From Macrostomum lignano (taxonomy: Eukaryota): a stretch of DNA of 64,000 nucleotides. The stretch spans positions 44,502-108,501 of the forward strand of contig NIVC01002203.1 in assembly GCA_002269645.1 (NCBI GenBank). The letters run 5' to 3'. The translations under genes and the position numbers were made by a program. Shown piece after piece: positions 1 to 64,000 of this stretch. The notes under the pieces were generated by a model. The model did no database searches. It saw only the letters and a program-made list of their open reading frames with translations, and was not told where the DNA came from. Position 1 is the stretch's first letter, and each line of letters starts with the position of its first letter.

Positions 1-43
1 GGCTGAATGCTTGTTGTTAACTTTATTTTATGTACCAGGAAAC

Positions 44-165
44 ATGGAACCTATCAAGCTACAATGGAACCCCATCAAGCTACAATGGAACCCCATCAAG
101 CTACAATGGAACCCCATCAAGCTACAATGGAACCCTATCAAGCTACAATGGAACCCTATCAAGCT
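44..165. repeat. 21-bp minisatellite (ATGGAACCCCATCAAGCTACA), ~6 copies
   Basis: Direct tandem copies; explains the repetitive MEPHQAT/PIKLQWN ORFs. Confidence 0.9.
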
Positions 166-925
166 GCAGAACCATGGCGCAGGAACTGATTCTGGGCTTA
201 GGCCTGCATCAAAGTCGATCTGGCCCTCACCAATCGCAGGTACATATACCTGGCGGCTTTATGCAGAAACTGATCCCCTCTACGCCGCATGCCCTGCAGC
301 TACAACAGGCGGCTTGACACCCTGGCGTACAGGCAGATAATGACTCCTGACTGTGCCTGATAATTGACAGCTTCAGGCCAGGGCGCTGGGGGTGCGAAAA
401 TCCACAACTTGTCGGATCGAGGAGGGGGTGGGGTTCGGCAGTCGGGTGGGATTCGCGGTTTCCTTGATTCTCTCCTAGCGCTCGGTTGACCTCCGCTGAC
501 TTCGACGCCGATGAAAAAAACGAAAGAAAATTTCCTGACACACACAAACTGCTTCGCGGAGGTGGCTATTATAAACAAACGGTTCGAATGCAGTTCCGCA
601 AACATATCGGGAGGAACAAATCTCTATGTTTCTCCATTTTTAGGCAACGGATTAAACTCGCCAGATTGTAATTTGCCTTTGTTTTGGCCAGAAAACATGC
701 AGAATATTTCTAACTAACAGTGGGTAATGAAAACTGAAATTAAACACAATCAATCGCTTGCCCGTCAGTCAAATTTAAGTCAAAGTCAAGCGTCAAAAAT
801 CGATCAATATTAAGTTAGCTGGATCTTAAGCTGGCATTCCTACTGCTTAGTAACAAGTTGCAGACATTAACGGTTTTTTTACTGTGCGATACTGCCATTA
901 TTTGACTGCCCGCGGTGAAGCTTCA

Positions 926-1255
926 GGTTAAGGGTTTAGGTTAGGAATTAGTGGCTTTAGGGTCTAGGTTTTTAAGGTTTTTTAAGGTTAGGGTTTTAGG
1001 GTTTCTACGAGTAGTTTTTGGGGCTTTTAGGGTTTTAGGGTTCCAGGTTAGGGTTTAGGCTTTTTAGGGTTTTCAGGGTTTTAGGGTTTTTATGGTTTTA
1101 GGGGTTTAGGTTAGCTTGGGGTTTTTTATGGTTTTAGGGTTTTAGGTTAGCTTGGGGTTTTTAGGTTTTTTAGGGTTAGGGTTTTTGGATTTTAGGGGAC
1201 AGGGTAGGGTTCGGGCTTTAGGGTTAGGGTTTAAGGTTAGGGTAGGGTTAGGGTC
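926..1255 (+). repeat. Degenerate interstitial telomere-like (TTAGGG/TTTTAGGG) tract
   Basis: Repeated TTAGG(G) with variable T runs; near-perfect GGTTAGGG units at 1220-1253. Confidence 0.75.
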
Positions 1256-1434
1256 TACAGTCAAACTGCTGACAGTAGTCGGCTGTCGTAGACCCTTTTT
1301 TCTGTTTGATAATCAACTATGAGTATAATATTGACAATAGTATATCGTAATTAACTACAATCTAACATGTAATAGCGTTTTTATTGCGGATTTATTTACA
1401 TCTCGTATGTCTCGTCGTCTAGTGGCAGTTGCAT

Positions 1435-1641
1435 GGCAGGTTTTCGCCGAAAAATTAATACACTACGGAGACAGGAAGTTTTTCTTTTTTCGGCACAAAA
1501 AATTGTTATTGCTTTCGATAGGAGGCAGACTCAAGGTTTATCTTTTGATAATTTGTAACTTTCTTATTGCTCTATTAATTTAATATTCATAAAAATGAAA
1601 ACTTCCTATCTCAGTAGTGTATTTTTCAGCGAAAACCAGCC
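1435..1641. mobile_element. MITE-like element with ~45-bp imperfect terminal inverted repeats
   Basis: GGCAGGTTTTCGCCGAAAAATTAATACACTACGGAGACAGGAAGTTTT at the left end is the near reverse complement of AAAACTTCCTATCTCAGTAGTGTATTTTTCAGCGAAAACCAGCC at the right end; no clear TSD. Confidence 0.6.
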
Positions 1642-2605
1642 TCCTTAGCGCTTAGTTTCCAGTCCTTCTAGTCCTTGATCCAGCTATGTACTCATGCAGC
1701 TTTCACTTTAAACTGCTCTGTCTCTCAAATCAATATATGACTTGCTTTTGTCCATAGACTTCTGCAGGGTAAAGACTTTAGCAGCCCCTCCCTCCCTCTG
1801 CTTCACAGTCGCACTTGGTCTCCGCTCTAACAAGCCTCATTCCCACTTACTGTCAGTTATAGCCAGGTGTCTCAAAGACTGCACCTCCTTGATCAGTGTT
1901 CAGACTTCTCTTTTCCTTGTCTTGTTCTCTTACCATCCTCTCCCTTTGTCTTCTTTCACTACCGTTCCCCTTTACCTCTTCGTAGCCATGGGGCACCATT
2001 GGTTGTATTGGTCCTTGACGACTCCATCAATTTTTAACAGATGCGCGATACATACTACTTACTGTTCAATGAACAAGTAGATTGGAATTTTCATTAGCAT
2101 TTACCCAGTAAAATGAAATAAGAAACGCGGTGCAACACACTACTCGCAATTGGCATTCAACAGTCCAACTAACAGACCGAGAAGCATAATTACTAACAAA
2201 CGACTCCTTGAAACAACACAAGGTTATGCGAGTTCAATTTTTTTGTTTTATTTTTCTCAATTTTTATTCGACAAACTAACAGCTGACAAAAGACAAGAGG
2301 GAGGGAACAAGTCCGACGGCTTATTAAATGTCTTGTTCACCATCATCATATCGGGATGCATAAAAATATGGCTTGTCCAGATGGGAATATGCTATTATTT
2401 ATCGATTGCTAACTACTGTTTGAAGTTTAAAACATCGAAGGTGCTACACGGGGTCAGAGTGGAGTTACACACCGCATCCTGTCTCGCTGCGTGCCCAGGT
2501 TTCCTTTGCAGTTTGCTGCTCAAACCGACTGAAAATAAAATGGATTGGGCATTAACTGGCTGCACTGCTGCCTTCGCTTGTGAAAAACGGAATTCCCGCA
2601 CAATA

Positions 2606-3235
<630 letters not shown>

Positions 3236-3492
3236 CTAGTGATTGCCTCCTTATCTTTAAATAAAACAAATATTGGCAGGAGGGCTGTCGGCACCTGGCA
3301 CAATGCGCTGACTGCAATTCTGCCCATTGCGCTGATTCCTGAGCACAACACACAAGCGCGCCAATACTGTACACAGACACACGCTCACACAGGGAGTACA
3401 GCGGCCCTGGTTTTCTTATCGACAGGCAACTCCCTCCGGACCAATTTGTTTTTCTCCACACAAGAATCGAACCAGGGGTGCTAACCCGACCG

Positions 3493-4104
3493 CTAAAGCC
3501 CCGCCCGAGCGCTCACCTGGAAATAGTCCTTGCTCTTGACCGGGTCCGGTTTCATAGTCTTGGCGCCGGGCTTCCAGTTGGCCGGGCAGACTTCGCCGTG
3601 CTTGTCGGTGAACTGGAAGGCCTGCACCAGACGGAAAGTCTCGTCAACGGACCGTCCAACAGGCAGGTCGTTGATTGTGATCTGCCTGAGCTGGCCCTTC
3701 TCGTTGATGATGAACAGGCCGCGGAAGGCGATGCCCTCGTCGCCTTTGAGCACACCGTAGGCGCGGCTAATCGCGTGAGACGGATCGGCGAGCAGCGGCA
3801 TGTTGAGCCGGCCGAGTCCGCCGTCCTTGCGAGCCGTGTTGGTCCAGGCCAGGTGGACAAAGTGAGTGTCGGTGCTGCAGGCCACCAGTTCGCAGTTGGC
3901 CTTGCGAAAGTCTTCGGCCCGATCGCTGAAGGCGATGATCTCGGTGGGGCAGACAAAGGTGAAGTCGGCCGGATAGAAGAACAGCACAACATATTTGCCG
4001 CGATAGTTGGCCAGGCTGATGTCGGCGAACGACTGGTCGGGCATGACGGCTTTGCCGGCAAAGTCGGGCGCCTGGCAGCCTGGCAACAGTTGCTGGGCGG
4101 ACAT
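3493..4104 (-). CDS. PRDX: Typical 2-Cys peroxiredoxin (Prx1/AhpC subfamily)
   Basis: [13 protein letters not shown] (peroxidatic Cys), GEVCPANW (resolving Cys), GGLG and YF motifs; ATG at 4104 directly follows a CAG acceptor; probable donor GTGAG at 3516 after YFQ, so the true terminal exon is unresolved. Confidence 0.96.
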
Positions 4105-4230
4105 CTGGTCGGGCTTGTTAGCTAGCTGGGATGGATGGGGCGGGTTGTACATCAGATTAGTATTGACGGACTTATTCATTCAAAGTTTACTGGATTGCCA
4201 CTTGGTAACTGCGGCGGCTGTTAAGTCTGG

Positions 4231-4559
4231 CAGTTTGGGATTCTTAAGCTGTGTGACAGTTTGGAGGCGATTCTTAAGCTGTGACAGTTTGGAGGCGATT
4301 CTTAAGCTGTGTGACAGTTTGGAGGCGATTCTTAAGCTGTGTGACAGTTTGGAGGCGATTCTTAAGCTGTGTGACAGTTTGGAGGCGATTCTTAAGCTGT
4401 GTGACAGTTTGGAGGCGATTCTCAAGCTGTGTGGCAGTTTGGGCGATTCTCAAGCTGTGGAACAGTTTGGGGGCGATTCTCAAGCTGTGGAACAGTTTGG
4501 AGGCGATTATCAAGCTGTGGGACAGTTTAAGGGCGATTCTTAAGCTGTGTGCGGTTTGG
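4231..4559. repeat. 30-bp minisatellite (GATTCTTAAGCTGTGTGACAGTTTGGAGGC), ~11 copies
   Basis: Direct tandem copies ~130 nt upstream of the Prx ATG. Confidence 0.92.
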
Positions 4560-5656
4560 TGTCGCCTCAAATACAGCAGTTAATAGTAAGTAAGAAACTT
4601 TCCCAAAGCAACAATGCGATAGCTTTATGTTGGCGCCTAAAAAGTACTTTTTAAAAAAGAAGTTTCAGCACGAGAGCGGAGCAGGCAAAGCCTGGTAGGG
4701 GGATTTAACAACAGTACACTCTATATAAAATATTATTCAACACTGCAGAACGTGCCCGTCATGCAGCTTCGGGTCGAGGGCAACGGCAATAGGCCTGGGA
4801 TGGGATTAAAAAGAGCAACGCCAAAAGATGATTGTCAATCCGGCCTATGAGAGATAACACTGGGGCTAAAAAAATCCCTAAATATCCCCCATCCCCCTGC
4901 AAACAGGGACTAGGCAGGTATTGTTACACTGGCTAGATGTTAATTTCGAAGCTAGACGATCCTTCCTATCCTTCATGGTACACGTATAGAATGTTGTAAA
5001 TCCGATTTGGCCATCTGTTACATCCATGTTCAGTGCACACACACATACATATACAGCATATAGTGCCGGCGAAACCCTCTAACGAATCGGACCCGTCAAG
5101 GACAACTTTTGCGTAGATTTCTGGATCGGAAACAGTCCGCACACCAACAAAGGACCGAACTTGACAGAATTGATTCAAGAGATTTTTCTGCACAGCGGGT
5201 CTCCAGTCCAGGTAATAGCCAGAGGTAGGTCCATGGACCAAACTTTCTACAAGGTTCCTTTGCTTTACTAATTAACTGGATGGATGATGAAGGTAAGAGG
5301 TAAAAAATGCTTGGGGGGAGAAATCGAGGGACAAAAAAGAGCCGGGAGCAGCAAGGGATTAAGCAGGGTGAGTAGGCCGGATTTTAATTTAAGTTTCGCA
5401 GCGAACTCAGACCTGGGCCTAGCTGGCTTAACCGCCCCCCCCCTCGCCATCAGGAAGGCTCTGCAGGCAGGAGTAAGATAAGCAGAGTAGTGAGTCGGAG
5501 CGGGAGAACAGAAAAAGTAAAAGCAGAACAACTAGAGCGAGCTCAAATACAAGACATGAAATTCATATGCTTTCGAAAGAAAACATTCGAGTTGCATATA
5601 CTGAGCTTGATTTATTTATTTCAGTAAATTTATATTTCCACTTTTATTTAAAATTT

Positions 5657-6598
5657 GGTTTATGAGACATTCTAATATGAGAGATTCTGAGGGCGGTTTA
5701 TGAGAGATTCTGAGAGTGGTTTATGGGAGATTCTGAGGGTTGTTTATGGGAGATTCTGAGGGTTGTTTATGGGAGATTCTGAGGGTTGTTTATGAGAGAT
5801 TCTGAGAGTGGTTTATGGGAGATTCTGAGGGTTGTTTATGGGAGATTCTGAGGGTTGTTTATGGGAGATTCTGAGGGCTGTTTATGGGAGATTCTGAGGG
5901 TTGTTTATGGTAGATTCTGAGGGTTGTTTATGGGAGATTCTGAGGGTTGTTTATGGGAGATTCTGAGGGTGGTGTATGGGAAATTCTGAGGGTGGTTTAT
6001 GAGAGATTCTGAGGGTGGTTTATGAGAGATTCTGAGGGTGGTTTATGGGAGATTCTGAGGGTTGTTTATGGTAGATTCTGAGGGTGGTTTATGGTAGATT
6101 CTGAGGGTTGTTTATGGGAGATTCTGAGGGTTGTTTATGGTAGATTCTGAGGGTTGTTTATGGGAGATTCTGAGGGTTGTTTATAGGAGATTCTGAGGGT
6201 TGTTTTGTGAGATTCTGAAGGTGGTTTATGTGAGATTTTGAGGGTGGTTTATGTGAGATTTTGAGGGTGGTTTATGGGACATTCTGAGGGTGGTTTTTGG
6301 AGGTTCTGAGAGTGGTTTACGGGAGATTCTGAGGGAGGTTTATGAGAGATTCTGAGGGAGGTTTATGAGAGATTCTGAGGGTGGTTTATGGGACATTTTG
6401 AGGGTGGTTTATGGGAGATTTCGAGAGCGGTTTATGGGACATTCTGAGGGTGGTTTATGGGAGATACTGAGGGTGTTTTTTGGAGGTTCTGAGAGTGGTT
6501 TATGTAAGATTCTGAGTGGTTTACGGGAAATTCTGAGAGTGGTTTATGTCAGATTCTGAGTGGTTTACGGGAGATTCTAAAGGGTGGTTTATGTAAGA
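5657..6598. repeat. 23-bp minisatellite (GGGAGATTCTGAGGGTTGTTTAT), ~40 copies
   Basis: Direct tandem copies. Confidence 0.93.
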
Positions 6599-7211
6599 TC
6601 CTAACACTCGCGAGTCTGTGACTGTAGAAGTCTGAAAGCAAACAGAATGCGGGCAGAATGAGAAAGAACACAGAATCCCTTTGATGACACAGTAATCGCT
6701 TACAGCAGTGAGTGCTGCACTTGACCAAAGTTTTCAGCCAACTCTCGACGACTTTGCAAACTTAGCGTCAGTAAGGGAGAATGATAATAGTAATATAAAG
6801 TTTAGCGCTTAACTGGACAGCAAAGATTTGAGAAGCCGAATTGGAGCAAAGCAGAGAAAGTGAAGCTACAGAAGGCAAGCATTGAGCTTGAGTTAAGGCT
6901 AAGCTTAGTGAAGCACTTAACTATACATAGAACTAATGATCTCCTACCCCGATACATAAACTAACCATCAACGTCCAGTGGGAGACCTTGTACTTTCCCT
7001 GTCACTTTATTCACTGTAGCTTCCTTGACTGCATGCTTAGGACTGCAGGGCCCTCTCTTCCCCACTCTCTTCTCTCTCACATGCACACACGCGAAAGCCA
7101 ATCCCGAAGATCACTTTAACAACTGTGAAGACTGGAACAGAAAAGGTTGGCAAACTTTTTTAACATAAGGGCTAGATATTGAAGCTAGCTCATGACTGCG
7201 GACCAGAGCGA

Positions 7212-8100
7212 GGAGATGCGAGATGAGACAGGAATTGGGAGATGAGGGGAGACAAGGGAGAGAGGGGAGACAAAGAGAGAGGAGAGGAGATGCGAGATGT
7301 GAGAGGAAAGGGGAGATGAGGGGAGACATACATGCGCAACAGTCGGCCGAGTCGGCCGATCTGGCCGACCAATTTGGCAGCCAACCAAGGAAGTCGCAAA
7401 AATGCCCACCCAAAAAAACACAAAGTAGTAGTACTAAGTAGCTGACGAAGCATTTTGGCCTTATAAGACAGTCATAGTTACTCCTGCCGTTTACCCAAAA
7501 TTGCATAAATTTTGCTTTCGGGTTTTTTACATGTAAGTCGCATTTTTGGCCAAAAACTACGTCGCATTTTTGTTAAAACTAAGTCGCACGGCCGACCAAA
7601 TTTTGGAGGTTGCGCATGTATGAGGGGAGATAAGGGAGAGAGGGGAGACAAAGAGAGAGGAGAGGAGATGCGAGATGAGACAGGAAATGGGAGATGAGGG
7701 GAGACAAGGGAGAGAGGGGAGACAAAGGGAGAGGAGAGGAGATGCGAGATGAGACAGGAAATGGGAGATGAGGGGAGACAAGGGAGAGAGGGGAGACAAA
7801 GGGAGAGGAGAGGAGATGTGAGATGAGAGAGGAAAGGGGAGATGAGGGGAGATAAGGGAGAGAGGGGAGACAAAGAGAGAGGAGAGGAGATGCGAGATGA
7901 GACAGGAAATGGGAGATGAGGGGAGACAATGGAGAGAGGGGAGACAAGGGGAGAGGAGAGGAGATGCGAGATGAGAGAGGAAAGGGGAAATGAGGGGAGA
8001 CAAGGGAGAGGGGAGATGAGGGGAGATAAGGGAGAGAGGGGAGATGAGGGGAGAGAGGAGGGGAGGTATATGAAATGAGAGGAGAGGAGAAAAAATGAGA
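7212..8100. repeat. GA-rich ~70-bp tandem repeat interrupted by a MITE
   Basis: Recurring GAGATGAGGGGAGACAAGGGAGAGAGGGGAGACAAAG...GATGCGAGATGAGACAGGAAATGG units. Confidence 0.85.
7327..7622. mobile_element. hAT-type MITE, 296 bp
   Basis: Perfect 14-bp TIR CATACATGCGCAAC (7327-7340)/GTTGCGCATGTATG (7609-7622); 8-bp direct repeat AGGGGAGA on both flanks; removing it restores the GA repeat unit; 8-bp TSDs are typical of hAT. Confidence 0.8.
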
Positions 8101-9013
8101 GCTGAGAAGACACAAATCTTAAGCGGATCGAGTTTCGAAGGACCAGATAGAGAGGCTTTGCAGACCGGAGTTGCCCCCCCTGGCCCTGCTATAGATGTGG
8201 CGCCAAAATGAGCAGCTTAATTCTTAATTATTACGAGCGCAATTACCAGCTGCATATTTGTTGAATTCTTTATGCTATATATTATTTATTATACATATTT
8301 ACACACACACACACAACAAAAAACTATTATTAACCAACGCCGGGAAGCCATAGCTACTATAAGAGAGGGAAGGAATGAATAATAGGCTAGGCAAGGCATG
8401 TATATATAGAAACTGTATTATCATCCAGGTTATAGTATAGTAAATAAACATACGAGGAAAATGCCGGGCAGAGGGGAGGGGGGTTGGAAGAATAGTGGAA
8501 CGGAAGGCGACTGAAAAGGCGGCGCGAGGTTCTGGAAGAGCCAAAGGAGCGAGGGGGTGGATAGAAATGGATCGAAAGAAGGGAGTTAAGATGCAGGGCG
8601 AAAGCGGCTTCATCTGCCAGGGCAGGAGCACACGCCAACCACCCCAAGACTGCTCACTAATCGGGGGCGGCTGGACACTGACTTAGCTGAGACTTGCCTG
8701 ATTCAATTAGCACAGCAGGCAAAGGAAAGGCACAGCGGCTCCTGAGAATCTAAAGATCCTATTTGGCATGATAGAGACGAGATATGCACTCGTTGAGGGA
8801 AGGGTAGGGATACGGCAATTGGCCATCTGAGGCTAGCAGCAGCAGCAGCAGCAACAGCAGTCTTTATGGGTGCCAAGTCTATTCTCTTGCGTTAGTGCCA
8901 TCCTTAATTAATCAGTGGATATACCGTGCTCCAAGATGCTGAAATACACCTGAAAATTTATCACCAAATCAGTGACCCGAAAGCATAACAGATTGGTGGG
9001 ATAAAGAATAAAA

Positions 9014-9294
9014 CACAGCTCAGTCAGTGAATCCAGAATTCACACAGTGGCGTGAACAGCTCAGTCAGTGAATCCAGTATTCACACAGTGGCGTGAATAG
9101 CTCAGTCAGTGGATCCAGAATTCACACAGTGGCGTGAACAGCTCAGTCAGTGAATCCAGAATTCACACAGTGGCGTGAATAGCTCAGTCAGTGGATCCAG
9201 AATTCACACAGTGGCGTGAACAGCTCAGTCAGTGGATCCAGAATTCCCACAGTGGCGTGAACAGCTCAGTCAGTGAATCCAGAATTCAGTGGCG
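9014..9294. repeat. 41-bp minisatellite (CACAGTGGCGTGAACAGCTCAGTCAGTGGATCCAGAATTCA), ~7 copies
   Basis: Contiguous copies with no unique spacers. Confidence 0.92.
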
Positions 9295-9318
9295 CGAGTC
9301 CCGCATCTTGGGCCTCAC

Positions 9319-9747
9319 CGACACCAGCTGCAGCTGCTGCGCAAAGCCCCGAAGAAGCCGGTCAAGAAGGCGCTGGCCGCCGTCAGCAGCGAGCTCCGCG
9401 GCACCGCAGTTCTCGGTCAGCAGCTCACCGATATCGTCATCCCCGTCGGCCTCGTCATCCTGCTGCTGCATGACCGGACAAGAGCGAGCTACCGGACAGG
9501 GGATAACCATCGAGCACTCGGGATGCTCAAGCAGGCTGACGGGATGCAGATGGCCAACACCTGACACCGTCGACGACGTGGACGCAGCAGCAGCCGCCGC
9601 CGCCGCCGCCGCCGCCATGTCGGGAGGCACAGGCGACGGCGGCGGCCGGCGATGACTTGGCGGACTGCGGACAGTCGGCGAAAATGAGACGTGCCGTTCG
9701 GAGCTCGAGTCGCGAGAGTCCTGCTTGATGATTGGCCGGCAGCTCAT
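9319..9747 (-). CDS. Probable coding exon of an unidentified low-complexity protein (poly-Ala, acidic patch, RHVSF motif)
   Basis: GC-rich open frame of 143 codons; acceptor CTGCAG|TC just before the ATG; GTGAG donor at 9318 in phase 0. Confidence 0.5.
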
Positions 9748-11584
9748 GACTGCAGGTTTGCCTGTTCTACTAAGCCTTTTAGCCGACGCAGTACAGCTTT
9801 GAGGTAGGTCGCTCTAACAGCGAGGCGATGCGAGTTCACTCGCTATATTCTCTTTCCAGCCAAGGAAATCTCCCTTCGTCCTCCCGTCTCGCTCTTTTTT
9901 TCCTCTATACAGCTGGCCAATGGCATCGGCGCATCCACGTCGAGGTCAATTTGGTAGGCCATTTGTTTACATGCTTCTAGCACAAGTTCTATTTCAATAA
10001 AATATTTATAAGGTTTGCGCTGCTCTACTTTAAGTAGGAAAGCAAGAAAAAAAAGATTATTCTTGATATGCAAGTCCTCACTTTCCGTCCTAAACTAACT
10101 TGACAAGTATTCGTTTATATTGTATATCAAATCCACCACCCCTCTGTTCATATTATTTGCACATGAGCGCCGAGCGAGAGAGTGAATTGTGGGACAACTG
10201 GTGGTGAAATAAGCCTGCCCGTCGAGGCACAAGAAAGAAAGCCGGAAATTCAGAAACAGATTTGCTTATTTAGAGTTACTTTGGTAGTATGAACTGACTA
10301 AGCAGTCAAGAGTATAAACTGAAAATGTGTGAAAAATATTAAGATTCGTAAATCATGATGCTTTGGGATCTGTTGGGTGCTCGTTTCCCAATAAATAACC
10401 CAAATACTGAAATAATCGCCGAGCCTAATAAATATTACAACCAACTAAAAAAGCTAGATTCTCTCTTTACGCTTCAACGAGATAAAGGAGAGATAAGCAA
10501 AAGAAAAAGACAGTAAACTACTAGAAGCTAATAAAAGTAGCCTTTGTCCTAGTAAAGTATTAAATGAATGTTTCAATGACCTTCACTGTTACTGTTAGCA
10601 GGAACGATGATTAATATCAGCTAGAAAAATTTATAATTGAAAAAATCAAACGATAACCACAAAAAACAGTTAATAGAAGAATCAACAATGCTTACCGATT
10701 GAAAGAGTTTAGAAAATAAAAAGATTTGAGACAAGTCAGGTCTCTAGACTTCAAGTAGAGTGCAGGGAAGAAAGAAAGGCCACAAAGGAGAGCTAGAGAG
10801 ACTTGTTCAATTTAGCTAATTTATATAATTACACTGGCTTCGTGTACAATGGATCAATGTACGGCGGAAAAACTCCTAACCCCCCCCCCCCAGACTGAGT
10901 GGGGCAGTGTGTGTGTGGTGGAATTTCACCCAATAAAACCGAAGGAGCGAGTGGGGAGTGGGGACGCGAGGGCTTCAGCGGCGGGCCAGTAAAAGCTGAG
11001 CTAAAGCGGGGGGGGGGGTTATTATAAACATCTCGGGGTCTTCCAGTTGAACTCTTACCGCAAGCCCCGTACCCCTCTGACCATTCCAGACTTGCAATGT
11101 ACTTATGTGCAGGATGATTACAATATACAGTGGACACGCACTCGCACACGACACCTAGGGAGGCTCGACTGTTGGCTCATTAATTAAGTTCCATTCAGTT
11201 TAGTTGATATTGAAAAGTTATTATATATTTTTTCTAGAAACTTCTCCTTGACTAAACAATATACTTTACAAAAATTGGAATTTAAATAAACGGGCCTAAA
11301 CTTTTATCTCAATAATAATTAAATTATATAGTTGAAAAATATATTTGTTGAAAACAATGGAATTACAAAACAGCCTGTCTGAGCTTGTTTCATATAGCCC
11401 CGTTCCCCTGTAAACCAAACACAGGCACTATACGAGCGTAAAGGTAATTCAAAGGGTATAAAATAGTTTTGGCCATACATGTAATACTTTGGGCTTGTAA
11501 AAAACCCACTCTCCTCTAAAAAATCATAAAAAATAATACGAGCGTTTTTCAAAAAAGGCTGCTTGACTACTTTAAGTAGTGAAT

Positions 11585-12349
11585 CGCTAAGATATCATCT
11601 GGAGCGCTAAGATTTCATCTGGGGCACTAATATCTCATCTGGAGCGCTAAGATCTCATGTACGACGCTAAGATCTCATCTGGGGCGCTAAGATCTCATCT
11701 GGAGCGCTAAGATCTCATCTGGAGCGCTAAGATCTCATCTGGAGCGCTAAGATCTCATCTGGAGCGCTAAGATCTCATCTGGTGCGCTAAGATCTCATCT
11801 GGGGCGCTAAGATCTCATCTGGAGCGCTAAGATCTCATCTGGTGCGCTAAGATCTCATCTGGGGCGCTAAGATCTCATCTGGAGCGCTAAGATCTCATCT
11901 GGAGCGCTAAGATCTCATCTGGTGCGCTAAGATCTCATCTGGGGCGCTAAGATCTCATCTGGGGCGCTAAGATCTCATTTGGGGCTCTAAGATCTCATCT
12001 GGGGCGCTAAGATCTCATCTGGGGCGCTAAGATCTTATCTGAGCGCTAAGATCTCATTTGGGGCTCTAAGATCTCAACTGGGGCACTAAGATCTCATCTG
12101 GGGCGCTAAGATCTCATCTGGAGCACTAAGATCTCATCTGGGGCGCTAAGATCTCATCTGGGGCGCTAAGATCTTATCTGAGCGCTAAGATCTCATTTGG
12201 GGCTCTAAGATCTCATCTGGGGCGCTAAGATCTTATCTGAGCGCTAAGATCTCATTTGGGGCTCTAAGATCTCAACTGGGGCACTAAGATCTCATCTGGG
12301 GCGCTAAGATCTCATCTGGGGCGCTAAGATCTCATCTGGGGCGCTAAGA
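11585..12349. repeat. 20-bp minisatellite (GCGCTAAGATCTCATCTGGG), ~38 copies
   Basis: Direct tandem copies. Confidence 0.95.
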
Positions 12350-12417
12350 TGTCTACTTCAGCATACAAATTCAAGGAAGGAATTTTTCTAAATAAATTTA
12401 TTACAGTTTTTACCTAC

Positions 12418-12606
12418 CTGATTAGACACGGAAAACTGTTGAATACGGCTGCTCAGTCCTGTTGCAGCAATCGGGCTGTTTGTTAGCTGCATGTACTGCC
12501 AAGGCCTTGTAACAACCGTGCTCATTGACCTGGGCAGCTGTGTCAGACAGCGGGTCAGGCATAGGCCCGACCTCATAGCTCTGAACGAAGCCACTGAGAC
12601 AGACAT
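12418..12606 (-). CDS. Candidate first coding exon encoding a mitochondrial-presequence-like peptide (63 aa)
   Basis: TTTAG|CGTC-ATG acceptor, CAG|GTAGGT donor in phase 0; MSVSVASFRAMRSGLCLTRCLTQLPRSMST...SSRIQQFSVSNQ has 6 Arg, many Ser/Thr/Leu and no Asp/Glu. Confidence 0.5.
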
Positions 12607-12932
12607 GACGCTAAATTGTATATTGAGCTCAAAGCATGCAATGTTTAATTGAGAAATAGTTGCTATTAAACAACTTTTAAACATTGCATTAAACATAAGA
12701 GATAAATACTTCATAATTTAGAAATAAAGTACACAAAAAGGTTTATTGAAGGCCTAATAATTAGTCTAATTTTATTTATACCTATATTTTAAATTAATAC
12801 GAGAAATCAATTGATAAACGGTTACGTTAATAAACAAAGTGAATAATTATTAAAGCTATTTTAGGCTGTTTAAGGTAAATTATTTAACTTCAAGTTAAGT
12901 AGCCTTATTAAAATCTTAATTTTTATCAATAT

Positions 12933-12948
12933 GGCCCTCAAAAGGGCC
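12933..12948 (-). terminator. Histone-mRNA-type 3' stem-loop no. 1
   Basis: Minus strand reads AAAAAC-GGCCCT-TTTG-AGGGCC-ATA, matching the GGYYYU-UYUN-ARRRCC consensus. Confidence 0.7.
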
Positions 12949-13269
12949 GTTTTTACAAGACAGAAAAGAAACTTCCTACAACAAACAACTTAATCTCTTT
13001 AAGGATAATACCAGGTATATATACTAGATATCTAACTCAACTCAAGAGGTACAGGTACAGAGTAAATTTTACATTAAGAAAAGTAAAAACAATAATATAA
13101 TAATTATATAATTGGAGGTTTGACGCAACGCCTTCGCCGACATCGCCCCGCAACCTGCCCATTCCGTTATCGCCTAAGCATGCAAGCCCACTAATACTGT
13201 ATTCAGGCACGCACTCATACACCCGCTCACATGAATAAGAATGGTAAAGATAACTTTTTTAATTACGGT

Positions 13270-13285
13270 GGCCCTCAAAAGGGCC
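13270..13285 (-). terminator. Histone-mRNA-type 3' stem-loop no. 2
   Basis: Minus strand reads TAAAAC-GGCCCT-TTTG-AGGGCC-ACC, with canonical 5' A-rich and 3' ACC flanks. Confidence 0.72.
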
Positions 13286-14036
13286 GTTTTACGAAATAAA
13301 ATCTACAAAAAAGACCTCAGCTTATGGAAGGAAGGAAAAAAGACTAAATGAAATAGAATACACAAAATTAATTTCAATCAAGGGAAGCAGGCACCAGAAG
13401 TAACTGATTAAAATAAATTTCAAGTTGATGAAGAATAGAAGGGTTAAAGATCGGAACACCCACTTTAATTAGTTATCTGGAGATTTCCTGAGCAATCCAA
13501 AAGCAAAATGACTATTACTCGTTCCACTGACACTAGCTATCGCAAATAGAGAAGGAAAGAAAGTATTATACAATGCGTAGACAGTAGCACGTACATAGAA
13601 ATACATAGAAATTCATGTTAATGTTTAAAACCAGGCATGGGCCATAAAATATCAGCCACAAATTCTAAACGGTATGAGCTACAGAATATCTGAAAGTATC
13701 AAAATAATCAACAAATAAAAATCTATAAAATTACATATTACTCAATAAAATAGCTCAAAGAATACACTAGTTACAATAAAAATAAAATTATCACACTGAA
13801 TTCTAATTGTCAAAACTGAGCCCGAACCCTCCCGCGCGCCGCGCGGGTGGAACACAATGATGCGGTCCAGTTCCTGGCCTAAGGCCTATATATACACGAG
13901 CTCTTGCGGCTCGTTTAGGACCCATATTCACGCCTCTGGCTGACTCTATAAGCGAATTACAGACAGTATTAGGAGAGCTAATTTGCAAGCACGCCAATAC
14001 GAGCCTATTCTGCAGTTGCTATACTATTTCTAAATT

Positions 14037-14396
14037 ATGATGGCTGACAGAAATTCCGACTCTGCTACGCCATCGCCAGTGCCACGTGGACACCGAGAAA
14101 TTGTGCGAAAACTCATCGAAGCTAGAGGCACCCAACTGGACCATATCATGTACAGTCTGAAGCATTACCTGCGTCGAATTAGCATGATGCGACTGGACAG
14201 GCGTCTACCGCAACGAACTCAGGTCATCGCCGCCAAGAGAGCACTTAAGCAGGGCTACAACCGGGTCGAGGCTATGGCAGTCGTCAGGACTATTGCTGAG
14301 GATCTGCGCCGGGACTGGGCTGGCAATGGAGGACCAGTGTACCGCCAGCTGCTAGTAGATGAAGTCAAGTGGCTGCTTGATGACTTTTATAACTGA
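14037..14396 (+). CDS. Orphan intronless basic helical protein, 119 aa
   Basis: GC-richer clean ORF inside AT-rich DNA, non-repetitive; upstream TATA-like TATATATA (13887-13894); AATAAA ~110 nt downstream. Confidence 0.55.
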   Translation: MMADRNSDSATPSPVPRGHREIVRKLIEARGTQLDHIMYSLKHYLRRISMMRLDRRLPQRTQVIAAKRALKQGYNRVEAMAVVRTIAEDLRRDWAGNGGPVYRQLLVDEVKWLLDDFYN

Positions 14397-15980
14397 ATAA
14401 CTGAGTACTGTATATATTTCACTTGTTATATTTCTGTATGTATTACTATATATCAGGCTAGGCCTACTTAATTTTTTTGTTCAAATATTGCTCAGTTTTA
14501 CTGTAAATAAATTCACTATAGTATCACTAATTGCATTTGTTAACTGTATTGTATCTATATGAAGTATACTTTATACTTGCAAATAAAATGGTCTGTCTTA
14601 ATGGTAAGCCACCAAACTGCTAAAGTGTTAAAATTTATAATTACTGGAAATATTAACAAAATGAAAAATATAAATTTTAGTGCAAAAAATATGACAAAAG
14701 TCAAATAGAGCAAAGTTGAGGTCTGAAATTTACTAACTACCAAATTTTAATTCTATTTGACTGCTTAACAAAATTCAACTTGAATACTCAGCTTGAACTA
14801 CCAAAGTTTGGTCAAGTATTTGACTTGACCAAAACCTGAGTTTGTCTAGGCTAAATGCTTTAATAGTACTAGCTTATACTAAACTACAAGTTAGGCTAGT
14901 ATAGTAGTACTTAATAATATCATTTGACTAGGGATTTTGACTAAATTTTGATTTTGATCATTTTTTAGAGATGATATACAGTGTAGTACCAATGCATTGT
15001 TTCTATACTTAACCTATAATTTTTTTTCATAATCAAAACATTTTGAAACTAAATATTAAACAATGCTATCTAGGTTTTTATTGGTATTAAGATGCAAAGT
15101 TTTGGTATTAGAAAAAAAAGAACAAAATAGGATATTATATCATATCAAAGGTCAAACTTGAAGATATAATTAGAAAGTTGACATGCATGCTATACTTTAG
15201 CATCTGAAAAAATAGATAAAAATCTGAAATAAAACACTAATACAAAAGTTACACATTTTAAGCATCAAAGACCTAAAATGCTAAATAATAATGTGCTATG
15301 CTAATATACCAAATACATTGGTGACCCTTTGTAAGTGCACTATAATTTTCTACAGCAAAGGCCACCTTGACTATGGGGCTAGTATAATTTTAAATATTAT
15401 AATAAAGTTTAGAAGGCCTAATATGTATACTGTAAAAGATAGGTAAAGAGAATCTTTAGAGAATCTTAGAGATAATCAATATTTCTTTGATTATTAAATT
15501 GAAGCCAAAAAACTGTTTATATAGTTGCTATTAGTATTGCTCTCATCATTTGTCCTGAACTCCGTGAATTGAATATACTGACATTACATACGATACTACT
15601 ACTACTACTAGCTGACATGAGAGCACTATTGTATCCGTAATAGGTCTGTATCAAGTTAGTCATAGGCCTGTATCAACAATAAATAAATGAGGAACTCCCA
15701 TTTCTATAACTTCTACACTTCAGTCAGTGAAAAATTGATCTGTAGCCATTCTTTGTTGATCAATCAAAACTTGAATGCTGATGCCAGTGATGGTTCATGT
15801 TCATTCTTTGAATAAGAATTTGTTCATTTCGAAGAAACTTCAGCTTTTAATTTCGTGTTCAGTAAATCAATATTATCTAGTTATTATATGTATAAAGCGG
15901 AACTAAACTCTAATGTTATAGATTCTAGTGCAATAAAATTTTCTAGACTATTTTTATTATTAACTGAAATTTTATACACA

Positions 15981-16960
15981 GTGAGGTGGGGGTGGAGAAG
16001 AAAATAAAAAGGGGGCCCGCGGGTTTTGAAATTGGGAAAAATAAAATTTCGGTTTGTCGTCGGCACGTAAAGCCGGAAAATCGCACAAAATTGCTGCTCT
16101 GATTCTTCTCCTAGGTTACTCCGTCTGCCGGGTCCTCAATTCCGGGGGGAGGGTAGTCGCAATCGCAGTCGAGCGGTCTAGTAGCGGCCCGAGTCGTTCA
16201 GAATGGGTCCTCAGACACCGTAAACTCGTAATTCGTCGAGATTGCTAGTTGTGTTACTCTATGTAGTAAAGTAGCGCTGCCACCACCGTAAATGTCGTTT
16301 TACGGAACGTTGAGGGTCTCAGAGCTTTCTTTGAGTTGAGACTGACTGGTTATTTTACGCCCCGCGGGCAAATGACTCAATAGAAAAACTAAAGGCTTCG
16401 ATTCTGAACAACTGTATGGATAATATTAATATTGGCGAGCTTATTAATTATGATTTCGTTATTATTGTTATCGTTACTTATTGTTACTACTACGCGAGAT
16501 AATTGACCAACAACCAACAGAGAGAGAGAGCGGGCGAGCGAGCAAAAATAATAATTAAAAGAAAACACTAACAATCGAACACACACAAAAGCAATCGCAG
16601 TAGTAGCAGAAGGAGGAGGAGGAGAAGGAGGAGGAGGAGGTAAAAGATAAGAGAAGTAAAACGCAACGGTTTTATACATAAAAATTACATAGATCCAATA
16701 GGGGGGGACACCGAAAGGAACACTGGGTGGAACACCGGGGGGAACACTGGCGGGAAAAAGGGCAAACCCGGAAGGAATACAGCAAAACAAAGCGGGACCA
16801 AGGGAAGGGGCAACTATTGGACCACAGGTAGGGGCAACGAAAGGAAAGCGCACAGTTCAACCGGGGGAGCAGGAGTGACGTCAAGAATATCCCACCGGGG
16901 GAGGCGCTTCGCGCGTCGCCAACCGTTGCAGGAGCCCCAGTGGTAGACCGGCCTACCACA
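15981..16960. mobile_element. Solo-LTR-like insertion, 980 bp, present only in the left arm
   Basis: Starts TGAGGTGGG and ends CCTACCACA (TG..CA, 7/9 inverted); 5-bp TSD CACAG (15976-15980, 16961-16965); single CACAG empty site in the right arm near 63537-63541. Confidence 0.8.
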
Positions 16961-17178
16961 CACAGTCTGCACGGTAAAACTGAAAATGGATACAACATGC
17001 TGAGCAACACTTATAACAATTTTAAACCTAAGAGCACCCGAGCTAACATGGAGAGCCAAAATCTCGTAGTATAGCTACGAGTGATAAAGCTGAAGTCAAA
17101 ATTTAAATCTGCAACGCTGCAAATGGATTTCACAGAATACGTGTATATATCACATGTACAATATGTAGCTGTGGCAGC

Positions 17179-17478
17179 TAGGCGCGTCGGTGGGGGGGGA
17201 CATGTCCCCCCCCCCCCCAGTAAAAGCTTTGGGGGTGTCCCCCGACCCCACTTTGTGACCCGTTGTGGTAATCAATTTCTTCAGGACGTCAAAATATATA
17301 GCGCCTTCTGCGCCAAAATGCGTGCCTGCGCGCGGCGCGAAAAGGAGTACCTGCGGCGCCAAAATGAGCGCTGACTACACGATTCTCAAAATAATGGAAA
17401 TTTAGGAATTTAGTCATGTACATGTTGAATTCTTGGCTTTGTCTCCCCACCATAAAATCCATGGCGACGCGGGCCCTG
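17179..17478. mobile_element. MITE-like element related to 17732-18486, in opposite orientation
   Basis: Its end (reverse complement) CAGGGCCCGCGTCGCCATGGATTTTATGG resembles TAGGGGCGTCGCCAAAGATTTTATGG at 17732; carries inverted copies of the same 21-bp unit. Confidence 0.4.
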
Positions 17479-17731
17479 GCATATGGGATGTGCAAGCATT
17501 GCAGATATACATGTACGTATATCGTACATGTTCAAGTGAATATAAAGCTGCCGCAATCAAACGGTTGCTACATTGCGATTTACCTTGCGGGCTACCTTAC
17601 TTCTTTTATTAATCAATACATGTATACATGTACGTGGAACCACCCTTCCCGGAAAAAAACTAGCCGATTTGCAAGCGCGATTCGCTGGCGGCTTTTCGAG
17701 AGGGCATGCACCTTTTATATGTAAGCCTCAT

Positions 17732-18486
17732 TAGGGGCGTCGCCAAAGATTTTATGGCTTGGACAAAAGCTAATAATTTAAGTAACTAAATTCCTACATT
17801 GTTTTAGGAATTAATGTTAGTACTCATTTAGGCGCCGAAGACACTCATTTAGGCGCCGAAGACACTCATTTTGGCGCTTCAGGTAATTTTTTTGGCGCCG
17901 TAGATTCGGCACGATCATCATTTAGCGCAGCAGGCATTCATTCTGGCGCCGCAGGCACTCATTTTGGCACCGCGGGCACTCATTTTGGCGCCGCAGGCAC
18001 TCCTTTTAGCGCCGCAGGCATTCCTTTCAGCACCGCAGGCACTCATTCTGGCGCCGCAGGCACTCATTTTGGCACCGCTGGCACTCATTCTGGCGCCGCA
18101 GGCACTCCTTTTTGCGCCGCAGGCATTCCTTTTGGCACCACAGGCATTCCTTTTAGCACCGCAGGCACTCATTTTGGCGCCGCAGGCACTCCTTTTAGCA
18201 CCGCAGGCACTCATTTTGGAGCCGTAGGCACTCCTTTTAGCACCGCAGGCACTCATTTTGGCGCCGCAGGCATTCCTTTTAGCACCACAGGCACTCATTT
18301 TGGCGCCGCAGGCACTCCTTTTAGCGCCGCAGGCATTCCTTTTAGCGCCGCAGGCATTCCTTTTGGCACCGCAGGCACTCATTTTGGTACAGCGGGCACT
18401 CATTTTGGTACAGCGGGCACTCATTTTGGTACAGCGGGCACTCATTTTGGAGCCGCAAGCATTCCTTTTACGGGACGACGTGCCCG
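17732..18486. mobile_element. MITE-like element with an internal 21-bp array (GGCGCCGCAGGCACTCATTTT)
   Basis: AGGGGCGTCGCC ... GACGACGTGCCC imperfect termini; array at 17822-18468. Confidence 0.45.
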
Positions 18487-18701
18487 CGAGCGAATGCCCA
18501 AGCCCCACTGACTAACTGCATGCATTGGCCGCGCGTTGTCGTGACAAAAGGCCTCTCTATTTTACAATTGTTCCTCACAAAGCCCCTACTTATACATGTA
18601 CGACGTACAACCGAGCCGTCATGCGAATGTTTGTTATCTAATATATCTGAAAATTGTGCAACTGTCATCTTCCCACTGGACTGCACCAGGGACTGTTCAT
18701 T

Positions 18702-18708
18702 TATATAA
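18702..18708 (+). promoter_or_regulatory. Cystatin TATA box
   Basis: TATATAA ~27 nt upstream of an initiator-like CAGTT; 5'UTR intron GTAAG(18771)..CAG(18835); AATAAA at 19418. Confidence 0.65.
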
Positions 18709-18839
18709 GAGGGACTCGCACTTGAAAAACAGTTTGTGACAAAGCCTGACTCTGAACTGAAACTTCTCAGGTAAGATCCCGGCGAATTTCCAGTTGCTCA
18801 TCAAAGTAGAACTTTTGTTACGACCATTGCAACAGAAAA

Positions 18840-19289
18840 ATGAAGTGCGTCATTATGCTATCCGTTGTCGCCTTCTGTCTGGCCGGCGTCGCCATTGGCT
18901 CCCTGATCGGCGGCAAGCGCCCGCTGACACAGGAGGACGTCAAATCGCCTGAGTTCCGCGGCGCCTTGGACATGGCCACGCTGGAGATGAACCGGCTGAG
19001 CAGCCACCCCAGATTCCACGCAGTGCTCAACTTCGTGCGCGGCACCAAACAGGTGGTTGCCGGCGTCCTCTACGAATTCAGCATTGTTTTGCGCGCCACC
19101 GAGTGCGAGAACCACGAGGCGCAGAACCTGGAGAACTTGGCCAAGTGCGCCCCAGTGAACTTGCTCGGCGCCTCCGAGTTCCACTGCGACTTCAAGGTTC
19201 TCTACCAGCCGTGGTCCGGCAACTCTGAGTACCGGGTTATGAGCGAGCCGTCCTGCGTGTCACCCCGGGAGGTGCCCTTCGCCGGCTAA
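18840..19289 (+). CDS. Secreted type-2 cystatin (copy A)
   Basis: Hydrophobic signal peptide, N-terminal G (LIGG), QVVAG (QxVxG) and PW motifs, Cys pairs; intronless CDS. Confidence 0.92.
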   Translation: MKCVIMLSVVAFCLAGVAIGSLIGGKRPLTQEDVKSPEFRGALDMATLEMNRLSSHPRFHAVLNFVRGTKQVVAGVLYEFSIVLRATECENHEAQNLENLAKCAPVNLLGASEFHCDFKVLYQPWSGNSEYRVMSEPSCVSPREVPFAG

Positions 19290-19601
19290 GAGCCCCGAGG
19301 ATTACTAGGACTATGGGTCGAATTTCAGTTTTAGTGCACTATAAGCGCGTCTGAGACCGCTTGGTTATCTGCGTACGTGTCTTTGTTGACTTCAGCCCCT
19401 TGGTTTATCAAACATAAAATAAATAGACAACTACAGTAACCGCTAGTTCACATCATTGTTTCATTTATTATTTTTTAAATGGTCAAACGAGCTATCCTTA
19501 CATCTCCAAACCAGTGTACAACAGTTATGACTTAAAAGAAGAAACACAAATCAGATTATTTCGCATCCAGATTTGCATACATGTAAATTAGAATTTTGTA
19601 T

Positions 19602-20294
19602 TGAATCTGAATCCGAATCTGAATCCGAATCTGAATCCGAATCTGAATCCGAATCTGAATCCGAATCTGAATCCGAATCTGAATCCGAATCTGAATCCGA
19701 ATCTGAATCCGAATCTGAATCCGAATCTGAATCCGAATCTGAATCCGAATCTGAATCCGAATCTGAATCCGAATCTGAATCTAAATCTGAATCTAAATCC
19801 GAATCCGAATCTGAATCCGAATCTGCAAATCAGAATCTGAATCCGAATCTAAATCTGAATCCGAATCTGAATCTGAATCCGAATCTAAATCCGAATCTGA
19901 ATCTGAATCCGTATCTGAATCAGAATCTGAATCCGAATCTGAATCCGAATCTGAATTTGAATCAGAATCTGAATCCGAATCTGAATTTGAATCCGAATCT
20001 GAATCCGAATATGAATCTGAATCCGAATCTGAATCCGAATCTGAATCCGAATCTGAATCCGAATCTGAATCCAAATCTAAATCCGAATCCGAATCTGAAT
20101 CCGAATCCGAATCCGAATCCGAATCCGAATCTGAATCCGAATCCGAATCCGAATCCGAATCCGAATCTGAATCCGAATCCGAATCTGATCCGAATCCGAA
20201 TCCGAATCCGAATCTGAATCCGAATCCAAATCTGAATCCGAATCCGAATCTGAATCCGAATCTGAATCCGAATCTGAATCCGAATCTGAATCTG
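19602..20294. repeat. 6/12-bp microsatellite (GAATCC/GAATCT)n
   Basis: Produces the spurious ES/SD/NP-repeat ORFs. Confidence 0.95.
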
Positions 20295-21900
20295 CATTTA
20301 TCGAAGGATTCTACTAATAAAGACACTACTTTTTCAACGCTCTTCTAGTAGTATATCAGAGTTTTTTTTGTTGTATTTAGCTTTTAGAATTCTAAATCTT
20401 GATCGAATTACAACTGTTAATTTACTCACTAGTAGCTTTGGATTAAAATATAACAAAGAATAGCGTCTCTCGCACACAAGCTAACTCAGGAAACCTGTTC
20501 GCAAATGAATAATGTCTACCCTTATTATTTTTCGGCTCGTAGCAGCACAGCTATAATAATGATCATCTTCTAACAGGTGAGGCAGGTGCGAAAAATATAA
20601 TTAGCATGTTGTCGCCTTGGCATGAATCGCCATGCAGGTTTTTTTGGTTCTGACCGGATGTGAAAAAAAGAAATTGTATGAAATTTAAGTGTAGGTCGAC
20701 ATTCTCATTCATATGCGCATGAGAGCTGGGATTTGTTAATCTCGCTTGTTCTCTCTCTCTCTCTCTCTCTAGGACTAATCCCCAACAGGTGCTTCCCTGC
20801 TCGCACAGAGCATTCAATATGCTCGCCTAAGACCAAGTTTCTTGCATGTCTATCGCTGCAGATCGTGCCCTGGCATACACCTAGTTATTAGTTGAGTTGA
20901 ATCACAGAGAATTAACACTGTATGGTCAAGGGATAAATTGAAAATTCTGGAATTGAGGAGTGAGAGAGAGTGGGTGAGCGTGTGAAAGTCCCTGAGCAGA
21001 ACAATATGGGAATTAGCAGCAGCAAATGTGAGGCAGATGTAATAAAAGGAAAGTAAAGGCAGGTGCTGAACAAATGCTTGTGAGGCAAAATTATCACTGG
21101 CTGTCAGGCAGGCAGTCGGCAGTACAAACAATACATATATATAGATTGACTCCATAATTCAGGCGTTTGGGAAGAGACAAAAAAGCGACGAATGGATAGT
21201 CGCGAAAAATCCTTTAGCAAACCTCGGGAGCGGGGAGCGGGGAGCGGCGGGGGATATTTGGCGTAAGCCCCACCTCGCCTCCTCGCGGAGCGAGCGCCTT
21301 CTTCTCCTCGCTCAGTAAGTCAACAGAGACAGTCAGTCAGAGTCTAATAAAAATGAGCTGACTGCTCCAATAACTTCCTCACTGGAGAGAGAGAAGCGGG
21401 CTCCAAGTGTGCCAAACACGCTTTCTCTCTCTCTCTCTCGTCTCCCATTCCCAACGCGCGGGACATCAGTTCTGCTTTTAGAAGCAGCAGAAGCGGAGGC
21501 GGCGGCGGCAGCAGCGGCTGGTTGTGTGCGTGACCCAGAAAGCAATTTCTGGCAAAGATTTTTCAATCCAGTCCGCATTGATCAGCGCAGCTACATGGAT
21601 TTGAGTTCTGCAATTTCGCTTCACCTGCAGAGGCTTGATATTGAAGAGCAGTTCGAGCAATTTAAATAATTATCCCCACCACCTCAGCTCCGGGAAAGAC
21701 AATTAAAGCCACAAGTGGACGAGACTGCAGACTTCTGCAGACTTGCGGCAGAGCATTGTAGGCTGCACGCCCCCGATGGTGACTGCATGGGTTCTCAAAC
21801 AGCTCGGCATCTACTCGATATTCAGACATAGGGCATAATTTTTTTATTCAATTGCTGGAAGGATTTCTGCTGCGCAATTTAATCATTAAGTTGAAGATTC

Positions 21901-22412
21901 AATGATCCAACGATCCAATGACCCAATTACCCAAATACCCAAATACCCAATGACCCAATGATCCAATGATCCAGTGCTTAATGACCCAATGACCCAATGA
22001 CCCAAAAACCCAAATACCCAATGACCCAATGACCCAATGACCCAATGACCTAAATACCCAATGAACTAGTGACCCAGTGACTTAATGACCCAATGATCCA
22101 ATGACCGAATGATCCACTGACCCAATTATCCAATGACCCAATCTGGCGAGTAAAGAAACCAAATAACCCAATTACTCAATGACCCAATCATCCAATGACC
22201 CAATGACCCAATGACCCAATGATCCAATGACCCAATGACCCAATGACCCAATGACCCAATGACTCAATGACCCAATGACCCAATGACCCAATGACCCAAT
22301 GATCCAATGATCCAATGAGCCAATGACCCAATGAACCAATGACCCAGTGACTCAATGAACCAATGACCCAGTGACCCAATGACCCAATGACCCAATGACC
22401 CAATGATCCAAT
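21901..22412. repeat. 9-bp minisatellite (CAATGACCC)n
   Basis: Direct tandem copies. Confidence 0.92.
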
Positions 22413-23055
22413 GAACCAACCTGGCGAGTAAAGAAACCAAATAAACCAGACAGCAGACATTGTATAATTATTAAAGTTTATTTCATCAGATATAGCTCGA
22501 TTTGGTGCACAACTGTTATAATTGTGGCTGTACAGACAGCACTGACAAGCTGTACAAATGCTAAATTAAAATTGATCAAATATTTTGTGCAGTTCATCAA
22601 TTTTTTGTGCCACATCAATTTGCTGTTCGCTGTTAAACACAGGGGGGGGGCATTTTTAATTTCAGTTTTGATGGTCGAGCTTTCGCACACACAATGCGCG
22701 AAGTTACTCGTACATGACAAATTTCGAACTGAAAAAAAGCAGGATAAAAACAATTAAATTTCAGCCATGAAACCGACAAAAGAGAAACAGAATTGACATA
22801 CATAGAGAAAGCAACAATTTTCTTTTGACCAAAATAAGCAACGGCAGCAGAAGAAAGGACAGAGAAACACGCGGCAAAAATATGACAGGTTATAGTTTGT
22901 ACGTGCTAGAGGCTTGGAGAAGTTGATAAGAGGAAAAGAGAGGGGGGGGGGCAACCTTCGGGCAACTCGATGTCAAAATTCGGAAATAACGAATGCGAGA
23001 CTCTGGAAAGGAAGAATGCCAGCCAGGCCAGTTGCTGCTGCTGCTGCAGAAGCTT

Positions 23056-23965
23056 CTAGAAGACGCAACTGCTGCCCAGCTTGCCGCTGTCAACGCCCGC
23101 CGTAGCCGCCGCCGCCGCCGCCGCGGCCGCCAGCGCAGCAGCCGTTGTCGGCTTGCCGTTCTCTTCGTCCTCTTCGTCCTCGGTCTCGTCATCGTCTGGA
23201 AGCTCCTCGGAGGTGACGGCGGCGGCGGCCGCGGCGCACATAGCCTGATGGTAGTCGCCTGGAGAGCAGCTGCCGATGCGCTGGAAGTACTCCATGTGCT
23301 GCTGGTAGGCGAGCTGCTGCCCACCGCTGCCATAGTAGTCCACAGCGCCATCGAGATGCTGCTGCCTGTGCATCGACTGCTGAAGCTGCTGCTGCTGCTG
23401 CTGCTGCTGGTGATGGTGCATCGGCACAGGAATCGCGTACTGCACCTGCTGGTGCTGATGATGATGCGGTGGCTGCTGCTGCTGCTGCACCTGCGGCTGC
23501 GGACTCGGCGCCGAGTACATGTGCATCGGCAGGCCTATCGCGGCTGCTGCCGCGGCTGCCGCGGCGGACGCGCAGTCGCCGTACGGATAGTTCAAGTAGA
23601 TGCCACCGGGGCTGTAGCTGTCGCCGCCGCCGGCGCTGCCACAGTACTGCCTGGCATCGTACGGCTGACCATCCAGATAGCCGATCTGTCTGGCGCTGCT
23701 GTAGCCGGCAGCTGAGCCGTACTGCGACTGGATCGAATAGCTCCGATAGCCGTCGTCTCCGAGCACAGTCAGCTCTTCCAGAGTCGGCTGCGTTGAGGCC
23801 GGGTCGAAATGATCGACGATATGGTGATGCTGATGATGCTGATGATGGAGCTGCTGGAGCTGCTGCTGTTGCTGATGCTGATGGTTGGAAGACAGCGGCT
23901 GCTGGTGCTGATGAAGTTGAGGTTGCTGCTTCGGCGGCGGCTGCAGCGGCCCCATAATGAAGTCG

Positions 23966-24010
<45 letters not shown>

Positions 24011-24333
24011 AGGCCAATGACGTCAGCCGATCGATCAAATGACTGCGAGCCGCGAGCTGCCGTCTTCGAAGAGCCGCCGCCGCCACTGCCGCCGCTGCTG
24101 CCGCTGCTGCCTCCAGAGCCGCCGCTCTTGCCAGTTGAAGTCGCCTGGCGCGGCTGCGTGTCCGGGAAGGCCATGCTGTACAGGATCTCCGGGTCGCACA
24201 CAAACTTGTAGACGTACCGCTCGCCTGCCACCTTCTGCATGATGCCCTTCTCGTAGTAATAGCGCAGCGACCGGCTCAGCTTGTCGTAGTTCATGGCTGG
24301 CCGGTTCTTCTGAATGCCCCACAGCCGGGCCAC
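23056..24333 (-). CDS. pea3: PEA3/ETV1/4/5-family ETS factor, last exon (copy A)
   Basis: [54 protein letters not shown], the PEA3-type ETS C-half; CAG|GTG acceptor, phase 0. Confidence 0.95.
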
Positions 24334-24608
24334 CTGATGATTGATTGGGGTTGGGGTTGGGGCTCCACTCATACTGCACGGTGAGAGACGTGTCTGATTC
24401 TGCGTGTGTGCCAAGCATGACTGTAAATAGCGTTTCTGGAATTGCAAACATTATTTAATAATAGACTAGAATTGGGAAGAGATCGGGATTAAAGATACTG
24501 ACGACTCGTCTGTCCCAGAGAAATTTTGAATATCTTCAGCCCAATCTCTATGCCAAGATGAACAAATTTCTAATGATTATCGAGTAGGAAGTTTCGCTTG
24601 CAAGAATA

Positions 24609-24890
24609 CGAGTAGAGGAGAGAAGAGAGGAAAAGAGAGGAGAGAAGAGATGAGAGAGGATAGAGAAGAGAGGAGAGAGGAGAGAGGAGAAAGAAGGAAG
24701 GAGAGGAGAGAGAAGAAAGAGAAGAGAAGAAAGAGAAGAAGAGAGGAGAGAGAAGGAGAGAGAAATGATAGACGAGAGGAACGAGAAGAGAGGAGAGAAT
24801 AGATAAGAGGAGAGAGAAAAGAGAGGAGAGAGAAGAGAGAAAAGAGAGAAGAGAGATGAGGGGAGAGAAGAAAGAAAAGTGAAGCGAGAG
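24609..24890. repeat. GA-rich low-complexity tract in an ETS intron
   Basis: Polypurine tract. Confidence 0.85.
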
Positions 24891-24909
24891 TAGATCTGAG
24901 AAGAAGCAA

Positions 24910-25004
24910 TAAAAATTCAGCGGGCCGAATATTGTGTGAAGTTTTAAAGGACCCGAGGGCTGGATAGAGAGGCTTCCCTTCGGGCCGGAGTGTGCCGACC
25001 CCTG
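24910..25004 (-). mobile_element. hAT/Charlie-like terminal fragment
   Basis: Minus strand CAGGGGTCGGCACACTCCGGCCCG resembles Charlie-type TIR ends; the other end was not found. Confidence 0.35.
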
Positions 25005-25549
25005 TACTACAGCCTTATTGATGCTCAGGTGTCGCGCGCTGATTTTGATTATTAGCAAACTACTGTGGCGCGCCGGCGCTCTTCCTCCGCGGAACAGACA
25101 CGTGACCTGTCCCGGCCAGTGTCTTCTAGAAATTCTAGCAATAGCTATGGTCTGTTTGCATTCCCCCTTCCCTCCATGCGCCAGCTATAGCTCGGAGGAA
25201 GCTCAGGTGTTTGGGGATTATTAATATCCAGTCTGGCCGCCACGGCGGTGAACTGGACATTGCTGCAAATATTTTCTTCAAGACCGGCCCCCGGCACGCG
25301 TTTGCTTTCGCGCTGTCATCCGGTTTTGCCTGCTGAAATTTCTGCACAAAACTAAACAGATATTTGAGGGGGGGCGACTGGGACTCGAATCTCGGATAGC
25401 AAACAGCATTTTGTTTTCTATTTAGTTGGAAGCGGTAGCTTTTATTATTAAACAAGCCATTCACGGTTTCCGATCGGGGTGTTGAAATTCTAACAAAGTG
25501 AAATTGCTATATGAACCATACTTGGAATATTACATTTCTAAGAGTATGA

Positions 25550-26635
25550 AATCATACCGAAAATATGAAATTTCCAAGACTATTAAATCATGTTTGAAAT
25601 ATCAAATATGACATCTCCAAGAATGTTAACTATAGTGGATCATGAAATTTCCAAGAATATGAACTCATACCGAAAATATGAAATTTCTAAGAATTCAAAC
25701 TACACTGGAAATATGAAATTTCTAAGAATTCAAACTACACTGGAAATATGAAATTTCCAAGAATTTGAACTCATACCGAAAATATGAAATTTCTAAGAAT
25801 TCAAACTACACTGCAAATATGAAATTTCCAAGAATTTGAACTCATACCGAAAATATGAAATTTCTAAGAATTCAAACTACACTGCAAATATGAATTTTCT
25901 AAGAATTCAAACTACACTGGAAATATGAAATTTCTAAGAATTCAAACTACACTGGAAATATGAAATTTCCAAGAATTCAAACTACACCGGAAATATGAAA
26001 TTTCTAAGAATTCAAACTACACTGGAAATATGAAATTTCTAATAATTCAAACTACACTAGAAATATGAAATTTTTAAGAATTCAAACTACACTGGAAATA
26101 TGAAATTTCTAAGAATTCAAACTACACTGGAAATATGAAATTTCAAGAGTATGAACTGTACTGAAAATATGAATTTTAAACAGATAAGAATAACTGGAAA
26201 GATGAAATTTCTAAGAATTTAAACTACACTGGAAAGATGAAATTTCTAAGAATTCAAACTACACTGAAAATATGAAATTTCTAAGAATTCAAACTACACT
26301 GAAAATATGAAATTTCTAATAATTCAAACTACACTGGAAATATGAAATTTCTAAGAATTCAAACTACACTGGAAATATTAAATTTCTAAGAATTCAAACT
26401 ACACTGGAAATATGAAATTTCTAATAATTCAAACTACACTGGAAATATGAAATTTCTAATAATTCAAACTACACTGGAAATATGAAATTTCTAAGAATTC
26501 AAACTACACTGGAAATATGAAATTTCTAAGAATTCAAACTACACTGGAAATATGAAATTCCAAGAGTATGAACTATACTGAAAGTATGAATTTTAAACAG
26601 ATAAGAATAACTGGAAAGATGAAATTTCTAAGAAT
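25550..26635. repeat. 35-bp AT-rich minisatellite (GAAATATGAAATTTCTAAGAATTCAAACTACACTG)
   Basis: Direct tandem copies in an ETS intron. Confidence 0.93.
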
Positions 26636-27561
26636 ACAACCTAACTTCAAGCATAACAGGTGGGACCTGCAGTTAGTTAACCACAGGCAATATTGGTATT
26701 GAGTGTCAGTTTGACAGTTTCAATATGCAGAATTCTATCCCCAATTAGAAGCGGTTGTTAAGATCTGTCAGGCTGGTACAGGTGGGAGCTTGCAGCGGTG
26801 GTCAAGCTGATTCGAGGCCCAGATTATACAACCGATAGGAACACCTGCTGATCAATTTTCGACACAATAAATGTCTTCAAGCACTTGAGTCCGAATTCGA
26901 ATCTTAGGCCGGTGTCCATTTCACAAAACAGTGCGATTCTCGCAGAGCATCGTGGAGGCCTATTGAGCCAATGAAGAGTCTCCAGCTATGCTCATAATCC
27001 GGCCTTCTCTTATCAATATTGAGAAAGGTGGCCTTGGTATGGATACTCAAGCCCCCATAGGCCCTGACTGAGGGATAGATACTCCTAGCTGAAGGGCCGG
27101 AGGGCGGAGCGCGCGGGGACGGACGGGCGCAGACCCCTCTCGAAGATCAATGCTCCCCTAATTAGAGGACTTCTCTGGTGGCTTAGATTTTAAGCCTCAG
27201 ATAACAGGGAGCTGAGGATTGAGAAGCTGAAGACTCGCAGAGTTGAAAGAGGATTTCGGCGCGAACGCCCCTGGACACGGGGGTGAATTAATGAAAATTT
27301 TGCTGCTTTCCCCAGCCTAGGCTAGGGGCCATTAAACTAATGAAACTCAGTCAGCATCTCCCTGATCCTCAGCGAGAGTCACTGCGGGCCGGCTCACTCT
27401 AACCAGTTTGTATAAAAATAATAATCATAATCCGTTAAAACTCTGTTCAAGACCAGCCAGTCTGAGACCCCGCGGCCTGCGGTTTGAGGAAAAGCAAATT
27501 TTCAATTAATTAAAACACGATTAGCTAGGGAGAGGAGGAGCTGTTTTTTGCTTCATCATTT

Positions 27562-28233
27562 TAGTCTAACAATCTCAAAGTCTAGTCTCGCAATCTCAGC
27601 GTCTAGCCTCGCAATCTCAAAAAAAATCTCACAATCTCAAACTCTAGTCTCACAATCTCTGCGTCTAGTCTCACAATCTCAAACTCTAGTCTCACAATCT
27701 CAGCGTCTAGTCTCACAATCTCAAACTCTAGTCTCACAATCTCAAAGTCTAGTCTCACAATCCTACACTCTAATTCCACAATCCCACACTCTAGTCTCAC
27801 AATCTTAAACACTAGTCTCACAATCTCAAAGCCTAGTCTCCCAATCTCAAAGCCTAGTCTCCCAATCTCAAAGCCTAGTCTCCCAATCTCAAAGCCTAGT
27901 CTCCCAATCTCAAAGCCTAGTCTCCCAATCTCAAAGCCTAGTCTCCCAATCTCAAAGTCTAGTCTCACAATCCCGCACTCTAAGTCACAAATCTCACACT
28001 CTAGTCTCACAATTCTACACTCTAGTCTCACAGTCCCACACTCTAGTCTCACAATCCTACACTCTAGTCTCACAGTCCCACACTCTAGTCTCACAGTCCC
28101 ACACTCTAGTCTCACAATCCTACACTCTAGTCTCACAGTCCCACACTCTAGTCTCACAATCCTACACTCTAGTCTCACAGTCCCACACTCTAGTCTCACA
28201 ATCCCGCACTCTAGTCTCACAGTCCCACACTCT
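27562..28233. repeat. 21-bp minisatellite (CTAGTCTCACAATCTCAAACT family)
   Basis: Direct tandem copies next to the ETS donor site. Confidence 0.92.
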
Positions 28234-28252
28234 AGAGTCCCGCCAGTCTCAC

Positions 28253-28614
28253 CTCCTCAGGCTCAATGAGCTTGAACTCCATCTCTTTGCCAGTCCAGCA
28301 GATGCAGCCGCCGCTGCCGGGGTCGTCCAGCAGGGTGACGAGAAACTGCCACAGCTGCAGGGAGCCGCGCCTGTTCGGTTGGCCACCCAGGGCTGCGGCC
28401 GCCCGGCGCAAACTGCAGTGAGCGGCTGCGGCGGCTGCTGCGGCTGCGGCAGCTGCCGAATCGGCTGGCTTGGCTTCTTGCTGATGATGAGGCTGCTGCT
28501 GCTGCTGCGGCGGAGGCTGGGCCAAGTGGTGATGATGATGAGGATGATGGTTAGGTGTTGAGAAGGCGGTGAAGTAGCTGTCAGATTTGCAGTGTCGCAC
28601 CTGGTGCAGATTGG
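28253..28614 (-). CDS. pea3: PEA3-family ETS factor, exon with the ETS N-half (copy A)
   Basis: RRGSLQLWQFLVTLLDDP...WTGKEMEFKLIEPEE; TTTTAG|CC acceptor (phase 1), GAG|GTGAG donor (phase 0). Confidence 0.93.
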
Positions 28615-29019
28615 CTAAAATTGATAGATATGTATATAGAAATGCATCTCAGTCAGTGGTGTCTCAATTTACCAAACAGACAGAAACATTCACGGAGATC
28701 TCACCTGCTGACTCAGGCGTCACTGCAGCCTGATCCCCGAGTTGACCAGCTGAAAAATTGGGAGATTTCAACAGAATTAAGGAATTATCCCAAAATTCTT
28801 TTGCCAGGGGTTTGGACAAGAGGATAAAGTATTTTATAGAGCATTTATTTCCTCGAAATCTTTTATCAACAGCATCACCATCAAGCAACCTTTGAAATCC
28901 ATAAGCATAATCCATAGCCAAAGTTGCTCAGGTCCTTCAAAAATTCTACAGCTTCTCAAATATCGGCAAAACCTTCTCAAACCTTTTTAACTTCCTCAAA
29001 CTCCCCCCAGACTCCCAAA

Positions 29020-29440
29020 AAGCTTCCAAAAACTTCCCCCAAGCTTCCATGAACTTCCCTCCAGCTTCCCCCAAGCTTCCAAAAACTTCCCTCAAGCTTC
29101 CATGAACTTCCCTCCAGCTTCCCCCAAGCTTCCAAAAACTTCCCTCAAGCTTCCATGAACTTCCCTCCAGCTTCCCCAAGCTTCCAAAAACTTCCCTCAA
29201 GCTTCCATGAACTTCCCTCCAGCTTCCCCCAAGCTTCCATGAACTTCCCTCCAGCTTCCCCCAAGCTTCCATGAACTTCCCTCCAGCTTCCCCAAGCTTC
29301 CATGAACTTCCCTCCAGCTTCCCCCAAGCTTCCATGAACTTCCCTCCAGCTTCCCCCAAGCTTCCATGAACTTCCCTCCAGCTTCCCCCAAGCTTTCATG
29401 AACTTCCCTCCAGCTTCCCCCAAGCTTCCATAAACTTCCC
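29020..29440. repeat. 32-bp minisatellite (CTTCCATGAACTTCCCTCCAGCTTCCCCCAAG)
   Basis: Direct tandem copies. Confidence 0.92.
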
Positions 29441-29984
29441 TCAGACTTTCCCACAGGTTTCCTCTAAACTCCCCCAAGACTCCCTACCCCAAGCCACGCA
29501 TTCCGCCTGACCAGCAAACCTAATCAAATCCCACCAGATAGAAATTTTGAAACCGCAAATTTCAGCAACTGACTGGCTGCTATACTGCCCCGCCGCCTCG
29601 CCCTCTCCCCTCTGTCCGTAGGGAACGCAGGTAGGGCCGGGTTTCACTCGCAGCAGCAATAAGCCAGCAGAATTTTGACTCTCTTTTCAGGAAATGAGTT
29701 TTTCTTCAAGCCCTCCTCCCGGCTGCAAAGCTGCTTTGCTGACTTCTGAGTCGCCAACTCCCCCCCCCGCCTAGGCGCTGGGATCGGATTGCATCGAAGG
29801 AGGAGAAAATTCAGTAAATCCGAAATCGCACAAATCACTGGGTTTAGCTGCCTCTGATGATGATGATGTTGTTGATGAACCGCTGCTTGACTGCACTGGA
29901 ATTAGAAGGCCTGATATCGGTGGCCCGCCCACAGCCCTGGCGCCCCCTTCCCCCAGCGGGGGCCCCGTCCCAGACTCGCCGCAC

Positions 29985-30197
29985 CTGTCCGCTCAGCCGT
30001 CAGCTCGTCCAGTTCCAGCTCCATCGCCGTGGCGGCCGGAGGAGCTGAAGATGTCGCTTCGTCGGCAAGCTCGGAGTCTGCGGGCTGCGCGACTTCGTCA
30101 TCATCTTCTTCTTCTTCTTCTTCGTCTTCGTCCACGTCGTCTTCTGCGTCGTCTCCGACTGCCCCGTTGAAGCTGCTTGGACTGCGGTCGGAGCAGC
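29985..30197 (-). CDS. pea3: PEA3-family ETS factor, acidic exon (copy A)
   Basis: 213 nt, phase 1-1, GCSDRSPSSFNGAVGDDAEDDVDEDEEEEEEDDDE...; phase-compatible with the flanking exons. Confidence 0.7.
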
Positions 30198-30204
30198 CTG
30201 CGCG

Positions 30205-30840
30205 GAGAGTGACATTGGGGAGAGTGACATTAGGGAGAGTGACATTGGAGAGAGAGACATTGGATAGAGAGGGATTGAGGAGAGTGAAATTGGAGAGAGT
30301 GGCACTGTAGAGAGAGTGACACTGCAGAGAGAGTGACACTGTAGAGAGAGTGACAGTGCAGAGAGAGTGACACTGCAGAGAGAGTGACACTGTAGAGAGA
30401 GTGACACTGCAGAGAGAGTGACACTGTAGAGAGAGTGACACTGCAGAGAGAGTGACACTGTAGAGAGAGTGACGCTGAATAGTGACATTGAGTAGAGCGA
30501 TGACACTGAGGAGAGAGTGAGACTGAGTAGTGTGACACTCAGTAGAGTGACACCGATTTTAGGGACACTAAGGGGAGGGTGACACTGAGGAGAGAGTGAC
30601 ACTGAGGAGAGTGATACTGAGTAGAGTGACACTAAAGAGAGAGTGACACTGAGGAGAGTGACACTGAGTAGAGTGACACTAAGAAGAGAGTGACACTGAG
30701 GAGAGAGTGACACTGAGGAGAGAGTGACACTGAGGAGAGTGATACTGAGTAGAGTGACACTAAAGAGAGAGTGACACTGAGTAGAGTGACACTGAGTAGA
30801 GTGACACTGAGTAGAGTGACACTGAGTAGAGTGACACTGA
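30205..30840. repeat. 15-20-bp GAGAGTGACACTG minisatellite
   Basis: Direct tandem variants. Confidence 0.9.
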
Positions 30841-31487
30841 GGTGAGCAACATTGTGGAGAGTGTCCTATCCAATACAAGAGTGGCATTTTCGCGTGTGAC
30901 ATCCAAGAGGGCAATCTCTCATTTCTCGGATTTGTAGTGTTCGAATTTCTATAATTCAACAGTTTAAAAGTTATTTTTTAATAACTTCTGAAACAGACAT
31001 CCGACAGATTTCAAATAAAAACTCGCCAAAATCCTGGCTTTGTTTCTTTAGCAAAAAAGCAGAATTTAAGCAGGCAAAAATCAGGAGAATTTCAAGCCAA
31101 ACCCCCCAATTCCAGCCAGCCGGTGCCCCCCTCCCCAGTCCACCTGGAGCAAATGGTGGAGCTTTTTTCAATTCTAAAGCCTCAACCAGTCGTTAATTGT
31201 TGCGGGGTCGGGCTATCGGATCCAGAAAAACGATTTATGACACAATTGCAGACAGGCAGCCAGTCCCGTGTCGAGTTCTCGAGTTAAACCAGACCATAAT
31301 TCAAGTCAGTCAGCCGATGCCCCAGCTCCAACCTTCAAACCCCGGCTCGCTCTGCTCTTGATTAGGGATTTTTGAGCACAGTTTTTTAAATCAGATGATT
31401 TTTTTGTGGACTGATGCCCTCCGTTCCTCCGCGTTACGGACGGGACTGAACGAGACTCGATAACCGTTTACTCTGGTCTCTGCTTCC

Positions 31488-31685
31488 CCCTCTTCTCACC
31501 CTCTCTTCTCCCTCTCTCACCCTCTCTTCTCCCTCTCTCACCCTCTCTTCTCCCCTTTCTCATCCTCTCTTCTCCCCTTTCTCATCCTCTCTTCTCCCCT
31601 CTCTCATCCTCTCTTCTCCCTTTCTCACCCTCTCTTCTCCACTTTCTCACCCTCTCTTCTCCACTTTCTCACCCTCTCTTCTCTC
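31488..31685. repeat. CT-rich ~20-bp tandem repeat
   Basis: CTCTCACCCTCTCTTCTCCC units. Confidence 0.85.
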
Positions 31686-32532
31686 CTATTTTTCTCTGAA
31701 TAATCAGCAGAGAAGAAAAAAAGCAGAGTTCACAAGCCATATCCATGAAGCATTCTTCAAACCAGTCAGCCCCTGTCACTGCACACCAGGCCACGCATAC
31801 GAGCCCCTCGCATGCCCTTCACATACGACCCGCAGCCATTGTCCCTCCCACGGAGCCTTGTGAGAAGCCCCGTTTTCTCAGAAACACATGGTCCAGCTGC
31901 ATCCTCAATAAATGCCAGCGCCTCTGCCCCCCGCTCCTCTCTCTCTCTCAGTCTTATAGCTACTCTGCCTTGCCTTCCCCCTCTAGTGTCCCCAGAGCCT
32001 AATATTCAATCATAATTCTTGACTCCGCTCTCGCAGGTAGACAAAATCTGAAGGGCTGTTGAGCAGCATTAGTTGAGCTCAATGACTCTACAGAGGTGAC
32101 TATAAACAGACAGGGGGGAGCTATAGAATTCAACCTGTGGCTTTCTTTCTGCTTATACTAGACTGCTTTTTGTTGTTATTGAAGCTCGACTTTCGTTTAT
32201 GTTTAGGTTTAGGTTTAGGTTTAGATTTAGATTTATATTTAGGTCAGGCAGCTAATCCAAACCAAATATTCAGTCCAAGCTTTTGAGCAATTAGGGCAGT
32301 TCTGAGATGGAGATCATTTGATTAACGATTGAGACTCGTGGACTTCTAAATTGCGTACAGCATATGGATTGGAAGCTCTATAAAAGTTAACAGGGACGTT
32401 GGCTACACACACTTCTCTTAAAACAGTTGGTGCGCTTCCAATCCATATTACTCAATATTTTTTTGAAAGTCCATGGACATTTGCAGGAGGGCTGTAGCGT
32501 TCTTTGCACACACGCGCACGCACAACACAAAC

Positions 32533-32736
32533 CTTTTGACGCCACGGTTCCTCTGGCTTCAATGAAGGCCTCCATCGGTCCGCCGCCGCTGCCGCCGGGC
32601 TCCATGGCCTCCAGGCTTTTTATGTAGTGCGACAGGCCGAAACTGTTGGCGGCTGCGGCTGCGGTGGCTTTTGATGCCGAGTCGCCCTCGGCATAGCTGT
32701 TGAAACTGGAATTCATTTGTTTAAGAAAGTATGGCA
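32533..32736 (-). CDS. pea3: PEA3-family ETS factor, putative upstream exon (copy A)
   Basis: 204 nt, phase 1-1, xPYFLKQMNSSFNSYAEGDS...ASK; CTAACAG acceptor; joins in frame to the acidic exon. Confidence 0.55.
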
Positions 32737-32775
32737 CTGTTAGTTATTAATGACAATTAAAAACAAAATGGCATG

Positions 32776-32988
32776 ATAATAATAATTATGGGCAGATGTG
32801 CCACCGACAGCTCAGGCTGCGTACAGTCTAAGGACTGCAGGCACCCATTTTACAGCTGGGTGAACACTGAAGCAATGCAGAGTTAAGTGTCTTGCTCAAT
32901 TAGGACACAAATTGTTCCAAGTGGGACGAGAATCGAACCCCCGACCTTTCAGTCGTGAATCCGAAGCTCGAACCACTGGGCTACAACC
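32776..32988 (-). mobile_element. tRNA-derived SINE with a CORE/Meta-like central domain (copy A)
   Basis: Reverse complement of 47355-47567. Confidence 0.8.
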
Positions 32989-35647
32989 TAATAAAAACAC
33001 ATGATCAGTTCAATCCCAAAAATGGCACCGATCAGAGACAAAATGATCACGCCAGAAAATGGCACCATAAAGATAGAAGGAAAAAAGTGACACAAAATGA
33101 CACAAAATGGTCAAATAAGGATTTACTGACTCTTGCACGCGATAATGAGAGTTTCCAGCTTTTAGCCGGGCAATACTCGAACTGCCCGAACGAGTTTCTC
33201 ATCTCTCCCCTATTTAACAGCCGGTCAGTCCAGCCTTGCTGCTCCAGTTTCTCCCGCTGATAAAAATGACAGTTGCTGTCAAGAGCGAGCGGCAATGGGG
33301 GGGAGTGAATGAGGAAGAGCGGGAGATCTGACGAGATAAAGGGCGCGGGACACGAGAGCTGACCATGCTCAGATGGGGAAGTTCGCCCATAATTGAGGAG
33401 ATGCTTGGCTAGCGTGAGGCGCAGGGACACAGAGAGAGACTGCAAAAGGAGATTTAGCGAAAGTTCCGAGTCCCAGCGCTATGCAGTTTAGAGATTTCAA
33501 AATTTATTGTTAAATGAAATGGTAATAATGTTGAATAACCGTTTATGCCTGTGTGCAGCGAGAAGCTCGGGTGCAGCTTCACCGGCTCGCGAATTAAACA
33601 AGCCGGTTTCATAAGCCCAATGATAATTGCTGGGGCCAAAGAGCCCCTGGCAGGGTTTTTAGACCGCCGGCTGCATGGGGCTATCATCTCCGATTCTCAA
33701 GTCATAAATTGTTTTTCCGTGAACTGGCCGCCGCCGAGCTGGTGGGCTGGGGCTCTCAGATGGCAGCAGAGACAAGACGAGAGAGGGGAGGGGAGTGGGG
33801 AGAATAATGGGGAGTTTTTGGGAGAGCTGGATGGAGAGAGGGGGGCCTGGGTGCGCACGAATAACTGCTGATGGATGAGGTCCAGAGGAGGCCCTCCAAT
33901 TATCTCCCCAATTATCTTCTGCCTGTTGCTCCGGAGTGGCGCACAGTGAGAGAGCTGGCTCAGTGTTTAAACAGCACTGGGGCGACTGCATGAAAAACTC
34001 TTGGCCAGAGCCCAGATATAGTTTTGAGACAAATACAATATATCGAAGTATATAGTCCCCAGCCTCATATCGATAATGTAGCAGCATTTTTAACCGTTTT
34101 TTTATTGTGCCACCATTAGCATGGATGCCGTTTTACAGAGCAGACCCAACTCAGTGCTCAGTGTCCGGCAAAAACGACCGATCACTCCCTTGAGGATTAG
34201 CTGGCCCAGCGTCTCCCAAACAACTCTCTCTCTCTCCATCTCTTGGGACTAATTACACGGGAGGCCGGCCACTCCCCATTCTCAGCTTGTGTTCGATCAA
34301 TCAATTATTTTCAAGTTTATATCCTACTGCACCGTGGAAGTTGCTGATCTTAATCGGTTCGGTCTTGAGCACACAGGCACATACAAGCCGAAGCCAAACT
34401 CAGCACAGTTATAGTAGCAAGGCAAACCTAAGGTGCGTCCCCACTATATAATCTGTACACTTCCGGTTGCCTGCTGTCGGCCTGGCATCCCTTATTGACA
34501 ACATTCGATGACTTTTTACGTCTAAGAGAGCCGTCCGTCGCATAGAGATGCGTGTGTGCTCAGAGCATGCAGAAGCAGTAGTTTTGTTTGTATCCGGGGG
34601 AGGGGGTGCACAGGGTTAACGCGCTCGTGGTAATTCGATATCGCTCCCGGTGAGCAAACATGTGGGAATGGCGCTAATCTATCGCTGATTCAGTTTTTAA
34701 AAACGATTTCCTCTCTCTCTTCTCAGCCTCAAGAAATTATCCTAAGCAATAAATTTGCAGTCACGCGCGCGAAAATTTAATAGAGTGACGTCACTCGATA
34801 ATTCATATAGCAATCTTTGCTCAATGTTATTGACCGGCCCTGAAGCAGGGGTGAGAAATACCTGTGCAGACAGGGAATTAAGAGATGTTTGCTCAAGTTT
34901 TCAGTGGACACGGGCTGGTAGATAAGGTTTCGATCATGCCGCTCGATAATAGCGCAGCTCAACTTTAATCTTTAATAGCCTGGGCTATAAAACTAAGAGA
35001 AACAGAAGCTGCACAACCAGAGAAGTAGACAGATTTTGTGGAGAGGGAGACAGAGAAGTAGACAATAATCGAATGCAATTTAAAAGCTTACCTGCTGACC
35101 CGCTGGCAACCGGCTCCGTGGCTCATGGTAGGCAAAAAAACTCTCTAGCTCAGCCGAAAAAGTGCTTATTGCTTATTTAAATCTGGCGGGTGACTAACGC
35201 AAAATTAAAGTCGACAGAGCGAGCGCAGAGTTTGCTCAGGTGTTGAAATAGGGGTGCTCAGGATTTTCCAGTTTTGAGTTGGGCTCCGCCACTTTTGGGA
35301 GAATTATTCCTCCTGAGCTCCCCCACCCCCAGCCCCGGTGATCCCATCCAAGCGGGGCGTCTGCCCTGCCAGAATGAGTAGCTTACTGAGCACGAGGGGA
35401 GAGTGTGAGGGAAGAATTAGTCGGTGGGGATCTGGCTTAACGGAGGCCGGCCGCTGCGGCGGCGGAGGCGGCTGGCTTGATGCGGGAGCTCTCCTATTGG
35501 AGGGAGGCTGGAGGGACGGATGAAGCGCCGATATAATTTTCCCACCGGCTAATCTATCCAAGGATACAGCAATCTGCTTCTAGCTCCTTCCCCAAAAGGC
35601 CTTTGTAGATGCATCCCGGCAGTTTCCTGGCTCTGGAGAATGGTGGC

Positions 35648-36112
35648 GCTGGAGAATGGGAATGGCACAGGGATCAGTGGAATGGCACAGAAGATCTGGG
35701 GAATGGCACAGGGGATCTGGGGAATGGAACAGGGATCAGGAAAATGGCACAGGGATTTGTGTAAGGTCACAGGGGTCTGGGGAACGGCACAGGGGCCTGA
35801 GAATGGCACAGGGATTTGTGTAAGGTCAAAGGGATCTGGAAAGTGGCACAGGTGTCTGGGGAATGGCACAGGGATCAGGAAAATGGAACAGGGATCAGGA
35901 AAATGGCACAGGGATCAGGGGAATGGCACAGGAATCGGAATGCACAGGGATCTGGAAATGGCACAGGGATCTGGAAAATGGCACAGGGATCTGGAGAATG
36001 GCACAGGGATCAGGGGAATGGCACAGGGATCTGGAGAATGGCAGGTGTCTAGGGAATGCAGAGGGATCTGGAGAATGGCACAGGGATCAGGGAATGGCAC
36101 AAGGATCTGAGG
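35648..36112. repeat. 20/21-bp minisatellite (GAATGGCACAGGGATCTGGG)
   Basis: Direct tandem variants. Confidence 0.9.
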
Positions 36113-36787
36113 AGTGACAGGAATGACAACTTGCTGAAACAATTAACAAACCAATAATTATACATTGATAACGCTACAGGGGGGGGGGGCAAAAATAGCT
36201 GATATCTGCTGGGAGAGCATTTCCTGTAGGAGGAGTTGCTCCCAGTTTTCTGGCCGCCTGACGCCATTCTTCACGAATTTCAGGAAGTAATAAAATAATT
36301 ATGGATTTGACGAATGCCCAAGGCCAAGACGGTCCGGGATCTGGGTCGCTAACGGCTTTCAACCCACCCTCCTAACAAAGATTTCGAATACCTTTTGTCA
36401 TATCCATATTTATTTTTCGGCCGAATCAGCAAGCTTCGCTTCAAACAGCGGCAATTTGGATAAAAATTATTTTATAATTTTTTTCACAACCTATAAACCG
36501 CTAGGGAGTCTAGATTTTTTATTCTGTTTTATATTGTTGCATATTCCTTCTAGCTGCAGCTTTGCTGGAATTACCGGGCAGGTCGAGTGTGACGAAAATC
36601 ATAAATCAGAGAAGCCTGTTTTAGCAGAAATTCGACAGGGGACCATGGAAGAAATTATTGGATTTTATTTACGAATGCTTTCTGTCCCAAACAGCCTACT
36701 TTCAGTAAAAGATAAGTGCTAATCGCTGAAAATCGCAAAAAAATTTCCAAAACAGTTCTCATACTCATTTTTTCTCCGTATTTCTCA

Positions 36788-37100
36788 TTCTCATTACATG
36801 AATTCTCATCTTATTCTCATTACATGAATTCTCATCTTTATTCTCATATACCTGAATTTCTCATCTTTATTCCCATATACATGAATTCTCATCTCATTCT
36901 CATGTACATGAATTCTCATCTTTATTCTCATATACATGAATTCTCATCCTTATTCTCATATACCTGAATTCTCATCTTATTCTCATATACATGAATTCTC
37001 ATCCCTTATTCTCATATACACTGAATTCTCATCTTATTCTCATATACATATACATGAATTCTCATTCTTATTCTCAAATACCTGAATTCTCACCCTCATT
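36788..37100. repeat. ~28-bp minisatellite (CATGAATTCTCATCTTATTCTCATATA)
   Basis: Direct tandem variants. Confidence 0.9.
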
Positions 37101-37893
37101 CTCATTTACCAGAGTTCTGATCCTTATTTACCAGCAGTCCCAAATCGGTCATTAAACAAAGACACAACCAGAAGCCCTGTTGTTGTGTAAAAAAATAATA
37201 AAGTCCATAACAGGCGCAAGCAGTTGTTTAACAGGACATGAAAGAGGCAAATAAACAAATCGACGTAATGCCAAGCCTTGTTCTAACAATAGTTTATTCA
37301 CGTATTCAGAATTTTACAATTAATTATATGCATATTTATGTGAGTAAACGCTTGAAACCTTATGAACAGAACATATTACTATATTATAAATATGCATTTG
37401 TACAACATATTAATAGGCGAGTGCATATGGTTACGGCATGGTTAACAGATAGGGAGCATAAATAACAAGGATATAACATAGATAAATAAAGTGGGATATT
37501 AGCCCAAACAGGAGTTTAATCTAACAAGACAGCTGACCAAAATTCTAATAGGCAGAACTTTATTACACTAAGCAACAAATGGGCACTTTGAATTGAATTA
37601 AACATTAACAAAAAACAGAAACTGTCCGCATTTTACTACTGACAGACAGCAGTAGTATAGTAGAGATCGCAATACATTATTGTATTACAATATGGACACG
37701 AGACACGGGGAGTTTAAATACGCTTAAAAGTGGGAAGTTAAGAGCGGACTCGGAGCGGGTTTTAACAACCAGAAGAAGACTGAAGGGGAAATGGCGAGTA
37801 CAAAGGAAAGACTGCGTCAAACTTGAACAGGATTAGTAATTGAGAATTTAACGCAACTGCTCATAAATTGTCTCAAACTGTGAGTGCAAGCAG

Positions 37894-38895
37894 CTATGCG
37901 GCCGATTTGCTCGCACTGTCCGAAGTTGATGGTGCATCATCCGCTGTTGCCAAGGCGCCCGACTGCTGCTGCTGCTGCTGATTGTCGGAGCCGGCAGCGT
38001 CGGAATCGGCGGCGGCGGCAGCGCCAGGCAGCAGGGCCTCCAGATTCAGCTGGTCCAGCGCCGCTCCGTAGGCCTTGGCAGCGTCAGGCACGCCTGCGGC
38101 GGCCAGCCGGGCCACAGCGGCCAGCAGAGCGGGCGATCGGTCCGGCCAGACGGAGGCCAGCTCGGGCAGGCAGGCCAGCAGCTGGGCACGGGCGCCGGGA
38201 TCAGCGCCAGGCTGCAGATGTCGCAGCACCGCCGCTGCCGCAGCCGCATGTTCGGACGAATCGACGTCGGAGCCGCCGCGTCGCGCCTGCCTGAGCAACA
38301 GCGTCAGAGCCGGGCCGCGGACCTCCGGACAGGCGTCGCCAATAAGCCGTTCGATGTCGCCGACAAAGCTGTCCAGCAGGTCCGGCCGGCGTCTGGTCTT
38401 GTCTTCCAGCTCGCGGAGTGCGTCGGTCAGGTCGGCCAGATTGTCCAGCTGGCGAAGCCGCTTGCGACAGTTGGCGATCAGGCTGTGCGACCAGCTGTGC
38501 CGGCCAGCTGATGCTGCGTCGGAGGCTGGAGCGGCGCCGAAGTCTAACACGTCGTCCTGGTAATCGGCGTCGCTATCCAGCCGACTGTCGATAGATTCGT
38601 CGTCGATGTCGCCGCTAGCGGTCAGGGCGGTCAGCTCCGGCAGCGAGTCGGTCAGATCCGACGGCAGCGAGGTGAGCTGAGGTCGCAGGCTGGCGAGAAG
38701 CCGGCGAGCCGGCCGCGGCGCCGCTGAAACGTAGGCGCAGAGTAGTAGCGCCAGCTTGGCGCCCAGCGGTATTAGGCCACACGGGCATTGTCGCGCGTAG
38801 CGATGAAGGGCCCGGGCGTAGCTAGACAGAATGGCGTCCACGGCTGGCCTGGTGGTATCGGACTGGTACAGCCGGGGGCCCAGGTGCTCCAGCAC
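37894..38895 (-). CDS. INTS1: Integrator complex subunit 1, terminal exon (copy A, frame intact)
   Basis: LRELEDKTRRRPDLLDSFVGDIERLIGDACPEVRGPALTLLLR and AALDQLNLEALL match, by recalled alignment, the vertebrate INTS1 C-terminus (LSDIDEMSRRRPEILSFF..NLQRLM..AEECCRNLAFSLALR; EALRILHMEAVM); CAG|GTG acceptor. Confidence 0.82.
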   Translation of the reverse strand: MLEHLGPRLYQSDTTRPAVDAILSSYARALHRYARQCPCGLIPLGAKLALLLCAYVSAAPRPARRLLASLRPQLTSLPSDLTDSLPELTALTASGDIDDESIDSRLDSDADYQDDVLDFGAAPASDAASAGRHSWSHSLIANCRKRLRQLDNLADLTDALRELEDKTRRRPDLLDSFVGDIERLIGDACPEVRGPALTLLLRQARRGGSDVDSSEHAAAAAAVLRHLQPGADPGARAQLLACLPELASVWPDRSPALLAAVARLAAAGVPDAAKAYGAALDQLNLEALLPGAAAAADSDAAGSDNQQQQQQSGALATADDAPSTSDSASKSAA

Positions 38896-39014
38896 CTGAG
38901 GATTGCGAAAATGTAAAATGCGCGATTGAAAAATAGCTCGAAGCTTGCAGCAAACTACGATTCTAAGAAATAATGTAGTCTTTGTTTACAGGTGTTACTC
39001 ACTTTTATCGCTTT

Positions 39015-39600
39015 ATAGGTGTACAGATCCCAATACACCCCAGATTAGACACAGGTGCACAGAACCCAATACACCCCAGATTAGAAAGGTGTACAGATCC
39101 TAACACACCCCAGATTAGACACAGGTGCACAGATCCCAATACACCCCAGATTAGACACAGGTGTACAGATCCCAATACACCCCAGATTAGACACAGGTGT
39201 ACAGATCCCAACACACCCCAGATTAGACACAGGTGTACAGATCCCAACACACCCCAGATTAGACACAGGTGTACAGATCCCAATACACTCCAGATTAGAC
39301 ACAGGTGCACAGATCCCAACACACCCCAGATTAGACACAGGTGCACAGATCCCAATACACCCCAGATTAGACACAGGTGTACAGATCTTAATACACTCCA
39401 GATTAGACACAGTGAACAGATCCCAATACACCCTAGATTAGACACAGGTGTACAGATCCCAATACACCCCAGATTAGACACAGGTGTACAGATCCCAACA
39501 CACCCCAGATTAGACACAGGTGTACAGATCCAACACACCCCAGATTAGACACGGGTGTACAGATCCCAACACACCCCAGATTAGACACAGGTGCACAGTG
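39015..39600. repeat. 36-bp intronic minisatellite (CACAGGTGTACAGATCCCAATACACCCCAGATTAGA), ~16 copies
   Basis: Contiguous copies with no spacers. Confidence 0.95.
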
Positions 39601-39604
39601 CCTG

Positions 39605-39763
39605 NNNNNNNNNNNNNNNNNNNNNNNNNNNNNNNNNNNNNNNNNNNNNNNNNNNNNNNNNNNNNNNNNNNNNNNNNNNNNNNNNNNNNNNNNNNNNNNN
39701 NNNNNNNNNNNNNNNNNNNNNNNNNNNNNNNNNNNNNNNNNNNNNNNNNNNNNNNNNNNNNNN
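39605..39763. other. Assembly gap (159 N)
   Basis: Run of N at the centre of the inverted duplication. Confidence 1.
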
Positions 39764-40341
39764 CCGATGCGGGCCAGCACGGCAGAGCTGCTGCGCCTGG
39801 CAGCTGGCTGTCAGAGAGGCCGACTCCGGCTCTCCCTCTGCTGATCAAATCGAGCGCCGGGCCGACCTGATCTGCGCGCCAGCTAGCAGACGAGTGCGGC
39901 CGAAGAGAATGTCGACATTGCCGCCCTGATTGCCCCGCCGTCGTCTGCCGGCAGTGGCGGCCGTCCCAGCGCCAGGGCTCTCGTCCGCTGGCTGACCGCG
40001 GCCAGTCGCAGTTCAGCCGGTGCACGACGACTCCGCCTGGCGCTGTACTGCCGCCTGCCGATGCTGGGCCCGCCATCTGGCGAGTCTGGTGAGCAGCGGA
40101 TCTTGCAGCCTGGCGATGCTGTGCTAGCCTACGGGCACCGGGTCCTCGCTGGCATCGGCAGCCAATGCGAGTCTACTCAAGCTGTCAGCGCTACAGCCTG
40201 CCGTATACTGGCTGCCAGGCATCCCAGACTGCTGCCCCCAATACTGCCGTTGCTGCCGCTCTGCTCAGCGGCCGCTATCTGCTGCCCTGGACCGAGTTCC
40301 GCTGGCAAGGACCACTCGCCATGTTTGGCTGCTTGGTTCAG
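39764..40341 (+). CDS. INTS1: INTS1 penultimate exon fragment (5'-truncated by the gap, several frameshifts)
   Basis: ACRILAARHPRLLPPILP and AALLSGRYLLPWTEFRWQGPLAMFGCLVQ, split across frames, match recalled INTS1 KLAV.HPLLLLRHLPMIAALLHGRTHLNFQEFRQQNHL; CAG|GTAGGT donor in phase 0 to 41092. Confidence 0.72.
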
Positions 40342-40387
40342 GTAGGTTCAGCTTCAGGTGTTCAATTGTTAAGATTCACTTCAGGCA

Positions 40388-40970
40388 CTGTGCACCTGTG
40401 TCTAATCTGGGGTGTGTTGGGATCTGTACACCCGTGTCTAATCTGGGGTGTGTTGGGATCTGTACACCTGTGTCTAATCTGGGGTGTGTTGGGATCTGTA
40501 CACCTGTGTCTAATCTGGGGTGTATTGGGATCTGTACACCTGTGTCTAATCTAGGGTGTATTGGGATCTGTTCACCTGTGTCTAATCTGGAGTGTATTAA
40601 GATCTGTACACCTGTGTCTAATCTGGGGTGTATTGGGATCTGTGCACCTGTGTCTAATCTGGGGTGTGTTGGGATCTGTGCACCTGTGTCTAATCTGGAG
40701 TGTATTGGGATCTGTACACCTGTGTCTAATCTGGGGTGTGTTGGGATCTGTACACCTGTGTCTAATCTGGGGTGTGTTGGGATCTGTACACCTGTGTCTA
40801 ATCTGGGGTGTGTTGGGATCTGTACACCTGTGTCTAATCTGGGGTGTATTGGGATCTGTGCACCTGTGTCTAATCTGGGGTGTGTTAGGATCTGTACACC
40901 TTTCTAATCTGGGTGTATTGGGTTCTGTGCACCTGTGTCTAATCTGGGGTGTATTGGGATCTGTACACCT
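40388..40970. repeat. 36-bp minisatellite, mirror of 39015-39600
   Basis: Same order of variant units as the left copy. Confidence 0.95.
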
Positions 40971-41091
40971 ATAAAGCGATAAAAGTGAGTAACACCTGTA
41001 AACAAAGACTACATTATTTCTTAGAATCGTAGTTTGCTGCAAGCTTCGAGCTATTTTTCAATCGCGCATTTTACATTTTCGCAATCCTCAG

Positions 41092-42088
41092 GTGCTGGAG
41101 CACCTGGGCCCCGCTGTACCAGTCCGATGCCACCAGGCCAGCCGTGGACGCCATTCTGTCTAGCTACGCCCGGGCCCTTCATCGCTACCGCGACAATGCC
41201 CGTGTGGCCCTAATACCGCTGGGCGCCAAGCTGGCGCTACTACTCTGCGCCTACGTTTCAGCGGCGCCGCGGCCGGCTCGCCGGCTTCTCGCCAGCCTGC
41301 GACCTCAGCTCACCTCGCTGCCGTCGGATCTGACCGACTCGCTGCCGGAGCTGACCGCCCTGACCGCTAGCGGCGACATCGACGACGAATCTATCGACAG
41401 TCGGCTGGATAGCGACGCCGATTACCAGGACGACGTGTTAGACTTCGGCGCCGCTCCAGCCTCCGACGCAGCATCAGCTGGCCGGCACAGCTGGTCGCAC
41501 AGCCTGATCGCCAACTGTCGCAAGCGGCTTCGCCAGCTGGACAATCTGGCCGACCTGACCGACGCACTCCGCGAGCTGGAAGACAAGACCAGACGCCGGC
41601 CGGACCTGCTGGACAGCTTTGTCGGCGACATCGAACGGCTTATTGGCGACGCCTGTCCGGAGGTCCGCGGCCCGGCTCTGACGCTGTTGCTCAGGCAGGC
41701 GCGACGCGGCGGCTCCGACGTCGATTCGTCGAACATGCGGCTGCGGCAGCGGCGGTGCTGCGACATCTGCAGCCTGGCGCTGATCCCGGCGCCCGTGCCC
41801 AGCTGCTGGCCTGCCTGCCCGAGCTGGCCTCCGTCTGGCCGGACCGATCGCCCGCTCTGCTGGCCGCTGTGGCCCGGCTGGCCGCCGCAGGCGTGCCTGA
41901 CGCTGCCAAGGCCTACGGAGCGGCGCTGGACCAGCTGAATCTGGAGGCCCTGCTGCCTGGCGCTGCGCGCCGCCGATTCCGACGCTGCCGGCTCCGACAA
42001 TCAGCAGCAGCAGCAGCAGTCGGGCGCCTTGGCAACAGCGGATGATGCACCATCAACTTCGGACAGTGCGAGCAAATCGGCCGCATAG
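41092..42088 (+). pseudogene. INTS1: INTS1 terminal exon (copy B) with small indel frameshifts - pseudogene or consensus error
   Basis: Indels versus copy A near 41110, 41188, 41208, 41730 and 41966 break the frame; stop at 42086-42088; AATAAA at 42421. Confidence 0.7.
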
Positions 42089-42885
42089 CTGCTTGCACTC
42101 ACAGTTTGAGACAATTTATGAGCAGTTGCGTTAAATTCTCAATTACTAATCCTGTTCAAGTTTGACGCAGTCTTTCCTTTGTACTCGCCATTTCCCCTTC
42201 AGTCTTCTTTTTCTGGTTGCTAAAACCCGCTCCGAGTCCGCTCTTAACTTCCCACTTTTAACCGTATTTAAACTCCCCGTGTCTCGTGTCCATATTGTAA
42301 TACAATAATGTATTGCGATCTCTACTATACTACTGCTGTCTGTCAGTAGTTAAATGCGGACAGTTTCTGTTTTTTGTTAATGTTTAATTCAATTCAAAGT
42401 GCCCATTTGTTGCTTAGTGTAATAAAGTTCTACCTATTAGAATTTTGGTCAGCTGTCTTGTTAGATTAAACTCCTGTTTGGGCTAATATCCCACTTTATT
42501 TATCTATGTTATATCCTTGTTATTTATGCTCCTATCTGTTAACCATGCCGTAACCATATGCACTCGCCTATTAATATGTTGTACAAATGCATATTTATAA
42601 TATAGTAATATGTTCTGTTCATAAGGTTTCAAGCGTTTACTCACATAAATATGCATATAATTAATTGTAAAATTCTGAATACGTGAATAAACTATTGTTA
42701 GAACAAGGCTTGGCATTATGTCGATTTGTTTATTTGCCTCTTTCATGTCCTGTTAAACAACTGCTTGCGCCTGTTATGGACTTTATTATTTTTTTTTTAC
42801 ACAACAACAGGGCTTCTGGTTGTGTCTTTGTTTAATGACCGATTTGGGACTGCTGGTAAATAAGGATCAGAACTCTGGTAAATGA

Positions 42886-43626
42886 GAATGAGGGTGAGAA
42901 TTCAGGTATTTGAGAATAAGAATGAGAATTCATGTATATGAGAATTCATGTACATGTATATGAGAATAAGATGAAAATTCATGTATATGAGAATAAAGAT
43001 GAGAATTCAGGTATATGAGAATAAGATGAGAATTCATGTATATGAGAATTCATGTACATGTATATGAGAATAAGATGAAAATTCATGTATATGAGAATAA
43101 GGATGAGAATTCATGTATATGAAAAAAAGATGAGAATTCATGTATATGAGAATAAGATGAGAATTCAGGTATATGAGAATAAAGATGAGAATTCAGGTAT
43201 ATGAGAATAAGGATGAGAATTCATGTATATGAGAATAAAGATGAGAATTCAGGTATATGAGAATAAGAATGAGAATTCATGTATATGTATATGAGAATAA
43301 GATGAGAATTCAGGTATATGAGAATAAGGATGAGAATTCATGTATATGAGAATAAAGATGAGAATTCAGGTATATGAGAATAAGAATGAGAATTCATGTA
43401 TATGTATATGAGAATAAGATGAGAATTCAGGTATATGAGAATAAGGATGAGAATTCATGTATATGAGTATAAAGATGAGAATTCATGTATATGAGAATAA
43501 GATGAGAATTCATGTATATGAGAATAAAGATGATAATTCATGTATATGAGAATTCATGTATATGAGAAAAAGATGAAAATTCATGTATATGAGAATAAGG
43601 ATGAGAATTCATGTATATGAGAATGA
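42886..43626. repeat. ~28-bp minisatellite, longer than its left mirror
   Basis: ~740 bp versus ~310 bp. Confidence 0.9.
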
Positions 43627-44315
43627 GAAATACGGAGAAAAAATGAGTATGAGAACTGTTTTGGAAATTTTTTTGCGATTTTCAGCGATTAGCACTTATC
43701 TTTTTACTGAAAGTAGGCTGTTTGGGACAGAAAGCATTCGTAAATAAAATCCAATAATTTCTTCCATGGTCCCCTGTCGAATTTCTGCTAAAACAGGCTT
43801 CTCTGATTTATGATTTTCGTCACGACTCGATCCCCTGCTGCTTCCGGTAATTCCAGCAAAGCTGCAGCTAGAAGGAATATGCAACAATATAAAACAGAAT
43901 AAAAAATCTAGACTCCCTAGCGGTTTATAGGTTGTGAAAAAAATTATAAAAATAATTTTTATCCAAATTGCCGCTGTTTGAAGCGAAGCTTGCTGATTCG
44001 GCCGAAAAAGAAATATGGATATGACAAAAGGTATTCGAAATCTTTGTTAGGAGGGTGGTTGAAAGCCGTTAGCGACCCAGATCCCGGACCGTCTTGGCCT
44101 TGGGCATTCGTCAATCCATAATTATTTTATTACTTCCTGAAATTCGTGAAGAATGGCGTCAGGCGGCCAGAAAACTGGGAGCAACTCCTCCTACAGGAAA
44201 TGCTCTCCCAGCAGATATCAGCTATTTTTGCCCCCCCCCCCCTGTAGCGTTATCAATGTATAATTATTGGTTTGTTAATTGTTTCAGCAAGTTGTCATTC
44301 CTGTCACTCCTCAGA

Positions 44316-44697
44316 TCCTTGTGCCATTCCCCTGATCCCTGTGCCATTCTCCAGATCCCCTCTGCCATTTTCCAGATCCCTGTGCCATTCCCCAGATTCC
44401 CTGTGCCATTCCCCTGATCCCTGTGCCATTCCCCTGATCCCTGTGCCATTTTCCTGATCCCTGTTCCATTTTCCTGATCCCTGTGCCATTCCCCAGACAC
44501 CTGTGCCACTTTCCAGATCCCTTTGACCTTACACAAATCCCTGTGCCATTCTCAGGCCCCTGTGCCGTTCCCCAGACCCCTGTGACCTTACACAAATCCC
44601 TGTGCCATTTTCCTGATCCCTGTTCCATTCCCCAGATCCCCTGTGCCATTCCCCAGATCTTCTGTGCCATTCCACTGATCCCTGTGCCATTCCCCAT
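44316..44697. repeat. 20/21-bp minisatellite, mirror of 35648-36112
   Basis: Reverse-complement units. Confidence 0.9.
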
Positions 44698-47354
44698 TCT
44701 CCAGCGCCAGGAAACTGCCAGGATGTATCTACAAAGGCCTTTTGGGGAAGGAGCTAGAAGCAGATTGCTGTATCCTTGGATAGATTAGCCGGTGGGAAAA
44801 TTATATCGGCGCTTCATCCGTCCCTCCAGCCTCCCTCCAATAGGAGAGCTCCCGCATCAAGCCAGCCGCCTCCGCCGCCGCAGCGGCCGGCCTCCGTTAA
44901 GCCAGATCCCCACCGACTAATTCTTCCCTCACACTCTCCCCTCGTGCTCAGTAAGCTACTCATTCTGGCAGGGCAGACGCCCCGCGGTTGGATGGGATCA
45001 CCGGGGCTGGGGGTGGGGAGCTCAGGAGGAATAATTCTCCCAAAAGTGGCGGAGCCCAACTCAAAACTGGAAAATCCTGAGCACCCCTATTTCAACACCT
45101 GAGCAAACTCTGCGCTCGCTCTGTCGACTTTAATTTTGCGTTAGTCACCCGCCAGATTTAAATAAGCAATAAGCACTTTTTCGGCTGAGCTAGAGAGTTT
45201 TTTTGCCTACCATGAGCCACGGAGCCGGTTGCCAGCGGGTCAGCAGGTAAGCTTTTAAATTGCATTCGATTATTGTCTACTTCTCTGTCTCCCTCTCCAC
45301 AAAATCTGTCTACTTCTCTGGTTGTGCAGCTTCTGTTTCTCTTAGTTTTATAGCCCAGGCTATTAAAGATTAAAGTTGAGCTGCGCTATTATCGAGCGGC
45401 ATGATCGAAACCTTATCTACCAGCCCGTGTCCCACTGAAAACTTGAGCAAACATCTCTTAATTCCCTGTCTGCACAGGTATTTCTCACCCCCACCCCTGC
45501 TTCAGGGCCGGTCAATAACATTGAGCAAAGATTGCTATATGAATTATCGAGTGACGTCACTCTATTAAATTTTCGCGCGCGTGACTGCAAATTTATTGCT
45601 TAGGATAATTTCTTGAGGCAGAGAGAGAGAGAGAGAGGAAATCGTTTTTAAAAACTGAATCAGCGATAGATTAGCGCCATTCCCACCTGTTTGCTCACCG
45701 GGAGCGATATTGAATTACCACGAGCGCGTTAACCCTGTGCACCCCCTCCCCCGGATACAAACAAAACTACTGCTTCTGCATGCTCTGAGCACACACGCAT
45801 CTCTATGCGACGGACGGCTCTCTTAGACGTAAAAAGTCATCGAATGTTGTCAATAAGGGATGCCAGGCCGACAGCAGGCAACCGGAAGTGTACAGATTAT
45901 ATAGTGGGGACGCACCTTAGGTTTGCCTTGCTACTATAACTGTGCTGAGTTTGGCTTCGGCTTGTATGTGCCTGTGTGCTCAAGACCGAACCGATTAAGA
46001 TCAGCAACTTCCACGGTGCAGTAGGATATAAACTTGAAAATAATTGATTGATCGAACACAAGCTGAGAATGGGGAGTGGCCCCCTCCCGTGTAATTAGTC
46101 CCAAGAGATGGAGAGAGAGAGAGTTGTTTGGGAGACGCTGGGCCAGCTAATCCTCAAGGGAGTGATCGGTCGTTTTTGCCCGGACACTGAGCACTGAGTT
46201 GGGTCTGCTCTGTAAAACGGCATCCATGCTAATGGTGGCACAATAAAAAAACGGTTAAAAATGCTGCTACATTATCGATATGAGGCTGGGGACTATATAC
46301 TTCGATATATTGTATTTGTCTCAAAACTATATCTGGGCTCTGGCCAAGAGTTTTTCATGCAGTCCCAGTGCTGTTTAAACACTGAGCCAGCTCTCTCACT
46401 GTGCGCCACTCCGGAGCAACAGGCAGAAGATAATTGGGGAGATAATTGGAGGGCCTCCTCTGGACCTCATCCATCAGCAGTTATTCGTGCGCACCCAGGC
46501 CCCCTCTCTCCATCCAGCTCTCCCAAAAACTCCCCATTATTCTCCCCACTCCCCTCCCCTCTCTCGTCTTGTCTCTGCTGCCATCTGAGAGCCCCAGCCC
46601 ACCAGCTCGGCGGCGGCCAGTTCACGGAAAAACAATTTATGACTTGAGAATCGGAGATGATAGCCCCATGCAGCCGGCGGTCTAAAAACCCTGCCAGGGG
46701 CTCTTTGGCCCCAGCAATTATCATTGGGCTTATGAAACCGGCTTGTTTAATTCGCGAGCCGGTGAAGCTGCACCCGAGCTTCTCGCTGCACACAGGCATA
46801 AACGGTTATTCAACATTATTACCATTTCATTTAACAATAAATTTTGAAATCTCTAAACTGCATAGCGCTGGGACTCGGAACTTTCGCTAAATCTCCTTTT
46901 GCAGTCTCTCTCTGTGTCCCTGCGCCTCACGCTAGCCAAGCATCTCCTCAATTATGGGCGAACTTCCCCATCTGAGCATGGTCAGCTCTCGTGTCCCGCG
47001 CCCTTTATCTCGTCAGATCTCCCGCTCTTCCTCATTCACTCCCCCCCATTGCCGCTCGCTCTTGACAGCAACTGTCATTTTTATCAGCGGGAGAAACTGG
47101 AGCAGCAAGGCTGGACTGACCGGCTGTTAAATAGGGGAGAGATGAGAAACTCGTTCGGGCAGTTCGAGTATTGCCCGCTAAAAGCTGGAAACTCTCATTA
47201 TCGCGTGCAAGAGTCAGTAAATCCTTATTTGACCATTTTGTGTCATTTTGTGTCACTTTTTTCCTTCTATCTTTATGGTGCCATTTTCTGGCGTGATCAT
47301 TTTGTCTCTGATCGGTGCCATTTTTGGGATTGAACTGATCATGTGTTTTTATTA

Positions 47355-47567
47355 GGTTGTAGCCCAGTGGTTCGAGCTTCGGATTCACGACTGAAAGGTC
47401 GGGGGTTCGATTCTCGTCCCACTTGGAACAATTTGTGTCCTAATTGAGCAAGACACTTAACTCTGCATTGCTTCAGTGTTCACCCAGCTGTAAAATGGGT
47501 GCCTGCAGTCCTTAGACTGTACGCAGCCTGAGCTGTCGGTGGCACATCTGCCCATAATTATTATTAT
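47355..47567 (+). mobile_element. tRNA-derived SINE with a CORE/Meta-like central domain (copy B)
   Basis: A box TAGCCCAGTGG (47360-47370), B box GGTTCGATTC (47404-47413), then TGTGTCC..TTGAGCAAGACACTTAACTC..CAGCTGTAAAATGGG (MIR-CORE-like) and a (TTA)n tail. Confidence 0.8.
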
Positions 47568-47606
47568 CATGCCATTTTGTTTTTAATTGTCATTAATAAC
47601 TAACAG

Positions 47607-47810
47607 TGCCATACTTTCTTAAACAAATGAATTCCAGTTTCAACAGCTATGCCGAGGGCGACTCGGCATCAAAAGCCACAGCAGCCGCAGCCGCCAACAG
47701 TTTCGGCCTGTCGCACTACATAAAAAGCCTGGAGGCTATGGAGCCCGGCGGCAGCGGCGGCGGACCGATGGAGGCCTTCATTGAAGCCAGAGGAACCGTG
47801 GCGTCAAAAG
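47607..47810 (+). CDS. pea3: PEA3-family ETS factor, putative upstream exon (copy B)
   Basis: Mirror of 32533-32736; phase 1-1. Confidence 0.55.
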
Positions 47811-48659
47811 GTTTGTGTTGTGCGTGCGCGTGTGTGCAAAGAACGCTACAGCCCTCCTGCAAATGTCCATGGACTTTCAAAAAAATATTGAGTAATATGG
47901 ATTGGAAGCGCACCAACTGTTTTAAGAGAAGTGTGTGTAGCCAACGTCCCTGTTAACTTTTATAGAGCTTCCAATCCATATGCTGTACGCAATTTAGAAG
48001 TCCACGAGTCTCAATCGTTAATCAAATGATCTCCATCTCAGAACTGCCCTAATTGCTCAAAAGCTTGGACTGAATATTTGGTTTGGATTAGCTGCCTGAC
48101 CTAAATATAAATCTAAATCTAAACCTAAACCTAAACCTAAACATAAACGAAAGTCGAGCTTCAATAACAACAAAAAGCAGTCTAGTATAAGCAGAAAGAA
48201 AGCCACAGGTTGAATTCTATAGCTCCCCCCTGTCTGTTTATAGTCACCTCTGTAGAGTCATTGAGCTCAACTAATGCTGCTCAACAGCCCTTCAGATTTT
48301 GTCTACCTGCGAGAGCGGAGTCAAGAATTATGATTGAATATTAGGCTCTGGGGACACTAGAGGGGGGAAGGCAAGGCAGAGTAGCTATAAGACTGAGAGA
48401 GAGAGAGGAGCGGGGGGCAGAGGCGCTGGCATTTATTGAGGATGCAGCTGGACCATGTGTTTCTGAGAAAACGGGGCTTCTCACAAGGCTCCGTGGGAGG
48501 GACAATGGCTGCGGGTCGTATGTGAAGGGCATGCGAGGGGCTCGTATGCGTGGCCTGGTGTGCAGTGACAGGGGCTGACTGGTTTGAAGAATGCTTCATG
48601 GATATGGCTTGTGAACTCTGCTTTTTTTCTTCTCTGCTGATTATTCAGAGAAAAATAGG

Positions 48660-48858
48660 AGAGAAGAGAGGGTGAGAAAGTGGAGAAGAGAGGGTGAGAA
48701 AGTGGAGAAGAGAGGGTGAGAAAGGGGAGAAGAGAGGATGAGAGAGGGGAGAAGAGAGGATGAGAAAGGGGAGAAGAGAGGATGAGAAAGGGGAGAAGAG
48801 AGGGTGAGAGAGGGGAGAAGAGAGGGTGAGAGAGGGGAGAAGAGAGGGTGAGAAGAGG
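48660..48858. repeat. GA-rich ~20-bp tandem repeat
   Basis: Mirror of 31488-31685. Confidence 0.85.
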
Positions 48859-49505
48859 GGGAAGCAGAGACCAGAGTAAACGGTTATCGAGTCTCGTTCA
48901 GTCCCGTCCGTAACGCGGAGGAACGGAGGGCATCAGTCCACAAAAAAATCATCTGATTTAAAAAACTGTGCTCAAAAATCCCTAATCAAGAGCAGAGCGA
49001 GCCGGGGTTTGAAGGTTGGAGCTGGGGCATCGGCTGACTGACTTGAATTATGGTCTGGTTTAACTCGAGAACTCGACACGGGACTGGCTGCCTGTCTGCA
49101 ATTGTGTCATAAATCGTTTTTCTGGATCCGATAGCCCGACCCCGCAACAATTAACGACTGGTTGAGGCTTTAGAATTGAAAAAAGCTCCACCATTTGCTC
49201 CAGGTGGACTGGGGAGGGGGGCACCGGCTGGCTGGAATTGGGGGGTTTGGCTTGAAATTCTCCTGATTTTTGCCTGCTTAAATTCTGCTTTTTTGCTAAA
49301 GAAACAAAGCCAGGATTTTGGCGAGTTTTTATTTGAAATCTGTCGGATGTCTGTTTCAGAAGTTATTAAAAAATAACTTTTAAACTGTTGAATTATAGAA
49401 ATTCGAACACTACAAATCCGAGAAATGAGAGATTGCCCTCTTGGATGTCACACGCGAAAATGCCACTCTTGTATTGGATAGGACACTCTCCACAATGTTG
49501 CTTAC

Positions 49506-50172
49506 CTCAGTGTCACTCTACTCAGTGTCACTCTACTCAGTGTCACTCTACTCAGTGTCACTCTACTCAGTGTCACTCTCTCTTTAGTGTCACTCTACTC
49601 AGTATCACTCTCCTCAGTGTCACTCTCTCCTCAGTGTCACTCTCTCCTCAGTGTCACTCTCTTCTTAGTGTCACTCTACTCAGTGTCACTCTCCTCAGTG
49701 TCACTCTCTCTTTAGTGTCACTCTACTCAGTATCACTCTCCTCAGTGTCACTCTCTCCTCAGTGTCACCCTCCCCTTAGTGTCCCTAAAATCGGTGTCAC
49801 TCTACTGAGTGTCACACTACTCAGTCTCACTCTCTCCTCAGTGTCATCGCTCTACTCAATGTCACTATTCAGCGTCACTCTCTCTACAGTGTCACTCTCT
49901 CTGCAGTGTCACTCTCTCTACAGTGTCACTCTCTCTGCAGTGTCACTCTCTCTACAGTGTCACTCTCTCTGCAGTGTCACTCTCTCTGCACTGTCACTCT
50001 CTCTACAGTGTCACTCTCTCTGCAGTGTCACTCTCTCTACAGTGCCACTCTCTCCAATTTCACTCTCCTCAATCCCTCTCTATCCAATGTCTCTCTCTCC
50101 AATGTCACTCTCCCTAATGTCACTCTCCCCAATGTCACTCTCCCAAATGTCACTCTCCCCAATGTCACTCTC
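49506..50172. repeat. 15-20-bp CAGTGTCACTCTC minisatellite
   Basis: Mirror of 30205-30840, two 15-bp units longer near 50130-50170. Confidence 0.9.
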
Positions 50173-50179
50173 CGCGCAG

Positions 50180-50392
50180 GCTGCTCCGACCGCAGTCCAA
50201 GCAGCTTCAACGGGGCAGTCGGAGACGACGCAGAAGACGACGTGGACGAAGACGAAGAAGAAGAAGAAGAAGATGATGACGAAGTCGCGCAGCCCGCAGA
50301 CTCCGAGCTTGCCGACGAAGCGACATCTTCAGCTCCTCCGGCCGCCACGGCGATGGAGCTGGAACTGGACGAGCTGACGGCTGAGCGGACAG
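50180..50392 (+). CDS. pea3: PEA3-family ETS factor, acidic exon (copy B)
   Basis: GCAG|GC acceptor, AG|GTGCG donor, 213 nt. Confidence 0.7.
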
Positions 50393-50937
50393 GTGCGGCG
50401 AGTCTGGGACGGGGCCCCCGCTGGGGGAAGGGGGCGCCAGGGCTGTGGGCGGGCCACCGATATCAGGCCTTCTAATTCCAGTGCAGTCAAGCAGCGGTTC
50501 ATCAACAACATCATCATCATCAGAGGCAGCTAAACCCAGTGATTTGTGCGATTTCGGATTTACTGAATTTTCTCCTCCTTCGATGCAATCCGATCCCAGC
50601 GCCTAGGCGGGGGGGGGGAGTTGGCGACTCAGAAGTCAGCAAAGCAGCTTTGCAGCCGGGAGGAGGGCTTGAAGAAAAACTCATTTCCTGAAAAGAGAGT
50701 CAAAATTCTGCTGGCTTATTGCTGCTGCGAGTGAAACCCGGCCCTACCTGCGTTCCCTACGGACAGAGGGGAGAGGGCGAGGCGGCGGGGCAGTATAGCA
50801 GCCAGTCAGTTGCTGAAATTTGCGGTTTCAAAATTTCTATCTGGTGGGATTTGATTAGGTTTGCTGGTCAGGCGGAATGCGTGGCTTGGGGTAGGGAGTC
50901 TTGGGGGAGTTTAGAGGAAACCTGTGGGAAAGTCTGA

Positions 50938-51360
50938 GGGAAGTTTATGGAAGCTTGGGGGAAGCTGGAGGGAAGTTCATGAAAGCTTGGGGGAAGCTGG
51001 AGGGAAGTTTATGGAAGCTTGGGGGAAGCTGGAGGGAAGTTCATGGAAGCTTGGGGAAGCTGGAGGGAAGTTCATGGAAGCTTGGGGGAAGCTGGAGGGA
51101 AGTTCATGGAAGCTTGGGGGAAGCTGGAGGGAAGTTCATGGAAGCTTGGGGGAAGCTGGAGGGAAGTTCATGGAAGCTTGAGGGAAGTTTTTGGAAGCTT
51201 GGGGGAAGCTGGAGGGAAGTTCATGGAAGCTTGAGGGAAGTTTTTGGAAGCTTGGGGGAAGCTGGAGGGAAGTTCATGGAAGCTTGAGGGAAGTTTTTGG
51301 AAGCTTGGGGGAAGCTGGAGGGAAGTTCATGGAAGCTTGGGGAAGTTTTTGGAAGCTTTT
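50938..51360. repeat. 32-bp minisatellite, mirror of 29020-29440
   Basis: Reverse-complement units. Confidence 0.92.
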
Positions 51361-51763
51361 TGGGAGTCTGGGGGGAGTTTGAGGAAGTTAAAAAGGTTTG
51401 AGAAGGTTTTGCCGATATTTGAGAAGCTGTAGAATTTTTGAAGGACCTGAGCAACTTTGGCTATGGATTATGCTTATGGATTTCAAAGGTTGCTTGATGG
51501 TGATGCTGTTGATAAAAGATTTCGAGGAAATAAATGCTCTATAAAATACTTTATCCTCTTGTCCAAACCCCTGGCAAAAGAATTTTGGGATAATTCCTTA
51601 ATTCTGTTGAAATCTCCCAATTTTTCAGCTGGTCAACTCGGGGATCAGGCTGCAGTGACGCCTGAGTCAGCAGGTGAGATCTCCGTGAATGTTTCTGTCT
51701 GTTTGGTAAATTGAGACACCACTGACTGAGATGCATTTCTATATACATATCTATCAATTTTAG

Positions 51764-52125
51764 CCAATCTGCACCAGGTGCGACACTGCAAATCTGACAG
51801 CTACTTCACCGCCTTCTCAACACCTAACCATCATCCTCATCATCATCACCACTTGGCCCAGCCTCCGCCGCAGCAGCAGCAGCAGCCTCATCATCAGCAA
51901 GAAGCCAAGCCAGCCGATTCGGCAGCTGCCGCAGCCGCAGCAGCCGCCGCAGCCGCTCACTGCAGTTTGCGCCGGGCGGCCGCAGCCCTGGGTGGCCAAC
52001 CGAACAGGCGCGGCTCCCTGCAGCTGTGGCAGTTTCTCGTCACCCTGCTGGACGACCCCGGCAGCGGCGGCTGCATCTGCTGGACTGGCAAAGAGATGGA
52101 GTTCAAGCTCATTGAGCCTGAGGAG
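51764..52125 (+). CDS. pea3: PEA3-family ETS factor, ETS N-half exon (copy B)
   Basis: GSLQLWQFLVTLLDDP...MEFKLIEPEE|GTGAG. Confidence 0.93.
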
Positions 52126-52144
52126 GTGAGACTGGCGGGACTCT

Positions 52145-52816
52145 AGAGTGTGGGACTGTGAGACTAGAGTGCGGGATTGTGAGACTAGAGTGTGGGACTG
52201 TGAGACTAGAGTGTAGGATTGTGAGACTAGAGTGTGGGACTGTGAGACTAGAGTGTAGGATTGTGAGACTAGAGTGTGGGACTGTGAGACTAGAGTGTGG
52301 GACTGTGAGACTAGAGTGTAGGATTGTGAGACTAGAGTGTGGGACTGTGAGACTAGAGTGTAGAATTGTGAGACTAGAGTGTGAGATTTGTGACTTAGAG
52401 TGCGGGATTGTGAGACTAGACTTTGAGATTGGGAGACTAGGCTTTGAGATTGGGAGACTAGGCTTTGAGATTGGGAGACTAGGCTTTGAGATTGGGAGAC
52501 TAGGCTTTGAGATTGGGAGACTAGGCTTTGAGATTGGGAGACTAGGCTTTGAGATTGTGAGACTAGTGTTTAAGATTGTGAGACTAGAGTGTGGGATTGT
52601 GGAATTAGAGTGTAGGATTGTGAGACTAGACTTTGAGATTGTGAGACTAGAGTTTGAGATTGTGAGACTAGACGCTGAGATTGTGAGACTAGAGTTTGAG
52701 ATTGTGAGACTAGACGCAGAGATTGTGAGACTAGAGTTTGAGATTGTGAGATTTTTTTTGAGATTGCGAGGCTAGACGCTGAGATTGCGAGACTAGACTT
52801 TGAGATTGTTAGACTA
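52145..52816. repeat. 21-bp minisatellite, mirror of 27562-28233
   Basis: Its spurious 205-aa translation is identical in both arms. Confidence 0.92.
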
Positions 52817-53744
52817 AAATGATGAAGCAAAAAACAGCTCCTCCTCTCCCTAGCTAATCGTGTTTTAATTAATTGAAAATTTGCTTTTCCTCAAACCGCA
52901 GGCCGCGGGGTCTCAGACTGGCTGGTCTTGAACAGAGTTTTAACGGATTATGATTATTATTTTTATACAAACTGGTTAGAGTGAGCCGGCCCGCAGTGAC
53001 TCTCGCTGAGGATCAGGGAGATGCTGACTGAGTTTCATTAGTTTAATGGCCCCTAGCCTAGGCTGGGGAAAGCAGCAAAATTTTCATTAATTCACCCCCG
53101 TGTCCAGGGGCGTTCGCGCCGAAATCCTCTTTCAACTCTGCGAGTCTTCAGCTTCTCAATCCTCAGCTCCCTGTTATCTGAGGCTTAAAATCTAAGCCAC
53201 CAGAGAAGTCCTCTAATTAGGGGAGCATTGATCTTCGAGAGGGGTCTGCGCCCGTCCGTCCCCGCGCGCTCCGCCCTCCGGCCCTTCAGCTAGGAGTATC
53301 TATCCCTCAGTCAGGGCCTATGGGGGGCTTGAGTATCCATACCAAGGCCACCTTTCTCAATATTGATAAGAGAAGGCCGGATTATGAGCATAGCTGGAGA
53401 CTCTTCATTGGCTCAATAGGCCTCCACGATGCTCTGCGAGAATCGCACTGTTTTGTGAAATGGACACCGGCCTAAGATTCGAATTCGGACTCAAGTGCTT
53501 GAAGACATTTATTGTGTCGAAAATTGATCAGCAGGTGTTCCTATCGGTTGTATAATCTGGGCCTCGAATCAGCTTGACCACCGCTGCAAGCTCCCACCTG
53601 TACCAGCCTGACAGATCTTAACAACCGCTTCTAATTGGGGATAGAATTCTGCATATTGAAACTGTCAAACTGACACTCAATACCAATATTGCCTGTGGTT
53701 AACTAACTGCAGGTCCCACCTGTTATGCTTGAAGTTAGGTTGTA

Positions 53745-54470
53745 TTCTTAGAAATTTCATCTTTCCAGTTATTCTTATCTGTTTAAAATTCATACTTTCA
53801 GTATAGTTCATACTCTTGGAATTTCATATTTCCAGTGTAGTTTGAATTCTTAGAAATTTCATATTTCCAGTGTAGTTTGAATTCTTAGAAATTTCATATT
53901 TCCAGTGTAGTTTGAATTATTAGAAATTTCATATTTGCAGTGTAGTTTGAATTCTTAGAAATTTCATATTTCCAGTGTAGTTTGAATTCTTAGAAATTTC
54001 ATATTTCCAGTGTAGTTTGAATTCTTAGAAATTTCATATTTCCAGTGTAGTTTGAATTATTAGAAATTTCATATTTCCAGTGTAGTTTGAATTCTTAGAA
54101 ATTTCATATTTCCAGTGTAGTTTGAATTATTAGAAATTTCATATTTCCAGTGTAGTTTGAATTCTTAGAAATTTCATATTTCCAGTGTAGTTTGAATTCT
54201 TAGAAATTTAATATTTCCAGTGTAGTTTGAATTCTTAGAAATTTAATATTTCCAGTGTAGTTTGAATTCTTAGAAATTTCATATTTCCAGTGTAGTTTGA
54301 ATTCTTAGAAATTTCATATTTTCGGTATGAGTTCATATTCTTGGAAATTTCATGATCCACTATAGTTAACATTCTTGGAGATGTCATATTTGATATTTCA
54401 AACATGATTTAATAGTCTTGGAAATTTCATATTTTCGGTATGATTTCATACTCTTAGAAATGTAATATTC
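53745..54470. repeat. 35-bp minisatellite, shorter than its left mirror
   Basis: ~725 bp versus ~1085 bp. Confidence 0.92.
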
Positions 54471-55091
54471 CAAGTATGGTTCATATAGCAATTTCACTTT
54501 GTTAGAATTTCAACACCCCGATCGGAAACCGTGAATTGCTTGTTTAATAATAAAAGCTACCGCTTCCAACTAAATAGAAAACAAAATGCTGTTTGCTATC
54601 CGAGATTCGAGTCCCAGTCCCCCCTCAAATATCTGTTTAGTTTTGTGCAGAAATTTCAGCAGGCAAAACCGGATGACAGCGCGAAAGCAAACGCGTGCCG
54701 GGGGCCGGTCTTGAAGAAAATATTTGCAGCAATATCCAGTTCACCGCCGTGGCGTCCAGACTGGATATTAATAATCCCCAAACACCTGAGCTTCCTCCGA
54801 GCTATAGCTGGCGCATGGAGGGAAGGGGGAATGCAAACAGACCATAGCTATTGCTAGAATTTCTAGAAGACACTGGCCGGGACAGGTCACGTGTCTGTTC
54901 CGCGGAGGAAGAGCGCCGGCGCGCCACAGTAGTTTGCTAATAATCAAAATCAGCGCGCGACACCTGAGCATCAATAAGGCTGTAGTACAGGGGTCGGCAC
55001 ACTCCGGCCCGAAGGGAAGCCTCTCTATCCAGCCCTCGGGTCCTTTAAAACTTCACACAATATTCGGCCCGCTGAATTTTTATTGCTTCTT

Positions 55092-55456
55092 CTCAGATCT
55101 ACTCTCGCTTCACTTTTCTTTCTTCTCTCCCCTCATCTCTCTTCTCTCTTTTCTCTCTTCTCTCTCCTCTCTTTTCTCTCTCCTCTTATCTATTCTCTCC
55201 TCTCTTCTCGTTCCTCTCGTCTATCATTTCTCTCTCCTCTTCTCCCTTCTACGAGCGTATCTCTTCTCTCTCCTCTCTTCTTCTCTTTCTTCTCTTCTCT
55301 TTCTTCTCTTCTCTTTCTTCTCTCTCCTCTCTCCTCTCCTTCCTTCTTTTTCCTCTCTCCTCTCCTCTCTCTTCTCTCTCCTCTCTCCTCTCTCCTCTCT
55401 TATCTATCCTCTCTCATCTCATCTCTCCTCTCTTTTCCTCTCTTCTCCTCTCCTCT
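55092..55456. repeat. CT-rich low-complexity tract
   Basis: Mirror of 24609-24890, with extra sequence. Confidence 0.85.
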
Positions 55457-55730
55457 ATTCTTGCAAGCGAAACTTCCTACTCGATAATCATTAGAAATTT
55501 GTTCATCTTGGCATTGAGATTGGGCTGAAGATATTCAAAATTTCTCTGGGACAGACGAGTCGTCAGTATCTTTAATCCCGATCTCTTCCCAATTCTAGTC
55601 TATTATTAAATAATGTTTGCAATTCCAGAAACGCTATTTACAGTCATGCTTGGCACACACGCAGAATCAGACACGTCTCTCACCGTGCAGTATGAGTGGA
55701 GCCCCAACCCCAACCCCAATCAATCATCAG

Positions 55731-56053
55731 GTGGCCCGGCTGTGGGGCATCCAGAAGAACCGGCCAGCCATGAACTACGACAAGCTGAGCCGGTCGCTGC
55801 GCTATTACTACGAGAAGGGCATCATGCAGAAGGTGGCAGGCGAGCGGTACGTCTACAAGTTTGTGTGCGACCCGGAGATCCTGTACAGCATGGCCTTCCC
55901 GGACCCGCAGCCGCGCCAGGCGACTTCAACTGGCAAGAGCGGCGGCTCTGGAGGCAGCAGTGGCAGCAGCGGCGGCAGCGGCGGCGGCGGCTCTTCGAAG
56001 ACGGCAGCGCGCGGCTCGCAGTCATTTGATCGATCGGCTGACGTCATTGGCCT

Positions 56054-56093
<40 letters not shown>

Positions 56094-57020
56094 CAGCAGC
56101 AGCAGCAACACGACTTCATTATGGGACCGCTGCAGCCGCCGCCGAAGCAGCAACCTCAACTTCATCAGCACCAGCAGCCGCTGTCTTCCAACCATCAGCA
56201 TCAGCAACAGCAGCAGCTCCAGCAGCTCCATCATCAGCATCATCAGCATCACCATATCGTCGATCATTTCGACCCGGCCTCAACGCAGCCGACTCTGGAA
56301 GAGCTGACTGTGCTCGGAGACGACGGCTATCGGAGCTATTCGATCCAGTCGCAGTACGGCTCAGCTGCCGGCTACAGCAGCGCCAGACAGATCGGCTATC
56401 TGGATGGTCAGCCGTACGATGCCAGGCAGTACTGTGGCAGCGCCGGCGGCGGCGACAGCTACAGCCCCGGTGGCATCTACTTGAACTATCCGTACGGCGA
56501 CTGCGCGTCCGCCGCGGCAGCCGCGGCAGCAGCCGCGATAGGCCTGCCGATGCACATGTACTCGGCGCCGAGTCCGCAGCCGCAGGTGCAGCAGCAGCAG
56601 CAGCCACCGCATCATCATCAGCACCAGCAGGTGCAGTACGCGATTCCTGTGCCGATGCACCATCACCAGCAGCAGCAGCAGCAGCAGCAGCTTCAGCAGT
56701 CGATGCACAGGCAGCAGCATCTCGATGGCGCTGTGGACTACTATGGCAGCGGTGGGCAGCAGCTGGCCTACCAGCAGCACATGGAGTACTTCCAGCGCAT
56801 CGGCAGCTGCTCTCCAGGCGACTACCATCAGGCTATGTGCGCCGCGGCCGCCGCCGCCGTCACCTCCGAGGAGCTTCCAGACGATGACGAGACCGAGGAC
56901 GAAGAGGACGAAGAGAACGGCAAGCCGACAACGGCTGCTGCGCTGGCGGCCGCGGCGGCGGCGGCGGCGGCTACGGCGGGCGTTGACAGCGGCAAGCTGG
57001 GCAGCAGTTGCGTCTTCTAG
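55731..57020 (+). CDS. pea3: PEA3/ETV1/4/5-family ETS factor, last exon (copy B)
   Basis: Same ETS C-half; 4 aa longer in the first poly-Q; AATAAA at 57590. Confidence 0.95.
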
Positions 57021-57659
57021 AAGCTTCTGCAGCAGCAGCAGCAACTGGCCTGGCTGGCATTCTTCCTTTCCAGAGTCTCGCATTCGTTATTTCCGAATTT
57101 TGACATCGAGTTGCCCGAAGGTTGCCCCCCCCTCTCTTTTCCTCTTATCAACTTCTCCAAGCCTCTAGCACGTACAAACTATAACCTGTCATATTTTTGC
57201 CGCGTGTTTCTCTGTCCTTTCTTCTGCTGCCGTTGCTTATTTTGGTCAAAAGAAAATTGTTGCTTTCTCTATGTATGTCAATTCTGTTTCTCTTTTGTCG
57301 GTTTCATGGCTGAAATTTAATTGTTTTTATCCTGCTTTTTTCAGTACGAAATTTGTCATGTACGAGTAACTTCGCGCATTGTGTGTGCGAAAGCTCGACC
57401 ATCAAAACTGAAATTAAAAATGCCCCCCCCTGTGTTTAACAGCGAACAGCAAATTGATGTGGCACAAAAAATGGATGAACTGCACAAAATATTTGATCAA
57501 TTTTAATTTAGCATTTGTACAGCTTGTCAGTGCTGTCTGTACAGCCACAATTATAACAGTTGTGCACCAAATCGAGCTATATCTGATGAAATAAACTTTA
57601 ATAATTATACAATGTCCGCTGTCTGGTTTATTTGGTTTCTTTACTCGCCAGGTTGGTTC

Positions 57660-58450
57660 ATTGGATCATTGGGTCATTGGGTCATTGGGTCATTGGGTCA
57701 CTGGGTCATTGGTTCATTGAGTCACTGGGTCATTGGTTCATTGGGTATTTGGGTCATTGGGTCATTGGGTCATTGGGTCATTGGATCATTGGATCATTGG
57801 GTCATTGGGTCATTGGGTCATTGGGTCATTGAGTCATTGGGTCATTGGGTCATTGGGTCATTGGGTCATTGGGTTATTAGGTCATTGGGTCATTGGATCC
57901 TTGGATCATTGGGTCATTGGGTTATTAGGTCATTGGGTCATTGGATCCTTGGATCATTGGGTCATTGGGTCATTGGGTCATTGGGTCATTGGGTCATTGG
58001 GTCATTGGGTCATTGAGTCATTGGGTCATTGGGTCATTGGGTTATTAGGTCATTGGGTCATTGGATCCTTGGATCATTGGGTCATTGGGTTATTAGGTCA
58101 TTGGGTCATTGGATCCTTGGATCATTGGATCATTGGGTCATTGGGTCATTGGATGATTGGGTCATTGAGTAATTGGGTTATTTGGTTTCTTTACTCGCCA
58201 GATTGGGTCATTGGATAATTGGGTCAGTGGATCATTCGGTCATTGGATCATTGGGTCATTAAGTCACTGGGTCACTAGTTCATTGGGTATTTAGGTAATT
58301 GGGTCATTGGGTCATTGGGTCATTAAGCACTGGATCATTGGATCATTGGGTCATTGGGTATTTGGGTATTTGGGTCATTGGGTCATTGGTTCATCGAGTA
58401 ATTGGGTATTTGGGTTTTTGGGTAATTGGGTCATTGGGTCATTGGATCAT
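57660..58450. repeat. 9-bp minisatellite (GGGTCATTG)n, longer than its left mirror
   Basis: ~790 bp versus ~510 bp. Confidence 0.92.
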
Positions 58451-60052
58451 TGAATCTTCAACTTAATGATTAAATTGCGCAGCAGAAATCCTTTCAGCAA
58501 TTGAATAAAAAAATTATGCCCTATGTCTGAAAATCGAGTAGATGCCGAGCTGTTTGAGAACCCATGCAGTCACCATCGGGGGCGTGCAGCCTACAATGCT
58601 CTGCCGCCAGTCTGCAGAAGTCTGCAGTCTCGTCCACTTGTGTGGCTTTAATTGTCTTTCCCGGAGCTGAGGCGGTGGGGATAATTATTTAAATTGCTCG
58701 AACTGCTCTTCAATATCAAGCCTCTGCAGGTGAAGCGAAATTGCAGAACTCAAATCCATGTAGCTGCGCTGATCAATGCGGACTGGATTGAAAAATCTTT
58801 GCTAGAAATTGCTTTCTGGGTCACGCACACAACCAGCCGCTGCTGCCGCCGACGCCTCCGCTTCTGCTGCTTCTAAAAGCAGAACTGATGTCCCGCGCGT
58901 TGGGAATGGGAGACGAGAGAGAGAGAGAGAAAGCGTGTTTGGCACACTTGGAGCCCGCTTCTCTCTCCAGTGAGGAAGTTATTGGAGCAGTCAGCTCATC
59001 TTTATTAGACTCTGACTGACTGTCTCTGTTGACTTACTGAGCGAGGAGAAGAAGGCGCTCGCTCCGCGAGGAGGCGAGGTGGGGCTTACGCCAAATATCC
59101 CCCGCCGCTCCCCGCTCCCCGCTCCCGAGGTTTGCTAAAGGATTTTTCGCGACTATCCATTCGTCGCTTTTTTGTCTCTTCCCAAACGCCTGATTATAAG
59201 GTCAATCTATATATATGTACTGTTTGTACTGGCGACTGCCTGCCTGACAGCCAGTGATAATTTTGCCTCACAAGCATTTGTTCAGCACCTGCCTTTACTT
59301 TCCTTTTATTACATCTGCCTCACATTTGCTGCTGCTAATTCCCATATTGTTCTGCTCAGGGACTTTCACACGCTCACCCACTCTCTCTCACTCCTCAATT
59401 CCAGAATTTTCAATTTATCCCTTGACCATACAGTGTTAATTCTCTGTGATTCAACTCAACTAATAACTAGGTGTATGCCAGGGCACGATCGGCAGCGATA
59501 GACATGCAAGAAACTTGGTCTTAGGCGAGCATATTGAATGCTCTGTGCGAGCAGGGAAGCACCTGTTGGGGATTAGTCCTAGAGAGAGAGAGAGAGAACA
59601 AGCGAGATTAACAAATCCCAGCTCTCATGCGCATATGAATGAGAATATCGACCTACACTTAAATTTCATACAATTTCTTTTTTTCACATCCGGTCAGAGC
59701 CAAAAAACCTGCATGGCGATTCATGCCAAGGCGACAACATGCTAATTATATTTTTCGCACCTGCCTCACCTGTTAGAAGATGATCATTATTATAGCTGGG
59801 CTGCTACGAGCCGAAAAATAATAAGGGTAGGCATTATTAATTTGCGAACAGGTTTCCTGAGTTAGCTTGTGTGCGAGAGACGCTATTCTTTGTTATATTT
59901 TAATCCAAAGCTACTAGTGAGTAAATTCGCAGTTGTAATTCGATCAAGATTTAGAATTCTACGAGCTAAATACAACAAAAAACTTTGATATACTACTAGA
60001 AGAGCGTTGAAAAAGTAGTGTCTTTGTTATAGTGGAATCCTACTATATATGC

Positions 60053-61068
60053 AGATTCAAATTCAGATTCAGATTCAGATTCGAATTCAGATTTGGATTC
60101 GGATTCAGATTTGGATTCGGATTCGGATTCAGATTCGGATTCGGGTTTGGATTCAGATTCGGATTCAGATTCGGATTCGGGTTTGGATTCAGATTCGGAT
60201 TTCGATTCAGATTCGGATTTGGATTCAGATTCGGATTTGGATTCAGATTCGGATTTGGATTCAGATTCGGATTCAGATTCAGATTCGGATTTGGATTCAG
60301 ATTCGAGTTTGGATTCAGATTCGGATTCAGATTCAGATTCGGATTTGGATTTAGATTCGGATTTGGATTCAGATTCGGATTTGGATTCAGATTCGGGTTT
60401 GGATTCAGATTCGGATTCAGATTCAGATTCGGATTTGGATTCAGATTCGGATTTGGATTCAGATTCGGATTTGGATTCAGATTCGGGTTTGGATTCAGAT
60501 TCGGATTCAGATTCGGATTCAGATTCGGATTCAGATTCGGATTCAGATTCGGATTCAGATTCGGATTCGGATTCAGATTCGGATTCAGATTCGGATTCAG
60601 ATTCGGATTCAGATTCGGATTCAGATTCGGATTCAGATTCGGATTCAGATTCGGATTCAGATTCGGATTCAGATTCGGATTCGGATTCGGATTCAGATTC
60701 GGATTCAGATTCGGATTCAGATTCGGATTCAGATTCGGATTCGGATTCGGATTCGGATTCAGATTCAGATTCGGATTCAGATTTGGATTCAGATTCGGAT
60801 TCAGATTCGGATTCAGATTCGGATTCAGATTCGGATTCAGATTCGGATTCGGATTCGGATTCGGATTCAGATTCGGATTCAGATTCGGATTCAGATTCGG
60901 ATTTAGATTCGGATTCAGATTCGGATTCAGATTCGGATTCAGATTCTGATTCAAATTTAGATTCGGATTCAGATTCGGATTCAAATTCAGATTCGGATTC
61001 AGATTCGGATTCAGATTCGGATTCGGATTCAGATCGGATTCTGATTTCGGATTCAGATTCAGATTCAA
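60053..61068. repeat. 6/12-bp microsatellite (GATTCG/GATTCA)n, longer than its left mirror
   Basis: ~1015 bp versus ~690 bp. Confidence 0.95.
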
Positions 61069-61391
61069 TATAAAATTCTGATTTACATGTATGCAGATCT
61101 GGATGCGAAATCTGATTTGTGTTTCTTCTTTTAAGTCATAATTGTTGTACACTGGGTCGGAGATGTAAGGATAGCTCGCTTGACCATTTAAAAAATAATA
61201 AATGAAACAATGAATTGAACTAGCGGGTACTGCAGTTGTCTATTTATTTTATGTTTGGTAAACCAAGGGGCTGAAGTCAACAAAGATATGTACGCAGATA
61301 ACCAAGCGGTTTTTCTGCCTCAGACGCGCTTATAGTGCACTAAAACTGAAATTCGACCCACGACTCGTTGTCCTAGTAATCCTCGGGGCTC

Positions 61392-61841
61392 TTAGCCGGC
61401 GAAGGGCACCTCCCGGGGTGACACGCAGGACGGCTCGCTCATAACCCGGTACTCAGAGTTGCCGGACCACGGCTGGTAGAGAACCTTGAAGTCGCAGTGG
61501 AACTCTGAGGCGCCGAGCAAGTTCACTGGGGCGCACTTGGCCAAGTTCTCCAGGTTCTGCGCCTCGTGGTTCTCGCACTCGGTGGCGCGCAAAACGATGC
61601 TGAATTCGTAGAGGACGCCGGCAACCACCTGTTTGGTGCCGCGCACGAAGTTGAGCACTGCGTGGAATCTGGGGTGGCTGCTCAGCCGGTTCATCTCCAG
61701 AGTGGCCATGTCCAAGGCGCCGCGGAACTCAGACGATTTGACGTCTTCCTGTGTCAGCGGGCGCTTGCCGCCGATCAGGGAGCCAATGGCGACGCCGGCC
61801 AGACAGAAGGCGACAATGGATAGCATAATGACGCACTTCAT
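61392..61841 (-). CDS. Secreted type-2 cystatin (copy B)
   Basis: QVVAG and PW motifs; differs from copy A by V9I and P37S plus synonymous changes; TATATAA at 61973-61979. Confidence 0.92.
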   Translation of the reverse strand: MKCVIMLSIVAFCLAGVAIGSLIGGKRPLTQEDVKSSEFRGALDMATLEMNRLSSHPRFHAVLNFVRGTKQVVAGVLYEFSIVLRATECENHEAQNLENLAKCAPVNLLGASEFHCDFKVLYQPWSGNSEYRVMSEPSCVSPREVPFAG

Positions 61842-62189
61842 GTTTCTGTTGCAATGGTCGTAACAAAAGTTCAACTATGATGAGCAACTGGAAATTCGCC
61901 GGGATCTTACCTGAGAAGTTTCAGTTCAGAGTCAGGCTTTGTCACAAACTGTTTTTCAAGTGCCAGTCCCTCTTATATAAATGAACAGTCCCTGGTGCAG
62001 TCCAGTGGGAAGATGACAGTTGCACAATTTTCACATATATTAGATAACAAACATTCGCATGACGGCTCGGTTGTACATGCAGTATAAGTAGGGGCTTTGT
62101 TAGGAACAATTGTAAAATAGAGAGGCCTTTTGTCACGACAACGCGCGGCCAATGCATGCAGTTAGTCAGTGGGCTTGGGCATTCGCTCG

Positions 62190-62763
62190 CAGGCACGTCG
62201 TCCCGTAAAATGAGTGCCCGCGGTACCAAAATGAGTGCCCGCGGTGCCAAAATGAGTGCCCGCGGTACCAAAATGAGTGCCCGCGGTACCAAAATGAGTG
62301 CCGCGGTACCAAAATGAGTGCCCGCGGTACCAAAATGAGTGCCCGCGGTACCAAAATGAGTGCCCGCGGTACCAAAATGAGTGCCCGCGGTACCAAAATG
62401 AGTGCCCGCGGTACCAAAATGAGTGCCTGCGGTGCTAAAAGGAATGCCTGCGGTGCCAAAAGGAATGCCTGCGGCGCTAAAAGGAGTGCCTGCGGTGCCA
62501 AAATGAGTGCCTGCGGCGCTAAAAGGAATGCCTGCGGCGCTAAAATGAGTGCCCGCGGTGCCTATCTCGGCACTCAAAAATGATCGTGCCGAATCTACGG
62601 CGCCAAAAAATTACCTGAAGCACCAAAATGAGTGTCTTGCGGCCTAAATGAGTGTCTTCGGCGCCTAAATGAGTACTAACATTAATTCCTAAAATAATGT
62701 AGGAATTTAGTTATTTAAATTATTTGCTTTTGTCCCAGCCATAAAATCTAGGCGACGCCCCTA
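62190..62763. mobile_element. MITE-like element with a 21-bp array, mirror of 17732-18486
   Basis: GGCGACGCCCCTA terminus at 62751-62763; shorter array. Confidence 0.45.
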
Positions 62764-63032
62764 ATGAGACTTACATATAAAAGGTGCATGCCCTCTCGGA
62801 AAGCCGCCAGCGAATCGCACTTGCAAACCGGCGAGTTTTTTTGCGAGAGGGGTGGTTCCTACGTACATGTATACATGTATTGATTAATAAAAGAAGTAAG
62901 GTAGCCCGCAAGGTAAATCGCAACCGTTTGATTGTAAATAAGCAACCGTTTGATTGCGGCAGCTTATAAATTAATATTCACTTGAACATGTACGATATAC
63001 GTATATCTGCAATGCTTGCACATCCCATATGC

Positions 63033-63325
63033 CAGGGCCCGCGTCGCCATGGATTTTATGGTGGGGAGACAAAGCCAAGAATTCAACATGTACATGACTA
63101 AATTCCTAAATTTCCATTATTTTGAGAATCGTGTAGTCAGCGCTCATTTTGGCGCCGCAGGTACTCCTTTTCGCGCCGCGCGCAGGCACGCATTTTGGCG
63201 CAGAAGGCGCTATATATTTTGACGTCCTGAAGAAATTGATTACCACAACGGGTCACAAAGTGGGGTCGGGGGACACCCCCAAAGCTTTTACTGGGGGGAC
63301 ATGTCCCCCCCACCGACGCGCCTAG
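63033..63325. mobile_element. MITE-like element, mirror of 17179-17478
   Basis: CAGGGCCCGCGTCGCC ... CCGACGCGCCTAG termini. Confidence 0.4.
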
Positions 63326-64000
63326 CTGCCACAGCTACATATTGTACATGTGATATACACACGTATTCTGTGAAATCCATTTGCAGCGTTGCAGATTTAA
63401 ATTTTGACTTCAGCTTTATCACTCGTAGCTATACTACGAGATTTTGGCTCTCCATGTTAGCTCGGGTGCTCTTAGGTTTAAACTTGTTATAAGTGTTGCT
63501 CAGCATGTTGTATCCATTTTCAGTTTTACCGTGCAGACTGTGGAAAAAATTTCAGTTAATAATAAAAATAGTCTAGAAAATTTTATTGTTCTAGAATCTA
63601 TAACATTAGAGTTTAGTTCCGCTCTTTACATATAATAACTAGATAATATTGATTTACTGAACACAAAATTAAAAGCTAAAGTTTCTTCGAAATGAACAAA
63701 TTCTTATTCAAAGAATGAACATGAACCATCAGGCTCCATAATGAGCCATTCAAAAGTTTTGATTGATCAACAAAGAATGGCTACAGATCAATTTTTTCAC
63801 TGACTGAAGTGTAGAAGTTATAGAAATTGGAGTTCCTCATTTATTTATTGTTGATACAGGCCTATGATTAATGCTTGATACAGACCTATTAGTATCTGTA
63901 TCATATTTGATAAAAACAAATTTGATATTTGATCAGTAATAGTATTACTGATACAATAGTGCTCTCATGTCAGCTAGTAGTAGTAGAATCGTATGTAATG

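What the first reader, a model, noticed from the sequence alone, without database searches (positions are those of the whole stretch)
15582..64000. ~48 kb palindrome duplicating INTS1-3', PEA3-ETS and cystatin
Seen: arms of >=24.0 kb and >=23.6 kb are reverse complements around a 777-nt spacer. They differ by true substitutions: at least 6 in the 450-nt cystatin CDS (4 synonymous) and mostly synonymous changes in the ETS last exon. They also differ in repeat lengths and by one LTR insertion, so they are two diverged sequences, not one read folded back. Established: large inverted duplications arise by fold-back or breakage-fusion-bridge events, and collapsed or uncollapsed haplotypes are a common scaffolding artefact in heterozygous or polyploid genomes. 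Inference: either a real gene-bearing palindrome or two alleles/homeologs joined head-to-head.
Basis: partly seen in the sequence, partly recalled or inferred. Interest (0 to 1): 0.7.

Follow-up and report, generated by a model that had tools for sequence, protein, structure and literature searches.

The report
Mis-scaffolded duplicate gene copies, not palindrome
The 48-kb "palindrome" is almost certainly two diverged copies of one flatworm locus (Macrostomum lignano, a hidden polyploid) that the scaffolding program joined head-to-head across an unsequenced gap, so it is an assembly artefact rather than a chromosome structure.

Summary
The structure is not supported.

The window is the end of scaffold NIVC01002203.1 of Macrostomum lignano assembly Mlig_3_7 (Canu contigs joined by SSPACE).
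- The left arm stops at the last base before the 159-N gap.
- The right arm is one whole terminal contig, running from the gap to the scaffold end.
- Over the 12.6 kb I could fetch, the right arm matches scaffold NIVC01003012.1 with 0 substitutions. That scaffold continues linearly into a homologue of the window's left flank, so there is no outer palindrome boundary.
- A third version, on NIVC01000846.1, has the same linear gene order and is about as distant from each arm as the arms are from each other.

This matches the published picture: three homeologous subgenomes about 2% apart, over-represented paralogues, and 36% of the assembly in chimeric scaffolds. Both INTS1 copies lack about 85% of the gene and point into the gap.

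Verdict: homeologous contigs mis-joined (about 0.85). A real inverted junction is not excluded (about 0.08). Interest is low.

The parts
15529..39604 (+). Left 'arm' = 3' end of contig A (copy A of the locus). It ends at the last base before the gap. Homology to the other copy actually continues leftwards to at least 9015 when compared with scaffold NIVC01003012.1.
   Evidence: Self-BLAST chain; MAFFT arm alignment; A versus L002 collinearity at 9015-15982
39605..39763 (.). Assembly gap of 159 N, an estimated-size SSPACE scaffold join. It is the only physical link between the two arms.
   Evidence: only N run; assembly method in PMC5730564
39764..40381 (+). First 618 nt of contig B. Unique in the window, 65% GC. 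It holds the INTS1 penultimate coding exon (open frame 39887-40342, donor GT at 40343) plus 39 nt of intron. The left copy lacks it only because contig A ends.
   Evidence: collinear alignment to human INTS1 1856-2189 across the exon junction
40382..64000 (-). Right 'arm' = the rest of contig B, a whole terminal contig running to the scaffold end. Positions 51385-64000 match scaffold NIVC01003012.1 with 0 substitutions.
39017..39598 (+). 36-nt minisatellite (16.3 copies) in the INTS1 intron. Contig A ends 6 nt after it. The mirror copy is at 40388-40970.
40388..40970 (-). Mirror copy of the 36-nt minisatellite in contig B.
37894..38895 (-). INTS1 last coding exon, copy A: intact 333-codon ORF ending in a stop, with INTS1_R4 and a weak R3 domain match.
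41085..42100 (+). INTS1 last coding exon, copy B. It has the same sequence as copy A but is interrupted by five 1-2-nt indels.
28232..28600 (-). ETS gene exon holding the N-terminal half of the ETS domain, copy A. It is identical to copy B at 51778-52146 (+).
23056..24447 (-). ETS (PEA3/ETV1-4-5-like) last exon, copy A: C-terminal half of the ETS domain plus a long Q/A-rich tail.
55617..57020 (+). ETS last exon, copy B.
51778..52146 (+). ETS-domain N-half exon, copy B.
18840..19289 (+). Cystatin CDS, copy A (149 aa, single exon).
61392..61841 (-). Cystatin CDS, copy B. The same protein is encoded on NIVC01003012.1.
15983..16960 (+). 978-nt solo-LTR-like insertion present only in copy A (TG..CA ends, 5-nt CACAG duplication, empty site in B).

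Best explanation
The window is the last 64 kb of scaffold NIVC01002203.1 of the Macrostomum lignano DV1 assembly Mlig_3_7. The two 'arms' are two separately assembled Canu contigs. They represent two of the three homeologous copies (subgenomes S, L1, L2) of one ordinary linear locus: peroxiredoxin - small ORF - cystatin - PEA3-type ETS gene - INTS1.

Both contigs break within about 620 nt of the same homologous position, at or next to a 36-nt minisatellite in an INTS1 intron. The copies become almost identical towards that point. SSPACE then attached contig B to the end of contig A in inverted orientation across an estimated 159-N gap. Contig B is a 24.2-kb redundant copy of the sequence on scaffold NIVC01003012.1, probably overlapping that scaffold's end (inferred; its last about 5 kb could not be fetched).

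Shown:
- the contig and gap geometry;
- the identity of B with another scaffold;
- linear continuation of that scaffold;
- a third, equidistant copy;
- truncation of INTS1 on both sides.

Inferred:
- that the join is wrong;
- that A, B and E correspond to the published subgenomes.

The precise reason SSPACE made the link was not determined.
For: 1. Source and method. Cystatin look-ups place the window at record 44,502-108,501 of a 108,501-nt scaffold of GCA_002269645.1. That assembly is Canu PacBio contigs + Pilon + SSPACE mate-pair scaffolding, with 180 Mb of >=95%-identical duplicated blocks and 63.95% error-free bases by REAPR (PMC5730564).

2. Geometry. The last HSP ends at 39604, and the N run is 39605-39763. 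Contig B runs from 39764 to the scaffold end.

3. Redundancy. B (64000-51385) versus NIVC01003012.1 gives 12.6 kb with 0 mismatches. The only differences are 1-nt homopolymer indels and compensating register shifts in arrays. Over the same stretch, A versus B has 1.5-2.7% substitutions in unique sequence.

4. No outer boundary. NIVC01003012.1 continues past window 64000 into sequence 92-95% identical to window 9015-15522, including peroxiredoxin.

5. Third copy. NIVC01000846.1 (195.9 kb) has the same linear order. Private sites over 16961-25500 are E 55, B 54 and A 33. All three copies are nearly identical at 26660-27550. So the arms are not each other's closest relatives, and the low divergence of the inner part, where the third copy could be compared (26660-27550), is shared by it rather than arm-specific.

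6. Literature match (PMC10733133):
- 69.6% of Mlig_3_7 is in 3-copy blocks;
- SNP rate is 2.2% genome-wide and 1.1% in CDS;
- L-S divergence is 2.41% and L1-L2 is 1.91%;
- many 4-copy blocks have only 3-fold read coverage;
- 1,131 scaffolds (36% of the length) are chimeric between subgenomes.
Here A-B is 2.4% in the outer unique sequence and 6/450 = 1.3% in the cystatin CDS.

7. Gene logic. Each arm has only INTS1 residues equivalent to human ~1856/1914-2190 of 2190. Both copies point their missing 5' ~85% into a 159-nt gap. The left copy would need at least 618 nt just to mirror the right.
Against: SSPACE needs several concordant read pairs to make a join, and simple cross-mapping of properly oriented pairs between homeologous contigs predicts a tandem link, not a head-to-head one. 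I found no local inverted repeat >=40 nt in the last 8.6 kb of either contig that could flip read orientation. So I cannot say how the false link arose.

A short single-copy spacer of a few hundred nt is also what a fold-back inverted duplication would leave, so the 159-N estimate is numerically compatible with a real junction.

I could not see raw reads, the last ~5 kb of NIVC01003012.1, or any contig carrying the 5' part of INTS1.
Confidence: 0.85

Rival explanations
1. The junction is real. In the DV1 line, two homeologous (or diverged homologous MLI1) segments are joined head-to-head inside INTS1. This could arise by a U-type exchange or a fold-back-like event between non-identical copies. 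It would leave a ~0.8-kb single-copy spacer and arms that extend outward for tens of kb, with NIVC01003012.1 being the outward continuation of the right arm.
For: The scaffolder did link the two ends head-to-head with a small positive gap, and ordinary cross-mapped pairs should not give that orientation. No local inverted repeat explains it. The spacer size fits fold-back junctions. M. lignano has an unstable, rearranged karyotype with inversions between paralogous regions (PMC10733133).
Against: No sequence crosses the junction, and the arm ends exactly at a contig end. The arms are no closer to each other than to a third copy on another scaffold. Such an exchange at nearly the same homologous position would give a dicentric or acentric product and destroy two INTS1 copies. 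36% of this assembly is in chimeric scaffolds, so the prior for a mis-join is high.
Confidence: 0.08
2. It is a real but much larger palindrome. Two complete INTS1 genes lie head-to-head (divergent), and the gap is grossly under-estimated because it hides both 5' parts and the true centre.
For: Both INTS1 copies point into the gap. Gap lengths are only estimates.
Against: Two INTS1 5' parts (about 1,850 codons each, plus introns) would need tens of kb. SSPACE gap estimates are bounded by library insert sizes, and this one is 159 nt. The evidence from the third copy and from the B = NIVC01003012.1 identity argues for dispersed homeologs, not a local structure.
Confidence: 0.04
3. It is a sequencing or assembly fold-back chimera, for example a PacBio read with a missed SMRTbell adapter that made a contig turn back on itself.
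For: Palindromic contigs from missed adapters are a known PacBio artefact (own knowledge).
Against: The arms differ by at least 126 true substitutions outside arrays and by a 978-nt LTR-like insertion. One arm matches another scaffold exactly at the sites where the arms differ from each other. The centre is a scaffolding gap between two contigs, and it is asymmetric by 618 nt.
Confidence: 0.02

Closest known systems
Chimeric scaffolds and over-represented homeologs in polyploid draft assemblies, specifically Mlig_3_7 as analysed by Zadesenets et al. 2023 (PMC10733133)
   Same: There are three distinct versions of the locus at about 2% SNP divergence, plus one redundant fourth representation. 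The join lies at an N gap made by SSPACE. The arms differ mainly by indels and tandem arrays, as reported genome-wide.
   Different: The published chimerism estimate concerns S/L mixing along scaffolds in general. A head-to-head join of homeologs at the same homologous position is a particular case. I could not assign A, B and E to S, L1 or L2.
Fold-back inverted duplications and breakage-fusion-bridge palindromes with a short single-copy spacer
   Same: Two inverted arms around a sub-kb asymmetric spacer; a gene is truncated at the centre.
   Different: Fold-back arms derive from one molecule and are initially identical. Here the arms are as diverged as unlinked homeologs, one equals another scaffold, and no read-level junction exists.
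Large gene-bearing palindromes of primate and mouse sex chromosomes (e.g. human Y P1-P8)
   Same: Tens-of-kb inverted arms that carry genes.
   Different: Those arms are >99.9% identical through arm-to-arm gene conversion, and they have sequenced spacers and defined outer boundaries. Here divergence reaches 2-3% in the outer part, the low inner divergence, where it could be compared, is shared with a third unlinked copy, there is no outer boundary, and the centre is unsequenced.

Membership tests
Genuine genomic palindrome / inverted duplication | Two arms in inverted orientation with significant similarity | tested here: met
   Self-BLAST and the repeat finder. This holds only at the level of the scaffold.
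Genuine genomic palindrome / inverted duplication | Continuous sequence through the centre, joining both arms on one molecule | tested here: not met
   The left arm ends at 39604, the last base before 159 N. The right side starts a new contig. The join was made by SSPACE.
Genuine genomic palindrome / inverted duplication | Defined outer boundaries where arm homology stops | tested here: not met
   The right arm is cut by the scaffold end. The identical scaffold NIVC01003012.1 stays collinear with the left flank to at least window 9015.
Genuine genomic palindrome / inverted duplication | Arms are each other's closest relatives (recent origin or arm-to-arm gene conversion) | tested here: not met
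   Three-way comparison: private sites are E 55, B 54 and A 33. The third copy shares the near-identity at 26660-27550.
Genuine genomic palindrome / inverted duplication | Long reads, depth or a physical map support the junction | not testable with these tools
   No read data are accessible.
Scaffolding mis-join of homeologous/allelic contigs | The junction coincides with an assembly gap, and one partner is a whole contig at a scaffold end | tested here: met
Scaffolding mis-join of homeologous/allelic contigs | The appended contig duplicates sequence placed elsewhere in the same assembly | tested here: met
   0 substitutions in 12.6 kb versus NIVC01003012.1
Scaffolding mis-join of homeologous/allelic contigs | Divergence between the joined pieces matches the genome-wide divergence between subgenomes or haplotypes | tested here: met
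   Observed: 2.4% in outer unique sequence, 0.81% overall, 1.3% in the cystatin CDS. Published: 1.9-2.4% between subgenomes, 1.1% in CDS.
Scaffolding mis-join of homeologous/allelic contigs | The assembly is known to contain such errors | tested here: met
   Literature: 36% of the assembly length is in chimeric scaffolds, and 4-copy blocks have 3-fold coverage. REAPR gives 63.95% error-free bases.
Scaffolding mis-join of homeologous/allelic contigs | No reads span the join, and the true neighbour (INTS1 5' exons) is found for each contig | not testable with these tools
   No INTS1 gene model exists in the protein collections, so other scaffolds could not be reached.

The most novel reading that the evidence does not exclude
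The head-to-head junction is real. Two homeologous segments of the neopolyploid M. lignano genome would then be fused in inverted orientation inside INTS1. That would be a sequence-level breakpoint of the rearrangements that built or destabilise the large chromosome MLI1 in the DV1 line.
Probability: 0.08. Interest if true: 0.5.

Novelty: not a real feature. Interest (0 to 1): 0.1.

Why it matters
As a biological palindrome it would have been a rare sequence-resolved rearrangement breakpoint in a young polyploid animal genome. As it stands, it is mainly a caution. In Mlig_3_7, and in similar drafts of polyploid or heterozygous genomes, a large gene-bearing 'palindrome' centred on an N gap at a scaffold end should be read as a homeolog or haplotig mis-join until reads prove otherwise. 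It is also a clean local example of the published three-subgenome structure: three equidistant copies plus one redundant copy.

Tried and rejected
1. I tried to reach the INTS1 5' part on other scaffolds.
- A word-index homology search with the INTS1 last exon found nothing.
- An exhaustive HMMER search with the penultimate exon gave one weak, low-complexity hit.
- The ETS exon search returned only other species' ETV1/4/5.
INTS1 and ETS are not annotated in this assembly, so I could not walk beyond 10 kb from cystatin on NIVC01003012.1 or NIVC01000846.1.

2. An exact look-up of the 228-aa peroxiredoxin ORF found nothing on record, because the annotated model is a 276-aa spliced form.

3. I looked for a local inverted repeat near either contig end that could explain mis-oriented mate pairs. 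There is none >=40 nt, and the 618-nt spacer has no other copy in the window.

4. A missed-adapter fold-back chimera is rejected because the arms differ by true substitutions that match another scaffold.

5. Arm-to-arm gene conversion does not explain the identity gradient, because the unlinked third copy shows the same near-identity at 26660-27550.

6. Rfam and tRNA scans of the window found nothing.

7. The supplement of PMC10733133 is too small to hold per-scaffold subgenome classes, so I did not open it.

8. Pfam on ORFs between the ETS-domain exons and INTS1 gave nothing, so I did not establish whether the whole ETS gene lies inside each arm.
Full report
**What is in the sequence.**
The window has one N run, 39605-39763 (159 N). 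A minus-strand self-comparison gives a continuous chain of alignments from 15638<->63891 to 39604<->40382.

A global arm-to-arm alignment has 21,854 matches, 319 mismatches and 3,478 gap columns. Most gap columns are copy-number differences in the many minisatellites, plus one 978-nt insertion.

Outside the arrays there are 126 substitutions in 15,575 aligned positions (0.81%):
- 2.4% in the outer part (15.4-22 kb);
- 0.27% in the inner part;
- almost none between 26 and 33 kb.

- The cystatin CDS has 6 substitutions: 4 synonymous, plus V9I and P37S.
- The ETS last exon has 7 substitutions, giving 1 amino-acid change plus a QQQH indel.
- The insertion at 15983-16960 has TG..CA ends, a 5-nt CACAG duplication and an empty site in the other arm. 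That fits a solo LTR.

Gene identities hold.
- Pfam finds Cystatin, an Ets domain split over two exons, and INTS1_R4.
- The best ETS relatives are ETV1/4/5 and Ets96B.
- The last two INTS1 exons align collinearly to human INTS1 residues 1856-2189 of 2190.

**The gap test.**
The left arm's homology runs to 39604, the very last base before the N run. That is 6 nt past a 36-nt minisatellite (39017-39598).

The right-hand contig passes through its own copy of that array (40388-40970) and continues for 618 nt (39764-40381). This stretch is unique in the window and 65% GC. It holds the INTS1 penultimate coding exon, with an open frame at 39887-40342 and a donor GT at 40343.

So the two sides of the gap are neither continuous nor in a common frame. 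They are the same gene on opposite strands, each transcribed away from the gap. Each arm has only about the last 15% of INTS1. The missing ~1,850 codons of both copies would have to lie in a gap estimated at 159 nt. The left copy alone would need at least 618 nt just to mirror the right. No end of homology is observed at the centre, only the end of a contig.

**Where the window comes from.**
Exact look-ups of the two cystatin proteins place the window on NIVC01002203.1 (108,501 nt) of GCA_002269645.1. Window position w corresponds to record position w + 44,501, so window 64000 is the last base of the scaffold.

The accession belongs to Macrostomum lignano assembly Mlig_3_7. It was built from Canu contigs of PacBio reads, polished with Pilon and scaffolded with SSPACE v3 from Illumina and 454 paired libraries. 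The authors report 5,980 contigs in 5,270 scaffolds, 180 Mb of duplicated non-repetitive blocks at least 95% identical, and 63.95% error-free bases by REAPR.

The right arm is therefore one entire 24.2-kb contig hung on the scaffold end by a mate-pair join. The nominal outer limit of the palindrome (15582 / 64000) is the scaffold end.

**The right arm exists elsewhere, in linear context.**
The right-arm cystatin protein is also encoded on NIVC01003012.1 (73,650 nt). The 20-kb piece I could fetch (L002) matches window 64000-51385 over 12.6 kb with 0 substitutions. The only differences are 1-nt homopolymer length changes and compensating +35/-35 and +42/-42 register shifts inside arrays. The two arms differ by 1.5-2.7% over the same stretch.

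That scaffold does not stop where the window stops. It continues into sequence 92-95% identical to window 9015-15522, with one ~1.45-kb insertion, and it carries the same peroxiredoxin neighbour.

So the right-arm sequence sits in an ordinary linear locus that is collinear with the left arm plus its left flank. Contig B is a redundant representation of that locus. By length arithmetic it overlaps the end of NIVC01003012.1 by about 17.6 kb and overhangs it by about 6.6 kb towards INTS1. This last point is an inference, because the final 5 kb of that scaffold could not be fetched.

**A third copy.**
The cystatin cluster holds a further member on NIVC01000846.1 (195.9 kb), with the same order peroxiredoxin - 118-aa ORF - cystatin - ETS. 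I call this copy E.

In a four-way alignment over window 16961-28233, outside the arrays:
- pairwise substitutions are similar: A-B 0.3-2.7%, A-E 0.4-2.0%, B-E 0.1-4.2%;
- private sites are E 55, B 54 and A 33;
- at 26660-27550 all three are nearly identical (A-B 0/855, A-E 1/855).

Two things follow. The arms are not each other's closest relatives, which a local inverted duplication would predict. And the drop in divergence towards the centre, where E could be compared (26660-27550), is shared by an unlinked copy rather than produced by arm-to-arm gene conversion.

More distant partial paralogues also exist, on NIVC01000825.1 (cystatin plus 4.2 kb at 95%) and NIVC01001975.1 (CDS only, 91%).

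**Fit to what is published.**
Zadesenets et al. 2023 (PMC10733133) analysed this same assembly and report the following.
- 69.6% of the assembly is in 3-copy paralogous blocks, corresponding to three homeologous subgenomes. S lies on the small chromosomes. L1 and L2 are two diverged copies of the large chromosome MLI1.
- The SNP rate is 2.2% genome-wide and 1.1% in CDS (L-S 2.41%, L1-L2 1.91%). Most of the difference between paralogues is indels.
- Heterozygosity within a subgenome is negligible.
- Many 4-copy blocks have only 3-fold read coverage, which means excess representation.
- 93% of read pairs multi-map.

The locus here is a textbook case. It has three distinct versions (A, B = C, E) at about 2% in unique non-coding sequence and 1.3% in the cystatin CDS. 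They differ mostly by indels and arrays, and there is one redundant fourth representation. Assigning A, B and E to particular subgenomes was not possible. The A-E flank identity (97.8%) exceeds A-C (about 95%), which hints that A and E might be the L1/L2 pair, but that is only a hint.

**Interpretation.**
The best-supported reading is that SSPACE joined two homeologous contigs head-to-head at a point where both Canu contigs broke. That point is next to a minisatellite, where the copies converge to near-identity (confidence about 0.85).

What I cannot explain is why the scaffolder saw a head-to-head link. Properly oriented pairs cross-mapped between homeologs would suggest a tandem arrangement with an impossible negative gap. 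I found no local inverted repeat >=40 nt in the last 8.6 kb of either contig. A library-orientation or chimeric-pair problem is possible but untested.

For that reason a real inverted junction between two homeologous segments keeps a small probability (about 0.08). A much larger palindrome hidden in an under-estimated gap gets about 0.04. A single-molecule fold-back chimera is essentially excluded by the arm-specific substitutions (about 0.02).

**Quality note.**
Compared with the intact 333-codon left copy, the right copy of the INTS1 last exon carries five 1-2-nt indels in GC-rich runs. Small-indel density between the arms rises towards the gap: 5-9 per 2-kb bin at 34-39.6 kb, against about 1 at 26-32 kb. 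The B-versus-NIVC01003012.1 differences are also homopolymer indels. These look like residual long-read errors in poorly polished redundant sequence. Pseudogenisation of one homeolog cannot be excluded.

**Verdict.**
Nothing here is new biology beyond the already published subgenome structure, so interest is low.

Noticed in passing
window 15983-16960: A 978-nt insertion present only in copy A. It has TG..CA termini and a 5-nt CACAG target-site duplication, and the empty site is intact in copy B. That is a solo-LTR signature. No second copy was found in any fetched sequence.
   Followed up: partly
window 41085-42100 (versus 37894-38895): The right-arm copy of the INTS1 last exon is broken by five 1-2-nt indels in GC-rich runs, while the left copy is an intact 333-codon ORF. 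Small-indel density between the arms rises towards the gap. This is probably unpolished long-read error at a redundant contig end, but it could be a decaying homeolog.
   Followed up: partly
window 26000-35400 and L005 19384-21421: Divergence between homeologs falls from about 2.4% to almost 0 across the interior of the ETS gene. The unlinked third copy shares this at 26660-27550. Possible causes are strong constraint, recent homeologous exchange, or homogenisation by short-read polishing of multi-mapping sequence.
   Followed up: partly
whole window, e.g. 19603-20292 versus 60052-61066; 21900-22419 versus 57653-58452; 25526-26643 versus 53736-54353: Minisatellite density is very high (55 TRF rows; units of 8-36 nt). 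Array length differences account for most of the size difference between homeologs. For example, the 12-nt GAATCTGAATCC array is 690 nt in A and about 1,015 nt in B.
   Followed up: no
window 960-1260: A degenerate telomere-like tract (TTAGGG / TTTTAGGG variants) lies inside the scaffold. No perfect (TTAGGG)3 was found within 2 mismatches.
   Followed up: partly
window 2606-3229: (TCTG)n microsatellite of about 158 units, just beside the peroxiredoxin gene.
   Followed up: no
window 3493-4179 (-): A typical 2-Cys peroxiredoxin (AhpC-TSA + 1-cysPrx_C) encoded mostly in one exon. The annotated gene model is a 276-aa spliced form, and it is conserved next to cystatin in all three homeologs.
   Followed up: partly
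L002 6309-7762 (NIVC01003012.1): An insertion of about 1.45 kb in copy C relative to copy A, just outside the nominal arm boundary. Not characterised.
   Followed up: no
L006 9996-14192 (NIVC01000825.1); L004 9996-10488 (NIVC01001975.1): Older partial paralogues of the cystatin region. One shares the CDS plus 4.2 kb downstream at 95%. The other shares only the CDS at 91%. Both have different flanks, so they are dispersed segmental copies on top of the three homeologs.
   Followed up: partly
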